In this document: positions 1 through 64,000 of the stretch, one piece after another
How positions within the stretch are numbered: the first letter of the stretch is position 1
How the letters are laid out: the number at the start of each line of letters is the position of its first letter
DNA from: Thermoleophilia bacterium
GTDB taxonomy: Bacteria > Actinomycetota > Thermoleophilia > RBG-16-64-13
NCBI GenBank assembly: GCA_040772905.1
Contig: JAXGXJ010000015.1
Span: 465-64,464, forward strand
DNA length: 64,000 nt
Direction: 5' to 3'
Translations under genes and position numbers: made by a program
The notes under the pieces: generated by a model
Told to the model about the DNA's origin: nothing
Seen by the model: the letters and a program-made list of their open reading frames with translations, nothing else
Database searches by the model: none

Positions 1-1646
1 TCCTCTTCCAGCTTGGTGTTCACCGGCAGGATGATGTCGGCCAAGAGAGCGTCGTTCTCGAGCCAGGGATGCTGAGCCCACATGAACTCGATGTCGGGAT
101 GCTGCATGGCCCGCACGTAGTCGTTACCGGCGTTCCAGCAGGTGATCCAGGAAGGAGAGTCGGTCCACACAGCGTGGATCTTGGAGCAATCCGGGTTGGG
201 ATAGATGCGCTTGACGAACTGGTCTTCGCGCGGCGCTGTCTCCGATTCGCAGCCGTACCATTCGCACTCGCCCTCGAGGATGGCCTTCGGGATGAAGGTC
301 TTCGGCAACGAAGGATAGTGGCTGTCCGACGGATGGCCGCCGGTGTACGCGGTGCGCAGGTTGGGCACGCGCAGCGGCTTGGGCTGAGCGTACTGATCGG
401 GGAAGTCGAACAGACCCCACTCGATCATCTTCACCTGGTTCTGGCCGGGTTTGCCCAGGCCCTGCATGGCCAGGCAGATGCCCTGCAGACGGGCAGGCTC
501 GGTGGCGTACGGGCCGCGGATGCCGGGGCCGCCGTTGCCGATGACCACGCTGGTGCGTTTGGACGCCCATTCTTTGGCCAGAGCTTTGATGACCCGGGCC
601 GGAACGCCGCAGATGGGAGCCGCCCACTCGGGGGTCTTCGGCTCGCCGTCTTCCTCGCCCATGACGTAGGCCTCGAAGGCGTCCACACCCACGGCGTGGC
701 TCTCGAGGTATTCCTTATCATAGGTGCCGTCCTTGAACCACTGATAGCAGATGGCCAGGTAGAGGGCGGCGTCGGTGTTCGGCAGCACAGGGATCCACCT
801 GTCGGCGTGGACCGCGGCGGCGTAGTTGAGGTCGGGGCACACGTAGATCTGTTTGATGCCCAGTTCGGTGTACCAGTAGCTGAGGCGGCTGGGCAGCTGG
901 CCCTGCCAACCCCACGGGGTGGTCTCCTGGTCGCAGCCCCAGAAGAGCAGCAGTTCGCAATTCTCGGCCACATCATAGAGCAGGTTGCTCTGCTTGCCCT
1001 GACCCACCGGCTCACAACCCCAGAAGTGCTTGCTACCCCACCACCAGCCTTCCCAGCTGTCCGGCTGCCTGATCTGGAGGGTGTAACCGCCCCAGAGCGG
1101 GAGCAGCTTACGGCCGGCGCCGTGGCAGGCCTGCACCACTTTGTTCTCGCCGTGCTGGTCGCACTGGTAGAGAAGCGCGGTGGGACCGTAGGTCTCTTTG
1201 ATGCGGTTCATCTCGCCGGCGATGATGTCCAGCGCCTCGTCCCAGGAGATGCGCACGTACTTGCTCTTGCCGCGGTTCTGGACGTTGCGGCCGCCGGGGC
1301 CGGTTGAACCGGGAGCGCCGCTGGGATCGAAGTCCACCCTCTTCATGGGGTAGCGCACACGGGCTGGAGAGTACACGCGCTTCTTGTACGCGATGGAATA
1401 GGGCGGGATGAGCGTCTTCATGCTCGGCTCGAAGGTCGAGCCCCGCACTTCCATCTTCCAGGGGTTCATGTCCTTCTCGGGATCATACTTCCAGTCGTAG
1501 TGCATCGGACGGATGCGGATGATCTTGCCATCCTTGACGTCCACCATGGAAGCGTTCGACCCGTTCTCGGGCACGCCACAGAAGCTGATATCGCGTATCA
1601 GCGTCTTTTCGCCCGACTTCCCGTTCGGCGCGCGATCTTCCGCCAT
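1..1646 (-). CDS. Molybdopterin oxidoreductase alpha subunit, pyrogallol-phloroglucinol transhydroxylase (AthL)-like, partial (runs off the window start)
   Basis: Hand translation of the minus strand from ATG at 1646 (RBS AAAGGAGG 4 nt upstream) gives MAEDRAPNGKSGEKTLIRDISFCGVPENGSNASMVDVKDGKIIRIRPMHYDWKYD...PMKRVDFDPSGAPG...NVQNRGKSKYVRISWDEALDIIAGEMNRIKETYGPTALLYQCDQHGENK. The open frame was verified to position about 1080 by hand translation and assumed continuous to position 1. It is colinear with the N-termini of the complete alpha ORFs at 4317..6920 and 55397..58027. It is missing from the ORF track only because it has no stop inside the window. The plus ORF 69..1307 is its antisense shadow. 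Confidence 0.8.
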   Translation of the reverse strand, partial: MAEDRAPNGKSGEKTLIRDISFCGVPENGSNASMVDVKDGKIIRIRPMHYDWKYDPEKDMNPWKMEVRGSTFEPSMKTLIPPYSIAYKKRVYSPARVRYPMKRVDFDPSGAPGSTGPGGRNVQNRGKSKYVRISWDEALDIIAGEMNRIKETYGPTALLYQCDQHGENKVVQACHGAGRKLLPLWGGYTLQIRQPDSWEGWWWGSKHFWGCEPVGQGKQSNLLYDVAENCELLLFWGCDQETTPWGWQGQLPSRLSYWYTELGIKQIYVCPDLNYAAAVHADRWIPVLPNTDAALYLAICYQWFKDGTYDKEYLESHAVGVDAFEAYVMGEEDGEPKTPEWAAPICGVPARVIKALAKEWASKRTSVVIGNGGPGIRGPYATEPARLQGICLAMQGLGKPGQNQVKMIEWGLFDFPDQYAQPKPLRVPNLRTAYTGGHPSDSHYPSLPKTFIPKAILEGECEWYGCESETAPREDQFVKRIYPNPDCSKIHAVWTDSPSWITCWNAGNDYVRAMQHPDIEFMWAQHPWLENDALLADIILPVNTKLEE

Positions 1647-1685
1647 ACTGCCTCCTTTGCTTCTCTGCCTTCCTATTCCACTGGT

Positions 1686-1701
1686 CGGAATAGCTATTCC
1701 G
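1686..1701. promoter_or_regulatory. Perfect 16-bp palindrome CGGAATAGCTATTCCG, a candidate IclR-type operator in the promoter of the alpha-prime gene
   Basis: Read directly from the sequence. It lies 40 bp upstream of the alpha-prime start (1646) and 35 bp downstream of the iclR stop (1736). It is flanked by additional TATTCC / GGAATA half-sites (1674-1679) and a second AT-rich inverted repeat CCGTAATTGTACGG (1700-1713). Confidence 0.45.
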
Positions 1702-1735
1702 TAATTGTACGGATATCTATTGTGTCACCTTCGTA

Positions 1736-2584
1736 TCATGCAGTCAACAGAGTCGGGGGCATCGATCCGCTGGACCGGCTGAGGTTCCGGCTCAACGCAT
1801 CCGCGCTGCTCTTGACCGCTGCCGCCAGCCTCTGCCTGTCCTCGCCGCCGAACCGTTCCGCCGGTGCAACCACCGTGATGACGGCCCGCAGGTCACCGCT
1901 GGGCCCGAAGACGGGAGCCGAGACCGCACACACGCCCAGGTCCTGCTCCTCGAGGTCGTAGGCCAGCCCCTCCTCCGCCACCCGGCGCAACTCCCGACGC
2001 ACGACCTCAGGATCGGTCTTGGTATGCGGGGTGAGCTTCACCTGGCGCAGACGGCCCAGCAGTCTCTCCTGCTCCACCTCGGGCCGATAGGCAGCCAAGA
2101 CCTTCATGGCCGAGTTCGCCAGGTTGCGAAGCACCCGCCCCAGAGGCAGATTGGGCTTGAAGGGGTGCGACGTCGCCACCTGGTCCACCACCACTGCGCC
2201 GCCCTCCCCCTCCACGGCCAACTCCACCGTCTCCCCCGTGATGTGCGCCAGTTCCTCCACAAAAGCATGCGAAGAGCGGGCGAAACCCACGTTGGAGAGA
2301 CTCAGATAGGCCACCGGGATCATGGCGCCGCCCAGATGGTACAGCTCGGTCTGAGGATCGAAGGTGACAAAGCCCTTGGCTTCCAGAGTCCGGAGCATGC
2401 GATAGGCGGTGGTCTTGCATATGCCGGTGTGCTGCGCGATGTCGCGCAGACTCCATTCGGGATGCTCCACGTCGAACAGCGCCAGGATAGACAGGCCGCG
2501 TGCCAATGCCTGCACGTACAGGTCGCCGGCTTCCTCTCCGCTCCCGGTGGTGACGCTCCTCGGCCGTCCTCCGACCCTAACCAT
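1736..2584 (-). CDS. IclR-family transcriptional regulator
   Basis: 282-aa ORF. It has an N-terminal HTH (LSILALFDVEHPEWSLRDIAQHTGICKTTAYRMLRTLEAKGFV) and a C-terminal IclR effector-binding domain pattern. Confidence 0.85.
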   Translation of the reverse strand: MVRVGGRPRSVTTGSGEEAGDLYVQALARGLSILALFDVEHPEWSLRDIAQHTGICKTTAYRMLRTLEAKGFVTFDPQTELYHLGGAMIPVAYLSLSNVGFARSSHAFVEELAHITGETVELAVEGEGGAVVVDQVATSHPFKPNLPLGRVLRNLANSAMKVLAAYRPEVEQERLLGRLRQVKLTPHTKTDPEVVRRELRRVAEEGLAYDLEEQDLGVCAVSAPVFGPSGDLRAVITVVAPAERFGGEDRQRLAAAVKSSADALSRNLSRSSGSMPPTLLTA

Positions 2585-2719
2585 GCGGTCCTCCGCTGTC
2601 GCGGGATATAGCAGACGGCGTGGCGGCGCTGCCGCTCACCATCTCCGAAATACCCAGACTCGGTCCACCTCTATCAGTGTAGCCTGCTTCCGCTGCCTGT
2701 CCAGCCGGACGGACGTGCG

Positions 2720-3280
2720 TCACCGCCCGGTGGCCAGCGTCTTGCCCGCTTCGTATGCCCGGATCTTCAGGCCGGCATCGCGGTCGGCGGTCTCCGGATC
2801 GTTGGCGTTGGTGCAGACGATGTTCTCCACCAACTCGAAGCCGAACCAGGGGAACATAGCCGCGGTGTACTCGAAGTACGATTCGAACAGGCGCGGGTCT
2901 TCCATGCCCTGTGTGTACACGGTGACCAGCTTCTTGTTGCCGAAACGAGGCTTCCACTCATTATCGGTGAGAGGGAAGAAGCGGTCGTACATGTTCTTCA
3001 CCGGGCCTGTCATCTGCATCATGTAGATGGGTGAGCCCACCACGACTGCGTCGGCCTTCATCACTTCTCTGACGGCCTCGCTCAACTCGTCATTGATGGA
3101 GCAGTCGTCTTTCATGCGGCAGGAGAAGCAGCTCTGGCAGGCCATGAACTTCATCTTGAACAGGGTGTGGAAATGGACCTGGGCTCCGTTATCCCGGGCC
3201 CCCTTGGTGATGAGGTTGAGCAGGGTGGCGGTGTTCCCGTCCATGCGCGGGCTGCCATTGAAGATGACGATCTCTTTCAC
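2720..3280 (-). CDS. NAD(P)H-dependent FMN reductase / flavodoxin-fold protein
   Basis: The ORF is 2720..3325. The likely true start is GTG at 3280, preceded by GGAAGGAAAGG at a 6-nt spacing. The protein begins VKEIVIFNGSPRMDGNTATLL, typical of SsuE/flavodoxin-like FMN reductases. Confidence 0.65.
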   Translation of the reverse strand: MKEIVIFNGSPRMDGNTATLLNLITKGARDNGAQVHFHTLFKMKFMACQSCFSCRMKDDCSINDELSEAVREVMKADAVVVGSPIYMMQMTGPVKNMYDRFFPLTDNEWKPRFGNKKLVTVYTQGMEDPRLFESYFEYTAAMFPWFGFELVENIVCTNANDPETADRDAGLKIRAYEAGKTLATGR

Positions 3281-3309
3281 GAGCGGCCTTTCCTTCCCGG
3301 GCCGACGAC

Positions 3310-3356
3310 CGGATACGAAGAACAACAGGGAGGGCTTTGGCCCGCAAAGCCCTCCC
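3310..3356 (-). terminator. Intrinsic terminator after the beta2 gene (12-bp GC stem 3328..3356 plus U-rich tail on the minus-strand RNA)
   Basis: GGAGGGCTTTG-gcccg-CAAAGCCCTCC is a perfect inverted repeat. On the minus-strand transcript it is followed by CUGUUGUUCUUCG. Confidence 0.6.
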
Positions 3357-3385
3357 CGAGGAGGATCTGATCGAGTCTTGAAGCC

Positions 3386-4267
3386 TCAGAGCTCGATGAA
3401 GCCCAAGTTCAGAGACTCATCTTTGAGAGTGACGGTAGTGGAGTACTTGCGGCCTCCGGCATCGACTTCCACCCTGTATTCGCCGTTGTTCAAACCGTCG
3501 AACTTGAACTCACCGAAGAAGTTCGTCGCCCGGGTGGCAAGGACCGAGGTGTCTTGACAGTTGGCTACGCCCGCGCCCGAGAGGGTGCAGGCGATGCCGC
3601 CCTCCTTGGAATGCAGGGTGACCGTCGCTCCCTCGAAGCAGTCACCGTCCACGAGCACGCCCGCGGTGATGAAGTTCTTGGTGAACTTGTACAGGTTCTT
3701 GTAGAGCGTACGCGGCTTGGTACCCAGCTCCGCCCGGTAGGCCTCCAGGCCCTCGGCCTGAATCATCTTCTCCATCTCTTCAGGCTCGACGAAGTAGGTG
3801 GCCATGGCATCGGTGGGGCAGGAATGCGTGCAGCGGGTGGTATGCGGCGTCCAGGTGGGGTCGTCGATGAGGTGCGCGCAGAAGATGCACTTCTGAGGCA
3901 ACTGGGCCTCTTCGTTCCAGAAGATCGCACCATAGGGGCAGCTGTCGACCAGGTCTTTGCGGCCCTTGGCCTTCTCCAGGTCGATCATGACGATACCGTC
4001 GGGGCGGTAGTAGATGGCGCCATCTGACGCTTCCACACACGGCGCCTCGGCGCAGTGCTGACAGGGCATGGGCAGATAGGCCACGTCGTTGCGGGAGTAC
4101 GTGCCGCGCTCGCGCCGCTTGATGTCCACCCAACGGTGGCCATGGCGAGGCTGGGCAGCGGTGTACCCTGGCCAATCGTTGTCGACGAACTCGTCTTTGT
4201 CGGCCATAAAGCAGTTGTTGCAGTCGTGACACTTGGCAACATCGATGACCTTGTACCATTGCTTCAT
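3386..4267 (-). CDS. Transhydroxylase-like beta subunit (BthL-like): 3x[4Fe-4S] ferredoxin domain plus C-terminal beta-sandwich domain
   Basis: True start is MKQWYKVIDVAKCHDCNNC (ATG at 4267; RBS AAGGAG 9 nt upstream), not the ORF start at 4354. It has Cys clusters CHDCNNC, CQHCAEAPC and CIFCAHL, and a C-terminal domain (EYRVEVDAGGRKYSTTVTLKDES) resembling the transthyretin/CarbopepD-like fold of BthL. Confidence 0.85.
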   Translation of the reverse strand: MKQWYKVIDVAKCHDCNNCFMADKDEFVDNDWPGYTAAQPRHGHRWVDIKRRERGTYSRNDVAYLPMPCQHCAEAPCVEASDGAIYYRPDGIVMIDLEKAKGRKDLVDSCPYGAIFWNEEAQLPQKCIFCAHLIDDPTWTPHTTRCTHSCPTDAMATYFVEPEEMEKMIQAEGLEAYRAELGTKPRTLYKNLYKFTKNFITAGVLVDGDCFEGATVTLHSKEGGIACTLSGAGVANCQDTSVLATRATNFFGEFKFDGLNNGEYRVEVDAGGRKYSTTVTLKDESLNLGFIEL

Positions 4268-4316
4268 TTCTGCTGGCTCCTTATCCATCATGCGGGACCG
4301 ATCGAAAGGTCCGCGA

Positions 4317-6920
4317 TCAGTCCATCTCGTAGATGCCGCCGTCCCACTTCTCAACTTCGATCTGCATGGTGTTCGGCGCCATGCCGCAGGCGTACTTGGA
4401 CATGTAGCGATCGGGTGACAGGATGTTCACGCATCCACCGCGATCAGCGGACTTGCCCGGAGTGCCCAGCGGGTTGTACTCAGCGCACGACTCGTAGGTG
4501 TGCACCGTGCCGGGCTGCGTCCTCTGCCCCACCTGGGCGCACAGGATGACGGAGCCGCGGTCGTTGTAGGCGCGCACAAGGTCGCCGTCCTTGATGCCAC
4601 GGGCATCGGCGTCGACCTTGTTGATCCTGATGATCCAGTAGTAGTGCCCATCCTCTTTGAGGACCCGATGGTCTTTGATGTCGTTCATGAAGCTGTCCTT
4701 GCCGTCACCCATGGTGTGGAAGGAGAAGCGGGGATGCGGAGCCAGCATGCCCAAGGGGTACTTCTTGGCCAACTCACAACGCGGACCCTCCCAGGCGGGC
4801 ACGTAGGTATGCATGGCGGGACGGTACTCGTCGACGAAGCCCTGCTCTTCGAAGTTCTTGAGGCTGGTGGAGATGAACTCGACCTTGCCCGTGCTGGTCT
4901 GCAGACCTTTGCGCCCCACCGAGTTGTTGAGACGCGGACCCCAGTCCGGGGTGTCCTTCTCGCGATCCTCTGCGAACCAGCGCAGAGCCGGGGTCTTCTT
5001 CCGGTTTGGGTTGTCCGGCACCACGAAGTACCCCTTCTCGAGGAAGTCCTCCCACGTCATATACTTGGGCATGTCGGTGGCGTGGTAGTACTGCTTGACC
5101 CAGTCGAGGTCGGTCTTGCCTTCGCTGAACATAGGGCCGATACCCAGCTTGTCGGCGATCATGCAGTATATGTCGTAATCCGACTTCGACTCGCCCACCG
5201 GCTCGATGCACTTCTTCTGCAGCGTGATCACGCGGTGGTTGGTCTGCTGGTAGTTGTCGGGGATGTAGCCCGAGCAGTTGGCGAACTCGGAGATGTCCCA
5301 GCGCTCGAAGTTGGTGCAGGCCGGCAGGATGATGTCGGCGAAGGGCACCTCACCCTCGAACCAGATCGACTGGCTGACGACGAACTCCAGGCTCGGATGC
5401 GTGTACATGCGGGCATAGCGGTTGGTGGCCGTCATGGTGCCGATCCACGGGCCGCCGTATTTCCACAGCATCTTGATCTTGGGATAGCCCGGAGCCGGAT
5501 ACTGATACTGATGGAACTGGGCCTGGATGTCGCTGCCGCAGAAGCCCTTGCCCGACCACTCGAACTTGCCGTCCATGATGCATTCCGGCACCTTCAGGCG
5601 CGGGATGTGCTGACCTGCGGCCGTGTTGATGTTGGAGGGCGACGGGAAAGAGGTCTTTCCGTCGAACATCCTCCAGGCGAACTTGAAGCCGGCGGCAGAG
5701 TTCTCGCAATCGCCGGAGATACCACCCTCGGCGTAGCCGGGGAAGTAGAAGTCGTAGTCGGTGGGCACACCCTGCGTGGTGGAGTAGATGTTCGAGCCCG
5801 GCTTGCCCATGCCCTGCATGGTTGCAAGCGCGATCATGCCGCGGGCCCACTCGACGCCGTGGGAGGCGCGGCAGGCTCCGCCCCAGCCGCCCAGACCACC
5901 GGCGGCAAGCATGGTCTTCTTCTTGCCCCACTCGCGGGCCAGGGCGCGGATCTCACACGCCGGAACGCCCGACTCGGCCTCGGCCCATTCACACGTCTTG
6001 GGCACACCGTCGGTCTTGCCGAGCACGTACTCAGACCACTCTTCGAAGCCGTGGGCGTGAGTAGCGACGTACTCTTTGTCGTACGTGCCCTCGGTGAGCC
6101 AGGTGTAGGCGATGGCGAAGGAAAGGGCGTGGTCGGTGCCGATCTTGGGCGAAAGCCACTTGTCGCCGATGAGGCTGGCCGTGTGGTTGTAGAACGGGTC
6201 GATGAAGACCATCTTGATGCCCAGGTCCTTCATCCAGTAACGCCGGACGGTGGACTCATGGGCCGAGTAGATGCCGGTGTTCACTTCGGGGTCGGACGAC
6301 CAGAACACGATCATCTCGGTGTTCTGCAGCGTGTCCTCGAGCAGGTCGTACTGCTCCGGGTTGCCGAGGCGCCAACTGAAGCCCCACATATGCATGCCGC
6401 CCCAGTGCCAGCCTTCCCAGCTGTCGGGGTTGTGGTCGGCGTAGGTGATGCCCACCATGTTCATGAAGCGGAAGTAGGTGCTGTGGCGGTAACCGACGTT
6501 GCCCCACATGTGGTGGGAACTGGGGCTGGTGAGGATGGCCGCGGGGCCGGCTTCGCGCTTGACGCGGTTGACCTCTGCCACCACGATGTCGGTGGCTTCA
6601 TCCCAGGAGATGGGCTCGTAGCCGGAGATGCCGCGGTTCTGGATGTTACGCTCGCCGTTGGGATCGAAGTCCACGCGCTTCATGGGCGTCATGATGCGCT
6701 TGTCGGAGTAGATCATGGACTTGAAGCCCGCGGTATAGACGGAATACGTGGTCTTGCGCGGCGGGGTGAAGGTCCTACCCCTCGCCTCGATCTTCCACGA
6801 GGGCGCGTCGACGGCGTCGTCGAAGTCCATCGGCGTGATCCTAATGATCTTCCCGTCCTTCACATAGACGAAGACAGGACCACCGGTGGATGAGTTGGTC
6901 AAGCGCACTACTTCGCCCAT
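4317..6920 (-). CDS. Molybdopterin (bis-MGD) oxidoreductase alpha subunit, pyrogallol-phloroglucinol transhydroxylase (AthL)-like
   Basis: 867 aa with no signal or TAT motif. It carries the MKRVDFDPNGERNIQNRG and DSWEGWHWGGMHMWG blocks shared with the two other alpha paralogues in the window. RBS GAGAGG is 6 nt upstream. Confidence 0.9.
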   Translation of the reverse strand: MGEVVRLTNSSTGGPVFVYVKDGKIIRITPMDFDDAVDAPSWKIEARGRTFTPPRKTTYSVYTAGFKSMIYSDKRIMTPMKRVDFDPNGERNIQNRGISGYEPISWDEATDIVVAEVNRVKREAGPAAILTSPSSHHMWGNVGYRHSTYFRFMNMVGITYADHNPDSWEGWHWGGMHMWGFSWRLGNPEQYDLLEDTLQNTEMIVFWSSDPEVNTGIYSAHESTVRRYWMKDLGIKMVFIDPFYNHTASLIGDKWLSPKIGTDHALSFAIAYTWLTEGTYDKEYVATHAHGFEEWSEYVLGKTDGVPKTCEWAEAESGVPACEIRALAREWGKKKTMLAAGGLGGWGGACRASHGVEWARGMIALATMQGMGKPGSNIYSTTQGVPTDYDFYFPGYAEGGISGDCENSAAGFKFAWRMFDGKTSFPSPSNINTAAGQHIPRLKVPECIMDGKFEWSGKGFCGSDIQAQFHQYQYPAPGYPKIKMLWKYGGPWIGTMTATNRYARMYTHPSLEFVVSQSIWFEGEVPFADIILPACTNFERWDISEFANCSGYIPDNYQQTNHRVITLQKKCIEPVGESKSDYDIYCMIADKLGIGPMFSEGKTDLDWVKQYYHATDMPKYMTWEDFLEKGYFVVPDNPNRKKTPALRWFAEDREKDTPDWGPRLNNSVGRKGLQTSTGKVEFISTSLKNFEEQGFVDEYRPAMHTYVPAWEGPRCELAKKYPLGMLAPHPRFSFHTMGDGKDSFMNDIKDHRVLKEDGHYYWIIRINKVDADARGIKDGDLVRAYNDRGSVILCAQVGQRTQPGTVHTYESCAEYNPLGTPGKSADRGGCVNILSPDRYMSKYACGMAPNTMQIEVEKWDGGIYEMD

Positions 6921-7132
6921 TCCTTACCTCTCTTTGCTCTTGTGCACATCCGGGGCCGCCCGTGCGTCGCTCCGCGGCACCGCGGTTAGAGCCGGCTTTC
7001 TGACCCTTCCATCTATCAATATACAAGCAGTCTCGGCGGGTTGCCCGCTCTCAGACCATGCTTGGCATCCACACTACGGGACTAAATACCGTCTGATGGG
7101 ATGGCTCGGGCGAGGCCCGAACTTGGGACCGA

Positions 7133-7972
7133 TCAGGCCTTCTCCAGCATGATGGTGCCCAGGTTGACGCTCTCGCCGGGGGTGACCGTGGCGCTGTAGG
7201 GCGCGTAGCCGTCGGCCTGCACCGTGACGGTGTATTCCCCTGCCGGCTGCAGCCTGTCTACCACGAACTCGCCGTAGTTGTTTGCCACACCCTCGCCCAC
7301 GACTTGGCCCACCGAGACGATGGTCACCTTGGCGCCCTCGGCGCACTCGTCGGTGTCCTTGAACACAGCGCTGCCCCCGATGAAGACCTTCTCCCACTTG
7401 TACAGGTTCTTGTACTTCACCCGCGGGTCGGTACCCAACTCGGCGCGGTAGTCTTCGAGGCCCTCCTCGTCTACGATCCTGGCCCATTCGTCATCGTCGG
7501 CCAATACCAGACGGATGGCGCCCGTGGGACACACCTGCGAGCAACGGGTCTCGGTCCAGCCTTGGTCGAGGAGATGGGCGCAGCCGTTGCACTTCTGCGC
7601 CACTTGGGCCTCTTCGTTCCAGTAGATGGCGCCGTAGGGGCAGGTGTCCACGATCTCGGGATGGCCTTTGGCCTTCACCGGGTCGATAATCACCAGACCA
7701 TCCGGGCGTCGGTAGACACTGCCGTCGGCGGACGCCTCGACGCAGGGGGCGTCGGCGCAGTGCTGGCAGGGCATGGGCAGATAGGCCACCTGCACGATGG
7801 GGTACTGGCCCCGCTCCTTGCGGTGGATGTTCATCCACCTGTGCCCCGACCACGGCTGTGCCACCGAGTAGGGCAGGAAGTCGTTGCCGACGAACTCGTC
7901 CTTGTCTGCCAGAAAGCAATCGTTGCAGTCGTGACAGCGGGCGACGTCGATGATCATGTTCCATTTCTTCAT
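7133..7972 (-). CDS. Transhydroxylase-like beta subunit (BthL-like), orphan copy located upstream of the alpha gene
   Basis: 279 aa, MKKWNMIIDVARCHDCNDC..., with the same Cys-cluster and C-terminal beta-sandwich architecture as 3386..4267 and 58024..58851. RBS GGGAGGG is upstream. Confidence 0.85.
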   Translation of the reverse strand: MKKWNMIIDVARCHDCNDCFLADKDEFVGNDFLPYSVAQPWSGHRWMNIHRKERGQYPIVQVAYLPMPCQHCADAPCVEASADGSVYRRPDGLVIIDPVKAKGHPEIVDTCPYGAIYWNEEAQVAQKCNGCAHLLDQGWTETRCSQVCPTGAIRLVLADDDEWARIVDEEGLEDYRAELGTDPRVKYKNLYKWEKVFIGGSAVFKDTDECAEGAKVTIVSVGQVVGEGVANNYGEFVVDRLQPAGEYTVTVQADGYAPYSATVTPGESVNLGTIMLEKA

Positions 7973-8019
7973 CTAGGGTGTCCCTCCCATGTCTCCTCCT
8001 GGATCAGGCTGTACCGTGC

Positions 8020-8058
8020 CGCGAAGAGCCCCCTCGGCCACCGAGGAGGCTCTTCGCG
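8020..8058 (-). terminator. GC-rich hairpin (11-bp stem CGCGAAGAGCC/GGCTCTTCGCG with a nested inner stem) between hbd-like and beta1; a probable terminator lacking a U-tract
   Basis: Inverted repeat read from the sequence, with coordinates accurate to about 2 nt. It is followed by a second small hairpin GTCAGaccacCTGAC. Confidence 0.45.
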
Positions 8059-8099
8059 AAGGTCTGAGTGGAAGTCAGACCACCTGACTGTCCGGCCGC

Positions 8100-9050
8100 C
8101 TACTTCTTGGCCTCCTGCGCCGCCACGCGGGCAAGGTAGTCGAGCAGGCGGTCACGAGTGGCCTGCATGCTCTCGGGAGTCCAGTCGTAGAACCCCTTCT
8201 GCGTCTTGAAGCCGAGTTCGTTGTTGTCGATCATCTGCTTCAGCAGCGGCGAGGGCTCGTGCGAATCCTCCAGGTACTTGAGCACGTAGCTGTGGATGGA
8301 GTACGTCAGGGGCGTACCCACCATGTCGGAGTTCTCCAGCGGGGCGAGGATGGGCAGCCTGATGCCGGGGCCGAACTTGAGGGCCTCGTCCACGGTAGCC
8401 GGATCGGCGATGCCGCGCTCGACGATGGAGATGGCCTCGCGCCACAGCGCGTGCTGCAGCCTGTTGGCCACGAAACCGGGTACGTCCTTCTTCACATCCA
8501 CGGGGTGCTTGCCCACGGCGCGCATGAGGTCCATGGTGAGGGTCACCACCCAGTCGGCGATGTCCTCGGTGCGCACGACCTCTACCAACGGGATGAGATA
8601 GGGCGGGTTCCACCAGTGCGTTCCGATGATGCGGTGGCGCCCCTTGGAGGTGCTGGCGATCTCGGTGATGCTCATGACCGAGGTGTTGGTGGCGAGCACG
8701 GTGTCGGGATCGGACTTCTCGTCCATCATGGCGAAGAGCTCTTGTTTGAGCGCCATGTCCTCCACCGCGCACTCGAGCACGAACTGAGCCCCGTCCAGGG
8801 CCTCGTCGTAGCTCTGCGTGGTGGTGATGCGGGCGATGGCGGGCTCGATGTCCTCCACCTTGCCCACGCCACGTTCGGCCAGGAAGCCCAGGTCGTGGCG
8901 GATGGTGGCCATGGCCTTGGCCAGGGTCTCCTGCTTGCGGCTCATGAGGTGCACGTCGTAGCCGGCCACAGCGAACACCTGGGCCGTGCCGTGCCCCATC
9001 ATGCCGCCGCCGATGATGGCGACCTTCTTGACGTCAGCGAGTGTTTTCAC
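8100..9050 (-). CDS. 3-hydroxyacyl-CoA / 3-hydroxybutyryl-CoA dehydrogenase (Hbd family)
   Basis: Rossmann motif VAIIGGGMMGHG plus the 3HCDH C-terminal domain. The ORF track starts at a TTG (9062). A GTG at 9050 overlaps the stop of the upstream SDR (GTGA coupling) and is more plausible. Confidence 0.8.
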   Translation of the reverse strand: MKTLADVKKVAIIGGGMMGHGTAQVFAVAGYDVHLMSRKQETLAKAMATIRHDLGFLAERGVGKVEDIEPAIARITTTQSYDEALDGAQFVLECAVEDMALKQELFAMMDEKSDPDTVLATNTSVMSITEIASTSKGRHRIIGTHWWNPPYLIPLVEVVRTEDIADWVVTLTMDLMRAVGKHPVDVKKDVPGFVANRLQHALWREAISIVERGIADPATVDEALKFGPGIRLPILAPLENSDMVGTPLTYSIHSYVLKYLEDSHEPSPLLKQMIDNNELGFKTQKGFYDWTPESMQATRDRLLDYLARVAAQEAKK

Positions 9051-9844
9051 GATGCGAGCCAACCTCCGTCTACATTAAGGATTACTCCGGTAAGGAACTC
9101 AGAGGCGTCGGACGAGAGGAAGACCGCTGCTCCGACGAAATCATCGGGCACGCCGGCCCGACCCCAGGGGATACGGGTCATGTGGAAGTCGTACAGAGCC
9201 TTGTCCTTCAGTACCTGCTCGGTCAACGGCGTCCAGAAGATGGCCGGCGCTATGGAGTTCACATTGATCTTGTACTTGGCCCATTCCGTGGCCAACTGCT
9301 TGGTGAGGGCATGCACCGCGCCCTTGGAGGTGGTGTAGCCCGAGTAGCCGCCGGGATTGCCCTGGAACCCACGCACCGAGCCGATGGTGATGATCTTGCC
9401 TCCACCCTGACCGATCATCTGTATGCCGGCCTTCTGGCAGCAGAGGAACGTGCCGCGCACGTTGACGTCCATCATGCGCTGCCATTCGTCCACCGGCATC
9501 TGTTCGGTGGGGATGCGGTTGGAGATGCCGGCCGCCGTGACCAGGATGTCCAGGCGTCCGAACTCCTCGACCACGCGGTCGACCGTCGCCTGCACGCCGG
9601 CCTCGTCCACCACGTCGCAGGTGAGGGCGAGGGCCTTGCGGCCGAGCGCCTGCAACTCCTCGGTGACCGGCTGCATGGCCGTGGCCGAGAAATCGGCCAC
9701 GGCCACGTCGGCACCGTGTATCGCCAAACCACGGGCGATGGTGCTGCCCAAAGCACCGCCACCGCCGCTGATGAGGGCGACCTTACCGCTCAGGTCGAAC
9801 TGCTGCGCGACCTGCTCGGCCGGTATACGACCCGGTAGATCCAT
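9047..9844 (-). CDS. Short-chain dehydrogenase/reductase (SDR), copy 1
   Basis: 265 aa with GKVALISGGGGALG and catalytic YTTSK. It belongs to the KduD/gluconate-5-DH-like classical SDR group. Confidence 0.85.
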   Translation of the reverse strand: MDLPGRIPAEQVAQQFDLSGKVALISGGGGALGSTIARGLAIHGADVAVADFSATAMQPVTEELQALGRKALALTCDVVDEAGVQATVDRVVEEFGRLDILVTAAGISNRIPTEQMPVDEWQRMMDVNVRGTFLCCQKAGIQMIGQGGGKIITIGSVRGFQGNPGGYSGYTTSKGAVHALTKQLATEWAKYKINVNSIAPAIFWTPLTEQVLKDKALYDFHMTRIPWGRAGVPDDFVGAAVFLSSDASEFLTGVILNVDGGWLAS

Positions 9845-9847
9845 CGA

Positions 9848-10645
9848 CTAGCCGGCTACGCTGCCACCGTCGACGGGCACGATGGCGCCGGTGACGAAGT
9901 CAGAAGCCGCGCTGGAGAGGTAGAGGACGGTACCGATCATGTCATCGGGCACGGCCGCACGGCCCCACGGGATGCGCGACAGGAAGATCTGCTTGAGTTT
10001 CTCGTCCTCGAGCACCTGCTGCGTGAGCGGGGTCCAGAAGATGCAGGGCGCGATGCAGTTGACGTTGATGTGGTACTTGGCCCACTCGGTCGACAGCTGC
10101 TTGGTGAGCAGATGGACGGCACCCTTGGTCGTGCCATAGGCGGCGTAGCCACCGGGATGGCCCAGCTCGCCACGGACGGAACCGACGGTGACGATCTTGC
10201 CGAAGCCCTGCTTGATCATCTGCTTGCCGACCAGCTTGCAGGTGATGAACGTGCCGGTGACGTTGGCCGTCAAGACCTTCTCGAAGGCATCCAGGGGGAA
10301 GTCCTCGGCCGGGTGACGGTCGGCGATGCCGGCCGCGGTAATCAGGACATCGATCTTGCCGAACTCGGCCAAGACCTTGTCGACCATCTCCTGCTGGCTG
10401 GCTTCGCTGCAGACGTCGCAGGCGATAGGCAGGGCCTTCGCGCCCAGTTCGGTGCACTCTTTCGCCACAGCCTCGAGGTTCTCGAGCTTACGGCTGGTGA
10501 CGACGATGTTGGCACCGTTTGCCGCGAAGCCCTTGGCCAGGGCATGGCCCAAGAAGCCGGCGCCGCCTGTGATGAGGACGACTTTGCCCTTGACGTCGAA
10601 GAGGTTCTTGATCTGGTCGATGGTCAGTTCTCCGGGTGCGCCCAT
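9848..10645 (-). CDS. Short-chain dehydrogenase/reductase (SDR), copy 2 (tandem paralogue)
   Basis: 265 aa with GKVVLITGGAGFLG and YGTTK. It is roughly half identical to copy 1 by eye. Its stop is 3 bp from the start of copy 1. Confidence 0.85.
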   Translation of the reverse strand: MGAPGELTIDQIKNLFDVKGKVVLITGGAGFLGHALAKGFAANGANIVVTSRKLENLEAVAKECTELGAKALPIACDVCSEASQQEMVDKVLAEFGKIDVLITAAGIADRHPAEDFPLDAFEKVLTANVTGTFITCKLVGKQMIKQGFGKIVTVGSVRGELGHPGGYAAYGTTKGAVHLLTKQLSTEWAKYHINVNCIAPCIFWTPLTQQVLEDEKLKQIFLSRIPWGRAAVPDDMIGTVLYLSSAASDFVTGAIVPVDGGSVAG

Positions 10646-10782
10646 GTCTCTTCTTCTCTCCTTCTGGTCTGGATACAGTGCCGGGCGACGGGCCGGACGG
10701 CCGCGGCGCCCGTTCCCGGTCGGGGGGACCGGGATGAGGCGGCCGGGCAGAGCCCGGCCGCCGGTGCTTCCTCAGGTGATCC

Positions 10783-11607
10783 TTACTCCCTGGGGCGAAG
10801 ACCCAGGATCTGCCGGGCCTCGTCCACATTGGCGATGGGCCGGTTGAACTCGTTGGCCAGACGCACAACGCGCTCCACGAACTCGTAGTTGTGCTTGGCC
10901 AGCACACCCTTGCTCAGGAAGACGTTGTCCTCCATGCCCACGCGCACGTGGCCGCCCATATGGATGGCCATACTGGTGATGGCCATGGCGGTCGGGCCGC
11001 AGCCGAACGCCGACCAGGTAGAGCCGGCCGGCATGTCGTCGACGAGGTTGATGAGGTTCCGAGGCGTGCCCTCGGCGCCGCCGTGCACGTTCAGGCAACA
11101 CTGGAAGTGCAGCGGCTCCTGCAGATAACCCTCTTTGAGGAGACGCTTGGCGTTCCACACCATGCCGATGTCGAACACTTCGATCTCGGGCTTGATGCCG
11201 TTCTCGATGTAGGCCTTGCCCAGTTTCCGCAGGAAGCTGGGCGAGTTCTCGAACACGCCCTCATAGAAGTTCATCGTACCCGCGTCGAAAGTACCCATGT
11301 CGGGCTTCAACTCGACGTGAGGAGTGATGCGCTGCTCATCGGTCCAGCCCAGGCCGCCCGAGCTGGTCATGTTGATGATGATGGGGCATTTCTCTTTGAT
11401 GAGGCGGACGGTCTCGCGGAACCTCTCCAGGTCCATGGTGGCCTTGTGGTCCTCGGTGCGCACGTGCACGTGAGCGACCGAAGCGCCGGCCTGGTACGCC
11501 ATGTAGACCTCTTCCGCGATCTCCTCGGGCTGAGTGGGGAGATACGGTGTGTTCTCCTTGGTCGTCATAGCCCCGGTCGTCGCCACGGTTATGATGAGTT
11601 TCTCCAT
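10783..11607 (-). CDS. BKACE-family beta-keto acid cleavage enzyme (3-keto-5-aminohexanoate cleavage enzyme Kce / DUF849 homologue)
   Basis: True start is MEKLIITVATTGAMTTKENTPYLP (ATG 11607, GGAGG 8 nt upstream). The ORF track N-extension to 11706 is spurious. The protein is a full-length TIM-barrel Kce-like sequence. Confidence 0.85.
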   Translation of the reverse strand: MEKLIITVATTGAMTTKENTPYLPTQPEEIAEEVYMAYQAGASVAHVHVRTEDHKATMDLERFRETVRLIKEKCPIIINMTSSGGLGWTDEQRITPHVELKPDMGTFDAGTMNFYEGVFENSPSFLRKLGKAYIENGIKPEIEVFDIGMVWNAKRLLKEGYLQEPLHFQCCLNVHGGAEGTPRNLINLVDDMPAGSTWSAFGCGPTAMAITSMAIHMGGHVRVGMEDNVFLSKGVLAKHNYEFVERVVRLANEFNRPIANVDEARQILGLRPRE

Positions 11608-11916
11608 ACATCGACCTCCATGAGATTGTGCTCGACTCACTCGAAGAAGACGGCCCGAAGGCCGTCCTCGAGAGTACAGATATGACGGTCCGGCGGGCAC
11701 CATCACCCGACCTAGCAGTCATTCATACCATTTTTATACTCTACACCATCCCCAGGTTCGGCCCAAGGTATGCGAGAGGTCTCATCGACTCGGACAGCCA
11801 CAAACGGCCACGACGCCTGCGGCTGCAGCCGCCCACCCGTGGCCGCGGCAGCAGTCCTCGCACGCAACCCCGGCTCACATCCACTATAATGGCTTCCGCT
11901 CGCCGTGGGCGGGCGG

Positions 11917-12002
11917 GCCGAAGTGGCGGAACTGGCAGACGCGCTGGACTCAAACTCCAGTGAGGCTCACACCTCGTGCGGGTTCGATCCCCGCCTTCGG
12001 CA
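11917..12002 (+). tRNA. tRNA-Leu (anticodon CAA), type II with long variable arm
   Basis: The acceptor stem GCCGAAG/CTTCGGC pairs perfectly. The anticodon stem-loop is CTGGA-CTCAAAC-TCCAG. There is a 17-nt variable arm, a T-arm GCGGG-TTCGATC-CCCGC, and discriminator A. CCA is not encoded. TATAAT lies at 11885..11890 upstream. Confidence 0.85.
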
Positions 12003-12082
12003 TGCACACAGCGGTCTCGTCGCTCTTCGATGTTGCTCATCGGGCCTTTGGGGGCGCAAGCTTTGCCGAACCCGTAGATTTC

Positions 12083-12102
12083 GTGTAGCGGCACTGCTAC
12101 AC
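12083..12102. promoter_or_regulatory. Inverted repeat GTGTAGC-n6-GCTACAC immediately upstream of the XRE regulator start; a possible auto-operator
   Basis: Read from the sequence. It ends 9 bp before ATG 12111. Confidence 0.3.
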
Positions 12103-12110
12103 TCTAGACT

Positions 12111-12611
12111 ATGAGTGCAGCTTCGGAAGAGCGCGAACGACGGTACGTAGAGCTGGTGGGCGAGAAGCTTCGCCGCCTGCGGCAGGACCGCGGGCTGAGC
12201 CTGCAAGAGGTCTGCGAGCGGTCAGGCGGCTCGTTCGTGGTCTCCACCCTCAGCGCCTACGAGCGCGGAAAGCGCAGCCTCAGCCTGGAGCGACTCTACG
12301 AACTGGCAGCCATCTATGGCCAGTCCCCCATGTCGATCCTCGACGTGGAGGACGACCCTGAGTTCCAGCGCACGCTCAGCCGCAACGGGCCCCTGCGCAT
12401 CCGGCTGGAGAGCCTCGACAAGCTGACCCCCGACGAGCGCCGGCCTCTCGAGACCTACCTGGGTTTCCTGCGTGAGTTGCGCAACGACCCGGCCCGCGAC
12501 ATGCTCACCATCCGCAAGGACGACCTCACCTATCTCTCCGGCCTCTACGGCGTGAGGCCGCAGGCCCTCAAGGAGTATCTGGAGCGCGAGGGCGTCCTCA
12601 TCGCCGACTAG
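12111..12611 (+). CDS. XRE-family helix-turn-helix transcriptional regulator
   Basis: 166 aa. It has an HTH_XRE-like segment (LRRLRQDRGLSLQEVCERSGGSFVVSTLSAYERGKRSLSLERLYELAAIY). It converges on and overlaps the 3' end of trpA by 14 bp. Confidence 0.7.
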   Translation: MSAASEERERRYVELVGEKLRRLRQDRGLSLQEVCERSGGSFVVSTLSAYERGKRSLSLERLYELAAIYGQSPMSILDVEDDPEFQRTLSRNGPLRIRLESLDKLTPDERRPLETYLGFLRELRNDPARDMLTIRKDDLTYLSGLYGVRPQALKEYLEREGVLIAD

Positions 12612-13484
12612 TCTTTCCGGCCCGTGCGGTCGTCACGGCGGCCCGCATCGCTTCGACCGTCCGTCTCACCTCGTCAAGCCCCTGCTCGAAGCTATCGGCC
12701 CGTGCGATGACGTCCACCAGGGCACTGCCCACTATGACCCCGTCGGCGAACGCGGCCACTTCGGCGGCCTGCACTGGGCTGGACACTCCGAACCCCACGG
12801 CCAGAGGCAGAGCGGTGTAGGCACGCAGCCTATCGATGAAAGCCGGCAGGCCGGCGTCCAAGGCCGAGCGCGCTCCGGTGACGCCGGTGGTGGACACGCA
12901 GTAGATGAACCCCGAGGCCTCCCGCCCGATGCGTTCCAGACGCGTGTCCGGGCTGGTAGGCGCCGCCAGGAGTACCACGTCGACGCCGCGGGACCGTGCG
13001 ACCTGCTGCATTGACTCCGCCTCCTCGGCGGGCAGGTCGGGCACCACCACGCCCAGGACTCCCCGTTCCCGGCATTCGCCGAAGAAACGCTCCGGATCGT
13101 AGGCCAAGATGGTGTTGAGGTAGGTGAGCAGCACCACCCCGGCTCCCTCGGCAGCGATATCACCGGCAAGCGCCAGGACGTCCTTGGGCCGGACGCCTCG
13201 GGTGAGCGCCGTCTGCGAAGCCGCCTGGATGACGGGACCGTCGGCCAATGGGTCCGAGAAGGGGACGCCTATCTCGATGAGTCCGGCACCGCCGGCTCGG
13301 TACGCGCGCAGGATCTCCAAGCACGAGGCCGGATCGGGATACCCGCCCACCGCGTAGGGCATGAGCAACGGTCCGCCCGCCGCACGGAACACAGCTTCCA
13401 GTGCGCCGGAACCACCAGGGACACCGTGCGCGCCGGCCGTGGGGGCACCGTCTCTGTCACCCATCTTGTCGTATGTCTCAAGGG

Positions 13485-13488
<4 letters not shown>
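12598..13488 (-). CDS. trpA: Tryptophan synthase alpha chain
   Basis: [23 protein letters not shown] and GFGVS motifs. The start is uncertain (13488 or 13461). Confidence 0.85.
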
Positions 13489-14659
<1,171 letters not shown>

Positions 14660-14663
<4 letters not shown>

Positions 14664-16276
14664 GGTGTAGTTCCTTTCTCGTATACCGCCGCCACGAGAG
14701 CTCTCATGGCGGCGTGGTCTTTGATCCCTGGGGCCTTCTCCACACCACTTGCCACGTCGAGGCCCCACGCGCCCGATGCAGCCAGGGCCCCAGCCGCGTT
14801 GCGAGGCGAGATACCGCCGGCCAGCAGGAACCGCATCCCCGCGGCGGCTTCCCCCACCACCTGCCAAGGCAGCACCCGGCCTGTGCCGCCGTGTGCCCCG
14901 GGCACATTGGCGTCGATGAGCAGCAGATCGGCCTCCTCGGTAGCCGCCAGCAAGCGCGCGCGCAGCCCGGCGACGTCGGTCTCATCCGGCGCCACCCCCA
15001 CAGCCCTGATGATGAGGGTCTTCTCCGCGTCCGCCGCGGCCAAGGCCCGGCGGACGGCGGCCGGTGCCGCACCGCCCTCCCCGTGGAGTTGCACCGCCCC
15101 CAGCCCCACATACGTCGTCACGCTCGCGATCTGGTCGGCGCCGGCGTCGACGAAGACACCCACCTTCAACGGACCCGAGGCCGCGTCGGCCGAGTCCGAC
15201 ACCGCGAACTCGAGAGCGCGCTCCTGCGCGGACGCGGGCATCAGTCCGCTTCCGCCATCCACGGAGCCGGCCTCGCGCGCCTCCATGCGCCGCACGGTCT
15301 CCGCCGCTCTGCGCAACAGGTCGCGCGCCTGGTCAGGCGTGAGACGGCGCGGGCTGGGCGCGAAGATGAGACCCAAAGCCCAGACTCGCAGCGCGTGCGC
15401 TTCCACCACGTCGGCGATGCGGGTCAACCCGCACAGCTTCACCACAGGCCCGGTGGGGCCGGCGGCCGCCGGCCCCACGAGCCCGCGCACGGCAGCTTCC
15501 ACATCGTCACGACGCAGCAGACTCTCCCCCACGAGCATCCCGGCCGCCCCGCAGGCGCGCAGTCGCTCCACGTCCGCAGCGCCGGCGATGCCGCTCTCGC
15601 TCACCAGGATCCGGTCGCGCGGCACCTGCCCGGCCAACATCTCGGTCGTCGTCAACGACACCTCGAAGGTGCGCAGGTCGCGGTTGTTGATGCCGATGAT
15701 CGCACCGGGCTGGCGCAACGCCCGCTGGAGTTCCGCCTGGTCGTGTACCTCCAGGAGGACGTCCAGACCCGCCGCCGCCGCGTAGGCTGCCAGCTCACTC
15801 AGCCGAGAGTCGGGCAGCAACGCGGCGATGAGGAGCACCGCCGAGGCTCCGGCCACTCGCGCCTCCTCGATCTGGTACTCGTCCACTACGAAATCCTTGC
15901 GCAACAGCGGCAGCGAGGTGGCGACAGAGGCAGCCTCGAGATCGGCGAGGCTGCCGCGGAAGTGATCCTCCTCGGTGAGCACCGACACGGCACGCGCGCC
16001 CGCCCTCTCGTAGGCAGCGACGATGTGGCCTACCTCCAATTCCGGTCGGATGGGACCTTTGCTGGGCGAAGCCCGCTTCACCTCGGCGATGAGCGAGATC
16101 CCCGGTAGTCGCATGGCCTCTGCGAATGAGGGACGACCCGGGGGCGTGGGCAGGGACTCCAGCAGCCTCTGCGGCCGCCGTTCTTTGCGCTCGCGTACGC
16201 GGCCGACGACATCGGCGACGATGCGGTCCAGGTAAGTGCCGCTCACGACCTCAGGGATATCCGACGGCACGCTCAT
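14660..16276 (-). CDS. trpC: Bifunctional indole-3-glycerol-phosphate synthase / phosphoribosylanthranilate isomerase (TrpC-TrpF fusion)
   Basis: 538 aa. The N-terminal half is IGPS ([13 protein letters not shown]), and the C-terminal half is PRAI-like. The stop overlaps the trpB start (ATGA). Confidence 0.85.
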
Positions 16277-17387
16277 GCTCGTGTCCCCACCGCATTGCTG
16301 AAGGCGATGAACCGTTCCAGGGTACGGGCCGCACTGCCGGAATCGATGGACGCACGCGCCACATCCACTCCCGCGGCGATGGTCGGGGCCGCACCGCTTA
16401 CATACAGAGCCGCGCCGGCATTGAAGAGCACGGCGTCACGCGGGCCCCCACGCATACCGTCCAGGATCTTCCGGGTGATGCGCGCATTCTCGACAGGCTC
16501 CGCTCCTGCGAGCGATCCCAGTGGGTGCACGGAGAGTCCGCAGGCCTCGGGGTGGACCACCCGTGGGAGAGCGACTTGTCCGTCGATGACCTCCACCACC
16601 AAGTTGGGCCCGGTCACCGAGAGTTCGTCCATGCCATCGCACCCGTGCACCAGAAGGGCGTGGCTGCAGCCGGTGCGCGCGAGCGCTTCCGCCAGCACGC
16701 TCAGGTACGAGTCGACGCTCACCCCCAGCAGGATGCGACGGGCGCCGGCCGGATTAGTGACCGGGCCCAGGAAGTTGAAGACCGTACGGATGCCCAGAGA
16801 GCGTCTCACCGCTCCCACCTGCGACATCGACGAGTGATACAGAGACGCGAGCATGAAGCCCATGCCTGTCTCCTCGATGCAGGCGGCCACCTCCTCGGGT
16901 CCCAGGTCGACACGGACCCCGAGAGCCTGGAGCACATCAGCCGCCCCGCTCCGCGAAGACGCCGCCTTGTTCCCGTGCTTGGCCACCTTGACCCCTGCGC
17001 CTGCCACCACGAACGCCGCGGTGGTGGATATGTTGAAGGTGTCGAGACCGTCTCCGCCTGTGCCTACGATGTCCACCAACGCGTCGGGCGAGGGAGTCAC
17101 CACTCGCACGGCAAGCTGCCGCATGGCATCGGCCAGACCCGCGATCTCCTCTGCCGTCTCCCCTTTGGCGCGCAGGCCCATCAGGAACGCGGCCGCCTGG
17201 GCTTCCCCCACGGTGCTGTCGGCGATCTGACAGAGCGCCGCGGAGGCCTCCTCCCGGCTCAGGTCCCTCCTCTCAGCCAGACGCTGCAAGAAGGTGCTGA
17301 ACTCAGCGCGCGGTGTCCCCGGCGGGACCCCGGGCGTGAGAGGGTGTCCGGCCGCGCCCTGCCCGTCGACCGTGACCGCCGTTGCTG

Positions 17388-17391
<4 letters not shown>
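16273..17391 (-). CDS. trpD: Anthranilate phosphoribosyltransferase
   Basis: The 372-aa C-terminal part of the 659-aa ORF (MTATAVTVDG...GTGGDGLDTFNISTT). The upstream 287 codons overlap trpG in another frame and are spurious. Confidence 0.85.
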
Positions 17392-18112
<721 letters not shown>

Positions 18113-18116
<4 letters not shown>

Positions 18117-19633
18117 TCCCAGTCTTCCTGGCCGGCGGCCACTTCGATAGCTCGGAAGAGGGCGCGGGCCTTGTTCTCGGTCTCGGCGTATTCGCGTTCA
18201 GGGACGGAGTCGGCCACGATGCCGGCACCGGCCTGCACATAGGCCATCCCATCGCGGACCAGGATGGTGCGGATGTAGATGCAGGAGTCGAGCTCGCCCG
18301 AGTAGCTCAGGTACCCGATGGCGCCGGCGTAGGGGCCGCGCCGTGTGGGTTCCAGTTCATCGATGATCTCCATGGCCCTCACTTTGGGTGCACCCGAGAC
18401 CGTCCCCGCGGGAAACACGGCCCGCAGCGCATCCACCGCCGTCACTCCGTCGTTCAGTTCTCCGGTGACGGCGGAGACCATGTGCATCACATGGCTGTAG
18501 CGCTCGACCTCCATGAACTCGTTGGTGCGCACGGTCCCGGCCTTGGAGACCCTGCCTAGGTCGTTGCGCCCCAGGTCCACCAGCATCAGATGCTCGGCAC
18601 ATTCCTTCTCGTCGGCCAGCATCTCCGCCGCCATGGCGGCGTCTTCAGCCGTGGTCGCACCTCGCGGCCTGGTGCCGGCGATGGGTCGTGTCTCCGCCAG
18701 GTGTCCGGAGACGGTCACCAGCGGCTCCGGACTGGACCCCACGATCTCGAAGTCGCGGAACGACATGTAGTACATATAGGGGCTGGGGTTGACCGCCCGC
18801 AGGCCTCTGTAGATGGAGAAGCCGCTCACGTTGACAGGCCGCTGGAAACGTTGGGAGAGGACCACCTGGAAGGCGTCGCCCGCGTGGATGTACTCACGGG
18901 TGCGCTCGACGGCCTTCAGGAAGCGGCCGCGCTCGAACCCCGACCTCACCTCGCTCGAGGCGTTCTGCGACCGCCCCAGGCTCCACCCCGGAGCGGGCAG
19001 CGGTCCGCGCAGGCGGGCCTTCACCTCAGCCAGACGCGCAGCCGCCGCGGCGTACGCCCCATCGAAGTCGGTCTCCTCTTCACAGAAGATGTTGGTGAGG
19101 AGCGTGATGCTGTGGCGCAGGTGGTCGAACACCACGATGACGTCGGTGAGCAGGAAGGCCATGTCGGGCAGGCCCATGTCATCCGCGGGCGCCGACGGCA
19201 GATGTTCCACGTGGCGCACACAGTCGTAGCCGAAGTAGCCCACGGCGCCGCCCACGAACGGAGGTAGGTCCTCCAGGGGCGGCACCCGGTATCCGGCCAT
19301 GTGCTGAGCCAGGAAGGCGAAGGGGTCGCCTCCGTGGGCGGCCAACTCGTAGTGCCGGTCGGTGCCGCCGCGGCGCACGGTGACCGTGCCGCCGCGCAGG
19401 CGGATGCTCTCCCAGGCCTTGATACCCAGGAAGGAGTAGCGACCCAGGCGCATGCCCTGCTCGGCGCTCTCGAGCAGGAAGCAGCCTGCCCGTTGACGCA
19501 GCTTCAGGAAAGCCGAGACCGGAGTCTCGGTGTCGTCAAGGAAACGATGGGCCAGTGGGATGAGGTTATAGCTCGCGCTGAGCCCTCGCGCCTCCTCCAG
19601 TGTGGGCGCGATGGCGATGCTGCCGGATGTCAT
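18113..19633 (-). CDS. trpE: Anthranilate synthase component I
   Basis: 506 aa, chorismate-binding family (LVDLGRNDLGRV, GAGIVADS). Confidence 0.9.
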
Positions 19634-19639
19634 GGCCGC

Positions 19640-20065
19640 CTACCTTTCTCGGCGAGCGAGAAATGCAGGCTGCTCTCCGGTGGGAGAGCTAAGCCATCGG
19701 CCGTCGAAGCAGGTGAAGTCGCCGGTGTGGCAGGCCACGCCGGTCTGCTCGACGATGGCGAGCAGCGTGTCGCAGTCGCAGTCGAAGCGCAGTTCGCGGA
19801 CTTTCTGCAGATGACCGGAGGTGCCGCCCTTGTTCCACAGTTCGTTGCGGGAGCGGCTGAAGAACCAGGTGTACCCGGTCTCCAGGGTCTTGCGCAGGGA
19901 TTCCTCGTTCATATAGGCGAGCATGAGCACTTCACCCGTGGTCCATTCCTGAACGACGCACGGCACCAGACCGCGTGAGTCGAACTTCACACAGGAAGGG
20001 TCGGCAGGAACCCGGACTTGATCGGCCGCAGCTTGCTCGTCTTGCTTGTCGTTCTGTGATGACAT
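19640..20065 (-). CDS. hisI: Phosphoribosyl-AMP cyclohydrolase
   Basis: True start is MSSQNDK (ATG 20065, RBS AAGGGGAAAAG). Motifs are [24 protein letters not shown] and CDCDTLL. It sits 7 bp upstream of trpE as the first gene of the operon. Confidence 0.8.
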
Positions 20066-20418
20066 CTTTTCCCCTTGGTGGTCGGATCCCAGTGGTGGAC
20101 GCTTCACTGCGCCCGGTACGACCAGGCGATACGACCGCCCGGCCTCTGGAGGCGCCCCTCGCGCAGGCGAGGGGCTAGGACCACGAGGACTGCCCGCAGG
20201 CGCAGGCAGCGTTCCGATGATGCGACCAATGGCCGGCCGGGGAAAGTCGGAGCGCGAAGGCGCTCTGCCCACCGTCATGTCTCATGTGATCGCTCATCGT
20301 CATCGTTCTCCATCACCACGTGCTGTGTACCCAAACGCACCCGGCCGAGCCGGGGCTTGGTTGGCGGTATGATACACGTTCCTGGAAGGACTGAAAAGCA
20401 GCAGCGAACGGAGAGCGC

Positions 20419-21675
20419 ATGGACAGCACAGCCGAGATGATCTTCACCGGCGACGAACTGCTGCGTGGCGACGCGGTGAACACCAACCAGGTGTTCTTGG
20501 GAGAGCGGCTTCTCGACCTAGGGGTCTTCCCCACGCACGCCCTCTGTGTGGTTGACGATCTGAGTCGCATCGTCACGGCCATCCGCGAGAGTCTGGTGCG
20601 CAAGCCGCTGGCGCTCATCCTCTCCGGTGGTCTCGGGCCCACCGAGGACGACCTCACACGGGAGGCCGTAGCTGAGGCCCTGGACCTGCCCCTCGAGCAT
20701 CACGAGGATCTCCTCGAACAGATCCGAGAGCGCTTCGCGCGCCGCGACTTCGTCATGACCCCTAGCAATCGCAAGCAGGCCTCCCTCCCGTCGGGAGCGA
20801 CTGTCATCCCCATAGCCGGCACAGCTCCCGGGTTCATCGTGGACGCGGGCGATACGCTGGTGATCGCTCTTCCTGGAGTGCCCTGGGAGATGAAGGAGAT
20901 GTGGGCCGGCACGGTGGAACCGCTGTTGCGCTCACGCCTGCTCGCGCGGGGCGACGTGCCTCACGCCATCCGTCGCATCCGCACCTTCGGCATAGGGGAA
21001 TCGCTGGCGGCCGACCTCCTGGCGGACCTCGAGTGGCGCGGCGCCGCCGTGGACATAGGCACGCGCGCCAGCGTCGACGGCCTCTCCATCGTCCTGCAGG
21101 CCGCGGCGACTCCCGAGGGCCTCATCAGCCTGGATGCCGTGCAGACACGCGTGTGCGAGCTCCTGGGCGAGCGGGTGTTCGGTGTCGATTCTCCGGGCCT
21201 GCCCGAGGTCGTGGGGCGGATGCTGGCTGAAGACGGGCTCACTGTCGCCACAGCCGAGTCGTGCACCGGAGGGCTGGTGGCCAAGTATCTCACCGACATC
21301 CCCGGCAGCAGCGAGTATGTGACCGGGGGCGTGGTGACCTACGCCGACTCGGCCAAGACCACGCTCTTGGGAGTGAAAGAGCAGACCCTGGCCTCCCACG
21401 GAGCCGTCAGCCGTGAGGTGGCGGAGGAGATGGCGCTCGGAGTCGCACGCGTGTTGGGAGCCGACTGCTCTCTGTCCACCACCGGAGTGGCCGGTCCCGG
21501 AGGCGGCACCGAGACCAAGCCCGTGGGGCTGGTCTACGTCGGCGCCGTCGTGGACGGGGTCGCGGAGGTGGAGGAGCTGCGGCTCTTCGGGCGGCGTGAG
21601 CAGGTGCGCGAGCGCGCGGCCCTCAGCTGCCTCGACCTCCTGCGCCGTCGATTGCTGGCGCGCCGGCAGGTGTAG
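20419..21675 (+). CDS. cinA: CinA-family protein (MoCF-binding domain plus C-terminal nicotinamide-nucleotide amidohydrolase PncC domain)
   Basis: 418 aa with typical CinA N- and C-domain sequence (TGDELLRGD...; ATAESCTGGLVAKYLTDIPGSS). Confidence 0.85.
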   Translation: MDSTAEMIFTGDELLRGDAVNTNQVFLGERLLDLGVFPTHALCVVDDLSRIVTAIRESLVRKPLALILSGGLGPTEDDLTREAVAEALDLPLEHHEDLLEQIRERFARRDFVMTPSNRKQASLPSGATVIPIAGTAPGFIVDAGDTLVIALPGVPWEMKEMWAGTVEPLLRSRLLARGDVPHAIRRIRTFGIGESLAADLLADLEWRGAAVDIGTRASVDGLSIVLQAAATPEGLISLDAVQTRVCELLGERVFGVDSPGLPEVVGRMLAEDGLTVATAESCTGGLVAKYLTDIPGSSEYVTGGVVTYADSAKTTLLGVKEQTLASHGAVSREVAEEMALGVARVLGADCSLSTTGVAGPGGGTETKPVGLVYVGAVVDGVAEVEELRLFGRREQVRERAALSCLDLLRRRLLARRQV

Positions 21676-21744
21676 GTGCACGGCGGGCCTGGATGCCGGG
21701 CCTCCGGACAGCGTCGCCGCGCTTGTAGCTGAGGCACTCCTCTT

Positions 21745-23067
21745 CTAGTAGTACACGTCCACCGGGAGGCCCATGGGCAACTCCCGATAGAGGTCGTCGG
21801 TCAACCATATGGGCGTACGGACGCAGCCATGGCTGGCTGGATATGACGGCACGCTCTTCGACCCGTGGATGGCGATGTGGGGCATGATGTACGAGGGTGA
21901 GTACATCCAGCCCACGGGCACGTGCACCCAGCCGGGATCCTTGCGGTACACCCTGCCGTGACCGGTGGGCGTACCCAGCTTGCCTGTGGACACATGGACC
22001 ACCTTGACCACCTGGTCAGCCTCGATCATGAACAACACCTGGCGCCTGAGATCGACCTCTGCCCTCATCCCGGGCGCGGACAGGCGTGGCGCGGGCGTAC
22101 CGGTGGCGAAGAGCCGCTCCCAGAACGCGGTGTCGGCGACGCCGTCCCGGGGCAGACGCTCCACCTTCTTGAAGGCCATCACCGCATCGCGGGTGCGATA
22201 GTCATAGAGACCATCCTCCGGACCGCAGGGATATCCCAGCGCAGTCAGCCTGGCCTCGAGTATCTGGACCAGGATGCCTTCGCTGCCGGATGACTGCCGC
22301 GCATACCGCTCCGCCGGCAGCTCGGCCGGATACTCGGTCTTGGGCGCGAGCGGCTGATAGAACGCCCGGTGGAGCAAGACCACCATCTGTGCACGCGTGA
22401 GCGGCAGACCGGGATACAACCAACCCCCGGAGGAGCCGGCCATGATCCCCAGCCGATAGGCTTCGGCCACGGCCCACGCGTGCTCGCCGGCCACAGTGCC
22501 ACGGTCACGAAAGGCGGCGAGCCACGGACCGGTGGGGGCGTCGTCGTCGGAAAGCGACACGTCGGAGCGCATGCCTGTCGCGAGGCCGTAGCCGATCGCC
22601 TCGACAATGAGAGAGGCCGCCTGCTGCCGACTGACCGCCGTGTCGGGAAGGAAGCGATTGCGGCTGTCTCCTGACACCAAGCCCGCCCAGTAGAGGGCGC
22701 TCACCGACCCGTAGCACCAGTCCAAGCTGGTGAGGTCGCTGAAAGGTGCGCTCTGAGACGGCGGCAGGCTGAGGATGCGGGTCAGCAAGGCGGCAAACTG
22801 CCCCCGGGTCACCGGTTGCTGCGGACCGAAACTGCCATCCGGCCTGCCCTGCACCACCCCGCGCGCGGCAAGCTCTTCCAGGGCAGGCGCGAAGTACTCG
22901 TCCCCGGAGACGTCGCTGAAGGTGGATGTCGGATCTGGACTCTGCGCCTCCGCCCGTGCCGGGGCGGGCACGAAGACCATCGCGAAGGTGAGAGCGCAGG
23001 CACAGACGGCCGCGGCGGCCGATACCCTCCAGTCCGTCCTGGGCTTTGAGAGCCGTGGTGATCGCAT
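21745..23067 (-). CDS. Secreted L,D-transpeptidase (YkuD domain) with N-terminal SLH repeats and a PG_binding_1 domain
   Basis: Signal peptide MRSPRLSKPRTDWRVSAAAAVCACALTFAMVFVPAPARA. It has SLH-like repeats (FSDVSGDEYFAPALEELAARGVVQG; FSDLTSLDWCYGSVSALYWAGLVSG), a PG-binding segment (LGYPCGPEDGLYDYRTRDAVMAFK), and the Ldt catalytic motif HGSKSVPSYPASHGCVRTP. Confidence 0.75.
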   Translation of the reverse strand: MRSPRLSKPRTDWRVSAAAAVCACALTFAMVFVPAPARAEAQSPDPTSTFSDVSGDEYFAPALEELAARGVVQGRPDGSFGPQQPVTRGQFAALLTRILSLPPSQSAPFSDLTSLDWCYGSVSALYWAGLVSGDSRNRFLPDTAVSRQQAASLIVEAIGYGLATGMRSDVSLSDDDAPTGPWLAAFRDRGTVAGEHAWAVAEAYRLGIMAGSSGGWLYPGLPLTRAQMVVLLHRAFYQPLAPKTEYPAELPAERYARQSSGSEGILVQILEARLTALGYPCGPEDGLYDYRTRDAVMAFKKVERLPRDGVADTAFWERLFATGTPAPRLSAPGMRAEVDLRRQVLFMIEADQVVKVVHVSTGKLGTPTGHGRVYRKDPGWVHVPVGWMYSPSYIMPHIAIHGSKSVPSYPASHGCVRTPIWLTDDLYRELPMGLPVDVYY

Positions 23068-23189
23068 GACGGTTTTGGTTCGCCGAGGGCAGGCATAATC
23101 CTCCGCCCTTCAGGGTATGGAGCCTCAGGCTTGTGTAATAGAATGGTCATCCGACAGCGGCAGCCCAGCCACGCGAGAAAGGCGAAGAC

Positions 23190-23444
23190 ATGGACCAGCC
23201 CGAAGTGTTCATCTACGCACTCAGCACCTGCGGACACTGCAGGAACGCCAAGAGGCTTCTGGACGAGAACGGCGTCAAATACGATTTCGTCGACGTCGAT
23301 CTCTTACCCAAGGACGAACTCAACAAGATCTTGGATGAAGTGCGCAAACTGAACCCGTCCACCTCGTTCCCCACGATCAAGATCGGCGACAAGGTCATCG
23401 TGGGCTACCAGGAGTTGGCCATCCTGGAGGCGCTCGGGAGATGA
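23190..23444 (+). CDS. Glutaredoxin/NrdH-like small redoxin with a CGHC active site
   Basis: 84 aa with a thioredoxin-fold pattern (VFIYALSTCGHCRNAKRLL...PTIKIGDKVIVGYQEL). RBS GAAAGG. It overlaps the next gene by 4 bp. Confidence 0.75.
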   Translation: MDQPEVFIYALSTCGHCRNAKRLLDENGVKYDFVDVDLLPKDELNKILDEVRKLNPSTSFPTIKIGDKVIVGYQELAILEALGR

Positions 23445-23776
23445 ACACGCCCGAAGAACTCTACGAGCGACTGAAGAAGGTCAATGAACCGAAGGGCTAC
23501 TTCTTCAACCGCGACACCGCCATGGTCATGGAGTTGCTCGGCGGCCTGATCACCAACCGGGAACGCTACGGTTACATGTGCTGTCCCTGCCGCCTTGCCT
23601 CCGGAGATCGGGCAGCGGACAAGGACATCATCTGCCCCTGCGACTATCGCGAAGCCGACGTGGCCGAGTACGGGTCCTGCTACTGCGCTCTGTACGTCTC
23701 CAAGGAATGGAACGAGGACGAGGTGCCTCACGCCACCGTGCCTGAGCGGCGTCCTCGCGAGCGCATGCCCTATTGA
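23441..23776 (+). CDS. Ferredoxin:thioredoxin reductase catalytic-subunit-like protein (FTR-B / FDR family)
   Basis: 111 aa with the arrangement CPC...CPC...CYC (MCCPCRLASG...IICPCDYREADVAEYGSCYCALYV), as in FTR catalytic chains but with CYC in place of the CHC motif. Confidence 0.7.
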   Translation: MNTPEELYERLKKVNEPKGYFFNRDTAMVMELLGGLITNRERYGYMCCPCRLASGDRAADKDIICPCDYREADVAEYGSCYCALYVSKEWNEDEVPHATVPERRPRERMPY

Positions 23777-23810
23777 AAGTCGGGCACTCAGGGGCGCGCG
23801 ACACTTGTGC

Positions 23811-23837
23811 GGGGCGGCGGTCTTCGACCGCCGCCCC
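23811..23837 (+). terminator. Hairpin terminator after the FTR-like gene (11-bp perfect GC stem GGGGCGGCGGT/ACCGCCGCCCC, 5-nt loop)
   Basis: Read from the sequence. There is no U-tract, which is common in high-GC genomes. Confidence 0.5.
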
Positions 23838-23914
23838 GCTACGTGTAGAACGCCCCATTGGCGTTTGTTATCCTAGGTATCCCTCGAACCACCGCGCCGT
23901 CCCGGCGCACGCTT

Positions 23915-25540
23915 ATGGAGGCAGGTTTGGACGACCCAAGTGACGCCAAGGTCCTCGTAGCCGAGTTGCTCGGCGAAGACGCCATCGCCCGGCTCGCGGA
24001 AGTGTGCCAGGTGGACGTCAAGTACGGGCTCAGCGCCGAAGAGATGCGCGCGGTCATCCCCGCATACGACGGCATAGTCGTGCGCAGCGAGACTCAGGTC
24101 GACAAGGATCTGCTGGACGCTGCGACCAAGTTGCGCATCGTCGGTCGGGCCGGTTCCGGCCTGGATAACATCGACGTGCCCTACGCCACACAGAAGGGCG
24201 TCATCGTCTGCAACACGCCCGAGAGCAACATCGTGTCGGCGGCCGAGCACACCATCGCCCTGCTCCTTGCCAGCAGCCGCAACATCCCCTGGGCGGACCG
24301 CTTCATCAAGAGCGGCAAGTGGGGTCGCAAACAGTTCGAGGGAAGCGAACTCTACGGCAAGACGCTGGGCATCATCGGTCTGGGGCGCATCGGCGGGTTG
24401 GTGGCGCAGCGGGCCCGCGGCTTCTCCATGCGGGTGATCGCGTACGACCCCTATATCGCCGACGGCCGTTTCGCCAACCTCAACGTGGAGAAGCGGGAGA
24501 CGCTGGAACAGCTTCTGCGCGATTCGGATTTCATCACCATCCACACCCCGCGCAACAAGGAGACCATGAACATCATCGACGCGCCTCAGATCGCGATGAT
24601 GAAGCCGGGGGTGCGTCTGGTCAACTGCGCCCGCGGCGGACTCTACAACGAGCAGGCGCTGTACGACGCGCTCAAGTCAGGCCACGTCGCCTCGCTGGGT
24701 GTGGACACCTGGGTCAACGAACCGCAGGACAGTCATCCTCTCTACGAGTTCGACAACGTGGTCGGTACGCCGCACCTGGGTGCCTCCACGTTCGAGGCCT
24801 CGCGCCGCGTGGGCCAGGAGGTGGCGGAGGAGGTCATCAGCGGCCTCCGCGGCCAGATCGTCAAGAACGCGGTGAACATCCCCGCCCTCACCGACGACGC
24901 CTTCGCCAAACTGAGCGCGTTCATCGGGTTGGCGGAGCAGATGGGCATCCTCTATCGCGAGATCCGCGGGCGCAAGGTCCGCCGGGTGGATATAGTCTTC
25001 GCGGGCAAGGAGATCGACGCATCCGAGGACGCCAAGATCCTCTCCGTGGTCGCGCTCAAGGGGATCCTCGAGGGCAGCATGACCTCGGGCATCGTCAACT
25101 TCGTCAACGCCAACTTCCTCGCTGAGCAGAACGGCATCGAGGTCAGCGAAAGCATCAGCCTCGACAGCGGCGACTACCGTAACCTCATCCGCATGGAAGT
25201 CACGGAGGGCGACGGCAAGGTGTTCGTCGTCGCCGGTACGGTGCTGGAGCGCAAACATCCGCGCATCGTGCAGATAGACGACTACGCCATCACCTTCATC
25301 CCTGAAGGCACCATGGCCTACGTGCCGCACCGCAATGTCCCCGGGGTCATCGGTTGGGTGGCCACCACCATGGGGCAGTACGACGTCAACATCTCCAAGA
25401 TGGTCACGTCCACGATATCCGTCGGCGGCAACGAGGAGTCCATCATGATCCTCAACCTCGACGGTGACGTGCCCCAAGCCGCCATAGACAAATGCTTGGA
25501 AGCCGCCGACATCCACGAGATCAGGATCGTACACCTGTGA
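23915..25540 (+). CDS. serA: D-3-phosphoglycerate dehydrogenase (with ASB and ACT regulatory domains)
   Basis: It has an NAD-binding GIIGLGRIGGLVAQRA motif, catalytic 2-hydroxyacid DH motifs, and a C-terminal ACT domain. The start is uncertain: ATG 23915 has no RBS, and TTG 23928 has GGAGG 5 nt upstream. Confidence 0.85.
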   Translation: MEAGLDDPSDAKVLVAELLGEDAIARLAEVCQVDVKYGLSAEEMRAVIPAYDGIVVRSETQVDKDLLDAATKLRIVGRAGSGLDNIDVPYATQKGVIVCNTPESNIVSAAEHTIALLLASSRNIPWADRFIKSGKWGRKQFEGSELYGKTLGIIGLGRIGGLVAQRARGFSMRVIAYDPYIADGRFANLNVEKRETLEQLLRDSDFITIHTPRNKETMNIIDAPQIAMMKPGVRLVNCARGGLYNEQALYDALKSGHVASLGVDTWVNEPQDSHPLYEFDNVVGTPHLGASTFEASRRVGQEVAEEVISGLRGQIVKNAVNIPALTDDAFAKLSAFIGLAEQMGILYREIRGRKVRRVDIVFAGKEIDASEDAKILSVVALKGILEGSMTSGIVNFVNANFLAEQNGIEVSESISLDSGDYRNLIRMEVTEGDGKVFVVAGTVLERKHPRIVQIDDYAITFIPEGTMAYVPHRNVPGVIGWVATTMGQYDVNISKMVTSTISVGGNEESIMILNLDGDVPQAAIDKCLEAADIHEIRIVHL

Positions 25541-25656
25541 TCGCCGCCCGGCACCGTTCAGGCAGCGAAAGGAGGCCGAAGGACCGCATCGAGCTCCACT
25601 CCCAACCCACGACGCCGGATGATCGTCCATCAATAGACTGTGAGGTGCATCGACCC

Positions 25657-26982
25657 ATGCGAAAGACCAGGCCTTCTCGCGCGCTTGTAGCGGGCATGCT
25701 CGTACTGCTGCTCGTGGCGCTTGCCTTCGTCATCGCCGCGTGCGGTGACGACGAGGTCCAGACCACCACTACCGCCGCGGCCGGAGAAAGCACGACCACC
25801 ACTGCGGCCGGCACGTCATCGACCTCTCAGCCGGCAGAGTCCTCGAGCACCACAGCCCCCGCTGCCGACGAGGAGTTCACTATCGGCATGCTCTACGTGG
25901 GCCCGTATAACGACCATGGCTGGAGCCAGGCCAACTACGAGGGCGGGAGATACGTCGAAGAGAAACTCCCCGGCACCAAGATGATCTATGTGGACAAGGT
26001 CAACAGCGCCGACCGGCCGGGCACCACTCCCGAGCAGTTGGCCCAAGACCTGGTCGACCAGGGCGCCCAGATGATCTTCTTCACCTCCGACGATATGAAG
26101 GACGGCGCCTACGCCTTCGCCAGGGCCAACCCCGACATCCCCGTGCTCTTCACCTCCGGCGACGGGGCCTGGAAGGATGGCAAGGACTATCAGGACCTGC
26201 CGAACCTGAGCAACATCATGGGCAAGATGGAGTACGGCAAGATGATCGCCGGCGCCGCAGCCGCCCTCACCACTCAGACAGGCAAGATCGGGTTCCTTGG
26301 ACCCCTGATCAACGATGAGACCCGCCGCCTCGCCGCGTCCGCCTATCTTGGCGCCCGCTACGCTTGGACCGAGTACCTGGGCAAAGACCCGGCCGCCCTC
26401 ACCTTCACGGTCAACTGGATCGGCTTCTGGTTCAACATCCCCGGCGTGACCTCCGATCCCACCCAGGTGGCCGACAACTTCTTCAACCAGAATTACGACG
26501 TGGTCATCTCGGGCATCGATACCACCGAGGCACTGGTCGAGGCCGGCAAGATGGCGCAGGCCGGCAAACAGGTCTGGGCCATCCCCTACGACTTCATCGG
26601 GTCTTTGGCGGAAGCTCCCAGTGTGGCTCTGGGTGTCCCCTACTTCAACTGGGGACCGTCGTACCTGAAGGCCGTCACCGCCGCCCGTGAGGGGCAGTGG
26701 TCCAGCTTCTTCGAATGGGTCGACCCCGACTGGAACGACATCAACAACCCGGACAGCTCCATCGTGGGCTTCGAGAAGGGCGAGGGTCTGTCGGCAGACG
26801 CAGCAGCCAAGATCGACGAGTTCATCGCCGAGCTGGCCGGCGGTCTGAACCTGTGGAAGGGCCCGCTCAATCTGCAGGACGGCACTGAGTTCCTCAAAGA
26901 CGGGGAGGAGGCGACCGACCAGCAGATCTGGTACCTGCCGCAGCTGCTGGAAGGCATGGAAGGCCAGAGCGTCTCCGAGTAG
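25657..26982 (+). CDS. BMP-family (PnrA/Med-like) ABC transporter substrate-binding lipoprotein
   Basis: Start is MRKTRPSR, with a lipobox LAFVIAAC followed by a Thr/Ser-rich linker. The body is typical of basic-membrane-protein (nucleoside-binding) SBPs. Confidence 0.8.
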   Translation: MRKTRPSRALVAGMLVLLLVALAFVIAACGDDEVQTTTTAAAGESTTTTAAGTSSTSQPAESSSTTAPAADEEFTIGMLYVGPYNDHGWSQANYEGGRYVEEKLPGTKMIYVDKVNSADRPGTTPEQLAQDLVDQGAQMIFFTSDDMKDGAYAFARANPDIPVLFTSGDGAWKDGKDYQDLPNLSNIMGKMEYGKMIAGAAAALTTQTGKIGFLGPLINDETRRLAASAYLGARYAWTEYLGKDPAALTFTVNWIGFWFNIPGVTSDPTQVADNFFNQNYDVVISGIDTTEALVEAGKMAQAGKQVWAIPYDFIGSLAEAPSVALGVPYFNWGPSYLKAVTAAREGQWSSFFEWVDPDWNDINNPDSSIVGFEKGEGLSADAAAKIDEFIAELAGGLNLWKGPLNLQDGTEFLKDGEEATDQQIWYLPQLLEGMEGQSVSE

Positions 26983-27008
26983 TCTGAAGAACCTGTCCGA
27001 TCACGCAA

Positions 27009-27046
27009 GGAGAGAAGGGAGAGCGTCCGCGCCCTCCCTTCTCTCC
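27009..27046 (+). terminator. Strong inter-cistronic hairpin (13-bp stem GGAGAGAAGGGAG/CTCCCTTCTCTCC) between the SBP gene and the ABC ATPase gene
   Basis: A perfect inverted repeat 26 nt after the SBP stop, followed by TTC. This is the classic position for a partial terminator or stabiliser that raises SBP stoichiometry. Confidence 0.5.
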
Positions 27047-27080
27047 TTCACAGCCCCTCAGGAGCATCGGCTGGGAGCAG

Positions 27081-28544
27081 ATGGAAGTAACGCTACGCGA
27101 CATCCATAAGCATTTCGGGCCGGTGCGGGCCAACGACGGGGTCACGCTCACCATCCCCGCCGGGACCATACAGGGCGTCCTGGGCGAGAACGGGGCCGGC
27201 AAGAGCACGCTCATGAAGATCCTCTCCGGCTACCAGCCGGCGGACAGCGGAGAGGTCGTTCTCGACGGGCAGGCGGTGACCATGCAGTCGCCCGCCGACG
27301 CCATCAGGCACGGCGTGGGCATGCTGCACCAGGACCCCATGGATTTCCCGCCCATGCGCGTGGTGGACAACCTTCTCATAGGTGCGCCCGGGGGCCTCAT
27401 CCCCCGCAGGGCCCAGGCGGCGGCGGCCGTCACCGAGCAGGCGCGCGCCCTGGGGCTCGAAGTCGACCTCAAAGCCGAGGTTGGGTCTCTCACGGTGGGC
27501 GAACGGCAACAACTCGAGCTTGCCCGCCTCCTTTGGTTGGGCGCGAAAGTGCTCATCCTCGACGAGCCCACCACAGGCATCAGCGCGGTCCAAAGGACGC
27601 AGTTGTTCGACGCCCTGCGCCGCTTGGCCCAGCAGGGCAAGACCGTCATCTTCGTCTCTCACAAGCTGGAGGAGGTGCAGGATCTCTGCACCAGAGTAGC
27701 CGTCCTGCGCCAGGGCAAGCTGGTAGGTGAAGCCCTGCCCCCGTTCAGCGTGGACGGGCTCGTCTCCATGATGTTCGAGCGCGAGGTCACCCACGGGCAG
27801 CGCTACGCCTGCGCACCCGGAGCACCTGTGCTCGAGTTGTCCTCACTGTCGACGGAGCACGGGCGAATCCACATCCAAGGCCTCGACCTGCAGGTCCGCG
27901 CCGGCGAGACTATCGGCTTGGCCGGCATGGAGGGCAGCGGCCAGAGCATCCTGCTGCGCGCGTGCGCCGGTCTGGTCCCCACCACCGAGGGCAAGGTGGT
28001 CGTGGACGGCCGCGACCTGACGGGTAAGGCCTACCGCCAGTTCAAGAAGCGAGGCGTCGCCTACGTCCCCGCGGCACGATTGGAGGAGGGGCTCATCCCG
28101 GGGCTCAGCCTGTCCGAGCACTTCCTCCTGACGCAGCGGAAGCCAGGCCTGTTCATCGACCTCGAGCAGGGCAGGCGTGTGGCGGAGGAGCGCATCTCTC
28201 AGTACAACATCAGGGGTACGGCCACCAGCCGAGTGGAAGCCCTCTCGGGCGGCAACCAGCAGCGCGCGCTTCTGGCCTTGGTGAAGCCCGAGGCCCGTGT
28301 CCTCCTGCTGGAACACCCCACCCGGGGCTTGGACATCGAATCGGTCATCTATCTGTGGGGCAAACTGAAGGAGCGCTGTAACGGAGGTGGGGCCATCATC
28401 TTCACCTCCAGCGACCTGGACGAGCTGCTCCGCTACAGCGATCGCATCCTGGTCTTCTTCGCCGGACGGGTGTCGCAACCCCTCTCAGCGACCGAGACCA
28501 CCGTGGACAAGCTGGGCCAACTCATCGGAGGCAGCGGTGTCTGA
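27081..28544 (+). CDS. ABC transporter ATP-binding protein with duplicated ATPase domains (nucleoside/sugar CUT2-like)
   Basis: 487 aa with two Walker A sites (GENGAGKST; GMEGSGQS) and two signature motifs (LTVGERQQL; LSGGNQQR). Confidence 0.85.
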   Translation: MEVTLRDIHKHFGPVRANDGVTLTIPAGTIQGVLGENGAGKSTLMKILSGYQPADSGEVVLDGQAVTMQSPADAIRHGVGMLHQDPMDFPPMRVVDNLLIGAPGGLIPRRAQAAAAVTEQARALGLEVDLKAEVGSLTVGERQQLELARLLWLGAKVLILDEPTTGISAVQRTQLFDALRRLAQQGKTVIFVSHKLEEVQDLCTRVAVLRQGKLVGEALPPFSVDGLVSMMFEREVTHGQRYACAPGAPVLELSSLSTEHGRIHIQGLDLQVRAGETIGLAGMEGSGQSILLRACAGLVPTTEGKVVVDGRDLTGKAYRQFKKRGVAYVPAARLEEGLIPGLSLSEHFLLTQRKPGLFIDLEQGRRVAEERISQYNIRGTATSRVEALSGGNQQRALLALVKPEARVLLLEHPTRGLDIESVIYLWGKLKERCNGGGAIIFTSSDLDELLRYSDRILVFFAGRVSQPLSATETTVDKLGQLIGGSGV

Positions 28545-28567
28545 GTGCAGGTCGAAAGGAGACGGCC

Positions 28568-29830
28568 GTGGCTGAGAACCACGACCACGGAACTGCGTCG
28601 CGGCCGCGCGCGCGCAGCCGCGCGGCGCGCCTGCGGTGGCTCAACCTCGGGATGCAGGTCGGCGCGTTGGTGTTGGCCGTCCTCCTCACCACCATCATCC
28701 TCCTCATCGCCGGTGCGCCCCCCTTCCAGGCCTACAAAGAGATAGTGCTGGGAGCCGTCGGCTCGTTCGGCAACTTCTCCGACGTACTGGTGGCCTGGGT
28801 GCCTCTGCTGCTGGCAGCGGCCGGCGGACTGGTGACCTTCGCCGCCGGACTGTGGAACATCGGCATCGAAGGCCAGATCGTCTTGGGAGCGGTGCTGACC
28901 ACCTGGGTCATGCGCGTCCTGCAGGAGACCGCCCTGCACCCCGCTCTGATCATAGTCGTGGCCATCGTGGCCGGAATCGTGGGCGGAGCTCTGTGGGCGG
29001 CTTTGGCCGGCATCTTGAAGACGTTCGGCGGCGTGAACGAGATCTTCGGCGGGCTGGGCCTGAACTTCGTCGCCACGGCCCTCACCCTATGGCTCATCTT
29101 CGGTCCCTGGAAGCGCCCCGGCATCGGCTCCATGAGCGGCACTGAGCCTTTTCGGGCCGAGCTGACCCTCCCCACCATCGCCGGACAGCGCCTAAGCCTC
29201 TGGGCCTTGGGCTTGGGCATCCTAGCCGTCATCCTGGTGTACGTCGCCCTGGAGAGGACGTACTTCGGGTTGCGCTTGAAGGCAGTGGGCCGCAACAGCA
29301 GAGCGGCGTTCCTGCTGGGCATCCCCACGTGGCAGTACGGACTATTGGCCTTCCTCTTCTGCGGAGGCCTTGCCGGCCTTGCCGGCGCCCTGCAGGTCAC
29401 GAGCGTCTACTACCGACTCATCCCGTCCATATCCAGCGGGTATGGCTTCCTGGGGCTCATGATCGGCATGCTCATCGCCTACCGAGCCATCTGGGTGGCG
29501 CCGGTGGCCCTCTTCTTCGCCGCGCTCAACATCGGCAGCATCCAGCTGCCCATCGTCCTCAAGCTCGACTCTACCCTCTCCGGCGTGCTGCAGGGCGCCC
29601 TGGTCCTCCTGGTGGTGCTCATGGAGGGCGTCAGGCAGAGTTACCTACGCCGTGCCCGGCTGCGCACCGACGACCCCGGTCCCACCGGCACCGGTGACGA
29701 CACCACGGTCGAGGGCCTCACGCGGCCGCCGGAGACACCGGTGGTGATGGATGAGGACGACTTCGTCACGGCCCTCGCCCACCCGGCGCCGCGCACGCAG
29801 ACAGGCTTCCTGCGACCAGAGGAGGCGTGA
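28568..29830 (+). CDS. ABC transporter permease (BMP-system, YufP/NupB-like)
   Basis: A multi-TM hydrophobic protein in the same operon. The N-terminus is R-rich and cytoplasmic. Confidence 0.8.
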   Translation: MAENHDHGTASRPRARSRAARLRWLNLGMQVGALVLAVLLTTIILLIAGAPPFQAYKEIVLGAVGSFGNFSDVLVAWVPLLLAAAGGLVTFAAGLWNIGIEGQIVLGAVLTTWVMRVLQETALHPALIIVVAIVAGIVGGALWAALAGILKTFGGVNEIFGGLGLNFVATALTLWLIFGPWKRPGIGSMSGTEPFRAELTLPTIAGQRLSLWALGLGILAVILVYVALERTYFGLRLKAVGRNSRAAFLLGIPTWQYGLLAFLFCGGLAGLAGALQVTSVYYRLIPSISSGYGFLGLMIGMLIAYRAIWVAPVALFFAALNIGSIQLPIVLKLDSTLSGVLQGALVLLVVLMEGVRQSYLRRARLRTDDPGPTGTGDDTTVEGLTRPPETPVVMDEDDFVTALAHPAPRTQTGFLRPEEA

Positions 29831-30831
29831 CCGTGGACGGCGCGACCATCCTCATCGGTCTGAGCGGCGTGCTGGCCACCGCCGCGCCCATCGTCGTCGC
29901 TTCGGTGGGCGAGACCTTCACCGAGCGGGCGGGGCTCATCAACCTCTCGGTGAACGGTTCCATCCTCCTTTCAGCCATGGGGAGTTTCGTGGTGGCGGTC
30001 ACCACGGGCAGCTTGTTCCTGGGCTTTCTCGCCGGGGCGGTCATCGGGGCGGTGGTGGCCCTCGTGGTGGCGTTCGGCAGCATCACGCTGCGCCAGTCGC
30101 AAGTGGCGATCGGGTTCGTCCTGGCCCTCTTCTGCCGTGACCTGTCGTACTTCTTGGGCAACCCCTTCATGGGCGAGATGGGCCCGCGCCTGACAGTCTG
30201 GGCCATACCCGGGCTGAAGGAGATCCCCATCCTCGGCACCCTCTTCTTCAAGCACGACGTGATGACCTATGTGAGCTTCGTGCTCATAGCCGTGAGCTGG
30301 TGGTGGATCTACCGCACCCGGCCGGGGCTGACGCTCCGGGCGGTGGGCGATCGCCCGGCCGCCGCCTTCGCGCGCGGCGCGAGGGTGAACCTCATCCGCT
30401 ACAGCTACACGGTGCTGGGCGGCGCGCTGGTGGGACTCGCCGGCCCCATGTTCTCGCTCAGCGTCAAGGCCGGGTGGAAGGGCACCATCTCCGGTCTGGA
30501 TGGGCTGGGATGGATCGTGCTGGCCATCGTCATCTTCGGCGCGTGGAACCCGGTGCGGGTCGCCCTGGGAGCCTACCTCTTCGGCCTTCTGCAGTGGCTG
30601 AGCGTCGTCTTGCAGCCCAGCCTGCAGGGTATCCCCTCTCAGGTCTTGCAGGTGGCGCCGTTCCCGCTCATGATCCTCACCCTCCTCTTGGTGAACATCG
30701 GCAACGCGGAGTGGGTGGAGCGTGTTCTGGCAGCCCTGCCCGAGCCGACTCGGCGCGTGGTGGCCCGCATCCTACGTTCCATGCGGGTGATCTCTCCCGG
30801 AAGTCTAGGAGTGCCGTTCGAGCGAGACTGA
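29827..30831 (+). CDS. ABC transporter permease (BMP-system, YufQ/NupC-like)
   Basis: The GTG start overlaps the previous stop (GTGA). It is a multi-TM protein. Confidence 0.8.
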   Translation: MTVDGATILIGLSGVLATAAPIVVASVGETFTERAGLINLSVNGSILLSAMGSFVVAVTTGSLFLGFLAGAVIGAVVALVVAFGSITLRQSQVAIGFVLALFCRDLSYFLGNPFMGEMGPRLTVWAIPGLKEIPILGTLFFKHDVMTYVSFVLIAVSWWWIYRTRPGLTLRAVGDRPAAAFARGARVNLIRYSYTVLGGALVGLAGPMFSLSVKAGWKGTISGLDGLGWIVLAIVIFGAWNPVRVALGAYLFGLLQWLSVVLQPSLQGIPSQVLQVAPFPLMILTLLLVNIGNAEWVERVLAALPEPTRRVVARILRSMRVISPGSLGVPFERD

Positions 30832-31067
30832 GAGAGGGAAGCGGGTGAGTTCTTGTCCTTTTGTCTAAGGAAAGGACCTCTAGATGGGCCGTTTGGATAG
30901 CTCTCTCCATCTGCACTACTGGTACCCTGACCTCACCGGCGGCTCACCGAGTGCGGTGTGCAGGTGAGTCGTGTCACGCCGGCGCGGCCTTCGGGCCCGC
31001 GGGCAGGCATCCGGCCTCCACTCAACGCGATCAGGACGGCAGCGCCGCACAGGCAAGGGCAGAGACT

Positions 31068-35633
<4,566 letters not shown>

Positions 35634-35637
35634 AGCC

Positions 35638-37083
35638 ATGTCGAGAGAACGAGCCTTCCTGGACCTAGAGCGTCGCGACGTCGCCTACCGGCCGGCCGCC
35701 GAGCGAGTGAAGGATTACGCGCCCGTCAACATCCCGCTGACGGCCGCCGAGATCAACGCCCAAGCCGCCCGCTGCATGGACTGCGGCACCCCGTTCTGCC
35801 ACGCCGCGCCCAGCGGATGTCCGCTGGGCAACATCATCCCCGAGTTCAACGCCCACGTGTACGCCGGGTTCTGGAAGGAAGCGCTCGATGTGCTCCTTCA
35901 GACCAATTGCTTCCCCGAATTCACAGGCCGCGTATGCCCGGCCCCCTGCGAGGGCGCGTGCGTGCTGGGGCTCATCCGCCCTCCGGTGAACATCTGCAAG
36001 ATAGAACTTGCCGTCATCGAACAGGGCTTCCAGCGCGGGTTCGTCAAGGCCGAACCCCCCCGAGTGAGGCGCAAGGAGCAGGTGGCGGTGGTGGGTTCGG
36101 GACCCAGCGGTCTGGCTGTGGCCTGGATGCTCAACCGCGCAGGCTTCAATGTGACCGTATACGAGAAGAACGCCCGCTTCGGCGGTCTGCTGCGCTACGG
36201 TATCCCCGACTTCAAACTCGAGAAGTTGGTGATCGAGCACCGCCTGCAGTTGATGCGGCAGGAGGGCGTCACGTTCGAATGCTGCGTCGACGTGGGCCGA
36301 GATGTCTCCTACCGGTATCTGCGCGACCGTTTCGACGCCATCGTGCTCGCGACCGGGGCAGGCGTCCCTCGCGACCTGCGCGTGCCCGGCCGGGAGTTGG
36401 ACGGCATCCATTTCGCCATGGACTTCTTGACCCAGCAGAACAGGATCGTGGGGGGCGAGCCTCTGCCCGACGGCCCCCTGCTCTCGGCCAAAGACAAGAG
36501 CGTGGTCGTAGTCGGCGGCGGCGACACCGGTTCTGACTGCATCGGCACCGCGTGGCGGCACGGGGCGCGGCAGGTGGTGCAGTTGGAGATCCTGCCCGAG
36601 CCGCCGGCGACGCGGGCGGAGTCCACTCCCTGGCCGCAGTGGCCGCTCATGCGTCGCGATTCCAGCAGTCATCACGAAGGAGACACGGTGCGGCGTTGGA
36701 GTGTCGACACCACCGCGCTCACCGGCGACGCCGGTCGTGTGACACACATCCACTGCGTGGAGGTGGAGTGGGTGCCGGATGAGACGCAGGGCAGGCTGTA
36801 TCCGCGGCCCATCCCCGGGTCGGATTCCACCTTCGAAGCCGACATGGTCCTGTTGGCCATGGGTTTCGTAGGCCCCGGCTTCAGTGCCCTCATCGACGAT
36901 CCCGGCATCGAGAAGGACGCGCGTGGCTTCATCGCCCGTGATCAAGACCACATGACCAGCGTCCCGGGTGTCTTCGTGACCGGCGACATGCAGCGCGGGC
37001 CCTCCTTAGTGGTGCACGCCATCAACGACGGCATGCGCACCGCGGAGAAAGTCAGGACGTACCTCGACTCGAGGGGGGCTTAA
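35638..37083 (+). CDS. gltD: Glutamate synthase small subunit (NADPH)
   Basis: 481 aa with Fe-S Cys clusters (CMDCGTPFC; CPAPCEGAC) and FAD/NAD Rossmann motifs (VAVVGSGPSGLA; VVVVGGGDTGSDC). Confidence 0.9.
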   Translation: MSRERAFLDLERRDVAYRPAAERVKDYAPVNIPLTAAEINAQAARCMDCGTPFCHAAPSGCPLGNIIPEFNAHVYAGFWKEALDVLLQTNCFPEFTGRVCPAPCEGACVLGLIRPPVNICKIELAVIEQGFQRGFVKAEPPRVRRKEQVAVVGSGPSGLAVAWMLNRAGFNVTVYEKNARFGGLLRYGIPDFKLEKLVIEHRLQLMRQEGVTFECCVDVGRDVSYRYLRDRFDAIVLATGAGVPRDLRVPGRELDGIHFAMDFLTQQNRIVGGEPLPDGPLLSAKDKSVVVVGGGDTGSDCIGTAWRHGARQVVQLEILPEPPATRAESTPWPQWPLMRRDSSSHHEGDTVRRWSVDTTALTGDAGRVTHIHCVEVEWVPDETQGRLYPRPIPGSDSTFEADMVLLAMGFVGPGFSALIDDPGIEKDARGFIARDQDHMTSVPGVFVTGDMQRGPSLVVHAINDGMRTAEKVRTYLDSRGA

Positions 37084-37086
37084 GAG

Positions 37087-39669
37087 ATGGCCGATCCCAC
37101 CATGACCACCGGACTACCCGGACTGGACCGAGTGCTGAAAGGCCTGCTGCCCGGCGACAACGTGGTGTGGCAGATAGACACGGTGGAGGAATACCAGGCT
37201 CTGGTCACACCGTATGCGCGCGCAGCGGTCGCGAACGGAAAGAAGCTGGTCTACTTCCGCTTCGCACGCCACGAGCCGCTGCTCACTCCGGAAGACGGAG
37301 CCGAGATCCACGAACTCGACCCCGAAGAGGGTTTCGAGAACTTCATCGCACGCATCCACGGTGTGATCGAGCGATCGGGCATCGGGGCGTTCTACGTGTT
37401 CGACTGCCTCTCGCGGCTGGCCATCGACTGGTACTCCGATCAGATGCTGGCCAATTTCTTCATGCTCACCTGTCCCTACCTGTTCGATCTGGAGACGGTG
37501 GCCTACTTCGGCGTCTACCGCAACTACCACACCACGTTCGCGCTGGGCCCCATCCAGGAGACCACCCAGCTCTTCCTTGACACCTACAAGCACAACGACG
37601 AGTTGTACGTCCGGCCCGTGAAAGTGCAGCAGCGCTACTCCCCCACCATGAACATGCTGCATGTGTGGAGAGGCGACGACTTCAAGACCGTCAGCGACAG
37701 CGCCATCATCACCCAGATCCTCTCCTCGGGGCGCTGGTCGGGGCTGGCGCGGGACAGCAGCGCCGGCTTCTGGGAATCGGCCTTCATCAAGGCGCGCGAA
37801 CTCCTGGAGTCCGGCGATTACAGGCCGGACCTGCCGGGCCAGGGCAAGGATGTCTACGACCTCCTGGTGAGCATGATCATCTCGCGCGACACCACCATGC
37901 AGCGTCTCATCGTGCACTACATGACCCTGCAGGACATCCTCAACGTCCGCAAACGCATGATCGGCACGGGCTTGGTGGGCGGCAAGACGGTGGGCATGTT
38001 GCTGGCCCGCTCCATCCTGCGCAGGTCGAGCGACCATCTGGCCGATGTGCTGGAGGAGCACGATTCCTTCTACATCGGCTCCGACGTCTTCTATGACTTC
38101 TTGGTGCGCAGCGGCGTGTGGTGGGTGCGGCAGAAGCAACGCGACCCGGAGAACTTCCTCGACGGCGCCGAGCAGGCCCGCAGGCGCATCCTCACCGGTG
38201 AGTTCTCCCCACACATCCTCCAGAGCCTGGAGGAGATGGTCGACTACTTCGGGCAGTCGCCCTTCATCGTGCGTTCCAGCTCTCTGCTGGAGGACAATTA
38301 CGGCAACTCCTTCGCGGGCAAGTACGAGAGCATCTTCTGCGCCAACCAGGGTCCGCGCGAGCAGCGTCTACAGGACCTGTTGGCCGCCATCCGCACCATC
38401 TACGCCAGCTCCATGAGCGAGAAGGCCCTTCGCTATCGCGCCGACCGGGGCATGTTGGAGCGCGACGAGCAGATGGCCCTGCTGGTCATGCGTGTCTCGG
38501 GGGCCATGTATGACCGCAACTTCTACCCCCAGCTCGCCGGCGTGGGGTTCTCCTTCAACCCCTATGCCTGGGACCGCGCCATCGACCCCAAGGCCGGGGT
38601 GGTGCGCTTGGTGTTCGGACTGGGCACACGGGCGGTCAACCGCTCGGACGACGACTACACGCGGGTGATCGCGCTCAACGCTCCCGAAAAGCGGCCCGAG
38701 ACCAACTTCGACGAGGTTGCGCAGTTCGCCCAGCGCCGCGTCGACCACCTCGATCTGGAGTCGAACCAGCTTGCGTCCAGCCACTTCCTGGACCTCATCA
38801 AGGATGAGCCCGAGATGCCCCTGCACCTGTTCGCTTCCAGCGAACCGTCCCGCGGCTCCACCGGCAGTCGCGCGCAGGTGCTCACCTTCGACCGCCTGCT
38901 GAAGGAGACCCGGTTCGTGGACGACCTGCGTGAGATGCTGCAGGCCTTGGAGACCGCGTATGACTACCCGGTGGACATCGAGTTCGCGGCCAACTTCCTC
39001 GATGACCAGGTGTACAAGATCAACCTGCTGCAGTGCCGCCCACTGCAGGTGCAGGGGAGCACACAGGTTGAGCTGCCCGAGATGGACGTCGCCCCGGAAG
39101 ACACCCTCATCAAAGCGCGCGGCGCAGTGATCGGACAGAGCCGGGTGGCCTCCATAGGGCGCTTCGTATACGTCTCGCCCAGTCTCTACAGCCGCCTGCC
39201 CCTGCAGCAGCGCTATGAGGTCGCGCGCCTCCTTGGTGCCCTGAACCACGCCCCGTGCGACGGCGAAGGCGGCCTGATGATGTTGGGCCCGGGGCGCTGG
39301 GGGACCACCAGCCCTCATCTGGGCCTGCCGGTCACGTTCAGCGACATCAACCACGTGACCATCCTCTGTGAGATCGTGGCCATGCACGAGAACTTGGTGC
39401 CCGATGTGTCACTGGGAACCCACTTCCTCAACGAGATAGTTGAAAGGAACATCCTCTATCTGGCCCTCTTCCCCCAGCAGGGAGAGAACTACCTGAGCCA
39501 GGAGTTCTTCGAGGACTCACCCAACAGGCTGCTGGAGCTCGTGCCTGGAGCGGAGAGCCTGGAGGGCGTCGTGCGGGTCATCGATGTGCCCCGCCTCCCC
39601 GAGGTGAACTCCATACGCCTCACGGCGAACGCGCTGGAACAGAAGGTGCTGTGCTATCTGGAACGATAG
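37087..39669 (+). CDS. PEP/pyruvate-binding (PPDK_N-type ATP-grasp) domain protein with a degenerate KaiC/RecA-like N-terminal domain
   Basis: 860 aa. Residues about 400-700 carry PF01326-like blocks (FIVRSSSLLEDNYGNSFAGKYESIF). The N-terminus TGLPGLDRVLKGLLPGDNVVW resembles the KaiC/RadA entry motif but has no Walker A. It starts 4 bp after the gltD stop. Confidence 0.65.
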   Translation: MADPTMTTGLPGLDRVLKGLLPGDNVVWQIDTVEEYQALVTPYARAAVANGKKLVYFRFARHEPLLTPEDGAEIHELDPEEGFENFIARIHGVIERSGIGAFYVFDCLSRLAIDWYSDQMLANFFMLTCPYLFDLETVAYFGVYRNYHTTFALGPIQETTQLFLDTYKHNDELYVRPVKVQQRYSPTMNMLHVWRGDDFKTVSDSAIITQILSSGRWSGLARDSSAGFWESAFIKARELLESGDYRPDLPGQGKDVYDLLVSMIISRDTTMQRLIVHYMTLQDILNVRKRMIGTGLVGGKTVGMLLARSILRRSSDHLADVLEEHDSFYIGSDVFYDFLVRSGVWWVRQKQRDPENFLDGAEQARRRILTGEFSPHILQSLEEMVDYFGQSPFIVRSSSLLEDNYGNSFAGKYESIFCANQGPREQRLQDLLAAIRTIYASSMSEKALRYRADRGMLERDEQMALLVMRVSGAMYDRNFYPQLAGVGFSFNPYAWDRAIDPKAGVVRLVFGLGTRAVNRSDDDYTRVIALNAPEKRPETNFDEVAQFAQRRVDHLDLESNQLASSHFLDLIKDEPEMPLHLFASSEPSRGSTGSRAQVLTFDRLLKETRFVDDLREMLQALETAYDYPVDIEFAANFLDDQVYKINLLQCRPLQVQGSTQVELPEMDVAPEDTLIKARGAVIGQSRVASIGRFVYVSPSLYSRLPLQQRYEVARLLGALNHAPCDGEGGLMMLGPGRWGTTSPHLGLPVTFSDINHVTILCEIVAMHENLVPDVSLGTHFLNEIVERNILYLALFPQQGENYLSQEFFEDSPNRLLELVPGAESLEGVVRVIDVPRLPEVNSIRLTANALEQKVLCYLER

Positions 39670-39847
39670 AGATAGGGGTGCCGCGCTACAGACTTGGCCA
39701 TTTGTACTACAAGATGGGGGTAAGTATGGCCAGCCGCACAGAGCCCTCGGTAAAGGCCGTTGCTATCATGCCGTCAGATCGAAAAGCTGATATCGCATGA
39801 CGAAGGCAGCGGGGAACTCGGCAGACCACCGGGAAAGGAGCCACAGG

Positions 39848-41179
39848 ATGGCGGAGAAGTTGACCAAAGAAGATGTCCTGCGCATGGTCGAGGACAAGCA
39901 GATCAAGTTCGTGCGTTTCTGGTTCACGGACGTGCTGGGCTCACTGAAGAGCTTCGCCGTCACCCCGGCCGAACTGGAAGGTGCGTTCGATGAGGGCATG
40001 GGCTTCGACGGGTCGTCCATCGAAGGATTCGCCCGCATCGAAGAGTCCGACATGGTGGCCTATCCCGATCCCAGCACGTTCGCCATCCTGCCCTGGCGCG
40101 CCGGTGCCGGCGGTACTGCCCGGATGTTCTGCGACATCAAGACCCCCTCAGGCGAACCCTATGCCGGCGACCCCCGCACGGTTCTGCGCAAAGTGGTGGA
40201 CAAGGCCGCATCCATGGGCTACACCATGAACGTGGGCCCGGAGCTGGAGTTCTTCTACTTCAAGGACAGCTGCGGCACCCAGGTGCTCGACCACGGCGGC
40301 TACTTCGACCTCACCACCCTCGACGCGGGCAGTGACCTGCGCCGCGACACCGTGAACGCGTTGCACGCCCTCGGCATCCCGGTGGAGTACTCCCATCACG
40401 AAGTGGCCCCCTCGCAGCACGAGATCGATCTGCGCTTCACCGACGCCTGCAAGATGGCCGACCAGGTGATGACCTATCGCCTCACCGTCAAGGAGATCGC
40501 CCAGGCCCAGGGCGTCTACGCCACCTTCATGCCCAAGCCCATGTTCGGAGTGAACGGCTCGGGCATGCACGTGCACCAGTCGCTCTTCCAGGGCAGCAAG
40601 AACGCGTTCTTCGATCCAGATGACGAATACAACCTCTCCCCCGTGGGCAAGTCGTATATCGCCGGCCTCCTCAAACACGTGAAGGAGATCTGTCTGGTCA
40701 CCAACCAGTGGATCAACTCCTACAAGCGCTTGGTGCCCGGGTACGAGGCCCCCGTGTACATCTGCTGGTCGCGGCGCAACCGCTCGGCCATGGTGCGCGT
40801 GCCCCTCTACAAGCCGGGTAAAGAGAACGCCACCCGCGTGGAACTCCGCAACCCCGATCCCGCCTGCAACCCCTACCTGGCCTTCGCCGCCATGTTGGCC
40901 GCCGGCCTGAAGGGTATCGAGGAGGGATACGAACTGCCGCCTGAAGCCAGTGACAACATCTACGAGATGACTGAAGCCGAGCGGGCCAAAGCCGGCATCG
41001 ATTCCCTGCCCGAGGACCTCTACCAGGCCATCAGGTGCTTCGACGAGTCGGAGTTCGTGCGCGAGGCGCTGGGCGACCACGTGTGCGACTACCTCATCCG
41101 CAACAAATGGGCCGAGTGGAACGAGTACAAGGCGCTCGTCACTCCTTACGAGGTGGACCGCTACCTGCCCGTCCTTTAA
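39848..41179 (+). CDS. glnA: Glutamine synthetase, type I
   Basis: True start is MAEKLTKEDV (RBS GGAAAGGAG 8 nt upstream). GS catalytic motifs are present (MPKPMFGVNGSGMHVHQS; NPDPACNPY). Confidence 0.9.
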   Translation: MAEKLTKEDVLRMVEDKQIKFVRFWFTDVLGSLKSFAVTPAELEGAFDEGMGFDGSSIEGFARIEESDMVAYPDPSTFAILPWRAGAGGTARMFCDIKTPSGEPYAGDPRTVLRKVVDKAASMGYTMNVGPELEFFYFKDSCGTQVLDHGGYFDLTTLDAGSDLRRDTVNALHALGIPVEYSHHEVAPSQHEIDLRFTDACKMADQVMTYRLTVKEIAQAQGVYATFMPKPMFGVNGSGMHVHQSLFQGSKNAFFDPDDEYNLSPVGKSYIAGLLKHVKEICLVTNQWINSYKRLVPGYEAPVYICWSRRNRSAMVRVPLYKPGKENATRVELRNPDPACNPYLAFAAMLAAGLKGIEEGYELPPEASDNIYEMTEAERAKAGIDSLPEDLYQAIRCFDESEFVREALGDHVCDYLIRNKWAEWNEYKALVTPYEVDRYLPVL

Positions 41180-41199
41180 CACGCGTCCCAATCTGGCTC

Positions 41200-41244
41200 A
41201 GAGCACCCCGGCGGCCCGACGGCCGCCGGGGTGCTCTTGCTTCG
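41200..41244 (+). terminator. Rho-independent terminator of glnA (17-bp perfect stem AGAGCACCCCGGCGGCC/GGCCGCCGGGGTGCTCT, loop CGAC, then TGCTTCG)
   Basis: Read from the sequence 21 nt after the glnA stop. Confidence 0.75.
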
Positions 41245-41319
41245 AGGGCCCGCCGCCGCGCGCGTCCCGCGATGCTGCGGCGCTATACTGAGACACCGTT
41301 CCCGTCGCGAGGAGGCTGC

Positions 41320-41649
41320 ATGGACCACCGCATGACCACTACCTGCCTCACCGTCCCCGGTTACAGGGTGGTCCAGACTCTGGGGGTGGTGCGGGGAGTG
41401 ACCGTACGGGCCCGCTGGATCGGGAGCCAGGTGGCTGCGTCCCTCCGCACCTTGGGAGGCGGGCGCATCCCCGAGTACATCGAACTGTGCGAGCAGACCA
41501 GGGCTGAAGCCTTCGATTGGATGGTCCAGCATGCCGAGCACATGGGCGCGAACGCCGTCTTGGGCGTGAAGTACGATGCCACCGATCTGGGGAACAACAT
41601 GACCGAGGTGCTGGCGTACGGCACCGCTGCCATCATCGAGCCGGAGTGA
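41320..41649 (+). CDS. YbjQ/UPF0145 (DUF74) family protein
   Basis: MDHRMTTTCLTVPGYRVVQTLGVVRGVTVRARWIG...ANAVLGVKYD...VLAYGTAAIIEPE. The rest of ORF 41035..41649 is a spurious extension. Confidence 0.7.
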   Translation: MDHRMTTTCLTVPGYRVVQTLGVVRGVTVRARWIGSQVAASLRTLGGGRIPEYIELCEQTRAEAFDWMVQHAEHMGANAVLGVKYDATDLGNNMTEVLAYGTAAIIEPE

Positions 41650-41679
41650 CCCCGGCACCACCACTGAGAGAGGAGCACC

Positions 41680-42702
41680 ATGAAGAAGATCGACTTCGAG
41701 ACCCATTTCATCACCCAGGAGTGGTACGACACTCTCTCCGCCAACCAGGGGTTCCCTCGTTTCCAGCGTTCTCCCGAGGGTAACCTTCGCCTCTACTATC
41801 ACGCCGACGCCTGTGAGCCTTTTGGAGAAGCCCTCATAGAGAAGCTGCTGGACGTCGGTGACGGCCGTATCGCGCAGATGGACGCCGCGGGTATCGACGT
41901 GGCCATCATGTCACTCACCGCACCGGGCGTGGAACAGTTGGACCCCCTTCTGGGAGCCAGGCTGGCGCGAAAGGCGAACGACGCGCTGGCCGAGGCCTGC
42001 GCCGCCCATCCCGACCGCTTCCAGGGCTATGCCGCCCTCGCGGTCAAAGACACCGAGGGAGCCGTCCAGGAACTCGAGCGTGCCGTAAGAGAGTTGGGCA
42101 TGAAGGGTTGGAAGACCCACAGCAACTACGGCGATTCCTATCTGGACGAGAGGCGCTACTGGCCCATCCTTGAGAAATGTGCGGAGCTGAACGCCCCCAT
42201 CTATCTGCATCCCACCACCCCCAAGATCCCTGAGACTTGGACCTATGGGGTCGCGCTGGCCGGACCTCCGTTCGGCTTCGCCATGGAGACCTCCATGGCC
42301 GCCATGCGCCTGGTGCTAAGCGGAGCCTTCGACGCCTTCCCCAACCTCAAGGTCATCCTGGGGCATCTGGGAGAGGGACTGCCCTTCGCCATGCAGCGCA
42401 TGGACTGGGCCTTCGAGCGTCCTCACGTGAAGGCCGATAAGGGAGCGGTGGTGCCTCTGGCCAAGAAGCCCAGCCAGTACTTCCGCGACAACTTCATGGT
42501 CACCACCAGCGGTAACTACCTACCGGCCGCTTTCAGGTGCACGCAGGACGGGCTGGGCATGGACCACATCATGTTCGGCACCGACTACCCGTACGAGGAC
42601 CTGGGCGAATGCATGCCGTTCTTGCAGAGTCTGGGGCTCTCCCAGGCTGAGGAGGAAGCTCTCTACGAGGGTAACGCGGGGAGCCTGGGCATCACCGCCT
42701 GA
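41680..42702 (+). CDS. Amidohydrolase-2 (PF04909, ACMSD/LigW-type) metal-dependent hydrolase or non-oxidative decarboxylase
   Basis: 340 aa, MKKIDFETHFIT..., with a His/Asp pattern (HxH N-terminus, HLGEGLPF, FGTDYPYE). RBS GAGAGGAG. Confidence 0.75.
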   Translation: MKKIDFETHFITQEWYDTLSANQGFPRFQRSPEGNLRLYYHADACEPFGEALIEKLLDVGDGRIAQMDAAGIDVAIMSLTAPGVEQLDPLLGARLARKANDALAEACAAHPDRFQGYAALAVKDTEGAVQELERAVRELGMKGWKTHSNYGDSYLDERRYWPILEKCAELNAPIYLHPTTPKIPETWTYGVALAGPPFGFAMETSMAAMRLVLSGAFDAFPNLKVILGHLGEGLPFAMQRMDWAFERPHVKADKGAVVPLAKKPSQYFRDNFMVTTSGNYLPAAFRCTQDGLGMDHIMFGTDYPYEDLGECMPFLQSLGLSQAEEEALYEGNAGSLGITA

Positions 42703-42818
42703 GAAGACGGGGCGGTCGTGACGCGCGGGCGTGGCTGCCGCGCGAAGTGAGACATGACACGGGCGCCGGCGCGGCTTGGCCGCGCCGGCGCCCCGTCATC
42801 CAAGTCGGTCTCAGCCTC

Positions 42819-43160
42819 CTAGGCCAGAGCTGCGAATCCGGTCTCCCCGGTGCGTATGCGCAGACACTCCTGCATCTCGAGCACGAAGATCTTGCCGTCG
42901 CCGATATTGCCTGTACGGGCCCCGCGTGTGATGGCATCCACCGTCTCCCATACCCGGCTGTTGCTCACCGCTATCTCGATCTTGATCTTGTGCAGCAGCC
43001 CACCGCGCTCCACGTGGCTCCGGTAGACCTCGGCGATACCTTTTTGCCGGCCTCGCCCCATCACGTCGGAGACGGTCATCAGGTTGATCTCCTCCTCGCT
43101 CAGGGCCTCGATCACGGCATCCAGCCGATCGGGTTGGATGATCGCGATGATGTATTTCAT
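42819..43160 (-). CDS. glnK: Nitrogen regulatory protein P-II
   Basis: True start is MKYIIAIIQP. The T-loop region is RGRQKGIAEVYRSHVERGGLLH. It lies immediately downstream of amt (17-bp gap). Confidence 0.9.
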   Translation of the reverse strand: MKYIIAIIQPDRLDAVIEALSEEEINLMTVSDVMGRGRQKGIAEVYRSHVERGGLLHKIKIEIAVSNSRVWETVDAITRGARTGNIGDGKIFVLEMQECLRIRTGETGFAALA

Positions 43161-43177
43161 GCTCGTCTCCTCCTGCA

Positions 43178-44437
43178 TTAGCCGACGACCGTGTATGCGG
43201 ACTCTCTGTGCTGAGTGAGGTCGAGACCTATGTTCTCCTCATCGGAGGACACACGCAGCCCCACAAGCTTGTCTACGAGTTTCAAGAGACCCCAGGATAA
43301 TACGAACGAGTACACCGCGCAGACCGCAAGTGCGCCGAACTGGATGAGCAACTGCATGGCGTCTCCTCGGAAGAGGCCGTCTGCACCGCCGGGGTTGACC
43401 GCCGTGCTGGCCCACACACCAGTGAGCAGCGCCCCCACCATGCCGCCCACCCCGTGCACGCCGAAGGCGTCGAGAGAGTCGTCGTAGCCCAGCTTGTTCT
43501 TCACCACCACCACGGCCACGTAGCACACCAGACCGGAGAGGGCACCGATAGCCATGGCACCCAATGGGCTGACGAACCCGGCGGCCGGGGTGATGGCCAC
43601 CAGACCGGCCACCGCTCCGGAGATGATGCCCAGAGCGGTCGGCCTTCTGCGCAGCACCCACTCGAGCACGGCCCACGCCACGGCCGCGGCTGCGGCGCCC
43701 AGGTGTGTGGCCACGAACGCCGAGGCGCCCAGTCCGTTCGCTCCCAAGGCGCTACCCGCGTTGAACCCGAACCATCCGAACCACAAGAGCGCCGCGCCAA
43801 GGATGGCGAGAGGGAGATTGTGAGGAGGCGAGCTCTCCGGATAGCCTTTGCGTCTGCCCAGCACCAGGGCGGCGGCCAACGCAGCCATACCGGCATTGAT
43901 GTGCACCACGGTCCCACCGGCGAAATCGAGCGCACCCAATTCGCGCAGCCAGCCGCCCACACCCCACACCCAGTGAGCCATGGGATCGTAGACGATGGTG
44001 ACCCAAAGGAACGAGAAGAGGAGGAAGGCACTGAACTTCATGCGCTCGGCGAAGGCCCCGATGATGAGGGCGGGAGTGATGACGGCGAACATCATCTGGA
44101 ACACCATGAACAGCGAGTGTGGGATGGTGGCGGCATAGTCGGGGTTGGGTTCCTGCCCCACGCCGATGAGCCCCGCCCAGCCGAAGTCGCCTATCACGCC
44201 GCCGTGATCCGACCCGAAGGCGAGGCTGTAGCCGAAGAGCGCCCACTGGATACTGATGACACCCAGCAGCATGAAGCACTGCATCATGATGGAGAGGACG
44301 TTCTTACGCCGCACCAGTCCGCCGTAGAAGAAGGCGAGGCCTGGGGTCATGAGCATCACGAGAGCGGTGCTGATGAGCACCCACCCCGTGTCTCCCGTGT
44401 CTAGCCCTGTCATCGTCACACTCCTCTCGCCCGTCAT
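43178..44437 (-). CDS. amt: Ammonium transporter
   Basis: 419 aa, multi-TM, with Amt/MEP signatures (DFAGGTVVHINAG...; GVHGVGGMVGALLTG). Confidence 0.9.
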   Translation of the reverse strand: MTGERSVTMTGLDTGDTGWVLISTALVMLMTPGLAFFYGGLVRRKNVLSIMMQCFMLLGVISIQWALFGYSLAFGSDHGGVIGDFGWAGLIGVGQEPNPDYAATIPHSLFMVFQMMFAVITPALIIGAFAERMKFSAFLLFSFLWVTIVYDPMAHWVWGVGGWLRELGALDFAGGTVVHINAGMAALAAALVLGRRKGYPESSPPHNLPLAILGAALLWFGWFGFNAGSALGANGLGASAFVATHLGAAAAAVAWAVLEWVLRRRPTALGIISGAVAGLVAITPAAGFVSPLGAMAIGALSGLVCYVAVVVVKNKLGYDDSLDAFGVHGVGGMVGALLTGVWASTAVNPGGADGLFRGDAMQLLIQFGALAVCAVYSFVLSWGLLKLVDKLVGLRVSSDEENIGLDLTQHRESAYTVVG

Positions 44438-44604
44438 AGACCTTGTACAGTGTCTATTAGACCGGGCGCGGAGTGCCCTGATAACTTCCCAAGGCCCAAA
44501 CCGCAGGGGCCTTCTTTGTACTTATGGACAACTGTCCGTCGATCCCGCTGCATTGGCGACCCTGACGAGGTCGGACGGCCGCAACGGGTGCCCCGCCTCG
44601 ACGA

Positions 44605-46284
44605 TCAGTCGAGGAAGAGACTGCGGGCCTTGAGCCCCAGTCCCAAGCGCTCCTTGTGCTCCGTCTGGAACACGCTCAGACCGCTCACCTCGGCGATCTT
44701 CTCCAGCCGGTAGCGGATGGTATGGCGATGGGCATAGAGGTCGGAGGCGGTCTTCGTGAGGCTCTCGTTGTTGGCGAAGAAGGTGGCCAACGTGTGCACC
44801 AGTTGGGTGCCGTTCGCTCGGTCGTATGCATCCACCGGACCGATGGACTCCTCGTACAGGGCGCGCACCTGGTCGGGATCACGTTCCCAGATGTCCAGCA
44901 GCAGACGGTAGCTGCCCACCTCGTTGAAATGTAGGAGCCCTCCCGGCCCCTGCAGCTTGCGCGACACCTTCACGGCCACCAGAGCCTCCTGATAGCCGCG
45001 ATGCAACTGATTGGGATCGGGGACGAAGCTGCCGATGCCCGTGGTGATACTGAGTCCGGCATCGGTGTGACCGAGTCCGTGCAGCACCTTGGCGATGCGC
45101 GACACCGCCGCGGCATCCTGCGCCGTCTCGCCGCAGAGGAACACCACCACCTGCCCCGACTTCAGGCTCACCAACGAAGACACCTCGGCCGTGGACACGT
45201 AACGTGAACAGCGGCTGAAGAAGCGCTCCACCCGCCTGTCGAGGTCTTCGTGGTCGAGCACCCGCCGCGACCCGTAGCCCGCGAACTCGTCCACGCCCAG
45301 CAGGACGACGGTCGCCCCTTGACTCAGATCGCATCCCAGGAAGGCGCCGCGGCGCAGCAGGGAATCGGACGAACCCCCGCTGCCGCTGATGAGATCGTCG
45401 AGAAAGTCACCCTTCAGGCGCACCTCGGTCTCGAACCTGGCCCGGTCCTGAGCCACCTCCAGATTGGCGATGGTGGCGGCATGTTCCAGCACCATCATCT
45501 CGATGCTGCTCAGTTCCGGCTGGTCGCTTATGACGCACATGTAGCCCTGGCTCTGATGCCCCGCCACGATGGGCAGGACGAACATGTGTGGCACACCCTC
45601 TTCTTGAAGATGGAACAGACGGCCACTCCGCCCCAGCGTCCTGAAGGCGTCGCGCACCCGGGGCAGCCGGTGTATCTCCGGTGTCTCGTACCCGCGCTCC
45701 TCGAGCAGGGCGGTCGCCAGCGGCTCCAACGAGATATCCAGGAACACCACGGGCATGTCCAGCAGCCGGGCGGATTCGCGGGCCAGATCGCCCCAGTCGC
45801 CACCGCGGATCACCACTCCCAGCAGCGCGCGATGGATCTGCTGCGACTTCTCCAACTGCGAAGCCTGCTGGTCGATGATCACCTCGGTGACATCCTGCAT
45901 GAGCTGGGTCCAGCGCAGCCCTTGCGGTACTTCCACGATGGGGAACTTGCGCCTGTCGGCCAGTTGGATGATGTCGGCCGGGATGGTCTCCACGAAACGC
46001 GTGGTCTTCACCATGAGGGCGGATGCGCCCGCCAACATGACCTTCTGACAGAACTCTCGTTGGCGCTCGATGTCGCCCTTGAAGGCGAACATAGTGGAGA
46101 GGACGATCTCACCTCCTGACAGCCAATCGGCGATGTCGGGCACCTCTCCCACAGTGACCGAGCTGACGCGACGCCCCAGCCCTTCGCTACCCGCAAGGAC
46201 ACGGGCGTCTTTGAGGACCTCGAGCGCGAGTATCTTTTCCACGGAGACCGGCATGTCGAGTTCACGATAGCATCCCCGCGTCAT
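44605..46284 (-). CDS. PucR-family transcriptional regulator (purine catabolism regulator-like N-domain, GGDEF-like middle, C-terminal PucR HTH)
   Basis: The C-terminus reads LVHTLATFFANNESLTKTASDLYAHRHTIRYRLEKIAEVSG. The start is uncertain (46284 or 46254). Confidence 0.75.
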   Translation of the reverse strand: MTRGCYRELDMPVSVEKILALEVLKDARVLAGSEGLGRRVSSVTVGEVPDIADWLSGGEIVLSTMFAFKGDIERQREFCQKVMLAGASALMVKTTRFVETIPADIIQLADRRKFPIVEVPQGLRWTQLMQDVTEVIIDQQASQLEKSQQIHRALLGVVIRGGDWGDLARESARLLDMPVVFLDISLEPLATALLEERGYETPEIHRLPRVRDAFRTLGRSGRLFHLQEEGVPHMFVLPIVAGHQSQGYMCVISDQPELSSIEMMVLEHAATIANLEVAQDRARFETEVRLKGDFLDDLISGSGGSSDSLLRRGAFLGCDLSQGATVVLLGVDEFAGYGSRRVLDHEDLDRRVERFFSRCSRYVSTAEVSSLVSLKSGQVVVFLCGETAQDAAAVSRIAKVLHGLGHTDAGLSITTGIGSFVPDPNQLHRGYQEALVAVKVSRKLQGPGGLLHFNEVGSYRLLLDIWERDPDQVRALYEESIGPVDAYDRANGTQLVHTLATFFANNESLTKTASDLYAHRHTIRYRLEKIAEVSGLSVFQTEHKERLGLGLKARSLFLD

Positions 46285-46373
46285 ACCAACTATCGATGGC
46301 TTACCCTGAGCCGCTCCAACTGCTATCGTCGCCCACTGGTGTGATCATCCACAAGGAAGAGGGCGGTTCTTAG

Positions 46374-47705
46374 GTGAGTGCGGAACTGGGCGGTGAACTC
46401 GGGTATTGGACGCTGGCACCGTTTGCTCTGATGTTGTTGAGCATCGCTGTGCTGCCACTGGTGGCGGAGAAATGGTGCGCCCACAACCGCAACAAAGGCA
46501 TCATCTCCGCCGTGCTGGGCATACCCACCGTCATCTACCTCCTGGTGCGCTTCGGTGACACCGGATTGGAGGCCACGGCCCACACGGCCGAGGAGTACGT
46601 GCAGTTCATCATGCTGCTGCTGGCCCTCTACACCATCTCCGGCGGCATCCACCTGACCGGCAACCTGGTGGCCACACCACGCATCAACCTGGGCTTCTTG
46701 GCGGGCGGTGCGGTGCTGGCCAGCTTCATCGGCACCATGGGCGCATCCATGCTGCTCATACGACCGTTGCTGCGCGCCAACTCGGAACGCGTGCACAACA
46801 AGCACACCGTCATCTTCTTCATCTTTGCCGTCTCGAACATCGGGGGCATGCTCACCCCCCTGGGCGACCCGCCACTCTTTCTGGGCTTCCTCCGCGGTGT
46901 GCCCTTCGCGTGGACCCTCACCCTATGGCCGCAGTGGCTCCTGGGCGTGGGCCTCACACTGCTGGTCTACGCCGCCTTCGAGTCCTACCAGTACCGGCGC
47001 GAGCCCCCCCGGGCGCGCGCGATGGACGTGGCCGACTTCGTGCCCATGCGCATCAAAGGGGCCGTGAACATCCTGCTGTTCGTGCTGGTGATCGCGACCA
47101 TCCTCTTCTCGGGTCCTCTCGCCCGGGTGGGCGAGGCCGTCCATTTCCCCTTCGTCCGTGAGGTCATCTTGGCCGTCTTCATAGTGGCTTCGCTCAAGAT
47201 CGGTCCTCGTGGACCCCGGAAGGCCAATCATTTCAGCTGGCATCCCATCGTCGAGGTGGCGGTGCTGTTCGCGGGCATCTTCGCCACCATGATCCCCGCC
47301 CTTGCACTCTTGCAGGCCAAGGGGGCCGCCATAGGGTTGAGCGCCCCCTGGCAGTACTTCTGGTCCACCGGAGCGCTGTCGTCGTTCCTGGACAACGCCC
47401 CCACCTACCTGGCCTTCTCGTCGGTGGCGCAAGGCCAAGTGGGCGTGGAGACCATCGGTGCGCTCACCTCCACCGCCGTGGTGGAGGGACTGGGCCTGAG
47501 CGCGGCCCAGCTTCTCACCGCAATCTCGTGCGGAGCCGTGATGATGGGTGCGAACACCTACATCGGCAACGCGCCCAATCTGGCCGTCCGCTGCATCGCC
47601 GATCAGTCGGGCGTGAAGATGCCCTCGTTCCTGGGGTACATGGCATACTCGCTGGGTATTCTGCTCCCCATCTTCCTGATCGTCACCGCCGTCTTCTTCC
47701 TCTAG
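46374..47705 (+). CDS. Ion-transporter-superfamily permease (ArsB/NhaD/CitMHS-like)
   Basis: 443 aa with about 11 TM segments in a two-repeat architecture. GTG start with AAGGAAGAGGG upstream. Confidence 0.6.
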   Translation: MSAELGGELGYWTLAPFALMLLSIAVLPLVAEKWCAHNRNKGIISAVLGIPTVIYLLVRFGDTGLEATAHTAEEYVQFIMLLLALYTISGGIHLTGNLVATPRINLGFLAGGAVLASFIGTMGASMLLIRPLLRANSERVHNKHTVIFFIFAVSNIGGMLTPLGDPPLFLGFLRGVPFAWTLTLWPQWLLGVGLTLLVYAAFESYQYRREPPRARAMDVADFVPMRIKGAVNILLFVLVIATILFSGPLARVGEAVHFPFVREVILAVFIVASLKIGPRGPRKANHFSWHPIVEVAVLFAGIFATMIPALALLQAKGAAIGLSAPWQYFWSTGALSSFLDNAPTYLAFSSVAQGQVGVETIGALTSTAVVEGLGLSAAQLLTAISCGAVMMGANTYIGNAPNLAVRCIADQSGVKMPSFLGYMAYSLGILLPIFLIVTAVFFL

Positions 47706-47966
47706 GACGAAGTCGGCCGAAACGGGGGCCGGCGCCGTCGAGAAGAGGGGCCTTTTTGGGCCCGGTTCACGATCGACGTGGTAACCTATCGGGGTTGGTT
47801 CAAGACTACTGGCGGTACTGCCGCCCCAGGCCGCCAGCCGGCCTGACAAGGGCGGCTTCCTCGTGCTTGCACCCACCGTTCGCCCTCACGGCGACCCTGG
47901 TCGGGACTGCGTCCTGGTCGTGGGGACACCGGGGACCGCCATGATGCGGAGGGCTGTTCACACACC

Positions 47967-50900
47967 ATGGCTACGCTCGGCATTGACATCGGCTGCATAA
48001 GCGTCAAGATCGCCATCGTCGGGGAACCGGAAGAGCAGGACCTGTTCCGCGACATCGCTGCGTCGTCTCCCCTCTTCCACGACCCGGTGGTAGCCGGGCG
48101 GGTGGCTCCTCACCCTGGTTCACCGCCGGTGCTGGCCACCAAGTACCGACGCATCAAGGGCAGCCCCACCGAGACTGCGCGCGACCTCCTGCAGCAGGTC
48201 ATGGATGCGCTGCCCGACGGTCTCATCAAGGCCGCCGGGGTCACCGGCACGGGCGGCCGATTGGTCGGCCGGATGTTGGGCCTCCCCTACGAGAACGAGT
48301 TCAGAGCCATCGCCCGCGCCGTGGGGGCTATGCACCCCGACGTCACCACTGTGTTCGAGATGGGCGGTGAGACCTCCAAGTTCATCCAGTTGGAGACCGA
48401 TGCCACTTCGGGCCGTGTGGGCATCGCCGACTACGGCACCAACGGTGACTGTGCCGCCGGCACCGGCTCCTTCATGGACCAGCAGGCCAACCGCCTGCTC
48501 TATGACATCGAGGACGTGGGTGAGATAGTGGGCGGGGCCGGCAAGGCCGCGTCCATCGCCGGGCGCTGCTCGGTGTTCGCCAAGTCGGATATGATCCACG
48601 CTCAGCAAAAGGGCTACCAGCCGCCAGAGGTGCTGAAAGGTCTCTGCAACGCTGTGGTGCGCAACTATCGCAGCACCATCGCCAAGGGCAAGGACATCGG
48701 CGCCCGGGTGGCCTTCATCGGGGGCGTGGCCGCCAACCTTGGAGCCGTGACGGCCATGCGCGAGGCCTTCGACGTGGACGAGCAGTCACTCGTCATCCCT
48801 CAGTACTACGCGTGGATGGGCGCCATAGGCACCGCCTTGACGGCCGCCGACGAGATGAGCGGCACTCAGGTGGTCACCTTCAACGCCCAGAAGCTCTCCC
48901 AGGGACAGCAATCCGAGTTCGAGACCAGCCCCGCCCTCTCCATGGAGCGGGTCATCCTTCTGCGCGACCGGGTAAAGCCCTACGAGTTCCCCGCACAGGG
49001 CACCATCGGCGCCTACCTGGGCATCGACATCGGGTCGGTCTCCACCAACCTTGTGGTCCTCGACGAGGACGGTGAGATGGTGAAGGAGATCTACGTGAAG
49101 ACCGACGGCCGGCCTGTGGAAGTGGTGAACAAGGGCCTGGCCGAGATCTGGAACGAGATGGGTGACCGCCTGGAGATCCTGGGTGTAGCCACCACAGGGT
49201 CCGGTCGCGAGCTCATCGGCGAGCTGGTCGGTGCCGATACCGTGAACGACGAGATCACCGCCCACAAGACGGGCGCCACCTTCATCGGGCGCAAGCTCAT
49301 CGACCGCGTGCCCGACACCATCTTCGAGATCGGCGGACAGGACTCCAAGTTCATCAGCCTGCAGGACGGCGTGGTGGTGGATTTCGCCATGAACGAAGCC
49401 TGTGCCGCCGGCACCGGCTCCTTCTTGGAGGAGCAGGCCGACAAACTGGGCATCCGCATCATCGGCGAGTTCGCCGAACTGGCACTGTCTTCGGAGGCTC
49501 CCGTGCGTCTGGGAGAGCGTTGCACCGTGTTCATGGAGCGTGACGTGAACTCCTACCTACAACGGGGAGCCGACAAGAAGGACCTCGTGGCCGGATTGGC
49601 CTACTCCATCGCCTACAACTACCTCAACCGCCTGGTGGGGCAGCGCCACGTAGGCGATACCATCTACTTCCAAGGCGGCACGGCCTACAACGACGCCGTG
49701 GCCTCCGCCTTCAGCATGATCCTGGAGAAGGACATCATCGTGCCGCCGCACAACGGCGTGGTGGGAGCCATCGGAGCCGCCCTCTTGGCCCGCGAGAAGA
49801 TGTCGGCCACCAAGGCCCCTTCCCGCTTCCGGGGCTGGGACCTGGAGCAGGTCGACTACACCGTCCGCGAGTTCACCTGCAAAGGGTGCAGCAACGAGTG
49901 CGACATCCGCCAGTTCACCATCGGCGGGGAGAAGACCTACTGGGGCGACAAGTGTTCAGACCGCTATCGCAAGCGGGCCAAGGTGGACAAGGAGCCCATC
50001 ATCCGCGACCTCATCGGTTTCCGCGATGCGCTCTTCTACTCGTACGTGACGGAGGCGGAGGACACCGCGCCCCTGCTGCGCAGCGGCACTGACGCGCCGC
50101 GCGGCACCATGGGCATACCCCGCACCATGTATACCTACGACCGCCTCCCCTTCTGGGCCACCTTCTTCAAAGGCTGCGGGTTCGACATCATGCTGTCCCG
50201 CCAGACCGACAAGAAGATCCGCGAGATGGGCATCGAGCGGGCGGTGGCTGAGCCTTGCTTCCCCATACGGGTAGCCCACGGACATGCCGCCGAACTGCTG
50301 GAGGCGGGCGCCGACCACATCTTCATACCCAACCAACTGAACGAGGAGACCGATCAACCCGGCATCGAGTCGCACGCATGTCCCTGGGGGCAGACACTCC
50401 CCCACGTGATCCGCCTCGCGCCGCATTTCGAGAACCATGCCGAGCGTTTTTTCGCCCCCACCATCCACTTCCGGCGGGGGCCTGCCTATGTGGGACGCAC
50501 GCTTCGTGCGGCCATGAAGCCCTACGGTGTGCCGGGCAAGGTGGTCGACCAGGCCCTCAAGGACGCCTACGAGGCCCAGGCCGAGTTCCGCGCTCGTCTC
50601 ATGACCGCAGGCGCGGACGCTCTGTCCACCCTGGAGGAGCACGACGAACTGGGCATCGTCTTGGTGGGACGCCCGTACAACATCTACGACTCGGGCGTCA
50701 ACATGGATATCCCGGCCAAGCTGCGCCGCTATTACGGTGTCAACATCATTCCCCTCGATTTCCTGCCCTTGTGGGGCAAGGAGACGCGCGAGGTGACGCC
50801 CAACATGTTCTGGAACTACGGGCGCAAGATCCTGCAGGCGGCCAAGGTGGTGGCGGCGCATCCCAACCTGCACATCATCTACATGACCAACTTCAAGTGC

Positions 50901-51092
50901 GGCCCCGACTCCTACGTGAAGCATTTCATCAGAGGAGCGTCATCGGAGCCGTTCCTGGTGCTGCAGTTCGACGAACACACCAATGACGCCGGCGCCATGA
51001 CCAGATGCGAAGCCTATCTGGACAGCAAGGGCTTCCTGCGCTGGTGGGCACGCGGCGACAGGGTCGCGAAACAGACCGTGAGGGAGAGCTAG
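47967..51092 (+). CDS. CoA-substrate-specific enzyme activase: two tandem BadF/BadG/BcrA/BcrD (HgdC-like) ASKHA ATPase domains fused to a Cys-rich DUF2229-like domain
   Basis: 1041 aa. It has two repeats of the activase pattern (LGIDIGCISVKIAIV...CAAGTGSFMDQQA; LGIDIGSVSTNLVVL...CAAGTGSFLEEQA). The C-terminal 400 aa carries CKGCSNECD and other conserved Cys. Confidence 0.75.
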   Translation: MATLGIDIGCISVKIAIVGEPEEQDLFRDIAASSPLFHDPVVAGRVAPHPGSPPVLATKYRRIKGSPTETARDLLQQVMDALPDGLIKAAGVTGTGGRLVGRMLGLPYENEFRAIARAVGAMHPDVTTVFEMGGETSKFIQLETDATSGRVGIADYGTNGDCAAGTGSFMDQQANRLLYDIEDVGEIVGGAGKAASIAGRCSVFAKSDMIHAQQKGYQPPEVLKGLCNAVVRNYRSTIAKGKDIGARVAFIGGVAANLGAVTAMREAFDVDEQSLVIPQYYAWMGAIGTALTAADEMSGTQVVTFNAQKLSQGQQSEFETSPALSMERVILLRDRVKPYEFPAQGTIGAYLGIDIGSVSTNLVVLDEDGEMVKEIYVKTDGRPVEVVNKGLAEIWNEMGDRLEILGVATTGSGRELIGELVGADTVNDEITAHKTGATFIGRKLIDRVPDTIFEIGGQDSKFISLQDGVVVDFAMNEACAAGTGSFLEEQADKLGIRIIGEFAELALSSEAPVRLGERCTVFMERDVNSYLQRGADKKDLVAGLAYSIAYNYLNRLVGQRHVGDTIYFQGGTAYNDAVASAFSMILEKDIIVPPHNGVVGAIGAALLAREKMSATKAPSRFRGWDLEQVDYTVREFTCKGCSNECDIRQFTIGGEKTYWGDKCSDRYRKRAKVDKEPIIRDLIGFRDALFYSYVTEAEDTAPLLRSGTDAPRGTMGIPRTMYTYDRLPFWATFFKGCGFDIMLSRQTDKKIREMGIERAVAEPCFPIRVAHGHAAELLEAGADHIFIPNQLNEETDQPGIESHACPWGQTLPHVIRLAPHFENHAERFFAPTIHFRRGPAYVGRTLRAAMKPYGVPGKVVDQALKDAYEAQAEFRARLMTAGADALSTLEEHDELGIVLVGRPYNIYDSGVNMDIPAKLRRYYGVNIIPLDFLPLWGKETREVTPNMFWNYGRKILQAAKVVAAHPNLHIIYMTNFKCGPDSYVKHFIRGASSEPFLVLQFDEHTNDAGAMTRCEAYLDSKGFLRWWARGDRVAKQTVRES

Positions 51093-52460
51093 GTGGATAC
51101 CGAGACCGCGACCACGAGCGGCAACGGCAAGGCCAGCCGCGAGGCGGCCGAGGCGGCACTGGCCGCCATGCCCAAGGCCGTGGCGGCCCACGGGGCCGAC
51201 GACAGCCCGGTCGATACCGACATCGACATCCATGACCGCACGCTGTGGCTCACCCACATGCCCTACGGGGGCTCGGTGATGCTCGCCGCGGCGTTCCGTT
51301 CCATCGGGCTCGACACCCGAGTGGTCCCTCAAGAGGACAGCCGCATCCTGGAACTGGGCGGCAGGTACACCTCGGGCGACGAATGCTATCCGCAGCGCAT
51401 CGTCTTGGGCGACTATATGAGACTGCTGGAGGACGAGAAGATCGATCCCAAGAAGACCGCCTTCCTCCTCCCCACCGCCAACGGGCCCTGCCGCTTCGGG
51501 CAGTACGTCGGGCTGCTGCGGCGCGTGCTCGACGACCAGGGCTACCAGGATGCCGCCATCCTCTCGTTCACCTCCGCTGACGGATACGCCGGCATCGGCG
51601 AGCAGGCCTCCGCACTCATCCGCACTGCCTGGCGCGCCGTGCTGGTGCAGGATATCCTGATGAAGCTGTTGCTCATGACGCGCCCGTACGAAGTGAACGC
51701 CGGCGAGACCGACCGGGTGTACCTGGCGGCTCTCGAGCAGATGGGCGAGGTGGTCGCCCGGCAAGGCATCGACCAGAAGGAACGTCTGGCCGACATCAAA
51801 GCGGGGTTGTCGCGGGTGAAGAAGGCCTTCCTCGACATCCCTGTGCGCGACGAGGACCGGCCGCTCATCGGCGTGGTGGGTGAGATCTTCTGCCGACTCA
51901 ACACGTTCGCCAACAACGATCTCATCAGGCACGTGGAGGCCCAGGGCGGCGAGTGCTGGCTGGCCGGGGTGGGCGAATGGGTGTGGTACACGAACGAGGA
52001 GGCCTTCCGCCGCCACCGCGAGGAGCGGCGGCGTGTGAGCAAGGACTGGCTGAAGACCTTCATCACCGCGCGCATCATGCATGCGGACGAAGAGGCCATC
52101 ATGGCGGACTTCCACGATGTGTTCGCGCACCACCCTGAGCCGCACGTGACCGAGGTGCTGAAGCACGCCGAGCCCTACCTCCCCCAGTCGGGGGCCTTGG
52201 GCGAGATGGTGCTCTCCACCGGCGGGGCCGTCTACCTGTACCACCAAGGAGCCGACGGCATCATCGACATCAGTCCGTTCACCTGTATGAACGGCATCGT
52301 CACCGAGGCCATCTATCCACGGGTGAGCAAGGACCACGATGGCATCCCCATCCGGGTCTTCTACTTCGACGGCACGAACAGTGACCTCGATCGTGACGTG
52401 GGCATCTTTTTGGAGTTGGCGAAGACCTACAAGCGGCGCAAGAAGATCCAGCGCCCCTGA
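51093..52460 (+). CDS. Acyl-CoA dehydratase-like (HGD-D / DUF2229-related) Cys-rich partner protein of the activase
   Basis: 455 aa. The GTG start is immediately after the activase stop. Conserved Cys are present (GDECYP, GPCRFGQY, GGECW, SPFTCMNG). The family assignment is tentative. Confidence 0.5.
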   Translation: MDTETATTSGNGKASREAAEAALAAMPKAVAAHGADDSPVDTDIDIHDRTLWLTHMPYGGSVMLAAAFRSIGLDTRVVPQEDSRILELGGRYTSGDECYPQRIVLGDYMRLLEDEKIDPKKTAFLLPTANGPCRFGQYVGLLRRVLDDQGYQDAAILSFTSADGYAGIGEQASALIRTAWRAVLVQDILMKLLLMTRPYEVNAGETDRVYLAALEQMGEVVARQGIDQKERLADIKAGLSRVKKAFLDIPVRDEDRPLIGVVGEIFCRLNTFANNDLIRHVEAQGGECWLAGVGEWVWYTNEEAFRRHREERRRVSKDWLKTFITARIMHADEEAIMADFHDVFAHHPEPHVTEVLKHAEPYLPQSGALGEMVLSTGGAVYLYHQGADGIIDISPFTCMNGIVTEAIYPRVSKDHDGIPIRVFYFDGTNSDLDRDVGIFLELAKTYKRRKKIQRP

Positions 52461-52504
52461 GCCGAAGCCGATGACCCCATCCCGGCCGGAAGGATCGTGA
52501 CCTC

Positions 52505-55111
52505 GTGTTCGCCCGGCTAGGCTCCTTCGCCGTCCGCTATCGCTGGTGGATCATCGCCGCCTGGGTAGCGGTCGCCGCCGTGCTCACCTTCGTGGCGCCC
52601 AACATCGACGACGTGGCCGTGAGCGACCAGCGCGCCTTCCTGCCCGACTCGGCCCCCAGCCTGGACGCAAACCAGATGCTGGAGACGTACTTCCCCGACC
52701 GGGTCTCGCCCTCCAGCGCCGTACTGGTGGTCGACGCCGGCCCGGGTGGCCGAGTGGACGCGGGACCGGCCTCTACGTTCATGGATGATCTGGGCACCTG
52801 GCTCACCGGACCCGACGCGCCGGAGACGGTCGACCAGGTCTTCTCTCCGCGCATCGGCGACGACCTCACCCGCGCGAGTCTCACCAGCGAGGACGGCCAA
52901 GTGGCCCTGGTACTGGTCCGCTTCACCAAGGTCGGCACCGAGCCGGCAACCAAGGAGGCCATGGCCGCCATCGACGCGCGCTTGGACCAAGCCCCCGCCG
53001 GAGTGCAGGCCTACATGACGGGCGACGGTCCCATACTGGGCGCCTACGGCGCCAACACCAAGGGCAGCGTGGACTCCACCACGTGGATCACCATAGTGCT
53101 GGTGGTGGTCATCCTGCTGGTGATCTACCGCTCGCCCATCAGCCCGCTCATCCCGCTCTTCACCATCACGGTGGCCTATCTCATCTCGCGGGGGGTGGTA
53201 GCCTACTTGGGAGCGCACGCCCTCACCATCTCCATGTACACCAACGTCTTTCTCATCGTGGTGCTGTTCGGCGCCGGCACCGACTACTGTCTGTTCCTCA
53301 TCAGCCGTTTCCGCGAGGAGATGGCGGGCGCATCGCATTCCGGACCCGCGGTGAAGACCACAGTGCGCGCGGTGGGCGCCACCATCGCCTCCAGCGCGGG
53401 CACGGTGATCGTGGGCCTGGCGATGATGACCGCCGCCGAGCTGGGGCTCTACAACACCAGCGGTCCCAGCCTGGCCATCAGCGTGGCCTTGACCTTGCTC
53501 GCGGGACTCACCCTCACGCCGGCCATCCTGGCCGTGCTGGGCCACTACTCGTTCTGGCCCCGCCACGCGCGCCCCTTGCGTGAGACCGGCGTGTGGCACG
53601 CCTGGGCCCGCAAGGTGGTCAGCCGTCCCCTGGTGGCGCTCCTGGTGCCCGCAGTGGTGCTCATCCCCTTGGCCGTCTACGGCGGCGGCCTGGCTCGGGA
53701 CTTCGACATGCTGGGCGACCTCTCCAAGGAGAACGAGGCCCGCAGAGGCTTCGACCTCTTGGCCGAGCACATGGGAGCCGGGGCCATGCAACCCCTCAAC
53801 GTCATTGTGCGGGACGAGGCCGGCCTCGACACCGCAAGCGGCCTCGAGCGCACCGAGGAACTGGGCGCCCAGCTGGCCGCACTACCCGGAGTGGCCCTGG
53901 TGAGGAGTTTGACCTCCTCGCTGCCCGATGAGAAGACCCTCAGCGTCAGCGATCAACTGGGTGTGCAGGCGGCAGCCGTACGAGACGGCGCGGCGCAGCT
54001 CGAGAGATGGATGCAGAGCAGCCTGCTGCTCGAGCAGATGATGGGGGGCGACCCAGCCGCCTCCAGCCTACTCAGCGAGACGGCGGCCGGCCTGGTGGAC
54101 GTGTTCGGCTACCTCACGCAGTTGGCCGGGGACTATCCAGAGATCCTGCAGGAGGCAGGATTCAAGAAGGCGTCCGATGCCCTCGCCCGGCTTGCTCAGC
54201 TCTCACAGACCCTTGAAGCGGCAGAAGGTGGCGACGGCGCCCAGACCCTCGCCCTGGCCAAGGATGCCCTCCCCCAGCTGGACGCACTGGCTGAAGGGCT
54301 GGAGGAACTCCGTGACGGCTGGGCGTCACCCCCCGGCATCATCCTGCTTCCCGACCTGTATCTCAAGAACAATGAAGGTCTGAAGCAGTTGCGCGACGCC
54401 TATCTGTCTGCCGACGGTACCGCCGCACGGCTGCAGGTGGTACTGGAGTCCGGCCCCTACACCAACGAGGCCCTGGAGACGACACAGTCACTGCGCGTCA
54501 CGCTGCAGGAGGCCGGGTTCGAGGGCGGTGTGGAAGGCAACTCCTCGGTGATGCTCGACCTGCGCGACGCCGCCAACCGCGACATGACCCGGGCCATCGT
54601 CTTCGTGTTGGGCGGCATATTCGTGGTGCTGCTGTTGCTGCTGCGGGCGCTGGTCGCACCCATCTATCTCATCCTCACCATCCTGCTCTCCTATGCGGCA
54701 ACCCTGGGTGTGGTGAGGCTGCTGTTCGTCGATCTGCTGGGCACCAGCGGCATCGTGTGGTGGGTGCCGCTCTTCATGTTCGTGATGCTGGTGGCTTTGG
54801 GCATGGACTACAACATCTTCCTCATCGGCAGGGTGAAGGAGGAGGTGGCCCGCGGCGGCACGCGCGCAGGCACCCGACTGGCCCTGGCCCGCACCGGCGG
54901 CATCATCACCTCCGCCGGCATCATCGTGGCAGGCACGTTCGCCAGCATGACCAGCGCCAGCATCATGGGACTGCTGCAGATCGGCTTCGCTGTGGCCTTC
55001 GGCGTGCTGCTCGACACCTTCGTGGTCCGCACCACCCTGGTGCCCGCCATCGCGGTCTTGCTGGGACGTTGGAGTTGGTGGCCGGCGCGCCGCGCAGCGC
55101 GCGAGGACTGA
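52505..55111 (+). CDS. MMPL-family (RND superfamily) membrane transporter
   Basis: 868 aa with two 6-TM bundles separated by large soluble loops. The N-terminus is MFARLGSFAVRYRWWIIAAWVAVAAVLTFVAPNIDDV, typical of MmpL. Confidence 0.8.
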   Translation: MFARLGSFAVRYRWWIIAAWVAVAAVLTFVAPNIDDVAVSDQRAFLPDSAPSLDANQMLETYFPDRVSPSSAVLVVDAGPGGRVDAGPASTFMDDLGTWLTGPDAPETVDQVFSPRIGDDLTRASLTSEDGQVALVLVRFTKVGTEPATKEAMAAIDARLDQAPAGVQAYMTGDGPILGAYGANTKGSVDSTTWITIVLVVVILLVIYRSPISPLIPLFTITVAYLISRGVVAYLGAHALTISMYTNVFLIVVLFGAGTDYCLFLISRFREEMAGASHSGPAVKTTVRAVGATIASSAGTVIVGLAMMTAAELGLYNTSGPSLAISVALTLLAGLTLTPAILAVLGHYSFWPRHARPLRETGVWHAWARKVVSRPLVALLVPAVVLIPLAVYGGGLARDFDMLGDLSKENEARRGFDLLAEHMGAGAMQPLNVIVRDEAGLDTASGLERTEELGAQLAALPGVALVRSLTSSLPDEKTLSVSDQLGVQAAAVRDGAAQLERWMQSSLLLEQMMGGDPAASSLLSETAAGLVDVFGYLTQLAGDYPEILQEAGFKKASDALARLAQLSQTLEAAEGGDGAQTLALAKDALPQLDALAEGLEELRDGWASPPGIILLPDLYLKNNEGLKQLRDAYLSADGTAARLQVVLESGPYTNEALETTQSLRVTLQEAGFEGGVEGNSSVMLDLRDAANRDMTRAIVFVLGGIFVVLLLLLRALVAPIYLILTILLSYAATLGVVRLLFVDLLGTSGIVWWVPLFMFVMLVALGMDYNIFLIGRVKEEVARGGTRAGTRLALARTGGIITSAGIIVAGTFASMTSASIMGLLQIGFAVAFGVLLDTFVVRTTLVPAIAVLLGRWSWWPARRAARED

Positions 55112-55298
55112 CCGGGTCTTCTTGCTTTTTGCGAGGATAACGCGGCGGCGCCCGACTCTGTTCCGATAATGCCTCATGCCCTTCCAAGGGTGGGGTGGAC
55201 CCCTTTATTTCCCTGGTGTTTGCGGGGATTCTGTGTTAGCGTCGAAGTACCGTTGTGCCGCGCAGGGAGCGGCGATACACGCGCGAAGCGGGGTCCCT

Positions 55299-55322
55299 CG
55301 CTCCGGAAGATGGTCCGGAGCG
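55299..55322. promoter_or_regulatory. Perfect 9-bp inverted repeat CGCTCCGGA-n6-TCCGGAGCG, 75 bp upstream of the third alpha gene
   Basis: Read from the sequence in the 285-bp MMPL/alpha3 intergenic region. Confidence 0.35.
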
Positions 55323-55396
55323 TCGGTGCGTGTGCCCTGTGATCAACATGACCCTGCCGCAGCGGCTGTCGCCTCAGACGACCAGAGGAGCGGAGT

Positions 55397-58027
55397 ATGG
55401 CAGAAGAGAAGATGACAGCAGCACCCAAGTACAAACCCGACAGGACGGTCATCAGGGGCCTGGCTCTGGGCGGTCTGCTAGGCGGCTGCGACCCGGCCGC
55501 GGTGGACGTATCCGACGGGAAGATCGTGCGCGTGCGCCCCATGCATTTCGATTGGAAGTACCCCCGCGAGAGCTTCCGCACTTGGAAGTTCCAGCGCGGT
55601 GAGCACGTCCTCGAATCGAACTACAAGGGCATGCCCGCCCCCTGGTCGCTGTCGTATAAGAAGCGCACCTATTCCCCCAACCGCATCCAGTACCCCATGA
55701 AGCGGGTGGACTTCGATCCCAACGGCGAGCGCAACCCCCAGAACCGGGGCAAGAGCAAGTACGTGCGCATCTCCTGGGACGAGGCCACCGACCTCATCGC
55801 CTCCGAGATCAAACGCATCATCGAGAAGTACGGACCGCTGGCCATCCTGGCCCAAGGTGACGGCCACGGCGAGAACAAGATCATCAACACCCCGCACGGC
55901 CACCAGGCCCGTCTGCTGGAGATGCTGGGCGGCTTCACCCAGCAGGTCCGCAATCCCGACAGCTGGGAAGGCTTCTACTGGGGCTCCAAGCACGTATGGG
56001 GCCAGGGCATCGTGGGCATGATGGATCCTTCCGACAACTGCGTGAAGGACATCACCGAGAACGCCGAGTTGGTGCTGTTCTGGGGTTGCGACCCCGAGAC
56101 CACTCCCTGGGGCTTCGTGGGCCAGTTCGCCAGCCGGCTGTGCTACTTCTGGACCGACTGCGGCATCAAACAGGTGTACGTCTGCCCCGACCTCAACTAC
56201 GGCGCGGCCGTGCATGCCGACAAGTGGATCCCTGTATGGCCCAACACCGACGCGGCCCTGCAGTTGGCCGTCATCTACGTATGGCTCCAGGAGGGTACCT
56301 GGGACAAGGAGTACGTCGCCACCCACGCGGTGGGCATGGAGCACGTGGAAGCGTACGTCCTGGGCAAGGACGACGGCGTACCCAAGACTCCTGCCTGGGC
56401 GGCGGAAAAATGCGGCGTACCCGAGTACACCATCAAGGCACTGGCCCGCGACATGGCCGCCAAGATCCACACCTGGGCGCACTACTTCGGCGGCAGCTAC
56501 GCGCGCGGACCCTACAGCCACGAACCCGCCCGCCTGGAGTGCATCATGCTGGGCATGCAGGGCTTGGGCGGCCCGGGCCGGCACCAGATCCAGATCTCCT
56601 ACGGCGGCATGCCGAGGCCGGAACTCATCCGCAGCACCCGCTTCTTCAACCCGCAGCTGTCGCAGCGGCTCACCAAGCCCACCCAGACCACCATCCGCGC
56701 GTGGGGTCCACAGCTCATACCCAAGACCCTCATCCACAAGGCCATCCTCGACCCGCCGCTGGTGTTCTACGGCAACGGCGGCATCGAAGAGCCGGTGGAG
56801 GATCAGTTCGTCAGGTACGAGTACCCCATCGCCAAGGAGAAGGGCGGCACCGAGATCCACATGATGTGGACCGACACCCCGTGCCGCATCACCTGCTGGA
56901 ACTGCGGCAACGAGACCATAATGGCCGAACGCAGTCCCAAGATAGAGTTCATCGTGGCGCAGCATCCCTGGCTGGAGAACGACTGCCTGTACGCTGACGT
57001 GATCCTGCCCACGAACACGCTCATGGAAGTCGACGACATCATCACCAACACCCGGCAGGGCACGCAGCACCACGCCGTGGTCCTCTACGACAAGGCTGTG
57101 GAGCCGGTGGGCGAGTCGAAGAGCGACTATGAGGCCGTCCTCGAGGTGGCCAAGAAGCTGGGCAGAGGCGAGGAGTTCAGCGAGGGCAAGAGCATCAAAG
57201 ACCTGCAGCAAGAGGTCTTCTACAACATGAACCTCGACACCAAGATCTCCTGGGAGGAGTTCGAAAAGAACCAGTACGTCATCCTGGAGACGGTCGAGGA
57301 CTGGGAAGACGACGTGGTGGCCCTGCGGCCGTTCTACGACGATCCCGAGAAGCACCCGCTGCCCACCCCCTCGGGCAAGCTCGAGTTCTACTCGCAGCGC
57401 ATCGCCGATAACTTCCCCTGCGACGACGAGCGACCGCCCATCCCGAAATGGATCGAGCGGAGCGCTATGCACGACGAGCGCCGCAGCAGCTGGCGCGCCA
57501 AGGCCTACCCACTGCTGCTCATGTCCAACCATCCGCGCTGGCGTACCCACGCCCAGGCCGACGACATCACGTGGAGCCACGAGATAGTCACCTGCAAGGT
57601 GAGAGGCTACGACGGCTACCTGTATGAGCCGGTGTGGATCCATCCCTCCGATGCCGCGACACGTGGCATCAAGGACGGCGACATCGTGATGGTGCACAAC
57701 GAGCGCGGCATCGTGCTGTGCGGCGCCCGCGTATGGGAGCGCGTCTTCCCCGGCACAGCTTATGTGGATCACGGTGCCCGGCACGATCCCATCATCCCGG
57801 GCAAAGTGGACCGCGGCGGTGCCATCAACACCATCTCCGGCGACTGGATCTCGTCCAAGAACGCCGTCGGCCAGGCCACCAGTGGTTACCTGGCCGAGGT
57901 GAGTTCCATCCCGCCCGGCCTGATGGAGCAGTGGAGAAGAGAGTATCCCGAAGCCTTTGAACGCCCCTACGACCCGGCTGCCGGGCTCAAGTTCGAAGCA
58001 TGGGTGACCAAAGGGGGTGCGGAGTGA
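55397..58027 (+). CDS. Molybdopterin (bis-MGD) oxidoreductase alpha subunit, pyrogallol-phloroglucinol transhydroxylase (AthL)-like, third paralogue
   Basis: 876 aa. MAEEKMTAAPKYKPDRTVIRGLALGG...DGKIVRVRPMHFDWKYP...MKRVDFDPNGERNPQNRGKSKYVRISWDEATDLIASEIKRIIEKYGP is colinear with the other two alphas. RBS GGAGCGGAG. Confidence 0.9.
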   Translation: MAEEKMTAAPKYKPDRTVIRGLALGGLLGGCDPAAVDVSDGKIVRVRPMHFDWKYPRESFRTWKFQRGEHVLESNYKGMPAPWSLSYKKRTYSPNRIQYPMKRVDFDPNGERNPQNRGKSKYVRISWDEATDLIASEIKRIIEKYGPLAILAQGDGHGENKIINTPHGHQARLLEMLGGFTQQVRNPDSWEGFYWGSKHVWGQGIVGMMDPSDNCVKDITENAELVLFWGCDPETTPWGFVGQFASRLCYFWTDCGIKQVYVCPDLNYGAAVHADKWIPVWPNTDAALQLAVIYVWLQEGTWDKEYVATHAVGMEHVEAYVLGKDDGVPKTPAWAAEKCGVPEYTIKALARDMAAKIHTWAHYFGGSYARGPYSHEPARLECIMLGMQGLGGPGRHQIQISYGGMPRPELIRSTRFFNPQLSQRLTKPTQTTIRAWGPQLIPKTLIHKAILDPPLVFYGNGGIEEPVEDQFVRYEYPIAKEKGGTEIHMMWTDTPCRITCWNCGNETIMAERSPKIEFIVAQHPWLENDCLYADVILPTNTLMEVDDIITNTRQGTQHHAVVLYDKAVEPVGESKSDYEAVLEVAKKLGRGEEFSEGKSIKDLQQEVFYNMNLDTKISWEEFEKNQYVILETVEDWEDDVVALRPFYDDPEKHPLPTPSGKLEFYSQRIADNFPCDDERPPIPKWIERSAMHDERRSSWRAKAYPLLLMSNHPRWRTHAQADDITWSHEIVTCKVRGYDGYLYEPVWIHPSDAATRGIKDGDIVMVHNERGIVLCGARVWERVFPGTAYVDHGARHDPIIPGKVDRGGAINTISGDWISSKNAVGQATSGYLAEVSSIPPGLMEQWRREYPEAFERPYDPAAGLKFEAWVTKGGAE

Positions 58028-58851
58028 AGGCGTTCTTCATCGATCTTTCCATCTGCAACGGCTGCTACTGCTGCCAGGTGGCCTGCAAGGACGAGCACTG
58101 CGGCCAGGACTGGCTCCCCTATGCCAAGGCGCAGCCCGAGATCGGCCAGTTCTGGCTGGGTATCGACGAGCGCGTGCGCGGGCAAGTGCCCAAGGTGAAG
58201 ATCACCTATCTGCCCAAGCTCTGCCAGCACTGCGACGATGCGCCCTGCATGGCCGCGTGCCCGGTGGAAGGCGCCATCTACAAGCGCGAAGACGGCATGG
58301 TGATCATCGACCCGCAGAAGTGCACGGGCTGCAAGCTCTGCGTGGATGTGTGCCCGACCGGGTCCATCTTCTTCAACGACAGCCTGATGCTGGCGCAGAA
58401 GTGCACCGCCTGCTCGCACCTGCGCGACAACGACCCCGAGACTTGGGCCGACACCACGCGCTGCGCCGACGCCTGCCCCACCGGAGCCCTGCGCTTCGGT
58501 GACGAGGCGGACTTCGCCGACTTCATCAAGGAAGCGGAATACCTGGTGCCCGAGATGGCCGGCAAGACGCGGGTCTACTACAAGAACCTGCCCAAGAAGT
58601 TCGTGGCCGGCACCCTGTACGACCCGAAACAGATGGAGATCATCGAGGGCGCGACCGTGACCCTCACCGACGACCAGTCGGGCGAGACCTTCACGGCCAC
58701 CACCGACAACTACGGCGACTTCTGGTTCAACGGCCTCAAGGATGACCGCACCTTCACGCTGGTGTTCGCGAAGGACGGCAAGAGCAAGACCATCGAGGGC
58801 GTCTCCACGGCGATCGACCTCAACGTGGGCGACATCGCCATGGAGTTGTAG
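58024..58851 (+). CDS. Transhydroxylase-like beta subunit (BthL-like), third paralogue
   Basis: The GTG start overlaps the alpha3 stop (GTGA). VKAFFIDLSICNGCYCCQVAC..., CQHCDDAPC, CTGCKLCVDVC, CTACSHL, and the C-terminal beta-sandwich domain are present. Confidence 0.85.
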   Translation: MKAFFIDLSICNGCYCCQVACKDEHCGQDWLPYAKAQPEIGQFWLGIDERVRGQVPKVKITYLPKLCQHCDDAPCMAACPVEGAIYKREDGMVIIDPQKCTGCKLCVDVCPTGSIFFNDSLMLAQKCTACSHLRDNDPETWADTTRCADACPTGALRFGDEADFADFIKEAEYLVPEMAGKTRVYYKNLPKKFVAGTLYDPKQMEIIEGATVTLTDDQSGETFTATTDNYGDFWFNGLKDDRTFTLVFAKDGKSKTIEGVSTAIDLNVGDIAMEL

Positions 58852-58947
58852 TCCGCGGCTCGGCCCGAATCCGGTCCGGACGCACCGAAGGCCCCCTCCC
58901 CGGTCGGGGAGGGGGCCTTCGTCATGCATGCGCGGTGTCGCGCGGCG

Positions 58948-59945
58948 CTACGCGCCGCGCACCTGGGCCCGCACCTGCACCATCTGGGCCGTGATGCTGA
59001 TGGCGATCTCGCCGGGAGTCTCGCCGCCGATGGGAAGTCCGATGGGCGCATAGACCCGCGCGATATCGGCATCGGAGAAACCTTGCGCACGCAACGCCCC
59101 GAGGATGGTGGCCACCTTCTTCCTGCTTCCGATCATGCCTATATAGCAGGCGTCGGTACGCAGCGCCTGGGCCAGCACAGCCTGGTCGAACACATGGCCG
59201 CGGGTCACGATCACCAGGTAGCTGTCTGCGTCGACGCCCAGGCGGTCCACCCCGTGTTCCAGACTGTCGAGCACCACCACTTCGTCCGCTGTGGGAAAGC
59301 GCTCACGGTTGGCGAAATCGGCCCGGTCATCGATGATCACCGTGCGGAAGCCGGCGATATCCAAAGCCGGGATGAGCTTCGCGCCGCAGTGCCCGGCTCC
59401 GAACACGTACGCCGTACCGTCCATGCCGATTGGACGCACGTGGATGAGTGACCTGTCCTTGCAGTCTTGAGGCGGATCCGGCACCGCGTCCCTGGACTCG
59501 GTGACGATCCGCGCGACGTCCCATCCCTTCTCTTGTGACCCCGTGACCGTGGTAACCAACCAACCTTTGCCGCCTTCGCCGAGCAGGCGCGCCAGCGTGT
59601 ACCAAAGGTCGCGAGCAGCGGCATCCGGGCGCGCTCACAGGTTCTATCAGCACTGCGCCCTGGCCGCCGCAGATCATGCCCAGACCGGCCGAGTCCTCCG
59701 GGGTGAGCACGAAGTCCACCACACGCAGTCGCACGCGTCTGGAACACGCTGAGCGCCTCTCGGATGGCATGGGCCTCAAGGGCGCCGCCTCCGATGGTAC
59801 CCACGATGCTGCCGTCACCCCGAACCAGCATGCTGGCCCCGCCATGACGAGGTGACGAGCCGCTGGTGTGGATGATGGTGGCCAGTGCGAAGTCCTCCCC
59901 CGCATCGAGGAATCCCAGCGCTGAGCGCACGATCTCCAGTTCCAT
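58948..59945 (-). pseudogene. xdhC: xdhC/coxI-family molybdenum-cofactor insertion chaperone gene, disrupted by two apparent frameshifts
   Basis: Frame A (59945 to about 59740) encodes MELEIVRSALGFLDAGEDFALATIIHTSGSSPRHGGASMLVRGDGSIVGTIGGGALEAHAIREALS (XdhC_CoxI N-domain). Frame B (about 59740-59640) encodes VVDFVLTPEDSAGLGMICGGQGAVLIEPVSAP. Frame C (59559..58948) encodes the XdhC_C Rossmann domain (AYVFGAGHCGAKLIPALDIAGFRTVIIDDRADF...YIGMIGSRKKV...ETPGEIAISI). Together they reconstruct one roughly 333-aa XdhC. Confidence 0.6.
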
Positions 59946-61306
59946 CAAAGTCTCTCCTCCATGTGTTCACGCATGATGACTTGGCGACCGTCCTTGAACA
60001 CCTGCCACACAGGGTTCATGCCGTAGCGGTACGGTATCTCCACGTGCCTGCGACATTCCAGGACGAGGATGTCGGCCTTCTTGCCCACCTCCAGGCTGCC
60101 GATGTCGTCCTCCCTGCCCACGGCGACCGCGGCTTCGATGGTGACCGCGCGGATGACCTCCTCGGACGACATTCCCAAGAGAGAGCAACCCATGGTGGCG
60201 ATGAGCCACAGGTTCTGGGTAGGGCTCGATCCGGGGTTGAAATCGGTCCCCAAAGCCACCCGCACACCGGCCTCCAGCAGAGCCCGCGCCGGAGCGAGAC
60301 CGCCTTCTCCCAGGAAGAAGGTCGACCCGGGCAGGAGGACGGCGACGGGCGCGCGCCGGGTACTCCCGGCGCGCGCCACCTCGCCCGAAAGGGCCGCTCG
60401 TTTGGCCTCCCTGGCTGCCGCTCCCATGAGCGCGATGCCCTCATCGCTCACCAGGTCGAGGTGATCGGCGGACGCGGCGCCAAGCTCCACGGCCAACTCC
60501 GCCCCTCCCGCGGCGGTGAGTTGATCGGCGTGCAACTTGGGGATAAGACCGTGCTCAAGCCCCGCTTCCAGCACCCGGCGGCACTGGACCCCCGTGAAGG
60601 CCCCGACCTCATGGAAGGCGTCGCAGAAGACCGCGGAGTGATGCTTGGCGACCGCCGGGATCATCTTCTTCACCACCAGGTCGACATAGCCCTCCGAGTC
60701 GCCCGCGTATTCGCTCGGGACCACGTTGGCCCCCAGCAGGGTCGGCACGACATCCACTGCGTGCTCGGCATCCACCTCGCGATAGACGTCGAGTAACCGC
60801 AGTTCGTGATCGGGGTTCAACCCGTACCCGCTCTTCGCCTCCACCGTAGTGATGCCGTAGCGAAGGAAGCGGTCCAGCCGGTGCCGCGCCGAGGCGATCA
60901 ACACCTCCTTGGGCGCGTGCCTGGTGGCATCGACGGTCTTCAGGATGCCGCCACCTGCCGCGGCGATGTCCTGATAGGAAGCTCCAGCCAGCCGCAGCTC
61001 GAACTCGTCGGCCCTGTCACCCTCGAAGGCCAGATGGGTGTGCGGATCCACCAGGCCCGGCATGACCAGATGACCGCCGGCGTCGACACGCTTGCCTCCG
61101 GGCAGCAGCCGCACCTCCTCCTCCACCTGGCTGCTCTCCCCCACCCATACGATGCGACCCTCGCGGGCGGCCACCGCCCCGGAGAGGATCCGGCCCAAGC
61201 CCGGCTCGACGTCTCCGCTCTCCGCATACGTAGGGCACACCAGCAACTCGCTGGCGCCCGTGACGATGAGGTCGGCCCGTATCAGATCCCCTTCAGGGGC
61301 TACCAT
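59945..61306 (-). CDS. hutI: Amidohydrolase, imidazolonepropionase (HutI)-like
   Basis: Motifs DPHTHL, EFELRLAGASYQDIAAAGGGI, KSGYGL, HADQL and GTDFNPGSSP. Likely start is MVAPEGDLIRADLIVTG at 61306 (GGGAGGA 7 nt upstream). The ORF track start 61417 is probably an extension. The stop overlaps the xdhC start (TGATG). Confidence 0.75.
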   Translation of the reverse strand: MVAPEGDLIRADLIVTGASELLVCPTYAESGDVEPGLGRILSGAVAAREGRIVWVGESSQVEEEVRLLPGGKRVDAGGHLVMPGLVDPHTHLAFEGDRADEFELRLAGASYQDIAAAGGGILKTVDATRHAPKEVLIASARHRLDRFLRYGITTVEAKSGYGLNPDHELRLLDVYREVDAEHAVDVVPTLLGANVVPSEYAGDSEGYVDLVVKKMIPAVAKHHSAVFCDAFHEVGAFTGVQCRRVLEAGLEHGLIPKLHADQLTAAGGAELAVELGAASADHLDLVSDEGIALMGAAAREAKRAALSGEVARAGSTRRAPVAVLLPGSTFFLGEGGLAPARALLEAGVRVALGTDFNPGSSPTQNLWLIATMGCSLLGMSSEEVIRAVTIEAAVAVGREDDIGSLEVGKKADILVLECRRHVEIPYRYGMNPVWQVFKDGRQVIMREHMEERL

Positions 61307-61457
61307 CTCCAGTCCTCCCGGTCTCAGCAGGGACGCTCGTCCGCGTCCCAAAACAGGCATGGTAGCAGAAGACCCGTCGTTCCGTAGATGCACGCGGGAC
61401 AGCGAACGAGGGCACATGCGAGAGAGCGCCGACGCCGCAGCTTGCTATGCTGAGGGT

Positions 61458-62807
61458 ATGTACGCAGTCATCGTCGGAGCAGGTGAAGTAGGTTTCCACA
61501 TCGCGACCATCCTCAGCGAGGAAGGGCACGACGTGGCCGTCATCGATCGCAGCCAAGAAGCGTTCCACAAGGCTTCTCAGGAACTCGACGTCCTCGCCAT
61601 CCAAGGGAACGGGGCCAGTCGGAGGGTGCTCGAACAGGTGAACATCGGCAAGGCCGATCTGCTCATCGCGGTCACCAACTCCGACGAGGTCAACATGATC
61701 GCCTGCATGGCCGGCAAGCGGGTGGGAGTGGCACAGACCATCGCCCGAGTGCGCAATCCCGAGTACATCGAGGACTTCCAGACTCTCTCCACCGGCCTCT
61801 CCGGCATCGACCACGTCATCCAGCCCGAGGCCGCGGTGGCCAACGAGGTGGCAAGGCTCGCCACCATCCCGGGGGTGCTCGACGTGGAGAGCTTCGCCGG
61901 AGGACAGGTGTGGGTGTTGGAGGCCAACATCGACTCGCGGGCTCCCAGCGCCGGTACCGCGCTCCATCAGCTGTCCCTGCCCAAGGGGGCCATCATCACC
62001 GGCATCCTCCGTCACGGGGTCACCACCATCCCACGCGGCGGCGCCTTCATAGAGCCGGGGGATCGCGTCTTCGTGGCCGGGCGGCCCGAGATCGCCGCAA
62101 AGGCCGTCGCCCATCTCACAGGGGAACATGAGCCGGCCCGGCGGGCGTTGCTGTTGGGCTGTGGGGAGATCGGCATGGGCGTGGCCCTCGCTTTGGAAAA
62201 ACAGCACGTGCGCCTGACCATCTTCGAGAAGAACCCCCAGCGCGCAGCGGAAGCAGCCGCGGCCCTGCGCCGGACCCGGGTGCTCAGCGACGAGGGCATC
62301 GACGAGAAGGTCCTCGTGGCTGAAGGTGTGACCGGAGCCGATCTCTTCATCGCAGCCACCGGCGATGACCGCCTGAACATCCTCTCCTCCCTCATGGCCA
62401 AGCAGCTCGGGGCCAAACGGACCATCTCCGTGGTGGAGCGCAGCGAGTTCTCCCGCGTGGTCGAGAGCGTGGGCGTGGATGTGGCCATCAGCCCGCGTCG
62501 AATGACCGCCTCCGCAGTGCTCCGTTTCGTGCGCGCCGGACAGGTCACCAGCGCAGCCGTGCTGGAGAAATCCGCGGGGGAGGTGCTGGAGTTCGTGGTG
62601 AGCGATCGCAGCCCCGTCTGTGGAAGAGAGCTTATGCAGGTCGACTTCCCCCAGGGCGCCATCGTCGGCGCGGTAGTGCGCGACCACGAGGTGCACATCC
62701 CCGACGGTCATTTCCAGCTGCAGCAAGGTGACCTGGCAGTGGTCTTCACGGCCGAGGAAGCCGTACGCAGAGTGGAGAAGCTGTTCGCGTCGCGACAGGG
62801 ACGATGA
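61458..62807 (+). CDS. trkA: Trk potassium uptake system NAD-binding protein (two RCK domains)
   Basis: MYAVIVGAGEVGFHIATILSEEGHDVAVID, and a second RCK domain ALLLGCGEIGMGVALALEKQHVRLTIFE. Alternative start is 61416. The ORF-track start 61092 was rejected. Confidence 0.85.
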   Translation: MYAVIVGAGEVGFHIATILSEEGHDVAVIDRSQEAFHKASQELDVLAIQGNGASRRVLEQVNIGKADLLIAVTNSDEVNMIACMAGKRVGVAQTIARVRNPEYIEDFQTLSTGLSGIDHVIQPEAAVANEVARLATIPGVLDVESFAGGQVWVLEANIDSRAPSAGTALHQLSLPKGAIITGILRHGVTTIPRGGAFIEPGDRVFVAGRPEIAAKAVAHLTGEHEPARRALLLGCGEIGMGVALALEKQHVRLTIFEKNPQRAAEAAAALRRTRVLSDEGIDEKVLVAEGVTGADLFIAATGDDRLNILSSLMAKQLGAKRTISVVERSEFSRVVESVGVDVAISPRRMTASAVLRFVRAGQVTSAAVLEKSAGEVLEFVVSDRSPVCGRELMQVDFPQGAIVGAVVRDHEVHIPDGHFQLQQGDLAVVFTAEEAVRRVEKLFASRQGR

Positions 62808-64000
62808 ACCTCCGCTTCCTCGGCTATCTCACCGGGCTGGTGGTCATCGCCCTCGGGGCCGGCGTACTCGTGTCGGGCGGGGTCTCCGCCATCTACGGCG
62901 ACACCGATATGACGCCCCTCCTCGTCATCGGGGCGGCCTACCTCGCGCTGGGCGGAGTCCTCTACACGGTCAGCCGGAGTGCGGCCAAGGCATACATCGG
63001 CTTCCGCGAAGGCTTTGTGGCCGTGGTGGCCTCGTGGGTGGCGGCCGCGGTCTTCGGGGCGATACCGTACGCGGTCCTGGGGATCTTCGGCCCTGTCGAC
63101 TCCCTGTTCGAATCCATGTCGGGCTTCACCACCACCGGGGCCAGCGTCTTGGTCGATTACGATCAGCCCCACGGCATCATGTTCTGGCGCAGCCTGACCC
63201 ATTGGTACGGCGGCATGGGCATCGTGGTCCTGGTGCTGGCCTTCCTCCCCGCTGTGGGAGGCGGGGCCATCAGACTGTTCGCCGCCGAGGCCCCCGGGCC
63301 TATCACAGAACGTCTTACCCCGCGCCTCAAGGACACCGCCAAGCGCCTCTGGTACATCTACGTGGGCCTGAGCGCGGCCGAGGCCCTCATCCTCATGGCA
63401 CTCGGCGTGGGCCCCTTCCTGGCAGTCACTCACACCTTCGGCACCCTGGCCACCGGCGGCTTCTCTCCCCTCGCCGCCTCGGTGGGCGCGTTCGACAGTT
63501 GGTCCATCGAATTGGTGATCACCATCTTCACCATCCTCGCCGGGGGCAATTTCGCCCTCTACTTCGCCGTGCTCACCGGCAGGCGTCGCGCCCTGTTGCG
63601 CGACCCCGAGTTCCGACTGTACCTGATCATCATGGGCGTCAGCACATTGGTCGTCGCTGCCAGCCTCATCATCGCCAAGTCGCACTTCAGCACCGCACAT
63701 GCATTGCGTGAAGCCTTCTTCCAGGTCGTAGCACTGCAAACCACCACAGGCTACGTCACCGCCGACTTCGATCAATGGAACAGCTTCGCCAAGACCCTGC
63801 TGCTCATGCTCATGTTCGTCGGCGGCTGCGCCGGCTCGACGGCCGGCGGCATCAAGGTGGTGCGGTTCCTGGTGCTCTCCAAAAACGCCGGCCGTGTGCT
63901 GTCACAGGCGTCGCACCCCCGTCTGGTGGTGCCCATCCGGATGGGCCGGCGCATCATCCCCGATTCAGTGGCCTCCTCGGTGCTGGCCTTCTTCTTCCTG
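62804..64000 (+). CDS. trkH: Trk potassium uptake system membrane protein, partial (runs off the window end)
   Basis: ATG overlaps the trkA stop (ATGA). MNLRFLGYLTGLVVIALGAG...GFTTTGASVL...LQTTTGYVTADF...GGCAGSTAGGIKVVRFLVL are TrkH/KtrB selectivity-filter-like repeats. It is absent from the ORF track because it has no stop in the window. The overlapping ORF 62728..63711 in another frame was rejected. Confidence 0.8.
   Translation, partial: MNLRFLGYLTGLVVIALGAGVLVSGGVSAIYGDTDMTPLLVIGAAYLALGGVLYTVSRSAAKAYIGFREGFVAVVASWVAAAVFGAIPYAVLGIFGPVDSLFESMSGFTTTGASVLVDYDQPHGIMFWRSLTHWYGGMGIVVLVLAFLPAVGGGAIRLFAAEAPGPITERLTPRLKDTAKRLWYIYVGLSAAEALILMALGVGPFLAVTHTFGTLATGGFSPLAASVGAFDSWSIELVITIFTILAGGNFALYFAVLTGRRRALLRDPEFRLYLIIMGVSTLVVAASLIIAKSHFSTAHALREAFFQVVALQTTTGYVTADFDQWNSFAKTLLLMLMFVGGCAGSTAGGIKVVRFLVLSKNAGRVLSQASHPRLVVPIRMGRRIIPDSVASSVLAFFFL

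Follow-up and report, generated by a model that had tools for sequence, protein, structure and literature searches.

Do three AthL-like molybdenum enzymes encoded close together catalyse the same reaction? [quoted passage not shown] In the transhydroxylase, two pyranopterin guanine dinucleotides hold the molybdenum together with a serine. A hydroxyl group passes between pyrogallol and 1,2,3,5-tetrahydroxybenzene, the cosubstrate, and the reaction is redox-neutral overall. To our knowledge, genome surveys label every AthL-like gene 'pyrogallol hydroxytransferase' and deduce pyrogallol fermentation. How much carbon is retained in peat, soils and sediments is controlled by the anaerobic breakdown of tannins, flavonoids and other polyphenols (the 'enzyme latch' debate), a process that shapes gut metabolism too. 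Several AthLS copies per genome have been reported previously for Chloroflexi genomes (PMC3971608, PMC4959651).

Here, we analysed a 64-kb stretch of DNA (the window) from an uncultured soil actinobacterium of the Thermoleophilia type. The initial annotation described three divergent paralogs of a family in which only one enzyme had been characterised. The latter statement is too strong. The resorcinol hydroxylase RhLS (RehLS) has been placed in the same RhL/PgtL family as AthL (PMC10100899, PMC10084136), and biochemical study of the Eubacterium oxidoreducens isomerase is cited in PMC10470551.

AthL-like genes of the window

All six open reading frames that had been proposed, encoding three alpha and three beta subunits, are present (Table 1). 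Searches by tblastn with AthL and BthL gave exactly three matches each; there are no extra fragments in the 64-kb window. The reading frame of alpha1 is open up to the window edge and the C-terminus lies beyond. The colinear blocks quoted for the three alphas can be seen in the translations, and the AthL-like genes occupy two genomic contexts, as described. The sequences contain no twin-arginine motif, in line with the predicted lack of a TAT signal. The alpha N-termini contain no more than one Cys and no Fe-S motif; hence, the FS0 cluster is absent. A CarboxypepD_reg-like domain was detected at the C-terminus of all three betas, although the betaA match (26 bits) is under the Pfam cut-off. 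The Pfam matches of beta3 are Fer4_11 and CarboxypepD_reg (43 bits). The earlier pairing of subunits has to be changed: the beta downstream of alpha2 is betaA, and betaB has no neighbouring alpha.

Table 1. Features of the window discussed in this work.
Feature	Position	Strand	Description
alpha1	1..1646	-	AthL-like Mo-bisPGD subunit of Group II (alpha1 clade), N-terminal 548 aa
IclR-family regulator	1736..2584	-	Pfam IclR_C and HTH_IclR; between athL operon and alpha1
FMN_red / flavodoxin-like protein	2720..3325	-	Pfam FMN_red, 72 bits; third gene after athL-bthL
betaA	3386..4267	-	293 aa; BthL ortholog, alpha2 partner; three-cluster type
alpha2	4317..6920	-	867 aa; AthL ortholog, probable large subunit of pyrogallol-phloroglucinol transhydroxylase
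betaB	7133..7972	-	279 aa; intact BthL-type beta, orphan (no adjacent alpha)
3-hydroxyacyl-CoA dehydrogenase family	8100..9062	-	Pfam 3HCDH_N and 3HCDH; candidate TfD, (S)-3-hydroxy-5-oxohexanoate dehydrogenase
SDR1 short-chain dehydrogenase	9047..9844	-	Pfam adh_short_C2; extra copy relative to L003-type clusters
SDR2 short-chain dehydrogenase	9848..10645	-	Pfam adh_short_C2; candidate phloroglucinol reductase (PGR)
BKACE-family enzyme	10783..11706	-	Pfam BKACE, 337 bits; candidate triacetate acetoacetate-lyase (TAL)
tRNA-Leu(CAA)	11917..12002	+	Rfam 56 bits, ARAGORN; border between catabolic block and housekeeping genes
alpha3	55397..58027	+	876 aa; complete Group II AthL-like Mo-bisPGD subunit (alpha3 clade)
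beta3	58024..58851	+	275 aa; alpha3 partner, start overlaps alpha3 stop; DmsB-like

Placement among molybdenum enzymes

Among solved molybdenum enzymes, AthL (4v4c_A) was by far the best match of every alpha, scoring 1711 bits with alpha2, 400 bits with alpha3 and 322 bits with alpha1. The corresponding scores with DMSO reductase were ~250, 246 and 135 bits, and those with acetylene hydratase (2e7z) were 39–67 bits. BthL (4v4c_B) was the best match of all three betas (371, 271 and 164 bits for betaA, betaB and beta3 respectively). The Pfam AhtL-like_1st domain was detected in alpha2 (104 bits) and, together with Molybdopterin, in alpha1 (47 bits). For alpha3, an AF2 model (pLDDT 79) was compared with known folds using Foldseek; the best match was 4v4c_A, with a TM score of 0.83. 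The best NCBIfam scores of the alphas (161, 340 and 345 bits) are all far under the family cut-offs (bisC_fam, 1018; torA, 1465; dmsA_ynfE, 778). Taken together, the match scores, the tree described below and PMC7028382 put all three alphas in the AthL-like clade, as first suggested, and none clusters with respiratory DMSO, nitrate or formate reductases.

The known gut catechol dehydroxylases cluster with acetylene hydratase, apart from AthL (PMC7028382). Dadh, Cldh, Hcdh and acetylene hydratase are, like the window alphas, bis-MGD enzymes that modify aromatic-ring hydroxyls in anaerobes, but they form a different clade. We rejected this clade for the window alphas, given the gap between the scores with acetylene hydratase and those with AthL (322–1711 bits) and the published tree (PMC7028382). 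The next-closest solved structures and profile families are those of DorA, TorA and BisC. These resemble the window alphas in being Ser-ligated and in lacking FS0. Conversely, they have neither a beta subunit nor an AhtL-like first domain.

alpha2 and betaA as a probable transhydroxylase

Over its full length, alpha2 is 80.6% identical to AthL of P. acidigallici. Therefore, it is an ortholog rather than a divergent paralog. In the neighbour-joining tree, alpha2 falls inside the AthL-ortholog clade (bootstrap 50/50) with sequences from Holophaga foetida, Eubacterium oxidoreducens and Geopsychrobacteraceae (the latter scoring 2047 bits with AthL). The segments SSHHxWG and FPGY[AS][ED]G occur in 53/53 AthL orthologs, and alpha2, which matches AthL in length, contains all of the Group I signature segments. 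In the alignment, residues His144, Arg153, Asp174, Ser175 and Tyr404 of AthL are all identical in alpha2. We take His144, Asp174, Ser175 (the Mo ligand) and Tyr404 to have active-site roles, which are reportedly given in the structure paper of Messerschmidt and colleagues from 2004. The N-terminus of alpha2 has no Cys and no RR motif.

The betaA subunit is 56.3% identical to BthL, matches it in length and is likewise a three-cluster protein with a C-terminal beta-sandwich domain. Its Cys pattern is (3,3,1,4) and the C-terminal domain contains an 18-aa insertion. Both betaA and betaB hold 11 of the 12 ligand Cys of BthL, differing from it by an Asp in place of Cys23. On these grounds, alpha2 and betaA are very probably a genuine pyrogallol-phloroglucinol transhydroxylase. 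The product would enter the phloroglucinol pathway, candidate genes of which lie adjacent and encode a reductase of the SDR type, a 3-hydroxyacyl dehydrogenase and a lyase of the BKACE family.

Genes surrounding the athL operon

The FMN_red gene is found downstream of bthL in 50 of the 53 AthL-ortholog loci, from several phyla and with 52–82% identity. In our locus comparison it was never found beside other AthL-like pairs. This FMN-reductase-like third gene of the operon may serve redox maintenance of the enzyme or cosubstrate, and might bear on why a redox-neutral enzyme retains an Fe-S subunit. The IclR-family regulator matches an NCBIfam PcaR/PcaU/PobR-type model (132 bits, under the cut-off), and in relatives the regulator gene is likewise located upstream of alpha1 orthologs.

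In the characterised phloroglucinol pathway PGR is an SDR, TfD belongs to the 3-hydroxyacyl-CoA dehydrogenase family and TAL is a Kce homolog (PMC10470551). The SDR, 3HCDH and BKACE genes of the window adjoin the athL block. The BKACE protein scores 329 bits with the NCBIfam model for Kce and 207 bits with that for 3,5-dioxohexanoate:acetyl-CoA transferase, in each case under the cut-off. SDR2 is kept in the corresponding clusters of relatives, and L003-type clusters carry the cyclase (DPGC) gene in SDR1's part of the cluster. DPGC, the cyclase of the PGR/DPGC/TfD/TAL set, is present in relatives and was not found anywhere in the 64-kb window.

betaB and the AthL2 clade

The orphan betaB gene is flanked by only 127 bp and 212 bp of intergenic DNA, and there is no AthL2-type alpha in the window. 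In loci L005, L006, L043, L017/L065 and L053–L064, the betaB homologue follows an alpha that is 62–67% identical to alpha2. Hence, betaB is an intact beta without an alpha of its own, whose partner in relatives is, as judged from gene order, an AthL2-type paralog. The segments that are invariant in AthL orthologs are mostly kept in the AthL2 clade. This makes AthL2 a better candidate than alpha1 and alpha3 for alternative transhydroxylations.

alpha1 and alpha3 as a separate lineage

The alpha1 and alpha3 sequences share 53% identity. Identity to AthL is 35% for alpha1 and 34% for alpha3 (about 34–38% overall). The neighbour-joining tree, which has a single outgroup, shows alpha1 and alpha3 in a separate deep sister lineage to the AthL group. 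We name this lineage Group II. The nodes defining Group I, Group II, the alpha1 clade and the alpha3 clade each have bootstrap values of 50/50, and this split led us to reject placement of alpha1 and alpha3 inside the AthL-ortholog clade. We did not find Groups I and II distinguished before in the literature. Thus, two of the three proposed divergent paralogs are indeed divergent, and the third, alpha2, is the ortholog of the characterised enzyme.

The two groups share the Mo-ligand Ser with the neighbouring Asp and His. The DSWEG[WF] motif is present in 183 of 185 alphas. In both alpha1 and alpha3, the NPDSWEG[WF] segment and the equivalent of His144 are conserved, with the equivalents of Asp174-Ser175-Trp176 being kept. 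The alpha1 and alpha3 proteins also share with AthL the fold (TM 0.83), the domain order, the lack of FS0 and of a TAT signal, and a BthL-like beta. Conversely, the AthL segments SSHHxWG, Tyr152-Arg153 and FPGY404AEG are absent from Group II, where they are deleted or replaced by D-x-HGE. The latter occurs in 82 of 85 Group II alphas, including alpha3; FPGY and SHHxWG occur in none of the 85. In the pairwise HMMER alignment, AthL residues 398–406, which include the Tyr404 loop, and 552–560 are insertions relative to alpha3; the 552–560 insertion is missing from alpha1 as well.

Fe-S clusters of the beta subunits

Three 4Fe-4S clusters had been assigned to each of the betas. This holds for betaA and betaB. 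Conversely, beta3 has all four Cys groups (5,4,4,4) and, therefore, four clusters are predicted. The pattern extends to relatives. All four groups (16 cluster Cys) are present in 38 of 40 alpha3-clade betas, with pattern (4,4,4,4) or (5,4,4,4), and the pattern is (4,4,3,4) in 10/10 alpha1-clade betas. Thus, Group II betas have 15–16 cluster Cys compared with 12 in BthL. The FS4 motif is missing from 84 of 86 Group I betas. We infer that Group II betas have retained a fourth Fe-S cluster site that BthL lost. Cluster count alone is no proof of a redox reaction, because BthL retains three clusters despite catalysing a redox-neutral transhydroxylation. A further point to be weighed against a redox reading of Group II is that the proteobacterial Group I long forms (L086, L087) are surrounded by genes for aerobic ring cleavage, and that their betas are poorer still in Cys.

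Genomic context of Group II

In loci L003, L004, L006, L018 and L073, full-length alpha1 orthologs (92–93% identity) are followed by a beta gene and an ABC transporter. By synteny, the beta of alpha1 is predicted to lie beyond the window edge. Genes of the alpha1 clade are found within AthL/phloroglucinol islands in at least 10 Thermoleophilia genomes, and are 81–91% identical across Thermoleophilia, Chloroflexota/Dehalococcoidales and Aminicenantes. On one metagenome contig (L170), an alpha1-clade pair lies beside a Group I pair, with SDR, cyclase and Amidohydro_2 genes and an ABC transporter. Genes found around alpha3-clade pairs encode, among others, TRAP and MFS transporters, SDRs, OYE-type reductases and cyclases. 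A Mo enzyme resembling acetylene hydratase, accompanied by NrfD and a four-cluster ferredoxin, is encoded nearby in 8 of 36 long loci. Counting against electron transfer, there is no electron-acceptor or donor gene beside alpha3-beta3 or alpha1 in the window. The source organisms of Group II are largely from anoxic sediments and soils.

The alpha3 set does sit next to an MMPL exporter and a radical-dehydratase-like system, as had been noted. The link is restricted to close relatives, and terminator-like hairpins are found 3' of the MMPL gene. Hence, the arrangement of alpha3 with the MMPL and activase genes looks like adjacency and not a functional system.

Discussion

What reactions do the three enzymes catalyse? 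As a whole, the window probably encodes one true transhydroxylase and two electron-transferring phenol hydroxylases or dehydroxylases (alpha1 and alpha3). On its own, the assignment of Group II as phenol hydroxylases/dehydroxylases, and not redox-neutral transhydroxylases, is plausible but falls a little short of probable. In such a reaction, oxygen from water would be added to a phenol and two electrons would leave via the four-cluster beta; the enzymes could also work in reverse, as reductive dehydroxylases. Substrates might be di- or trihydroxybenzenes or hydroxybenzoates, and products of the alpha1 clade may be passed to the phloroglucinol pathway. The initial annotation listed transhydroxylases, hydroxylases and dehydroxylases as possible chemistries. 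For alpha1 and alpha3 we consider transhydroxylation the least likely of these, because the segments conserved in AthL orthologs, the Tyr404 loop among them, are missing from their lineage and because its beta differs.

The alternative that all three alphas are AthL-type transhydroxylases, differing in the phenol pair that exchanges a hydroxyl, is unlikely. One such pair could be hydroxyhydroquinone with tetrahydroxybenzene isomers; sequential transhydroxylations of this kind have been described in Pelobacter massiliensis. AthL is the best sequence match of all three alphas and the best fold match, the Mo-ligand Ser and its Asp and His neighbours are kept, and the alpha1 clade lies within trihydroxybenzene islands. 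However, the segments invariant in AthL orthologs are all missing from Group II, the fourth cluster site, lost from the betas of transhydroxylases, is still present in Group II betas, and alternative transhydroxylations would better suit the AthL2 clade, whose alpha is absent from the window. It is rather improbable that alpha1 and alpha3 are dedicated reductive dehydroxylases, with electrons entering via the four-cluster beta and a polyphenol hydroxyl being removed (for instance, tetrahydroxybenzene to trihydroxybenzene). They would then be functional analogues of the gut catechol dehydroxylases from another Mo-enzyme clade. The complete electron wire in beta, the mostly anoxic sediment and soil origin of the organisms, and the NrfD-anchored modules that co-occur in some loci would fit. 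Conversely, the catechol dehydroxylases known to date fall within the acetylene-hydratase clade, apart from AthL (PMC7028382), and alpha1 and alpha3 score only 42–67 bits with acetylene hydratase. Sequence does not reveal which way the electrons flow. In effect, this is the reverse variant of the hydroxylase/dehydroxylase reading that we favour.

We regard it as very improbable that alpha1 and alpha3 reduce S-oxides or N-oxides as soluble enzymes of the DorA/TorA/BisC type, are unrelated to phenol metabolism and have an incidental beta. AthL itself can take DMSO as oxidant, bisC_fam is the best NCBIfam model for alpha1 and alpha3 (161 and 345 bits), and JGI names homologs TMAO reductase. However, even the higher score is far under the bisC_fam cut-off, alpha3 matches AthL better than DMSO reductase (400 compared with 246 bits; TM 0.83 compared with 0.73–0.76), the alphas are always accompanied by a BthL-like beta that has the same unusual C-terminal domain, and the neighbourhoods are aromatic and phenolic.

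The proposed electron-transferring phenol hydroxylation has a described counterpart. RhLS (RehLS) of Aromatoleum/Azoarcus anaerobium and DbhLS of Thauera aromatica AR-1, a 3,5-dihydroxybenzoate hydroxylase, belong to the same RhL/PgtL family (PMC10100899). Both are two-subunit, Ser-ligated, cytoplasmic enzymes that hydroxylate phenols independently of O2, which is the chemistry suggested here for Group II. The window contains none of the downstream btd and bqd genes of their pathway. Should RhL and DbhL prove to be Group I members whose betas have three clusters or fewer, the equation of four clusters with a hydroxylase would be weakened.

Tentatively, and with rather less confidence than we attach to the enzyme class itself, Group II could be an unrecognised, environmentally abundant class of O2-independent phenol hydroxylases/dehydroxylases with a four-cluster beta. 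In anoxic soils and sediments, the alpha1 clade would then be a dedicated entry step, through which a common phenolic of plant or humus origin is channelled to the phloroglucinol pathway. If so, claims of 'pyrogallol fermentation' from such MAG genomes would need revisiting. The 'pyrogallol hydroxytransferase' label spans two or more deep lineages that differ in their active-site loops and in the subunit for electron transfer. The characterised enzyme, AthL/BthL, is in only one of these; Group II has a very wide distribution and an unusual degree of conservation, and its members are clear targets for expression. The two lineages can be separated by SSHHxWG and FPGYAEG as opposed to D-x-HGE in the alpha, and by a three-cluster as opposed to a four-cluster beta.

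Three AthL-like alpha subunits and three BthL-like beta subunits

The window (G+C 62-69%) carries one clear gene per locus, as judged by codon-position G+C. In tblastn searches, all matches to AthL and BthL, the subunits of the Pelobacter acidigallici pyrogallol-phloroglucinol transhydroxylase (PDB 4v4c, chains A and B), were three Mo subunits (alpha1, alpha2 and alpha3) and three Fe-S subunits (betaA, betaB and beta3). Against 4v4c_A, alpha2, alpha3 and alpha1 scored 1711, 400 and 322 bits, respectively, compared with at most about 250 bits against DMSO/TMAO reductases and 39-67 bits against acetylene hydratase. Similarly, 4v4c_B was the best solved match of each beta. The alpha translations contained neither an N-terminal Cys motif nor a twin-arginine signal. 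The initial annotation had separated the three alphas from respiratory reductases and from enzymes with an N-terminal Fe-S Cys motif in alpha. This separation holds, because AthL outscores the other Mo enzymes and the motif is absent. The top fold match of an AlphaFold2 model of alpha3 (pLDDT 79, pTM 0.84) was 4v4c_A (TM 0.83, E 8e-68), followed by DMSO/TMAO reductases (TMq 0.72-0.76).

The AthL-like finding is real and was mostly well read, yet it is less unusual than first judged. The AthL-like family, its multiple copies and the distribution of the true enzyme are already known. What is useful is the distinction between two groups of alphas, together with how extremely conserved the uncharacterised alpha1 clade is.

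The tRNA-Leu was the sole Rfam match; no Moco riboswitch or other RNA element was found near the alpha genes. Support from a promoter and terminator scan was weak, with counts close to the shuffle expectation.

Genes and other features of the window
Feature	Position	Strand	Remark
alpha1	1..1646	-	reading frame open to window edge
IclR regulator	1736..2584	-	
FMN_red/flavodoxin-like gene	2720..3325	-	
terminator-like hairpin	3358..3326		14-bp stem, between bthL and FMN_red gene
betaA	3386..4267	-	
alpha2	4317..6920	-	
betaB	7133..7972	-	
3-hydroxyacyl-CoA dehydrogenase-family gene	8100..9062	-	
SDR, first of two	9047..9844	-	
SDR, second of two	9848..10645	-	
BKACE-family gene	10783..11706	-	
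tRNA-Leu(CAA)	11917..12002	+	after BKACE-family gene
BldD-like regulator, then trp operon			next after tRNA-Leu
serA, ABC transporter, gltBD, glnA, amt, P-II			mid-window housekeeping genes
Amidohydro_2 protein	41680..42702	+	
CitMHS_2 transporter		+	right end
double BcrAD/BadFG ATPase with DUF2229		+	right end; 1041 aa
455-aa protein		+	right end, after 1041-aa ATPase; faint DUF2229 match only
ATPase coupled to 455-aa protein, MMPL next	47967..52460	+	
MMPL transporter		+	right end, after 455-aa protein
alpha3	55397..58027	+	
beta3	58024..58851	+	
XdhC-like gene	~58936..59945	-	adjoins beta3; split over three reading frames

The alphas belong to two groups with different active-site loops

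In a distance-based neighbour-joining tree of 142 alphas, taken from the window, fetched loci and database matches, the AthL-like proteins split into two groups (bootstrap 50/50 each). The single outgroup was of the E. coli DorA/BisC type, and the known resorcinol and 3,5-dihydroxybenzoate hydroxylases, RhL and DbhL, were not among the proteins. Group I contains the AthL orthologs, including alpha2, the AthL2 clade (our name for alphas 62-67% identical to alpha2) and long proteobacterial forms. These long forms, obtained by tblastn of plasmids, are ~52% identical to alpha2 and are encoded on megaplasmids amid genes for aerobic ring cleavage; none of the matches to one such form bore the name resorcinol hydroxylase. 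Group II comprises the alpha1 and alpha3 clades, which are 52-53% identical to each other and 34-38% identical to AthL.

All groups retain the equivalent of His144 and the motif N-P-D174-S175-W176-E-G-W (AthL numbering), with DSWEG[WF] present in 183 of 185 alphas. The Mo ligand in the AthL family is Ser (PMC10100899). Conversely, the elements tabulated here differ between the groups.

Active-site elements that distinguish the two groups of alphas
Element	Group I	Group II
S-S-H-H-x-W-G	97/100	0/85
F-P-G-Y404-A-E-G	53/53 orthologs, 86/100 overall	0/85
D-x-H-G-E at first site	not seen	82/85
Tyr152-Arg153	kept (consensus GYR; no separate count)	(G/T/A)-(P/C) instead
Tyr404 loop and 552-560 insertion	present	deleted or replaced

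The Tyr404 loop and 552-560 insertion were likewise deleted or replaced in a pairwise HMMER alignment of alpha3 with AthL. The 2004 AthL structure paper reportedly proposed His144, Asp174 and Tyr404 as catalytic residues, Tyr404 helping to hold the cosubstrate; a literature search for AthL active-site residue numbers returned no match. The functional meaning of the loop loss in Group II is one that we infer from these residue roles.

Cysteine patterns of the betas follow the alpha groups

Of the four DmsB-type Cys groups, the third has shrunk to a single Cys in BthL, which consequently holds three [4Fe-4S] clusters. The Cys patterns of the betas vary in step with the alpha group. Thus, 84 of 86 Group I betas have the pattern (3 or 4, 3, 1, 4), the pattern after alpha3-clade alphas is complete (4-5, 4, 4, 4; 38 of 40), and all ten betas that follow alpha1-clade alphas have (4, 4, 3, 4) with CxxNxxCxxxCP. 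We take the last pattern to resemble the 3Fe-4S FS4 site of NarH-type subunits. The initial annotation gave every beta three clusters. This description suits betaA and betaB but is wrong for beta3, since all 16 ligand cysteines are present there.

alpha2 and betaA form a predicted transhydroxylase operon

On the basis of 80.6% identity between alpha2 and AthL, and 56% between betaA and BthL, the alpha2/betaA pair is assigned as the ortholog of the characterised transhydroxylase. The exact alpha2 sequence had no database record, whereas a scan of species-representative genomes with alpha2 identified 80 loci. The nearest relatives, 88-94% identical, are from uncultured Thermoleophilia, Gaiellales and 'Actinomycetes' soil MAGs. 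One contig, CAWFJE010000010.1, carries an alpha2 block (locus L003; L numbers denote homologous loci in other genomes or metagenome contigs) and an alpha3 block (L001), with an order matching that of the window. Orthologs of 76-85% identity occur in Holophaga foetida, Acidobacteriaceae, Geopsychrobacteraceae, Parasporobacterium, Eubacterium oxidoreducens and many Lachnospiraceae; several of these organisms are known gallate or pyrogallol fermenters. The Geopsychrobacteraceae ortholog scores 2047 bits against AthL and is therefore essentially P. acidigallici kin.

The order athL, bthL, FMN_red is found in 50 of the 53 AthL-ortholog loci with enough downstream DNA; hence, betaA is the partner of alpha2. 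The FMN_red/flavodoxin-like gene 3' of bthL (also in L003-L068) is 52-82% identical across genomes, and athL loci bearing it are found in Actinomycetota, Acidobacteriota, Desulfuromonadota-type genomes and Bacillota. Among the loci compared, it was never beside AthL2 or Group II pairs. Possibly, the transhydroxylase system includes the FMN_red protein as a third component. A terminator-like hairpin separates the gene from bthL. Compared with P. acidigallici BthL, betaA and its Thermoleophilia orthologs have an 18-residue insertion with two Cys in the C-terminal beta-sandwich domain.

The phloroglucinol pathway was defined in Clostridium scatologenes and has four enzymes, of which PGR is an SDR and TfD belongs to the 3-hydroxyacyl-CoA dehydrogenase family (PMC10470551). 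The neighbours of alpha2/betaA fit three of the four enzyme families. In L003-L006, L050, L062-L064, L073 and L078 the pathway enzyme DPGC ('cyclase' family) is encoded between the dehydrogenase and the AthL block. A DPGC homolog (Pfam Cyclase) is absent from the whole window, including the gap at 7973..8099 (compare L003, 7462..8568). Therefore, the ring-opening step is encoded elsewhere or done differently. A second SDR takes the place of DPGC in the window, as in L013.

The Amidohydro_2 protein encoded mid-window has homologs near AthL, AthL2 and alpha1-clade pairs elsewhere (L011, 18805..19821; L055, 16..765; L170, 13452..14411 and 17236..18258). Its family includes hydroxybenzoate decarboxylases, and the protein could possibly be a decarboxylase feeding AthL-like enzymes.

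betaB is an orphan and alpha1 lacks its beta in the window

Only 127 bp and 212 bp flank betaB; hence, it is an orphan beta in the window. Elsewhere, betaB homologs are directly 3' of AthL2 alphas (L005, L006, L043, L053-L064, and L017 and L065 of Holophaga). The orphan arrangement recurs in L003, L004 and L078, which suggests that betaB, whose cluster cysteines are intact, is maintained rather than decaying. Perhaps betaB serves another alpha. Orthologs of alpha1 (84-93% identity) are always preceded by an IclR gene and followed by their own beta, then by an ABC transporter with a TAT-signal Peripla_BP_6 protein. Since the beta is directly after alpha at these loci, that of alpha1 is placed just outside the window.

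Group II is widespread and lies in varied contexts

More than 6000 database relatives of alpha3 were found at E<=1e-50; many of them, from Chloroflexota, Dehalococcoidales and Thermoleophilia, are 65-82% identical. With alpha3 as query, 667 representatives of a library clustered at 50% identity matched at E<=1e-30, including dozens of full-length proteins with 39-50% identity. AthL-like proteins have therefore radiated far beyond the characterised members. Chloroflexi have been described as carrying two or three 'pyrogallol hydroxytransferase' operons, taken as pyrogallol fermentation (PMC3971608; PMC4959651); the close relatives of alpha3 include Chloroflexi MAGs whose names belong to the same RBG series. 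Identity is 80% or more for each of the best 120 relatives of alpha1, among them Dehalococcoidales, Chloroflexota and Aminicenantes MAGs, and full-length identity is 81-91%. Judged by identity, the alpha1 clade is more conserved across phyla than the true transhydroxylase.

At least ten Thermoleophilia genomes have alpha1-clade members inside AthL/phloroglucinol islands, and in some cases two or three alphas in tandem share a single beta. The metagenome contig L170 has an alpha1-clade pair with Amidohydro_2 and ABC transporter genes, arranged back-to-back with a Group I pair plus SDR and cyclase genes. Three tandem alpha1-like alphas precede a single beta in L062 (13607..21608), and L079 (81..13440) has three tandem AthL2-type alpha-beta pairs; these copies are a strong local expansion of the family.

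For the alpha3 clade, no neighbour other than beta occurs in more than 9 of the 36 longer loci. Recurrent neighbours are SDRs, TRAP and MFS transporters, OYE-type reductases, cyclases and sigma-54 activators. The CitMHS_2, activase and MMPL neighbours of alpha3 recur in its closest relatives only, and for this reason we rejected a link in function between alpha3 and the MMPL and activase genes. Likewise, L083 has UbiA, radical-SAM and UbiE neighbours, which would fit a role in housekeeping or quinone biosynthesis, but they were not seen again at other loci. In 8 of the 36 long loci, an upstream module directly precedes the alpha-beta pair (L083, 1..3346; L084, 4024..7900; also L089, L093, L094, L097, L100 and L109). 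It encodes a DsrO/QrcC-like four-cluster ferredoxin, an NrfD membrane subunit and an acetylene-hydratase-like Mo/W enzyme (323 bits to 2e7z). These loci include the nearest non-Thermoleophilia alpha3 homologs (77-82% identity). The module and the pair could possibly form a membrane-linked, two-enzyme phenol-modifying unit. Group II contexts point to aromatic or phenolic substrates, without naming any.

Taken together, the window holds one orthologous transhydroxylase operon with pathway neighbours, one orphan beta, and two representatives of a distinct sister lineage in which the active-site loops are altered and the Fe-S subunit is fuller. Group II enzymes probably act without a phenolic cosubstrate. 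They would probably hydroxylate with water, or catalyse the reverse, coupled to electron transfer through beta; products of the alpha1 clade would enter the phloroglucinol pathway. The electron-transfer reading is tempered by BthL, which retains three clusters although no redox role for them is obvious, and by the window itself, where no electron-acceptor or donor gene adjoins alpha1 or alpha3-beta3.

Other features of the window

The 1041-aa ATPase is translationally coupled to the 455-aa protein, and the arrangement with MMPL is kept in L001 and L002. The 455-aa protein had no PDB sequence match and no Pfam match above threshold. Compared with an intact 343-aa homolog in L001, the XdhC-like gene has two frameshifts, which are either those of a pseudogene or assembly indels. 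The tRNA-Leu(CAA) exactly separates the BldD/trp housekeeping genes from the phenolic catabolic block. Close relatives have the genes of this block in shuffled order, a pattern that fits a mobile or modular island.

Follow-up and report, generated by a model that had tools for sequence, protein, structure and literature searches.

An orphan small-subunit gene beside a pyrogallol-phloroglucinol transhydroxylase operon of a Thermoleophilia bacterium, left by deletion of its large-subunit gene

The 64-kb stretch of DNA that was analysed (the window) carries three adjacent genes on its minus strand, in which a small-subunit gene, beta1 (7133..7972), precedes a large-subunit gene, alpha (4317..6920), and alpha is followed by a second small-subunit gene, beta2 (3386..4267). 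Translation of the three open reading frames confirmed the positions given in an earlier note on this DNA, and the spacer between beta1 and alpha is indeed 212 bp long (6921-7132). The 867-aa product of alpha is assigned as the large subunit of a pyrogallol-phloroglucinol transhydroxylase, a Mo-bisPGD enzyme and an orthologue of AthL. It has the Pfam domains AhtL-like_1st, Molybdopterin and Molydop_binding, the AhtL-like N-terminal domain (PF21423) scoring 104.5 bits against a cut-off of 27, and its residues 1-866 aligned over the full length with residues 1-874 of 4v4c_A (1711 bits). We take the Mo ligand of transhydroxylase to be Ser175 and the active site to comprise His144, Arg153, Asp174, Tyr404 and Tyr560, residues that were reportedly described by Messerschmidt et al. 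in 2004. All six are present in alpha (H144, R153, D174, S175, Y404 and Y560), their numbering having been checked on the 4v4c_A alignment.

The 293-aa product of beta2 is the cognate BthL-type small subunit of alpha. Its reading frame starts 49 nt past the alpha stop codon, its cysteines follow the BthL pattern for three [4Fe-4S] clusters, it has the C-terminal beta-barrel domain, and it lies directly 3′ of alpha in the majority of the mapped related loci. Judged by sequence, alpha and beta2 together are clearly orthologous to the transhydroxylase AthL/BthL of Pelobacter acidigallici (PDB 4V4C/4V4D/4V4E), alpha matching chain A end to end with the active-site residues kept and beta2 matching chain B end to end (371 bits). 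The pair is predicted to convert pyrogallol to phloroglucinol with 1,2,3,5-tetrahydroxybenzene as cosubstrate. NCBIfam holds no transhydroxylase-specific model and gave no match at its curated cut-off. Looking up alpha and beta1 of the window by exact sequence gave no record, although a homology search did find the 100% match, on an NCBI contig. The host here is a high-G+C soil actinobacterium, whereas P. acidigallici is a deltaproteobacterium, and the window differs from the P. acidigallici system in having an extra upstream small-subunit gene without a cognate large subunit. That gene, beta1, encodes an orphan BthL-like small subunit of 279 aa (Pfam Fer4_11 and CarboxypepD_reg), with three [4Fe-4S]-type Cys motifs in which 11 of 11 conserved cluster Cys columns are present, and with a C-terminal CarboxypepD_reg beta-barrel domain. 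It too matches BthL end to end, with residues 1-275 aligned to residues 1-273 of 4v4c_B at 271 bits. The Fe-S domain architecture is wholly common to beta1 and beta2, both have Asp where BthL has Cys23, and the two are 55% identical. As the earlier note had observed, they diverge beyond the last Cys motif and within the C-terminal domain; there, by alignment, an insertion of about 16 aa, two of them Cys, sets beta2 apart from both beta1 and BthL.

The surrounding genes are all on the minus strand. Downstream of beta2 lie an NADPH-dependent FMN-reductase/flavodoxin-like gene (2720..3280, with a probable GTG start at 3280), a conserved gene that stands third, behind alpha and beta2, in the majority of the mapped related loci, and an IclR-family regulator (1736..2584), found at the same position in L001, L002, L004, L016, L071 and L082. 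As the earlier note had stated, no alpha gene lies 5′ of beta1; a 3-hydroxyacyl-CoA-dehydrogenase-type gene (HCDH; 8100..9062), resembling the TfD enzyme of phloroglucinol degradation, ends at 8100, 127 bp away, and is now directly 5′ of beta1. Each alpha gene seen whole in the 64-kb window has its own beta. Further upstream are two tandem SDR genes (9047-9844 and 9848-10645), which are candidate phloroglucinol reductases, and a BKACE-family gene (10783..11706) resembling triacetate acetoacetate-lyase, with which the upstream block begins. PGR, DPGC, TfD and TAL make up the anaerobic phloroglucinol degradation cluster of Clostridium scatologenes (PMC10470551). Their SDR (PGR-like), 3HCDH-type (TfD-like) and BKACE (TAL-like) counterparts, with family roles taken from PMC10470551, are likewise grouped in the window, directly upstream of beta1. 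The window departs from the C. scatologenes cluster in having two SDR genes rather than one and in lacking DPGC, as tblastn of the L001 cyclase against the whole 64 kb gave no match (best E 0.6). In 10 related loci (L001-L004, L048, L060-62, L071 and L076) a cyclase-family DPGC gene stands at the corresponding position, with 87-98% conservation. The alpha-beta2 locus is a standard transhydroxylase operon within an anaerobic phloroglucinol/polyphenol-degradation cluster of a soil actinobacterium. When positions 1-13000 were scanned with Rfam by E-value, the sole matches were a tRNA (11917-12002) and a hairpin attributed to chance; the spacers gave no riboswitch or other known RNA.

Resorcinol hydroxylase, RhLS, has a large and a small subunit. 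RhLS of Azoarcus/Aromatoleum anaerobium and transhydroxylase are both Ser-coordinating MopB enzymes that hydroxylate phenols (PMC10100899). RhLS, likened here by description, is a net oxidising hydroxylase of a nitrate reducer, and alpha of the window is far closer to AthL.

The origin of beta1 became apparent from related genomes, in which a paralogous large-subunit gene, alpha2, is found. Its product is about 66% identical to alpha and has the same transhydroxylase active-site residues. In the comparison of gene order that the earlier note had suggested, alpha2 directly preceded beta1 in L082, L003, L004, L060-62 and L089-91. Such alpha2-beta1 pairs, all uncharacterised, occur in Thermoleophilia/Gaiellales MAGs and in Holophaga foetida; their small subunits are orthologues of beta1 (70-85% identical), and they differ from the window in that here the large-subunit gene is deleted. 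In L082 the layout reads HCDH-alpha2(862 aa)-beta1-alpha-beta2-FMN_red-IclR, with the upstream block as in the window and a beta1 that is 84% identical. In the beta tree (neighbour-joining, without support values), beta1 grouped with the partners of alpha2, apart from the partners of AthL-type alpha.

A trace of alpha2 is also present in the window itself. The intact alpha2 genes end in LIQVEKWEG.. before the stop codon, and this stop overlaps the beta1 start as ATGA. In the window, positions 7969..8011 of the minus strand hold the last ~12 codons of such a gene, reading ..SLIQEETWEGHPR followed by a TGA stop that overlaps the beta1 ATG in the same way, and the beta1 ribosome-binding site, GGGAGGGA, lies inside this remnant. 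Its translation in frame matches the ends of intact alpha2 products, for example CLIQVEKWEGETK in L060 and CLIQVERWEGAAK in L003, each followed by the stop codon. By blastn, window positions 7973-8011 matched the last 34 nt of the L082 alpha2 plus 5 nt (72-nt HSP, 80.6% identity, E 1e-14), though the remnant is only ~39 nt long and overlaps the beta1 ribosome-binding site, so its conservation may be partly functional and not historical. The origin of beta1 as the remnant of a pair that lost its alpha gene, one of the possibilities raised in the earlier note, is borne out by the gene order in relatives and by this trace. The same note had counted an upstream alpha in relatives together with a trace here as refuting evidence; evidence of this kind denotes a lost-alpha origin.

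These comparisons show that the beta-alpha-beta order is the product of a deletion and not a designed arrangement. The ancestral layout was BKACE-SDR-SDR-HCDH-alpha2-beta1 / alpha-beta2-FMN reductase-IclR, in which the alpha2-beta1 pair separated the genes of the phloroglucinol pathway from those of the true transhydroxylase. The deletion took nearly all of alpha2, leaving the last ~12 codons with the beta1 ribosome-binding site and the ATGA overlap. The explanation as a whole, which we consider probable, is that beta1 survives from a second transhydroxylase-like pair, that alpha2 was deleted, that beta1 has been kept by selection, and that alpha-beta2 has its own promoter element. That the deletion junction contains a repeat or mobile element was considered and rejected, the hairpin-bearing segment at 8005-8099 being present only in the window and L081.

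The earlier note had also proposed separate transcription signals for beta1 and for alpha-beta2, and this proposal held in part, in the form of a conserved -10-like element 5′ of alpha and predicted hairpins flanking beta1. The AT-rich spacer segment that it singled out, the 19-mer CCATCTATCAATATACAAG (7009..7027, minus strand), is unique in the window. It contains a -10-like TATATT (7018-7023) preceded by TG, 103 nt 5′ of the alpha ATG. A TAnnnT hexamer with at least five A/T stands at -100 to -104 in the window and in L001, L002, L011, L081, L082 and L085, and similar hexamers are found at other distances in L004, L076, L048, L071 and L016; the -10-like hexamer thus occurs 5′ of alpha in loci with or without beta1 upstream. 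From sequence comparison, the AT-rich segment is likely to be the -10-like element of alpha's own promoter, from which alpha-beta2 would be transcribed.

Three hairpins, all read on the minus strand, accompany these genes. Between beta2 and the FMN-reductase gene is a terminator-like hairpin with a 14-bp G+C-rich stem and a T-rich tail (3326..3358), close to the terminator noted earlier at 3310..3356. The hairpin is real, and an equivalent strong hairpin was found 3′ of beta2 in 17 of the 19 loci checked, across four phyla, but it does not mark the end of the unit as had been claimed, since the FMN-reductase gene (2720-3280) follows. An 8-bp G+C-rich hairpin (7104..7122) lies just past the beta1 stop codon, with stronger versions at the same place in L004 and L076. 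The third, a perfect 19-bp hairpin (8019..8059), follows the HCDH-type gene and precedes the alpha2 remnant; it is terminator-like with no U-tail and lies at or near the deletion junction. The HCDH-beta1 intergenic region has a folding energy of -62.8 kcal/mol (z = -3.2). A consensus scan found no sigma-70 promoter 5′ of beta1, and with the 19-bp hairpin there, beta1 could be poorly transcribed.

Loss of alpha2 with retention of beta1 was found in at least five lineages. Fragments of the alpha2 3′ end with stop codons or frameshifts lie beside an orphan beta1 in L011, L076, L085 and L092; the L011 fragment was detected by tblastn with E 8e-15, and that of L092 has three in-frame stops. No alpha2 remnant was found by tblastn in L001/L002, where the 1.4-kb gap contains the cyclase gene. 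The orphan-beta1 lineages vary in their upstream neighbours (HCDH, cyclase, FMN reductase, periplasmic binding protein) and in their tree positions, which indicates that the alpha2 losses were independent.

Orphan beta1 genes showed no sign of decay. The 11 conserved Cys are complete in every orphan beta1 in the alignment. The window and L081 beta1 genes differ by 3 nonsynonymous and 9 synonymous changes (P 1.6e-4), and those of L001 and L002 by 6 and 16 (P 6e-7), these clearly post-deletion comparisons involving few substitutions. Omega was 0.16 between the window and L085 beta1 genes, and its median was 0.165 for orphan-orphan and 0.183 for paired-paired comparisons, although most of the pairwise dN/dS values come from deep comparisons (dS about 1) and may chiefly record the time before deletion. 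By domain, the medians were 0.135 in orphans versus 0.153 in paired genes for the Fe-S domain, and 0.257 versus 0.247 for the C-terminal domain. An apparent two-fold relaxation of selection in orphans, seen with few pairs, did not hold in these medians. The data show that orphan beta1 is under purifying selection and is not a dead relic, a result that bears on its retention and not on its choice of partner.

We infer that beta1 is still made and that, as a small Fe-S subunit that is spare or promiscuous in its pairing, it would dock on a transhydroxylase-family large subunit. Its partner could be the alpha encoded next door, or an alpha2-type paralogue elsewhere that has no beta of its own. 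It is conceivable, though we hold this only tentatively, that transhydroxylase-family small subunits function independently of their own large subunit, for example as an Fe-S module shared by paralogous large subunits. Such a module might set the redox state of the large subunits together with the conserved FMN reductase and, if real, would explain the repeated retention of beta1 after alpha2 loss. A related proposal, that beta1 is by design an alternative small subunit of the alpha encoded downstream and that the gene order is kept for the sake of alpha-beta1 and alpha-beta2 isoenzymes, seems to us unlikely. Beta1 does lie immediately 5′ of alpha in the window and in L081, L085, L001, L002 and L076, and it is intact, under selection and alike in Fe-S architecture to beta2; in the DMSO-reductase family, Fe-S subunits that are paralogues can at times replace one another, and by analogy the two betas might do so. 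However, the adjacency is inherited from the alpha2-beta1 / alpha-beta2 layout (L082, L004, L089), and orphan beta1 is kept equally when it is not 5′ of alpha, as in L011 and L048, where it follows the FMN-reductase gene. L092 keeps beta1 with no alpha gene in its ~11-kb locus, most mapped alpha-beta2 loci lack beta1, hairpins and the likely -10-like element of alpha stand between the two genes, and beta1 is only 55% identical to beta2.

The situation in L092 would also fit a beta1 that works as a stand-alone three-cluster ferredoxin-like carrier, coupling for instance with the FMN reductase or with dehydrogenases of the pathway, as would the retention of every conserved cluster Cys under purifying selection. 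We nevertheless think such a role decidedly unlikely, as a new function should have altered the constraint on the protein, and neither domain shows a shift between orphan and paired genes. Moreover, a partner in trans is available, since relatives encode beta-less alpha2-type large subunits, one of which (L074) belongs to the same MAG as the L048 orphan. It is more than doubtful that beta1 is a relic without function, left by a deletion too recent for decay to have set in. The alpha2 trace is still recognisable, the region 5′ of beta1 has a strong hairpin and no detected promoter, and the deep pairwise omega values mix time before and after deletion; yet the nonsynonymous deficit is clear within orphan lineages, beta1 was kept in all of the at least five independent losses, and in L011 and L092 the alpha2 remnants have acquired stops and frameshifts while the adjoining beta1 is a full-length reading frame with all its Cys. 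An assembly or binning artefact as the cause of the missing alpha2 would have to be considered for a metagenome-derived contig, and several related long-read MAGs (L076, L089) do contain frameshifted genes. It is hardly credible here, as the same junction is present in an independent assembly (L081, beta1 99% identical), an equivalent HCDH-beta1-alpha order occurs in 24 short-read contigs from other samples (represented by L085-L088, beta1 84%), and the 127-bp intergenic region is clean and ends in a remnant in the correct frame.

The main value of these results is in correct annotation, the odd gene order being a deletion scar and no new operon design. Of modest wider interest is that a small subunit has stayed intact and selected after loss of its large subunit at least five independent times, which suggests that beta1 is useful without its own partner, either because subunits are interchangeable or because it has a separate role. 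To our knowledge, the role of three Fe-S clusters in a transhydroxylase that catalyses no net redox reaction is unexplained. If small subunits do act independently, natural orphans would offer a way into the role of the clusters in such an enzyme, and the orphan-bearing genomes supply concrete proteins for testing. In the MAG that holds both L048 and L074, the orphan beta1 is 76% identical to alpha2 partners and 74% identical to the partner (L080) of an L074-like alpha.

All three genes were re-found as minus-strand ORFs exactly where the earlier note had placed them: beta1 at 7133–7972 (279 aa), alpha at 4317–6920 (867 aa) and beta2 at 3386–4267 (293 aa). Alpha has an AhtL-like N-terminal domain followed by two molybdopterin-enzyme domains, and both small subunits combine a Fer4_11 (four-cluster-type ferredoxin) domain with a C-terminal CarboxypepD_reg domain. 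Alpha matched chain A of the Pelobacter acidigallici pyrogallol hydroxytransferase structure (4V4C) over its full length with 1711 bits; full-length matches to chain B scored 371 bits for beta2 and 271 bits for beta1. Alpha–beta2 is the transhydroxylase orthologue, a member of the known AthL/BthL family in a known pathway context. Beta1 and beta2 do differ clearly in sequence, with 55% identity. In both, Cys23 of BthL (CFMGC) is replaced by Asp (CFLAD or CFMAD; minus-strand codons 7904–7906 in beta1 and 4199–4201 in beta2), as it is in all aligned beta1-clade proteins, whereas the small subunit beta3 retains Cys. Beta2 of the window, L001 and L004 carries a ~16-aa insertion with two Cys (GIACTLSGAGVANCQDTS; residues ~219–236) in its C-terminal barrel domain, which is missing in P. 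acidigallici BthL and in beta1. Across Actinomycetota, Acidobacteriota, Bacillota and Desulfobacterota, alpha identity is unusually high at 76–85% (window vs L015–L047 and 4V4C), while the accompanying beta2 proteins are only 52–67% identical, which suggests lateral spread together with very strong constraint on alpha.

No alpha gene lies 5′ of beta1, as the earlier note had reported; the nearest upstream gene, of the 3-hydroxyacyl-CoA-dehydrogenase type (HCDH), ends 127 bp away. A homology search with beta1 found the related locus L082 (beta1 84% identical), with the order BKACE–SDR–SDR–HCDH–alpha2–beta1–alpha–beta2–FMN reductase–IclR–alphaC–betaC. This is the window order with a paralogous large subunit, alpha2 (862 aa), retained. 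The alpha2–beta1–alpha–beta2 core also occurs in L004 and L089, and original layouts are intact in L082, L004, L089, L003 and L091. In the window, the 39 nt 5′ of the beta1 start (7973–8011) match the final 34 nt of L082 alpha2 and the 5-nt gap, within a 72-nt HSP (80.6% identity, E 1e-14). Read in the alpha2 frame, this trace gives SLIQEETWEGHPR*, and intact alpha2 genes end in CLIQVEKWEGETK* (L060) and CLIQVERWEGAAK* (L003); the ATGA stop/start overlap with beta1 is the same as in intact alpha2–beta1 genes. The beta1 ribosome-binding site sits inside the remnant, which may be why the remnant has survived. The earlier note had named such a trace, sought by synteny comparison, as a result against its proposal; in fact the trace, with alpha2 5′ of beta1 in relatives, establishes the first of its alternatives, that beta1 is what is left after the loss of an alpha gene. 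Beta1 originated in an alpha2–beta1 pair that was broken up by a deletion. Between the window and L085, dS is 0.12–0.24 for the two SDR genes and HCDH (within 8100–10645; 97–100% amino-acid identity) and 0.56–0.62 for beta1 and the 5′ part of alpha (within 4317–7972), a jump that points to a recombination breakpoint between HCDH and beta1, at the deletion site.

Gene maps drawn for 80 related loci contained two kinds of pair. An AthL-type alpha (76–94% identical to window alpha) followed by a beta2-type gene, and usually by an FMN reductase, is present in most mapped loci, from Actinomycetota, Acidobacteriota (including Holophaga foetida), Bacillota (including Eubacterium oxidoreducens) and Desulfobacterota. 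The other kind consists of alpha2 (62–68% identical to alpha) and a beta1-type subunit. In neighbour-joining trees alpha2 forms a clade of its own and window beta1 nests within the clade of alpha2 partners; beta1 adjoins alpha2 in every complete locus sampled within the alpha2 clade proper. Alpha2 retains His144, Arg153, Asp174, Ser175, Tyr404 and Tyr560 and is therefore a probable second enzyme of transhydroxylase-like type.

Orphan beta1 genes, lacking their alpha2, recur in several settings. HCDH lies upstream in the window and L081 (beta1 99% identical), with ~39 nt of alpha2 left, and in L085–L088 and about 20 more contigs, with two alpha2 3′ pieces. A cyclase gene lies upstream in L001 and L002, where tblastn found no alpha2 remnant, and in L076, where a C-terminal alpha2 fragment forms an in-frame fusion. 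An FMN reductase gene precedes beta1 in L011, with ~250 nt of alpha2 (tblastn E 8e-15) interrupted by one stop and one frameshift, and in L048, where no remnant was detected. In L092 the upstream gene encodes a periplasmic binding protein, ~180 nt of alpha2 contain three in-frame stops, and no alpha gene was found across the ~11-kb locus. Because the flanks differ and paired genes nest among orphans in the tree, these loci imply at least five independent events in which alpha2 was lost and beta1 spared. No description of a recurrent, selectively maintained orphan small subunit was found in the literature searched.

The alpha2 fragments in L011 and L092 have decayed; the beta1 genes adjoining them have not. 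All 11 conserved Cys columns are kept in all orphans, and beta1 is conserved as a three-cluster Fe–S protein. Pairs diverged within one orphan lineage show strong purifying selection: 3 nonsynonymous and 9 synonymous differences between window and L081 beta1 (binomial P 1.6e-4), and 6 and 16 between L001 and L002 (P 6e-7). Omega was 0.16 for window vs L085 (dS 0.62), and among 15 genes its median was 0.165 for orphan–orphan, 0.183 for paired–paired and 0.173 for mixed comparisons, with no orphan vs paired shift in either the Fe–S or the C-terminal domain. We conclude that the beta1 gene is being maintained, although deep comparisons take in time before the deletions and the clean post-deletion ones are small counts. 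The relic reading is less likely, and so is that of a stand-alone ferredoxin. We favour a beta1 that would still bind a transhydroxylase-family large subunit: its neighbour alpha, or an alpha2-type subunit that has no beta of its own and whose gene lies elsewhere. Related MAGs do contain beta-less large subunits (L070 8001–10625, L074 7983–10634, L078 8001–10580); they are set within HCDH–SDR–alpha–BKACE with no adjacent small-subunit gene, and have Ala where Tyr560 is expected. The L074 subunit and the L048 orphan beta1 belong to one MAG, sequence similarity being no proof of pairing. The locus is an evolutionary quirk in a known family rather than a new system; its importance is chiefly for correct annotation, and orphan beta1 is a possible handle on the Fe–S subunit's unexplained role.

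The 212-bp beta1–alpha spacer (6921–7132) was confirmed, as was its AT-rich segment, a 19-mer at 7009–7027 that is unique in the window. The segment includes TGTATATT, with a TATATT hexamer 103 nt 5′ of the alpha ATG. Between −100 and −104, the window, L001, L002, L011, L081, L082 and L085 each carry a TAnnnT hexamer in which five or more bases are A/T. Comparable hexamers occur at other distances in L004, L076, L048, L071 and L016, in loci with and without an upstream beta1. This fits a promoter of its own for alpha–beta2. Minus-strand hairpins flank beta1, one of 8 bp after it (7104–7122) and a perfect one of 19 bp between HCDH and beta1 (8019–8059). Together with the hexamer, they give the proposed separate transcription signals support at the sequence level. 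For beta1 the scan gave no consensus promoter, and the spacers matched no Rfam family.

The terminator described after beta2 is a real and conserved hairpin (14 bp with a T-rich tail, 3326–3358, minus strand), found in 17 of 19 loci checked in four phyla, with structure but not sequence conserved and a T-run often present. An FMN-reductase/flavodoxin-like gene (2720–3280, minus strand) follows alpha–beta2 here and in most mapped loci (L001–L066 generally; Actinomycetota, Acidobacteriota, Bacillota and Desulfobacterota), usually with a strong hairpin between. The reductase gene always comes after the hairpin, which is therefore more likely to set the level of enzyme mRNA relative to reductase mRNA than to end the unit. 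The transhydroxylase may have a conserved redox-activation partner in the reductase-like protein, an association of which no mention was found in the literature searched.

Upstream of beta1, on the same strand, are BKACE-family, two SDR and HCDH-type genes, and beta2 is followed by the FMN-reductase gene and an IclR regulator; the cluster is therefore of the pyrogallol-to-phloroglucinol-to-acetoacetate type. In anaerobic phloroglucinol degradation by Clostridium scatologenes, PGR, TfD and TAL belong to SDR-, HCDH- and BKACE-type families (PMC10470551). Alpha is 88–94% identical in the nearest genomes, soil MAGs that carry the labels Thermoleophilia, Gaiellales or Actinomycetes. In 10 related loci a cyclase-family dihydrophloroglucinol cyclohydrolase gene (reference, L001 5612–6565; 87–98% conserved) lies between HCDH and the transhydroxylase genes. 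It was not found by tblastn in the whole 64,000-nt window, nor on the gene maps of L011, L081, L082 and L085; these five loci all have two tandem SDR genes instead, and ring opening may depend on a gene at another site or proceed in another way. A tRNA gene (11917–12002, plus strand; Rfam 56 bits) lies at the catabolic cluster's outer edge, between the BKACE gene and a BldD-like regulator.

The window encodes two other molybdoenzyme large subunits that belong, broadly, to the same family: alphaB (55397–58027, plus strand), with its own small subunit beta3 (58000–58851, plus strand), and alphaC (1–1646, minus strand), cut by the window start. Each is 37–40% identical to alpha and keeps His144, Asp174 and Ser175. 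Because Arg153, Tyr404 and Tyr560 are missing, both probably act on other substrates. A plus-strand ORF at 69–1307 is a shadow of alphaC. Adjoining alphaB/beta3, two overlapping 203-aa ORFs (58948–59948, minus strand) carry the two halves, XdhC_CoxI and XdhC_C, of a chaperone for molybdenum-cofactor insertion; they may represent a single gene, split by a frameshift or by a wrongly assigned start.

Follow-up and report, generated by a model that had tools for sequence, protein, structure and literature searches.

Gene content of the locus

The stretch of DNA analyzed here (64 kb, referred to below as the window) derives from an uncultured soil actinobacterium of the Thermoleophilia/Gaiellales type. 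A preliminary description had proposed four open reading frames as a candidate phloroglucinol ring-cleavage operon. All four were recovered, each on the minus strand (coordinates in Table 1) and with very strong family matches, and they lie, as described, directly upstream of AhtL-type molybdoenzyme genes. They belong to a longer minus-strand cluster, in which a transhydroxylase ortholog is also encoded; because the gene for the second Mo alpha subunit (MoA2) is cut by the window edge, the cluster runs on past the window. Identical proteins in unchanged gene order are present on an independent MAG contig (GCA_964450315.1, L001), which excludes an assembly artifact.

Table 1. Features of the cluster and its boundary, in window coordinates
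Feature	Coordinates	Strand	Support
Second AhtL-like Mo alpha subunit (MoA2)	1..1646	-	AhtL-like_1st and Molybdopterin domains
IclR-family regulator, within cluster	1736..2584	-	IclR_C (118 bits) and HTH_IclR
NADPH-dependent FMN reductase family protein	2720..3280	-	PF03358, 72 bits; GTG start inferred from relatives
BthL ortholog, transhydroxylase small subunit	3386..4267	-	371 bits to 4v4c_B; ATG start at 4267
AthL ortholog, pyrogallol-phloroglucinol transhydroxylase large subunit	4317..6920	-	1711 bits to 4v4c_A; PF21423 AhtL-like_1st
BthL paralog, Fe-S beta subunit with C-terminal barrel	7133..7972	-	271 bits to 4v4c_B
TfD-type (S)-3-hydroxy-5-oxohexanoate dehydrogenase, 3HCDH family (predicted)	8100..9050	-	190 + 80 bits
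SDR2, NAD-type paralog (VAVADF) of SDR1	9047..9844	-	adh_short_C2, 203 bits
SDR1, NADP-type (VVTSRK), candidate phloroglucinol reductase	9848..10645	-	adh_short_C2, 187 bits
BKACE-family protein, candidate triacetate acetoacetate-lyase (TAL-like, Met-type)	10783..11607	-	PF05853, 337 bits; start MEKL
BldD-like HTH regulator	12111..12611	+	HTH_3 and BldD-like_C; divergent from operon

The four genes had been regarded as translationally coupled throughout. This holds for SDR1 and SDR2 (4-nt spacer) and for SDR2 and the dehydrogenase (GTGA overlap), but not for the BKACE gene. Gaps of 137 nt and 127 nt follow the 3' ends of the BKACE and dehydrogenase genes, respectively, and each contains a perfect GC-rich hairpin.

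Synteny is shared by 35 related Thermoleophilia/Gaiellales species, 33 of which were informative for dihydrophloroglucinol cyclohydrolase (DPGC). The locus is conserved across these relatives (trp operon, bldD-like gene, BKACE gene, cassette, and Mo genes). Nearly all of the related loci have the BldD-like gene in the same place, where it separates the trp operon from the cluster. Several cassette variants occur here, and that of the window carries SDR1-SDR2-TfD in place of an SDRx-TfD-DPGC block that is accompanied by a small cupin gene in most relatives. An IclR-family gene also occurs in several related loci, and an FMN reductase gene (66 to 82% identical) lies directly 3' of bthL in L003, L009, L010, L011, L016, L018, L026, L031, and L077.

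Molybdoenzyme genes

AthL is 81.5% identical to the Pelobacter large subunit (4v4c_A) across 865 residues, including identity over the first 27. Homology spans the full length of the large subunit (∼875 residues), with the AhtL N-terminal domain present and no Tat signal. The gene directly downstream encodes BthL, which is 59.9% identical to 4v4c_B across 274 residues and combines an Fe-S cluster domain (Fer4_11) with a C-terminal beta-barrel (CarboxypepD_reg). Active-site residues of the transhydroxylase reportedly comprise His144, Asp174, Ser175 (the Mo ligand), and Tyr404, as described by Messerschmidt et al. in 2004. Three motifs, PSSHHMWG, NPDSWEGW, and FPGYAEGG, are identical in the alignment of AthL with 4v4c_A, and we take these segments to hold those positions. 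Judged by these alignments, AthL/BthL is a true ortholog of the crystallized Pelobacter transhydroxylase.

MoA2 is ∼37% identical to AthL, and copies 81 to 93% identical to it occur widely in metagenomes, where a separate beta subunit follows each copy. The BthL paralog has no adjacent cognate alpha gene; in other loci, beta genes of this type are preceded by a Mo alpha gene with 66% identity to the window AthL.

Dehydrogenase, candidate lyase, and SDRs

The dehydrogenase had been described as a 3-hydroxy(acyl/butyryl)-CoA dehydrogenase (Hbd). TfD is a 3HCDH-family enzyme that acts on a free acid; it lacks the CoA-binding Lys56 and Asn221 of Hbd and keeps the catalytic Ser/His/Asn (PMC10470551). 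The window protein likewise retains the catalytic Ser/His/Asn, lacks a Lys corresponding to Lys56, and carries the TfD-specific G-x-RLP insert where Hbd has the Asn221 region, as well as a C-terminal extension; the motifs NTS, GTHxWNP, and GFVANR are conserved. It is 50% identical to TfD of Clostridium scatologenes (CsTfD) and 59% identical to the TfDs of two uncharacterized phloroglucinol-type clusters, those of C. aceticum (L088) and Wukongibacter sp. M2B1 (L089), versus 35% for Hbd (4KUH). All NCBIfam Hbd models score below their cutoffs. By these sequence features, the enzyme is of the TfD type, and the reading as a dehydrogenase of CoA esters is abandoned.

Glu14 of Kce binds the 5-amino group of the substrate, and Trp16 takes its place in TAL (PMC10470551). 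It had been suggested that Kce-specific pocket residues would mark the locus as a lysine-fermentation fragment; however, the BKACE motif TGAMTT places a Met at the position of both Kce Glu14 and CsTAL Trp16. Kce is the best match of this protein in the PDB (220 bits) and among NCBIfam models, although the score to the Kce equivalog (328.6 bits) falls below the cutoff of 382. The protein is also 55 to 56% identical to Trp-type BKACEs within the phloroglucinol clusters of C. aceticum and Dehalobacter sp. DCM (L083, likewise uncharacterized). Met at the Glu14 position is invariant among 72 clade members, and Met-type BKACEs also occur in relatives' clusters that hold DPGC; Met14 is therefore no marker of the DPGC-less variant. 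That the residue is Met rather than the Trp of CsTAL, the only characterized TAL, counts against the explanation favored below.

SDR1 and SDR2 share 54% identity. SDR1 is 62 to 63% identical to the SDRs of the C. aceticum and Wukongibacter clusters, whose genes are flanked by those for the cupin and TfD, and it shares their NADP-type motif. DPGC and BKACE genes are present in both clusters, and a phloretin hydrolase gene in that of Wukongibacter. PDB entry 5g4k is presumably the phloroglucinol reductase of Clostridium sp. ATCC BAA-442. In a neighbor-joining tree, the cluster-associated SDR1 clade (88% bootstrap) is separate from the 5g4k clade (100%), and the SDR2 clade (99%) is confined to the window and the loci L011, L021, L025, and L026. 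Bit scores to 5g4k (148 for SDR1 and 161 for SDR2) are lower than those to gluconate 5-dehydrogenase 1vl8 (195 and 199), whereas a classical homolog from Dehalobacter reaches 345 bits to 5g4k; the window SDRs are 37 to 40% identical to a classical reductase homolog. Membership of either SDR in the characterized CsPGR/5g4k clade was thus rejected by both bit scores and tree, which also counts against the favored explanation. As the SDR1 clade occupies the reductase position in other clusters, however, its function may match without clade membership. We consider SDR1 a candidate phloroglucinol reductase of a second, nonclassical clade and SDR2 (dN/dS, 0.08 to 0.15) possibly an NADH-linked isoenzyme.

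The ring-opening step

DPGC is an Mn-dependent enzyme of the Cyclase family (PF04199) with Trp20 and Tyr22 as characteristic residues (PMC10470551). The preliminary description noted that no cyclohydrolase is present in the operon, and this extends to the whole window, as neither tblastn nor a six-frame HMM search with filters off (--max) returned a DPGC match across the 64 kb. Two genes had been put forward as the nearest metal hydrolases. The one at 2720 encodes an FMN reductase. The other, an Amidohydro_2 gene at 41668, is flanked by glnA and amtB at a distance of 30 kb and is unconnected with the cluster. Nothing at the locus stands out as a substitute hydrolase.

A search for a conserved neighbor in related genomes, which had been suggested as a route to the missing enzyme, did locate a hydrolase. 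In 31 of the 33 informative species, it is encoded directly 3' of the TfD gene, but it is the canonical DPGC and no new enzyme, with 83% identity to characterized CsDPGC, Trp20 and Tyr22 included. The nearest sister species (L009 and L010; BldD 91 to 95% and AthL 93 to 94% identical) carry it as well. L011, L021, and the window share a variant that has neither DPGC nor the small cupin and has the extra NAD-type SDR2. In L025 and L026, the SDR1-SDR2 pair co-occurs with DPGC, which indicates that SDR2 is no substitute for DPGC. Olsenella encodes cupin-PGR-DPGC separately from TfD and BKACE genes, and this split, together with the L025/L026 arrangement, indicates that modules can be spread over a genome. 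Comparison of the three DPGC-less species shows purifying selection on each of the four genes (dN/dS, 0.08 to 0.24); the cassette is therefore in use, which requires a supply of ring-opened substrate. The simplest and most likely explanation is a putative DPGC encoded in another part of the genome. Counting against it, the ±10-kb loci of L011 and L021 contain neither DPGC nor cupin, and no related locus has DPGC away from TfD or BKACE genes.

Proposed route

We conclude that the locus is probably a pyrogallol/phloroglucinol catabolic cluster whose DPGC is putatively encoded elsewhere. The route from pyrogallol through phloroglucinol to C4/C2 products that was originally assigned is upheld by the transhydroxylase ortholog, TfD, a BKACE lacking Glu14, and DPGC in 31 orthologous operons; the TfD type, the absence of Glu14, and the clade position of SDR1 all support this reading. 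The pathway itself is known and the lineage is new to it; one gap is left, at ring opening.

In the proposed route, AthL/BthL would isomerize pyrogallol to phloroglucinol, as suggested by their 81.5% and 60% identity to the solved enzyme. SDR1 would then reduce phloroglucinol to dihydrophloroglucinol with NADPH, as suggested by the reductase slot that its clade fills in other clusters. Ring opening to 3-hydroxy-5-oxohexanoate would be performed by the putative DPGC, most likely encoded outside the window, and the product would be oxidized to triacetate by the TfD-type dehydrogenase. Finally, the Met-type BKACE may convert triacetate and acetyl-CoA to acetoacetate and acetoacetyl-CoA.

Alternative explanations

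It is unlikely, but conceivable, that the SDR1-SDR2-TfD genomes form a lineage without any DPGC, in which a novel enzyme opens dihydrophloroglucinol or a product of its further reduction by the second SDR. This activity could reside outside the window or be an unexpected property of SDR2 or another cluster protein. DPGC and cupin are both missing in three species-level genomes in which the TAL-like, TfD, and SDR genes remain under purifying selection, DPGC was never found away from the cluster in relatives, and the cassette differs from that of the sister species as a block (TfD 68% versus AthL 93% identical), which suggests a distinct module. However, the locus encodes SDRs, a dehydrogenase, Fe-S and Mo subunits, an FMN reductase, and an IclR regulator, with no hydrolase-like gene among them, and the two candidates named earlier are unrelated. 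The suggestion of a nonorthologous ring-opening enzyme thus finds no candidate in the locus, and canonical DPGC is the rule in the clade, nearest sisters included. We know of no plausible retro-Claisen hydrolase chemistry for an SDR, and the SDR1-SDR2 pair stands alongside DPGC in L025 and L026. Moreover, the absence of DPGC was observed over ∼64 kb of a several-Mb genome.

Equally improbable is a partial or salvage pathway acting on open-chain acids released by neighbors (imported 3-hydroxy-5-oxohexanoate, triacetate, or related beta-hydroxy or keto acids) or on a different, related substrate, such as a hydroxylated intermediate derived from hydroxyhydroquinone. Purifying selection despite the lack of DPGC in the cluster would fit this scenario, as would the Met-for-Trp exchange in the BKACE pocket, a divergent TfD (65 to 70% identical to other clade members), and several AhtL-like paralogs in the window. 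Yet Met14 is common to all 72 clade members, DPGC carriers among them, and the cluster has no transporter gene. It also keeps a reductase-position SDR and a true transhydroxylase, which is sensible only with intracellular processing of the aromatic ring.

A lysine-fermentation fragment (Kce plus 3-hydroxybutyryl-CoA dehydrogenase), or a set of generic beta-oxidation or butyrate genes with no relation to the Mo enzymes, is hardly credible: although Kce is the best match of the BKACE and the dehydrogenase matches 3-hydroxyacyl-CoA dehydrogenase models, this identity is refuted by residue and context tests, namely, Met for Glu14 with a score below the Kce cutoff, 50 to 59% identity to TfD versus 35% to Hbd, the absence of lysine aminomutase, Kdd, and Kal from the window genes that were scanned, and synteny with DPGC and transhydroxylase genes conserved in 31 species.

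Implications

Phloroglucinol and pyrogallol are funnel intermediates in the anaerobic breakdown of flavonoids and tannins, a process relevant to how anoxic soils and peat store carbon. To our knowledge, Thermoleophilia/Gaiellales have not been associated with the metabolism of either compound. The probable assignment made here gives a complete or near-complete pyrogallol/phloroglucinol route with a true transhydroxylase to ∼35 uncultured species of this group, most of them from soil-type metagenomes. These organisms would be overlooked by annotation that relies on the classical reductase or on all four genes of the cluster, because the SDR in the reductase position belongs to another clade, the lyase has Met in place of Trp, and one sublineage has no hydrolase in the cluster. 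If DPGC proved to be missing altogether, the key C-C cleavage in anaerobic polyphenol degradation would have a second solution, independent of DPGC.

Comparison with known systems

The anaerobic phloroglucinol cluster of C. scatologenes comprises PGR, DPGC, TfD, and TAL (Zhou et al. 2023, PMC10470551). The window resembles it in its TfD (50% identical), in a Kce-like BKACE without Glu14, and in an NADP-type SDR gene directly upstream of the TfD gene, and relatives of the window hold DPGC (83% to CsDPGC) at the expected place. It differs in the absence of DPGC, in SDRs outside the CsPGR/5g4k clade, in the Met that replaces Trp16 of CsTAL, in the second, NAD-type SDR, and in the fusion of the cluster to transhydroxylase genes. 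Compared to Kce, the BKACE keeps the motifs at zinc-ligand positions in the alignment (HxH, xEDN) but has Met for Glu14, a score below cutoff, and no lysine-fermentation context.

The AthL and BthL subunits match those of the Pelobacter transhydroxylase over their full length, in domain composition, in an N-terminus that carries no Tat signal, and in the alpha-then-beta order of the genes. Differences lie in the actinobacterial host, in an extra orphan beta paralog upstream and an FMN reductase gene downstream, and in two further AhtL-like paralogs in the window. Among the uncharacterized clusters, those of L083, L088, and L089 include cupin, DPGC, Trp-type BKACEs, and CoA-transferase or thiolase genes, all of which the window lacks. 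The C. aceticum and Wukongibacter clusters nonetheless provide the closest sequence relatives of SDR1 (62 to 63%) and TfD (59%), and the Dehalobacter sp. DCM cluster is joined to an AhtL-like Mo enzyme, as in the window. The cupin-SDR-TfD-DPGC order of these three clusters is also the majority arrangement in Thermoleophilia.

Organization of the gene cluster

The window is an actinobacterial fragment, given its G+C content of 64% and its BldD-, MMPL-, and PucR-type genes. Pfam and NCBIfam agree with the preliminary description on the coordinates of four genes (one BKACE gene, two tandem SDR genes, and a dehydrogenase gene), all on the minus strand, and one contig of an independent MAG, GCA_964450315.1, encodes identical proteins in the same order. 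The four genes had been described as all translationally coupled; this holds only for the SDR1/SDR2 and SDR2/dehydrogenase junctions. The BKACE gene is separated from SDR1 by 137 nt, and the dehydrogenase gene from the gene downstream of it by 127 nt. Both gaps contain perfect GC-rich hairpins, neither followed by a T-run, and a promoter/terminator scan of positions 6800-12300 gave nothing above chance. The cluster continues past the left edge of the window; exact-match look-ups of the IclR and BthL proteins to extend this edge returned either nothing or only contigs of 1.2-1.5 kb. Elsewhere in the window, a BcrAD/BadFG-type ATPase is fused to DUF2229 (acyl-CoA dehydratase activase-like); the next genes encode a 455-aa protein weakly matching DUF2229 and an MMPL transporter.

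Features of the window and of related loci (locations with an L prefix lie in the numbered related loci)
Feature	Location	Strand	Remarks
BKACE	10783-11607	minus	Pfam, NCBIfam; MEKL start at 11607
Hairpin after BKACE	10738-10762		predicted -26 kcal/mol
SDR1	9848-10645	minus	Pfam, NCBIfam
SDR2	9047-9844	minus	Pfam, NCBIfam; 54% identity with SDR1
3HCDH-family gene (TfD type)	8100-9050	minus	Pfam, NCBIfam
Hairpin after dehydrogenase	8023-8055		predicted -28 kcal/mol
BthL-like Fe-S subunit	7133-7972	minus	downstream of TfD-type gene
AhtL-like Mo subunit (AthL orthologue)	4317-6920	minus	867 residues
Second Fe-S subunit (BthL orthologue)	3386-4267	minus	
FMN reductase family gene (NADPH-dependent)	2720-3280	minus	directly after bthL
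IclR regulator		minus	after FMN reductase gene
Second AhtL-like gene (MoA2)	1-1646	minus	after IclR gene; cut by window edge
BcrAD/BadFG-DUF2229 fusion	47847-52460		1081 aa
Third Mo alpha subunit	55352-58851		DMSO reductase family
BthL-like beta of third alpha	58948-59634		Fer4_11 + CarboxypepD_reg
Small cupin (PF07883)	L015:10986-11333; L083:5814-6158; L088:8638-8985; L089:8643-8987; L084:6718-7071		~115 aa
SDR, second clade	L088:9001-9789; L089:9001-9789		with window SDR1/SDR2
SDR, classical type	L083:6229-7020		
DPGC	L015:13257-14246		
TatD/Amidohydro_2-like hydrolase	L030:12269-13066; L019:19581-20375		265 aa; also L094, L096, L098

The dehydrogenase and the BKACE enzyme

The dehydrogenase, previously annotated as a 3-hydroxy(acyl/butyryl)-CoA dehydrogenase, was compared with CsTfD, the characterized triacetate-forming dehydrogenase of Clostridium scatologenes, and with two 3-hydroxybutyryl-CoA dehydrogenase (Hbd) sequences, all as given by Zhou et al. 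2023 (PMC10470551). The protein shares 50% identity with CsTfD and 35% with Hbd, has the TfD-specific insert together with the C-terminal extension, and retains the catalytic Ser/His/Asn motifs. It is also 59% identical to the products of TfD-position genes in the phloroglucinol-type clusters of Clostridium aceticum and Wukongibacter. The identity values and the insert rule out an Hbd, and the annotation is revised to a TfD type.

In Kce, the BKACE enzyme of lysine fermentation, Glu14 binds the 5-amino group, and the characterized triacetate acetoacetate-lyase has Trp16 in its place (Zhou et al., PMC10470551). Kce-specific residues, which by the preliminary description would have refuted the phloroglucinol reading, were not found in the window BKACE: in the alignment, Met occupies the Glu14 position. 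The NCBIfam Kce equivalog score is 328.6, under the cut-off of 382, and these two results, together with the gene context, rule out a lysine fermentation locus. The motif TGAMTT occurs in all 72 close database relatives (64-99% identity), and the next tier of homologues (55-58% identity) includes TGAWPT enzymes. The Trp-type TGAWPT BKACEs are those within the Dehalobacter, C. aceticum, and Wukongibacter clusters.

SDR lineages at the reductase position

Against PDB entry 5g4k, which we take as the Conradt et al. 2016 phloroglucinol reductase, SDR1 and SDR2 score 148 and 161 bits, compared with 195-199 bits against a gluconate 5-dehydrogenase. A classical homologue encoded in a Dehalobacter cluster scores 345 bits against 5g4k and has the GGYWAN C-terminus of CsPGR. 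In a neighbor-joining tree with Gno/KduD outgroups, the classical reductases form a separate clade (100% bootstrap), and a second clade (88% bootstrap) unites SDR1, SDR2, the single SDR found in other Thermoleophilia, and the C. aceticum and Wukongibacter cluster SDRs. SDR1 is 62-63% identical to the SDR encoded between the cupin and TfD genes of the latter two clusters, which also carry DPGC (dihydrophloroglucinol cyclohydrolase) and BKACE genes and, in Wukongibacter, a phloretin hydrolase gene. Both window SDRs lie outside the classical clade, and the reductase position of phloroglucinol clusters is filled by two SDR lineages, the classical 5g4k type (GGYWAN) and the second clade, for which no characterized member was found. 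SDR1 (TSRK) has an NADP-type motif, as do the Firmicutes members (TGRT); an Asp-type NAD motif is found in SDR2 and in most relatives' single SDR. Judging from gene position, SDR1 is likely the phloroglucinol reductase here.

Molybdoenzyme genes

The genes formerly called transhydroxylase-like are true orthologues, since the AthL (large subunit) product matches the large subunit of the crystallized Pelobacter acidigallici pyrogallol hydroxytransferase at 81.5% identity (865 residues, 1711 bits), and the product of the gene downstream matches the small one at 59.9%. The upstream Fe-S protein is a BthL paralogue (271 bits). Its gene is an orphan with no adjoining cognate alpha gene; elsewhere, this type follows a Mo alpha subunit 66% identical to the window AthL. 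The FMN reductase family gene keeps its place directly after bthL in at least nine related loci, and its product may serve the transhydroxylase as an accessory; further FMN_red genes are found close to the Wukongibacter cluster and to another cluster (L087).

MoA2 is ~37% identical to AthL. Metagenome contigs of 41-71% G+C (L093-L172) carry copies 81-93% identical to MoA2, often near phloroglucinol-type genes and in each case with a beta subunit gene of its own next in line. The enzyme is very conserved and widespread. The genes for the third alpha subunit and its beta adjoin an XdhC-like maturation gene on the opposite strand.

Absence of the cyclohydrolase gene from the cluster

A genome collection scan using an alignment of Met-type BKACEs retrieved 35 species-level loci, all from uncultured MAGs assigned to Thermoleophilia, Gaiellales, or 'Actinomycetes' and all sharing a synteny that includes the trp operon, a bldD-like gene, and the BKACE gene. 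Among the 33 loci extending far enough, 31 have a Cyclase-family gene (PF04199) directly after the TfD gene, its product being 83% identical to CsDPGC, substrate residues Trp20/Tyr22 included, and a 115-residue cupin precedes the SDR gene in 30 of the 35. L011, L021, and the window (together with L001, the contig encoding identical proteins) depart from this pattern: in these, the order BKACE-SDR1-SDR2-TfD leads into the Mo genes. As the preliminary description had noted for the operon, no DPGC is present: tblastn and HMM searches with filters off found neither DPGC nor cupin, including degraded or hidden copies, in the window, L001, L011, or L021.

By flanking housekeeping genes, the nearest relatives of the window are L009 and L010, with DPGC, and L011 and L021, without it, with BldD identities of 91-95% across the four. 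Relative to L009 and L010, AthL of the window is 93-94% identical but TfD only 68%; a cassette has therefore been swapped at a fixed locus. Purifying selection acts on all four genes when the three species without DPGC are compared (dN/dS of 0.08-0.24, with dS of ~1, near saturation). The cassette is therefore functional and must be supplied with a ring-opened substrate.

In the phloroglucinol clusters of Dehalobacter, C. aceticum, Wukongibacter, and Olsenella, too, the small cupin gene immediately precedes that of the reductase-position SDR. The protein is not among the four described pathway enzymes; NCBIfam matches it weakly to a cupin of Mycobacterium tuberculosis that carries the annotation beta-D-galactosidase.

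Candidate routes to ring opening

The most likely answer, which we consider slightly more probable than not, is that DPGC has been relocated and that ring opening would be carried out by a DPGC encoded outside the visible 64 kb. Such relocation is plausible because in Olsenella a cupin-reductase-DPGC module is located away from the genes for TfD and BKACE. The DPGCs of a homologue search group at the 90% level, with 100-700 members per cluster. The 80 loci that a metagenome scan with the edge-cut MoA2 retrieved include none of the DPGC-less type and none with DPGC downstream of MoA2.

Ring opening by a non-orthologous hydrolase is improbable, as the locus contains no hydrolase-like gene and both candidates proposed earlier are unrelated: the one at 2720 is the FMN reductase, and the Amidohydro_2 gene (41668) lies between glnA and amtB, without an NCBIfam match. 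The window's other amidohydrolase, encoded at 59945-61444, was identified as HutI. A salvage or partial pathway, in place of complete ring cleavage by the organism, is given an equally low probability. Replacement of DPGC by SDR2 is ruled out, since L025 and L026 carry the SDR pair and DPGC together (cupin-SDR1-SDR2-TfD-DPGC).

In several related loci, a TatD/Amidohydro_2-like metal hydrolase gene follows the MoA2-beta pair; the equivalent region of the source genome is just past the left window edge. This hydrolase is not an obvious substitute for DPGC because the two co-occur.

Comparison with known systems

Cross-phylum identity is unusually high both for DPGC (72-83% between Thermoleophilia and Clostridia, L015 versus CsDPGC) and for AthL (window versus Pelobacter, 4v4c_A), reflecting either very strong constraint or horizontal movement of genes. 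Literature searches on an anaerobic hydroxyhydroquinone/BKACE pathway and on Thermoleophilia in connection with phloroglucinol found nothing relevant. The enzymes of the anaerobic phloroglucinol pathway have already been described (PMC10470551), and MAGs of 13 phyla are reported to express phloroglucinol reductase and transhydroxylase genes (PMC12203004). Neither the pathway nor any of its enzyme families is new, and the transhydroxylase structure is known. The novelty lies in the lineage, in a true transhydroxylase operon physically fused to genes for the downstream steps, in the Met-type lyase, in the occurrence of a second SDR clade in the reductase slot, and in a sub-lineage whose cluster lacks DPGC.

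Follow-up and report, generated by a model that had tools for sequence, protein, structure and literature searches.

A gene pair from a Thermoleophilia bacterium probably encodes a split PlsA/PlsR-Ger-type ether-lipid enzyme and is followed by an MMPL transporter gene

For the window analysed here, a stretch of 64,000 nucleotides from a Thermoleophilia bacterium, the two adjacent forward-strand genes at 47967-52460 probably provide, in a form split into two subunits, an enzyme of the PlsA/PlsR-Ger group (probability roughly 0.6). This group is of the BCR/HAD 'archerase' type; its members need ATP, are sensitive to oxygen and turn acyl esters of membrane glycerolipids into ethers, and the window enzyme would do the same in association with lipid transport. 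The first gene (47967..51092, ATG start) specifies a PlsA-like large subunit of 1041 aa, the second (51093..52460, GTG start) a PlsR-like second reductase half of 455 aa recognised by homology to Clostridium PlsR, and the third gene of the trio (52505..55111, forward strand, GTG start) an MMPL-family RND transporter of 868 aa. A preliminary description of these genes, whose placement is confirmed, proposed ATP-driven low-potential reduction, and this is the right class of chemistry, as complete ATPase modules with conserved Cys are combined with a HAD/DCCP catalytic-subunit fold in the C-terminal half that also has conserved Cys. The same description considered the architecture functionally unassigned, a view that is out of date because the PlsA/PlsR-Ger ether-lipid enzymes share it. 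In the literature found, every experimentally tested DUF2229 protein makes ether lipids.

The large protein matches PF01869 (BcrAD_BadFG) in two stretches (Pfam, E 5e-69) and TIGR00241 likewise in two stretches (E 1.5e-76), and directly after the ATPase modules it carries a DUF2229 domain (PF09989, residues 714-932, E 2.8e-55) that covers profile positions 1-217 of 218. ATPase module 2 (residues 351-608, 49017..49790) spans positions 1-271 of the 271 in the PF01869 profile and matches the activator HgdC (1hux_A) with an E value of 1.2e-31, where C479 corresponds to HgdC Cys127 and C519 to HgdC Cys166. Module 1 (approximately residues 2-297, 47970..48857) is the second PF01869 stretch and is paired with module 2 of PlsA by an internal-repeat HSP; DxGxxxxK, EMGGETSK and GGVAAN motifs are read in its sequence, and it contains an extra insert of ~35 residues relative to Clostridium PlsA. 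C162 and C201 of module 1 and C479 and C519 of module 2 are all invariant (alignment A2), and C162 and C201 are the module 1 equivalents of the HgdC-type ligands, so that both modules, read from sequence, would contribute to a predicted cluster. The earlier reading of two complete activator ATPase modules fused to DUF2229 is upheld, and each module keeps the two Cys that in HgdC hold the bridging [4Fe-4S] cluster. In the linker (C638-x2-C641-x3-C645...C663, 49878..49955), a stretch for which the AF2 model is of low confidence, 4/4 Cys are invariant in members as far apart as Thermoleophilia and Clostridium (alignment A2) and may form an Fe-S cluster or a zinc site. The first reductase half (50106..51026), consisting of the DUF2229 domain and the C-terminal part, contains the invariant C764, C805 and C978 (alignment A2), and its AF2 model (pLDDT 75, pTM 0.77) has HadC (3o3n_B) as the best PDB fold, with a probability of 1.00, an E value of 1.8e-5 and a TM score of 0.45-0.50.

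The GTG start codon of the partner directly abuts the TAG stop of the 1041-aa gene, as had been noted from the outset, and a Shine-Dalgarno-like run, GAGGGAGAG, lies ahead of it within the 3′ end of that gene. The start is supported by the length of 455-456 aa, which is kept in more than 100 homologues. The accompanying label "Cys-rich" is generous, however, as the partner has five Cys in total, three of which (C98, C133 and C398) are invariant (alignment A1), giving three invariant Cys in each reductase half. The similarity of the partner to DUF2229 is sub-threshold (E 1.6e-4), as it is in 16/16 family members tested, and hhalign pairs its C98 with C764 and its C133 with C805 of the first half. 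Its AF2 model is poor (pLDDT 63), the best fold match, DCCP, is not significant (E 0.06), and comparison with PDB chains found neither a sequence nor a profile match. Among the domains proposed for checking at the start, PF01869 and PF09989 are matched, but PF06050 is matched by neither the 1041-aa protein nor the partner in Pfam. Databases label the large proteins "acyl-CoA dehydratase activase" and the partners "hypothetical".

The assignment to the PlsA/PlsR-Ger group draws on collinear homology to verified enzymes, in which BB-D plus a second half is the architecture of both PlsA/PlsR and Ger (PMC13159169, PMC12838417). A Clostridium plsA-plsR operon (L010), fetched with a published C. perfringens primer, has the published length of 4199 bp and encodes proteins with 50% and 41% identity to E. 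faecalis PlsA, where 48-55% and 41-42% have been reported (PMC12838417), and is therefore usable as a stand-in; the published reverse primer for the C. perfringens operon has no match to it within 3 mismatches, indicating a close relative and not strain HN13 itself. The E. faecalis plsA gene, also fetched by a published primer, has the published length of 4248 bp. The large protein aligns end-to-end with Clostridium PlsA (28% identity over 987 aa, E 4e-115) and with E. faecalis PlsA (30% over 944 aa, E 9e-120), while the partner aligns with Clostridium PlsR (23% over 394 aa, E 5e-33) and with residues 1011-1410 of E. faecalis PlsA (23%, E 2.5e-30), so that the single E. faecalis protein matches both window proteins in order. 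The Clostridium operon has the same Pfam pattern as the window pair, and its matches are collinear. A similar division is seen with fused relatives of ~1400 aa, where the large protein corresponds to residues 1-~1000 (34-42% identity) and the partner to residues ~1000-1400 of ten of them (32-36% identity), with 29-39% identity for the partner among the fused matches listed by phmmer. The nearest fused relatives are represented only by MAGs, with no cultured or lipid-characterised organism among them. An NJ tree of concatenated sequences, with PlsA as its verified reference enzymes, sets the window clade (26% identity) apart from the Firmicutes group of Clostridium and Enterococcus that holds them.

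Among the neighbourhoods sampled, different phyla keep the PlsA-like/PlsR-like pair, and at all of the Thermoleophilia-type loci (L001-L005, with identity as low as 70%) the MMPL gene stands directly 3′ of it, with gaps of 9-44 nt. The exporter following the pair had been correctly recognised, with PF03176 found in two stretches (Pfam, E 2.7e-119) and with MmpL5 and MmpL4 as the best PDB sequence matches (E ~5e-73, two stretches each). Latescibacterota and other loci of the same clade (L006-L008) carry the pair without an MMPL gene, indicating that the enzyme is independent of the transporter, and the fused relatives adjoin PEMT, LGT and envelope genes. Amidohydro_2 genes occur near the pair in the window and in Latescibacterota and were considered as a conserved link, but a comparison shows no relationship between them (E 0.075), and the one in Latescibacterota is lactonase-like. 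A sigma-70 scan of the unit found no convincing promoter, and an Rfam search of its intergenic regions gave neither a riboswitch nor any other RNA. It is possible, and is put forward tentatively, that in anaerobic Thermoleophilia three genes form a conserved module in which an ether-lipid synthase is hard-wired to an MmpL4/5-like transporter dedicated to it. The tight linkage of MMPL to the pair in Thermoleophilia also invites a reading in which the chemistry is the same but the substrate, in place of a bulk membrane glycerophospholipid, is a hydrophobic ester of a more special kind (for example a lipophilic metabolite, or a lipid that is secreted or lies in an outer layer), with the MmpL4/5-like transporter exporting the reduced product. 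Consistent with this, the closest solved MMPLs, MmpL4/5, export lipophilic siderophores and not phospholipids, the window clade stands far from PlsA of verified function, and the plasmalogen synthases characterised so far require no transporter. Such a substrate is nevertheless rather unlikely, as the same clade occurs in Latescibacterota and others without any MMPL, the unit contains no special-lipid biosynthesis genes (PKS, FAAL, acyltransferase), and the relatives adjoin the phospholipid genes PEMT and LGT.

Downstream of the trio, on the same strand, lies an AthL-like Mo pair (55397-58027 and 58000-58851) whose description as transhydroxylase-like is confirmed by its best PDB sequence match, the large subunit of pyrogallol hydroxytransferase (E 1.5e-118). 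This neighbour was the sole basis for the proposal that the ATPase-containing pair acts together with the Mo enzyme and uses ATP to dearomatise or dehydroxylate an aromatic CoA thioester or a phenol by reduction. The Mo pair is only 285 nt from the MMPL gene, its adjacency recurs in L001 and L002, another AthL-like pair is found together with phloroglucinol-pathway-like genes at 3386-11706 of the window, and benzoyl-CoA reductases have homologous ATPase modules. The adjacency is kept only at 85% identity or more, however, and the co-occurrence with AthL-like genes goes no further than L001 and L002; at the loci with 74% and 70% identity (L003 and L004) the Mo pair is absent and MMPL is still present, and it is likewise absent throughout L003-L008 and beside the fused relatives (L021-L024), where aromatic genes are never found in the loci sampled. 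Outside the closest relatives, the pair is located away from aromatic-metabolism genes in 9/9 distinct places sampled. Within the window, the 285-nt gap and a weak terminator-like hairpin (55103..55121, forward strand, by consensus scan), which overlaps the MMPL stop codon, is followed by TTGCTTTTTG and is a pattern match and not proof of termination, lie between the two units. In addition, the unit holds no CoA ligase or transferase gene, no BcrBC and no PF06050 match, an exporter would hardly be sensible for a CoA thioester, and the characterised DUF2229 enzymes all act on lipids. A function in aromatic metabolism is thus highly improbable, and the Mo enzyme appears to be an unrelated neighbour of the pair. 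A DCCP-type system, in which a double-cubane [8Fe-9S] reductase would act on a small molecule, acetylene or another unsaturated compound for instance, and not on an ester, is scarcely credible, for although DCCP (7yyl/6eno) is among the best folds of the first half (probability 0.97-0.99) and is the partner's top fold match, and although the DCCP-R-type ATPase 7yyl_E matches the ATPase modules, HadC is the better fold match, the defining 7-Cys motif with its six cluster ligands per subunit (PMC7317905) is absent, just three Cys being invariant per half, and DCCPs are homodimers of ~420-aa proteins and not fused BBD proteins.

For the ether-lipid enzyme favoured here, a mechanism can be proposed by analogy with the characterised relatives. 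The fused ASKHA modules would form an intramolecular pseudo-dimer holding one [4Fe-4S] cluster on C162/C201 and C479/C519, and ATP hydrolysis would push a low-potential electron on, possibly via the 4-Cys linker site, to a heterodimer-like catalytic unit that pairs the DUF2229 half with the 455-aa partner. In each half, three Cys may hold a [4Fe-4S] cluster in which one iron is left open, the arrangement of HadBC. The catalytic unit is predicted to bind the ester carbonyl of the sn-1 acyl chain of a glycerolipid and to reduce it in two one-electron steps, after which the reduced product could be dehydrated to a vinyl ether (plasmalogen) or further reduced to an alkyl ether (Ger-type). Whether the product is a vinyl or an alkyl ether cannot be told from sequence, and PlsA and Ger are themselves indistinguishable by sequence (PMC13274423). 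The product of the putatively co-transcribed MMPL gene might then carry this ether lipid, or something derived from it, through the membrane or out of it.

Taken together, the data suggest that the giant "CoA-substrate-specific enzyme activase", for all its proximity to a phenol-type Mo enzyme, most probably acts on membrane lipids; this corrects an assignment made through guilt by association. Should the prediction prove right, Thermoleophilia would count among the candidate anaerobic bacterial producers of ether lipids, with a bearing on the reading of sedimentary ether-lipid and brGDGT-type biomarkers (PMC13159169, PMC13274423). The conserved MMPL provides a lead on the movement of such lipids, and the three-gene module, if real, would be the first unit on record to join synthesis and translocation of bacterial plasmalogens or alkyl ethers, and would make these uncultured Actinomycetota a source of ether lipids in anoxic soils and sediments that had gone unrecognised. 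No paper was found that joins a plasmalogen synthase with MmpL, or Thermoleophilia with ether lipids.

Of the known systems, PlsA/PlsR of C. perfringens (CPE1194/CPE1195) has the same order of parts as the window pair, namely ATPase, ATPase, 4-Cys linker, DUF2229 half and second half, and the window pair is split at the same domain boundary as plsA and plsR, whereas E. faecalis, L. cremoris and B. longum subsp. suis have a single-gene PlsA. The same 14 Cys are invariant in the window pair and PlsA/PlsR, and the alignments are collinear over the full length, at 23-30% identity to the verified proteins. The position of the window clade outside the verified Firmicutes clade indicates that the split in the window is apparently an independent fission. 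The conserved C-terminal tails of the window pair, …DSKGFLRWW on the large protein and the basic …TYKRRKK on the partner, are missing in Clostridium, where the pair is followed by a two-component regulator and not by an MMPL gene. Ger ('modified PlsA'; T. maritima Tmari_0479, verified sequence AGL49404, and D. alkenivorans SHJ90043), compared here by description, shares the BB-D core and the two ATPase modules but is a single polypeptide with PF06050 fragments (BBDHDDH), in contrast to the separate second-half gene and unmatched PF06050 of the window. In surveys that leave the separate second half unremarked, BBD proteins of the split kind from Latescibacterota and Chloroflexota, with 63-65% identity to the large protein of the window, have been listed as Ger homologues of 'architecture 2' (bioRxiv 10.64898/2026.06.23.733905).

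The 2-hydroxyacyl-CoA dehydratases and class I benzoyl-CoA reductases (HgdC/HadI, HgdAB/HadBC/BcrBC) share with the window pair an ASKHA ATPase with the Cys127/Cys166-type site, a HadC-type fold (in the first half, by AF2 model) and three conserved Cys of the catalytic half and, as predicted for the window, the logic of ATP-driven ketyl-type carbonyl reduction. They differ in that their activator is a homodimer, whereas the window ATPase is a fused tandem joined to the catalytic half; the window pair also has the extra 4-Cys linker, lacks a PF06050 match and has no CoA-ester genes nearby. The characterised relatives of the window pair act on a lipid O-ester, and the BCR/HAD enzymes on a CoA thioester. 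Finally, the mycobacterial MmpL4 and MmpL5 transporters of the RND family have two PF03176 stretches, as does the window MMPL, but the window unit has no MmpS-type partner gene, and its transporter is coupled to a PlsA-like pair where MmpL4/5 are coupled to siderophore genes.

The three-gene unit consists of a large protein (47967-51092, 1041 aa, ATG start), a partner (51093-52460, 455 aa, GTG start) and an MMPL protein (52505-55111, 868 aa, GTG start), all encoded on the same strand in a window with a G+C content of about 65%. The large protein carries two stretches of PF01869 BcrAD_BadFG (Pfam, E 5e-69) and PF09989 DUF2229 at residues 714-932 (E 3e-55), the sole Pfam match of the partner is a sub-threshold DUF2229 (E 1.6e-4), and the third ORF matches MMPL (E 3e-119); NCBIfam is concordant, with two acyl-CoA dehydratase activase domains in the large protein and an MMPL family RND transporter in the third ORF. 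The partner GTG directly abuts the stop codon of the large protein, with GAGGGAGAG a little 5' of it, and this start is considered sound since the partner is 455-456 aa long in more than 100 homologues. The MMPL gene begins 44 nt after the partner. The locus given in the preliminary description is confirmed in every structural detail. The large protein and partner probably constitute (probability about 0.6) an ATP-driven, Fe-S-dependent glycerolipid acyl-ester reductase forming vinyl or alkyl ethers, whose two genes are translationally coupled and precede that of a lipid-type RND transporter.

The architecture had been regarded as functionally unassigned, a view that is out of date because functions have been published for both Ger and PlsA/PlsR (PMC13159169; PMC12838417; PMC9702350). 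A full-text literature search for DUF2229 turned up the work of Sahonero-Canavesi et al. 2022 (PMC13159169) on the Thermotoga maritima glycerol ester reductase Ger. In their description Ger has a pair of PF01869 domains, then a single PF09989 domain and a tail that varies (BBDHDDH), and anoxic E. coli expressing Ger makes 1-alkyl glycerol monoethers. Ger is a 'modified PlsA'. The C. perfringens PlsA/PlsR proteins, from a two-gene operon, are an anaerobic plasmalogen synthase of the BCR/HAD family; most other bacteria encode this enzyme in a single gene for about 1400 aa (PMC12838417; PMC9702350). In the proposed mechanism the ester is reduced in two successive one-electron steps, then protonated and dehydrated (PMC8788747). 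As Ger and PlsA are not distinguishable by primary structure (PMC13274423), the product is stated here as a vinyl or alkyl ether. In a 2026 preprint, split BBD proteins from Latescibacterota and from Chloroflexota already figure as Ger homologues, without mention of their adjacent second half (bioRxiv 10.64898/2026.06.23.733905).

In a neighbor-joining tree of concatenated sequences, the split proteins (the window and homologous loci L003, L004, L007 and L008) cluster in a single tight clade whose sister group consists of fused proteins from Brocadiia, Fibrobacterota and metagenome organisms. The verified clade of Clostridium and Enterococcus PlsA is distant from it (26% identity). Judged from this tree, where that PlsA clade is the only verified one included, the window pair is a distant family member outside the verified clade. 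Because of this distance, and because the MMPL protein is MmpL4/5-like, the same chemistry acting on a specialised exported lipid is retained as an unlikely though appreciable alternative. The conserved coupling to MMPL and the putative ether-lipid capacity of anaerobic Thermoleophilia are modestly new; a literature search found no paper on MMPL coupling to plasmalogen synthase or on Thermoleophilia ether lipids. The split clade also has conserved C-terminal tails that are absent from Clostridium, namely …DSKGFLRWW in the large protein (51027-51089) and a strongly basic …TYKRRKK in the partner (52419-52457), and both may, speculatively, serve to anchor the proteins at the membrane surface for a lipid substrate.

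Gene neighbourhoods were sampled at 14 fetched loci representing 13 distinct places, as L005 is the L004 locus from another sample. The MMPL gene and the AthL-like Mo pair are both present in the closest relatives L001 and L002 (100% and 85% identity), where the CitMHS_2 and PucR genes are also kept, while L003 (74%) and L004 and L005 (70%) have MMPL, no Mo pair and quite different flanks, and the Latescibacterota MAG L007 and the metagenome contigs L006 and L008 (63-65%) keep the pair without MMPL or Mo pair. The Mo pair is likewise missing at the fused relatives L021-L024. The core is the large protein and its partner, with MMPL a lineage-level accessory; the Mo pair joined this neighbourhood recently and is separated by a 285-nt gap and a terminator-like site (a weak hairpin and T-run at 55103-55121, after the MMPL stop). 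The preliminary description derived an aromatic CoA thioester or phenol substrate from placement beside the MMPL exporter and the Mo enzyme; among the sampled loci the adjacency to the Mo pair does not extend beyond L001 and L002, and it is quite improbable that the pair works with the Mo enzyme on an aromatic substrate, a reading that rests on one non-conserved adjacency. The window protein and the 1040-aa protein of the Latescibacterota MAG share 63-65% identity, a high value across phyla that suggests lateral transfer of the pair. L006 has a 134-aa PF05635 (23S_rRNA_IVP) gene between the two genes. The closest fused relatives have phospholipid-related neighbours, with a PEMT (phospholipid N-methyltransferase-family) gene 55 nt upstream on the same strand in L021 (4157-4747) and LGT (prolipoprotein diacylglyceryl transferase, 5580-6602) just upstream in the Brocadiia MAG L022, and L024 has envelope sugar genes. 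In L023, a 1049-aa ORF without Pfam match (11278-14427) overlaps the stop codon of the fused PlsA-like gene by 4 nt and may be a coupled partner. Amidohydro_2 genes near the pair in two phyla were rejected as a conserved link, the genes being mutually unrelated.

The Mo pair itself (55397-58851, plus strand), third of the transhydroxylase-like pairs in the window, comprises a Mo gene and an overlapping Fe-S partner, and its assignment as transhydroxylase-like was borne out by a best PDB sequence match to the pyrogallol hydroxytransferase large subunit (E 1.5e-118). The match to the AthL N-terminal domain is marginal (PF21423, E 0.002), and no twin-arginine (RR) motif was seen in residues 1-100. 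The beta subunit has a CarboxypepD_reg domain, and the pair adjoins the PlsA-like trio in the closest relatives only. Elsewhere in the window, a gene set on the minus strand (3386-11706) resembles a pyrogallol/phloroglucinol anaerobic degradation cluster. Its Mo subunit (4317-6920) is strongly AthL-like (PF21423, E 2e-30) and is accompanied by an Fe-S subunit (3386-4354). Another Fe-S subunit (7133-7972) carries a CarboxypepD_reg domain, and the set also includes a 3-hydroxyacyl-CoA dehydrogenase, two SDRs and a BKACE enzyme. Other features are an IclR regulator (1736-2584), tRNA-Leu(CAA) (11917-12002, plus strand; the only Rfam or ARAGORN match in the window) and, after it, a tryptophan biosynthesis operon on the minus strand (12598-19633) that begins with trpA, ends with anthranilate synthase and has a fused IGPS-PRAI among its genes. 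The stretch 30861-47705 is a nitrogen-assimilation neighbourhood, with glutamate synthase (large and small subunits), glutamine synthetase, and P-II with an ammonium transporter. It also has a PPDK_N-domain protein, an Amidohydro_2 protein and a PucR-type regulator, and a CitMHS_2 transporter lies immediately upstream of the trio; the CitMHS_2 and PucR genes stay with the trio in the closest relatives only.

Alignments spanning Thermoleophilia, Latescibacterota and Clostridium reveal invariant cysteines in ATPase module 1 (C162, C201), module 2 (C479, C519), the linker (C638, C641, C645, C663; CxxCxxxC…C) and the DUF2229 half (C764, C805, C978) of the large protein, and in the partner (C98, C133, C398). 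C479 and C519 align onto Cys127 and Cys166 of HgdC (1hux), which are the ligands of the [4Fe-4S] cluster bridging the HgdC dimer, and on this basis the tandem modules should form a pseudo-dimer around one such cluster. Three cysteines per half typify the HadB/HadC type of [4Fe-4S] cluster, which has one open iron. For residues 611-1041, the AF2 model (pLDDT 75, pTM 0.77) has HadC 3o3n_B as its best PDB match (prob 1.00, E 1.8e-5, TM 0.45-0.50), hhalign gives a weak pairing of the halves (C98 with C764, C133 with C805), and PF06050 fragments occur at the C-terminal end of either half in fused relatives; the partner model is poor (pLDDT 63), with a top fold match, to DCCP, that is not significant. 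A double-cubane (DCCP) identity of the pair is very improbable: DCCP folds are the next matches of the 611-1041 model (prob 0.97-0.99), but the pair fails the Cys-motif test, with three invariant cysteines per half against six ligands within a 7-Cys motif (PMC7317905). The cluster types and the electron path are inferred.

Verified enzymes were brought in for comparison through the primer table of PMC12838417, which contains the initial 22 nt of C. perfringens plsA; an exact scan of the genome collection located this sequence in two Clostridium records. The operon of one, L010 (531-4729), is 4199 bp, identical in size to the fragment cloned by Jackson et al. (PMC12838417), and encodes a 975-aa PlsA and a 420-aa PlsR with the Pfam pattern of the window pair, BBD and then a partner with a weak DUF2229 match alone. 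E. faecalis plsA was recovered from metagenome contigs by the primer approach (L011, 1622-5869), its 4248 bp agreeing with the publication. L010 PlsA shares 50% and L010 PlsR 41% identity with E. faecalis PlsA, both within published ranges, which makes L010 a valid stand-in for the C. perfringens operon. The large protein is 28% identical to L010 PlsA over 987 aa (E 4e-115) and 30% to E. faecalis PlsA over 944 aa (E 9e-120), and the partner is 23% identical to L010 PlsR over 394 aa (E 5e-33) and 23% to E. faecalis PlsA residues 1011-1410 over 409 aa (E 2.5e-30). An exhaustive phmmer search with the partner (E ≤ 1e-3) yielded 2415 representatives, many being proteins of about 1400 aa matched at residues ~1000-1400, and BLAST against ten of them aligned the large protein to residues 1-~1000 at 34-42% identity and the partner to ~1000-1400 at 32-36%. 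This ordered tiling identifies the window pair, by homology, as a split version of the ~1400-aa enzyme with the same boundary as plsA and plsR. Since the fused E. faecalis PlsA is what Clostridium PlsA+PlsR groups with in the tree, and other fused proteins are what the window clade groups with, the two gene fissions look independent. The Clostridium plsA-plsR operon is divided at the same domain boundary as 47967-52460 of the window, whereas E. faecalis PlsA is one fused protein whose window counterpart is two genes.
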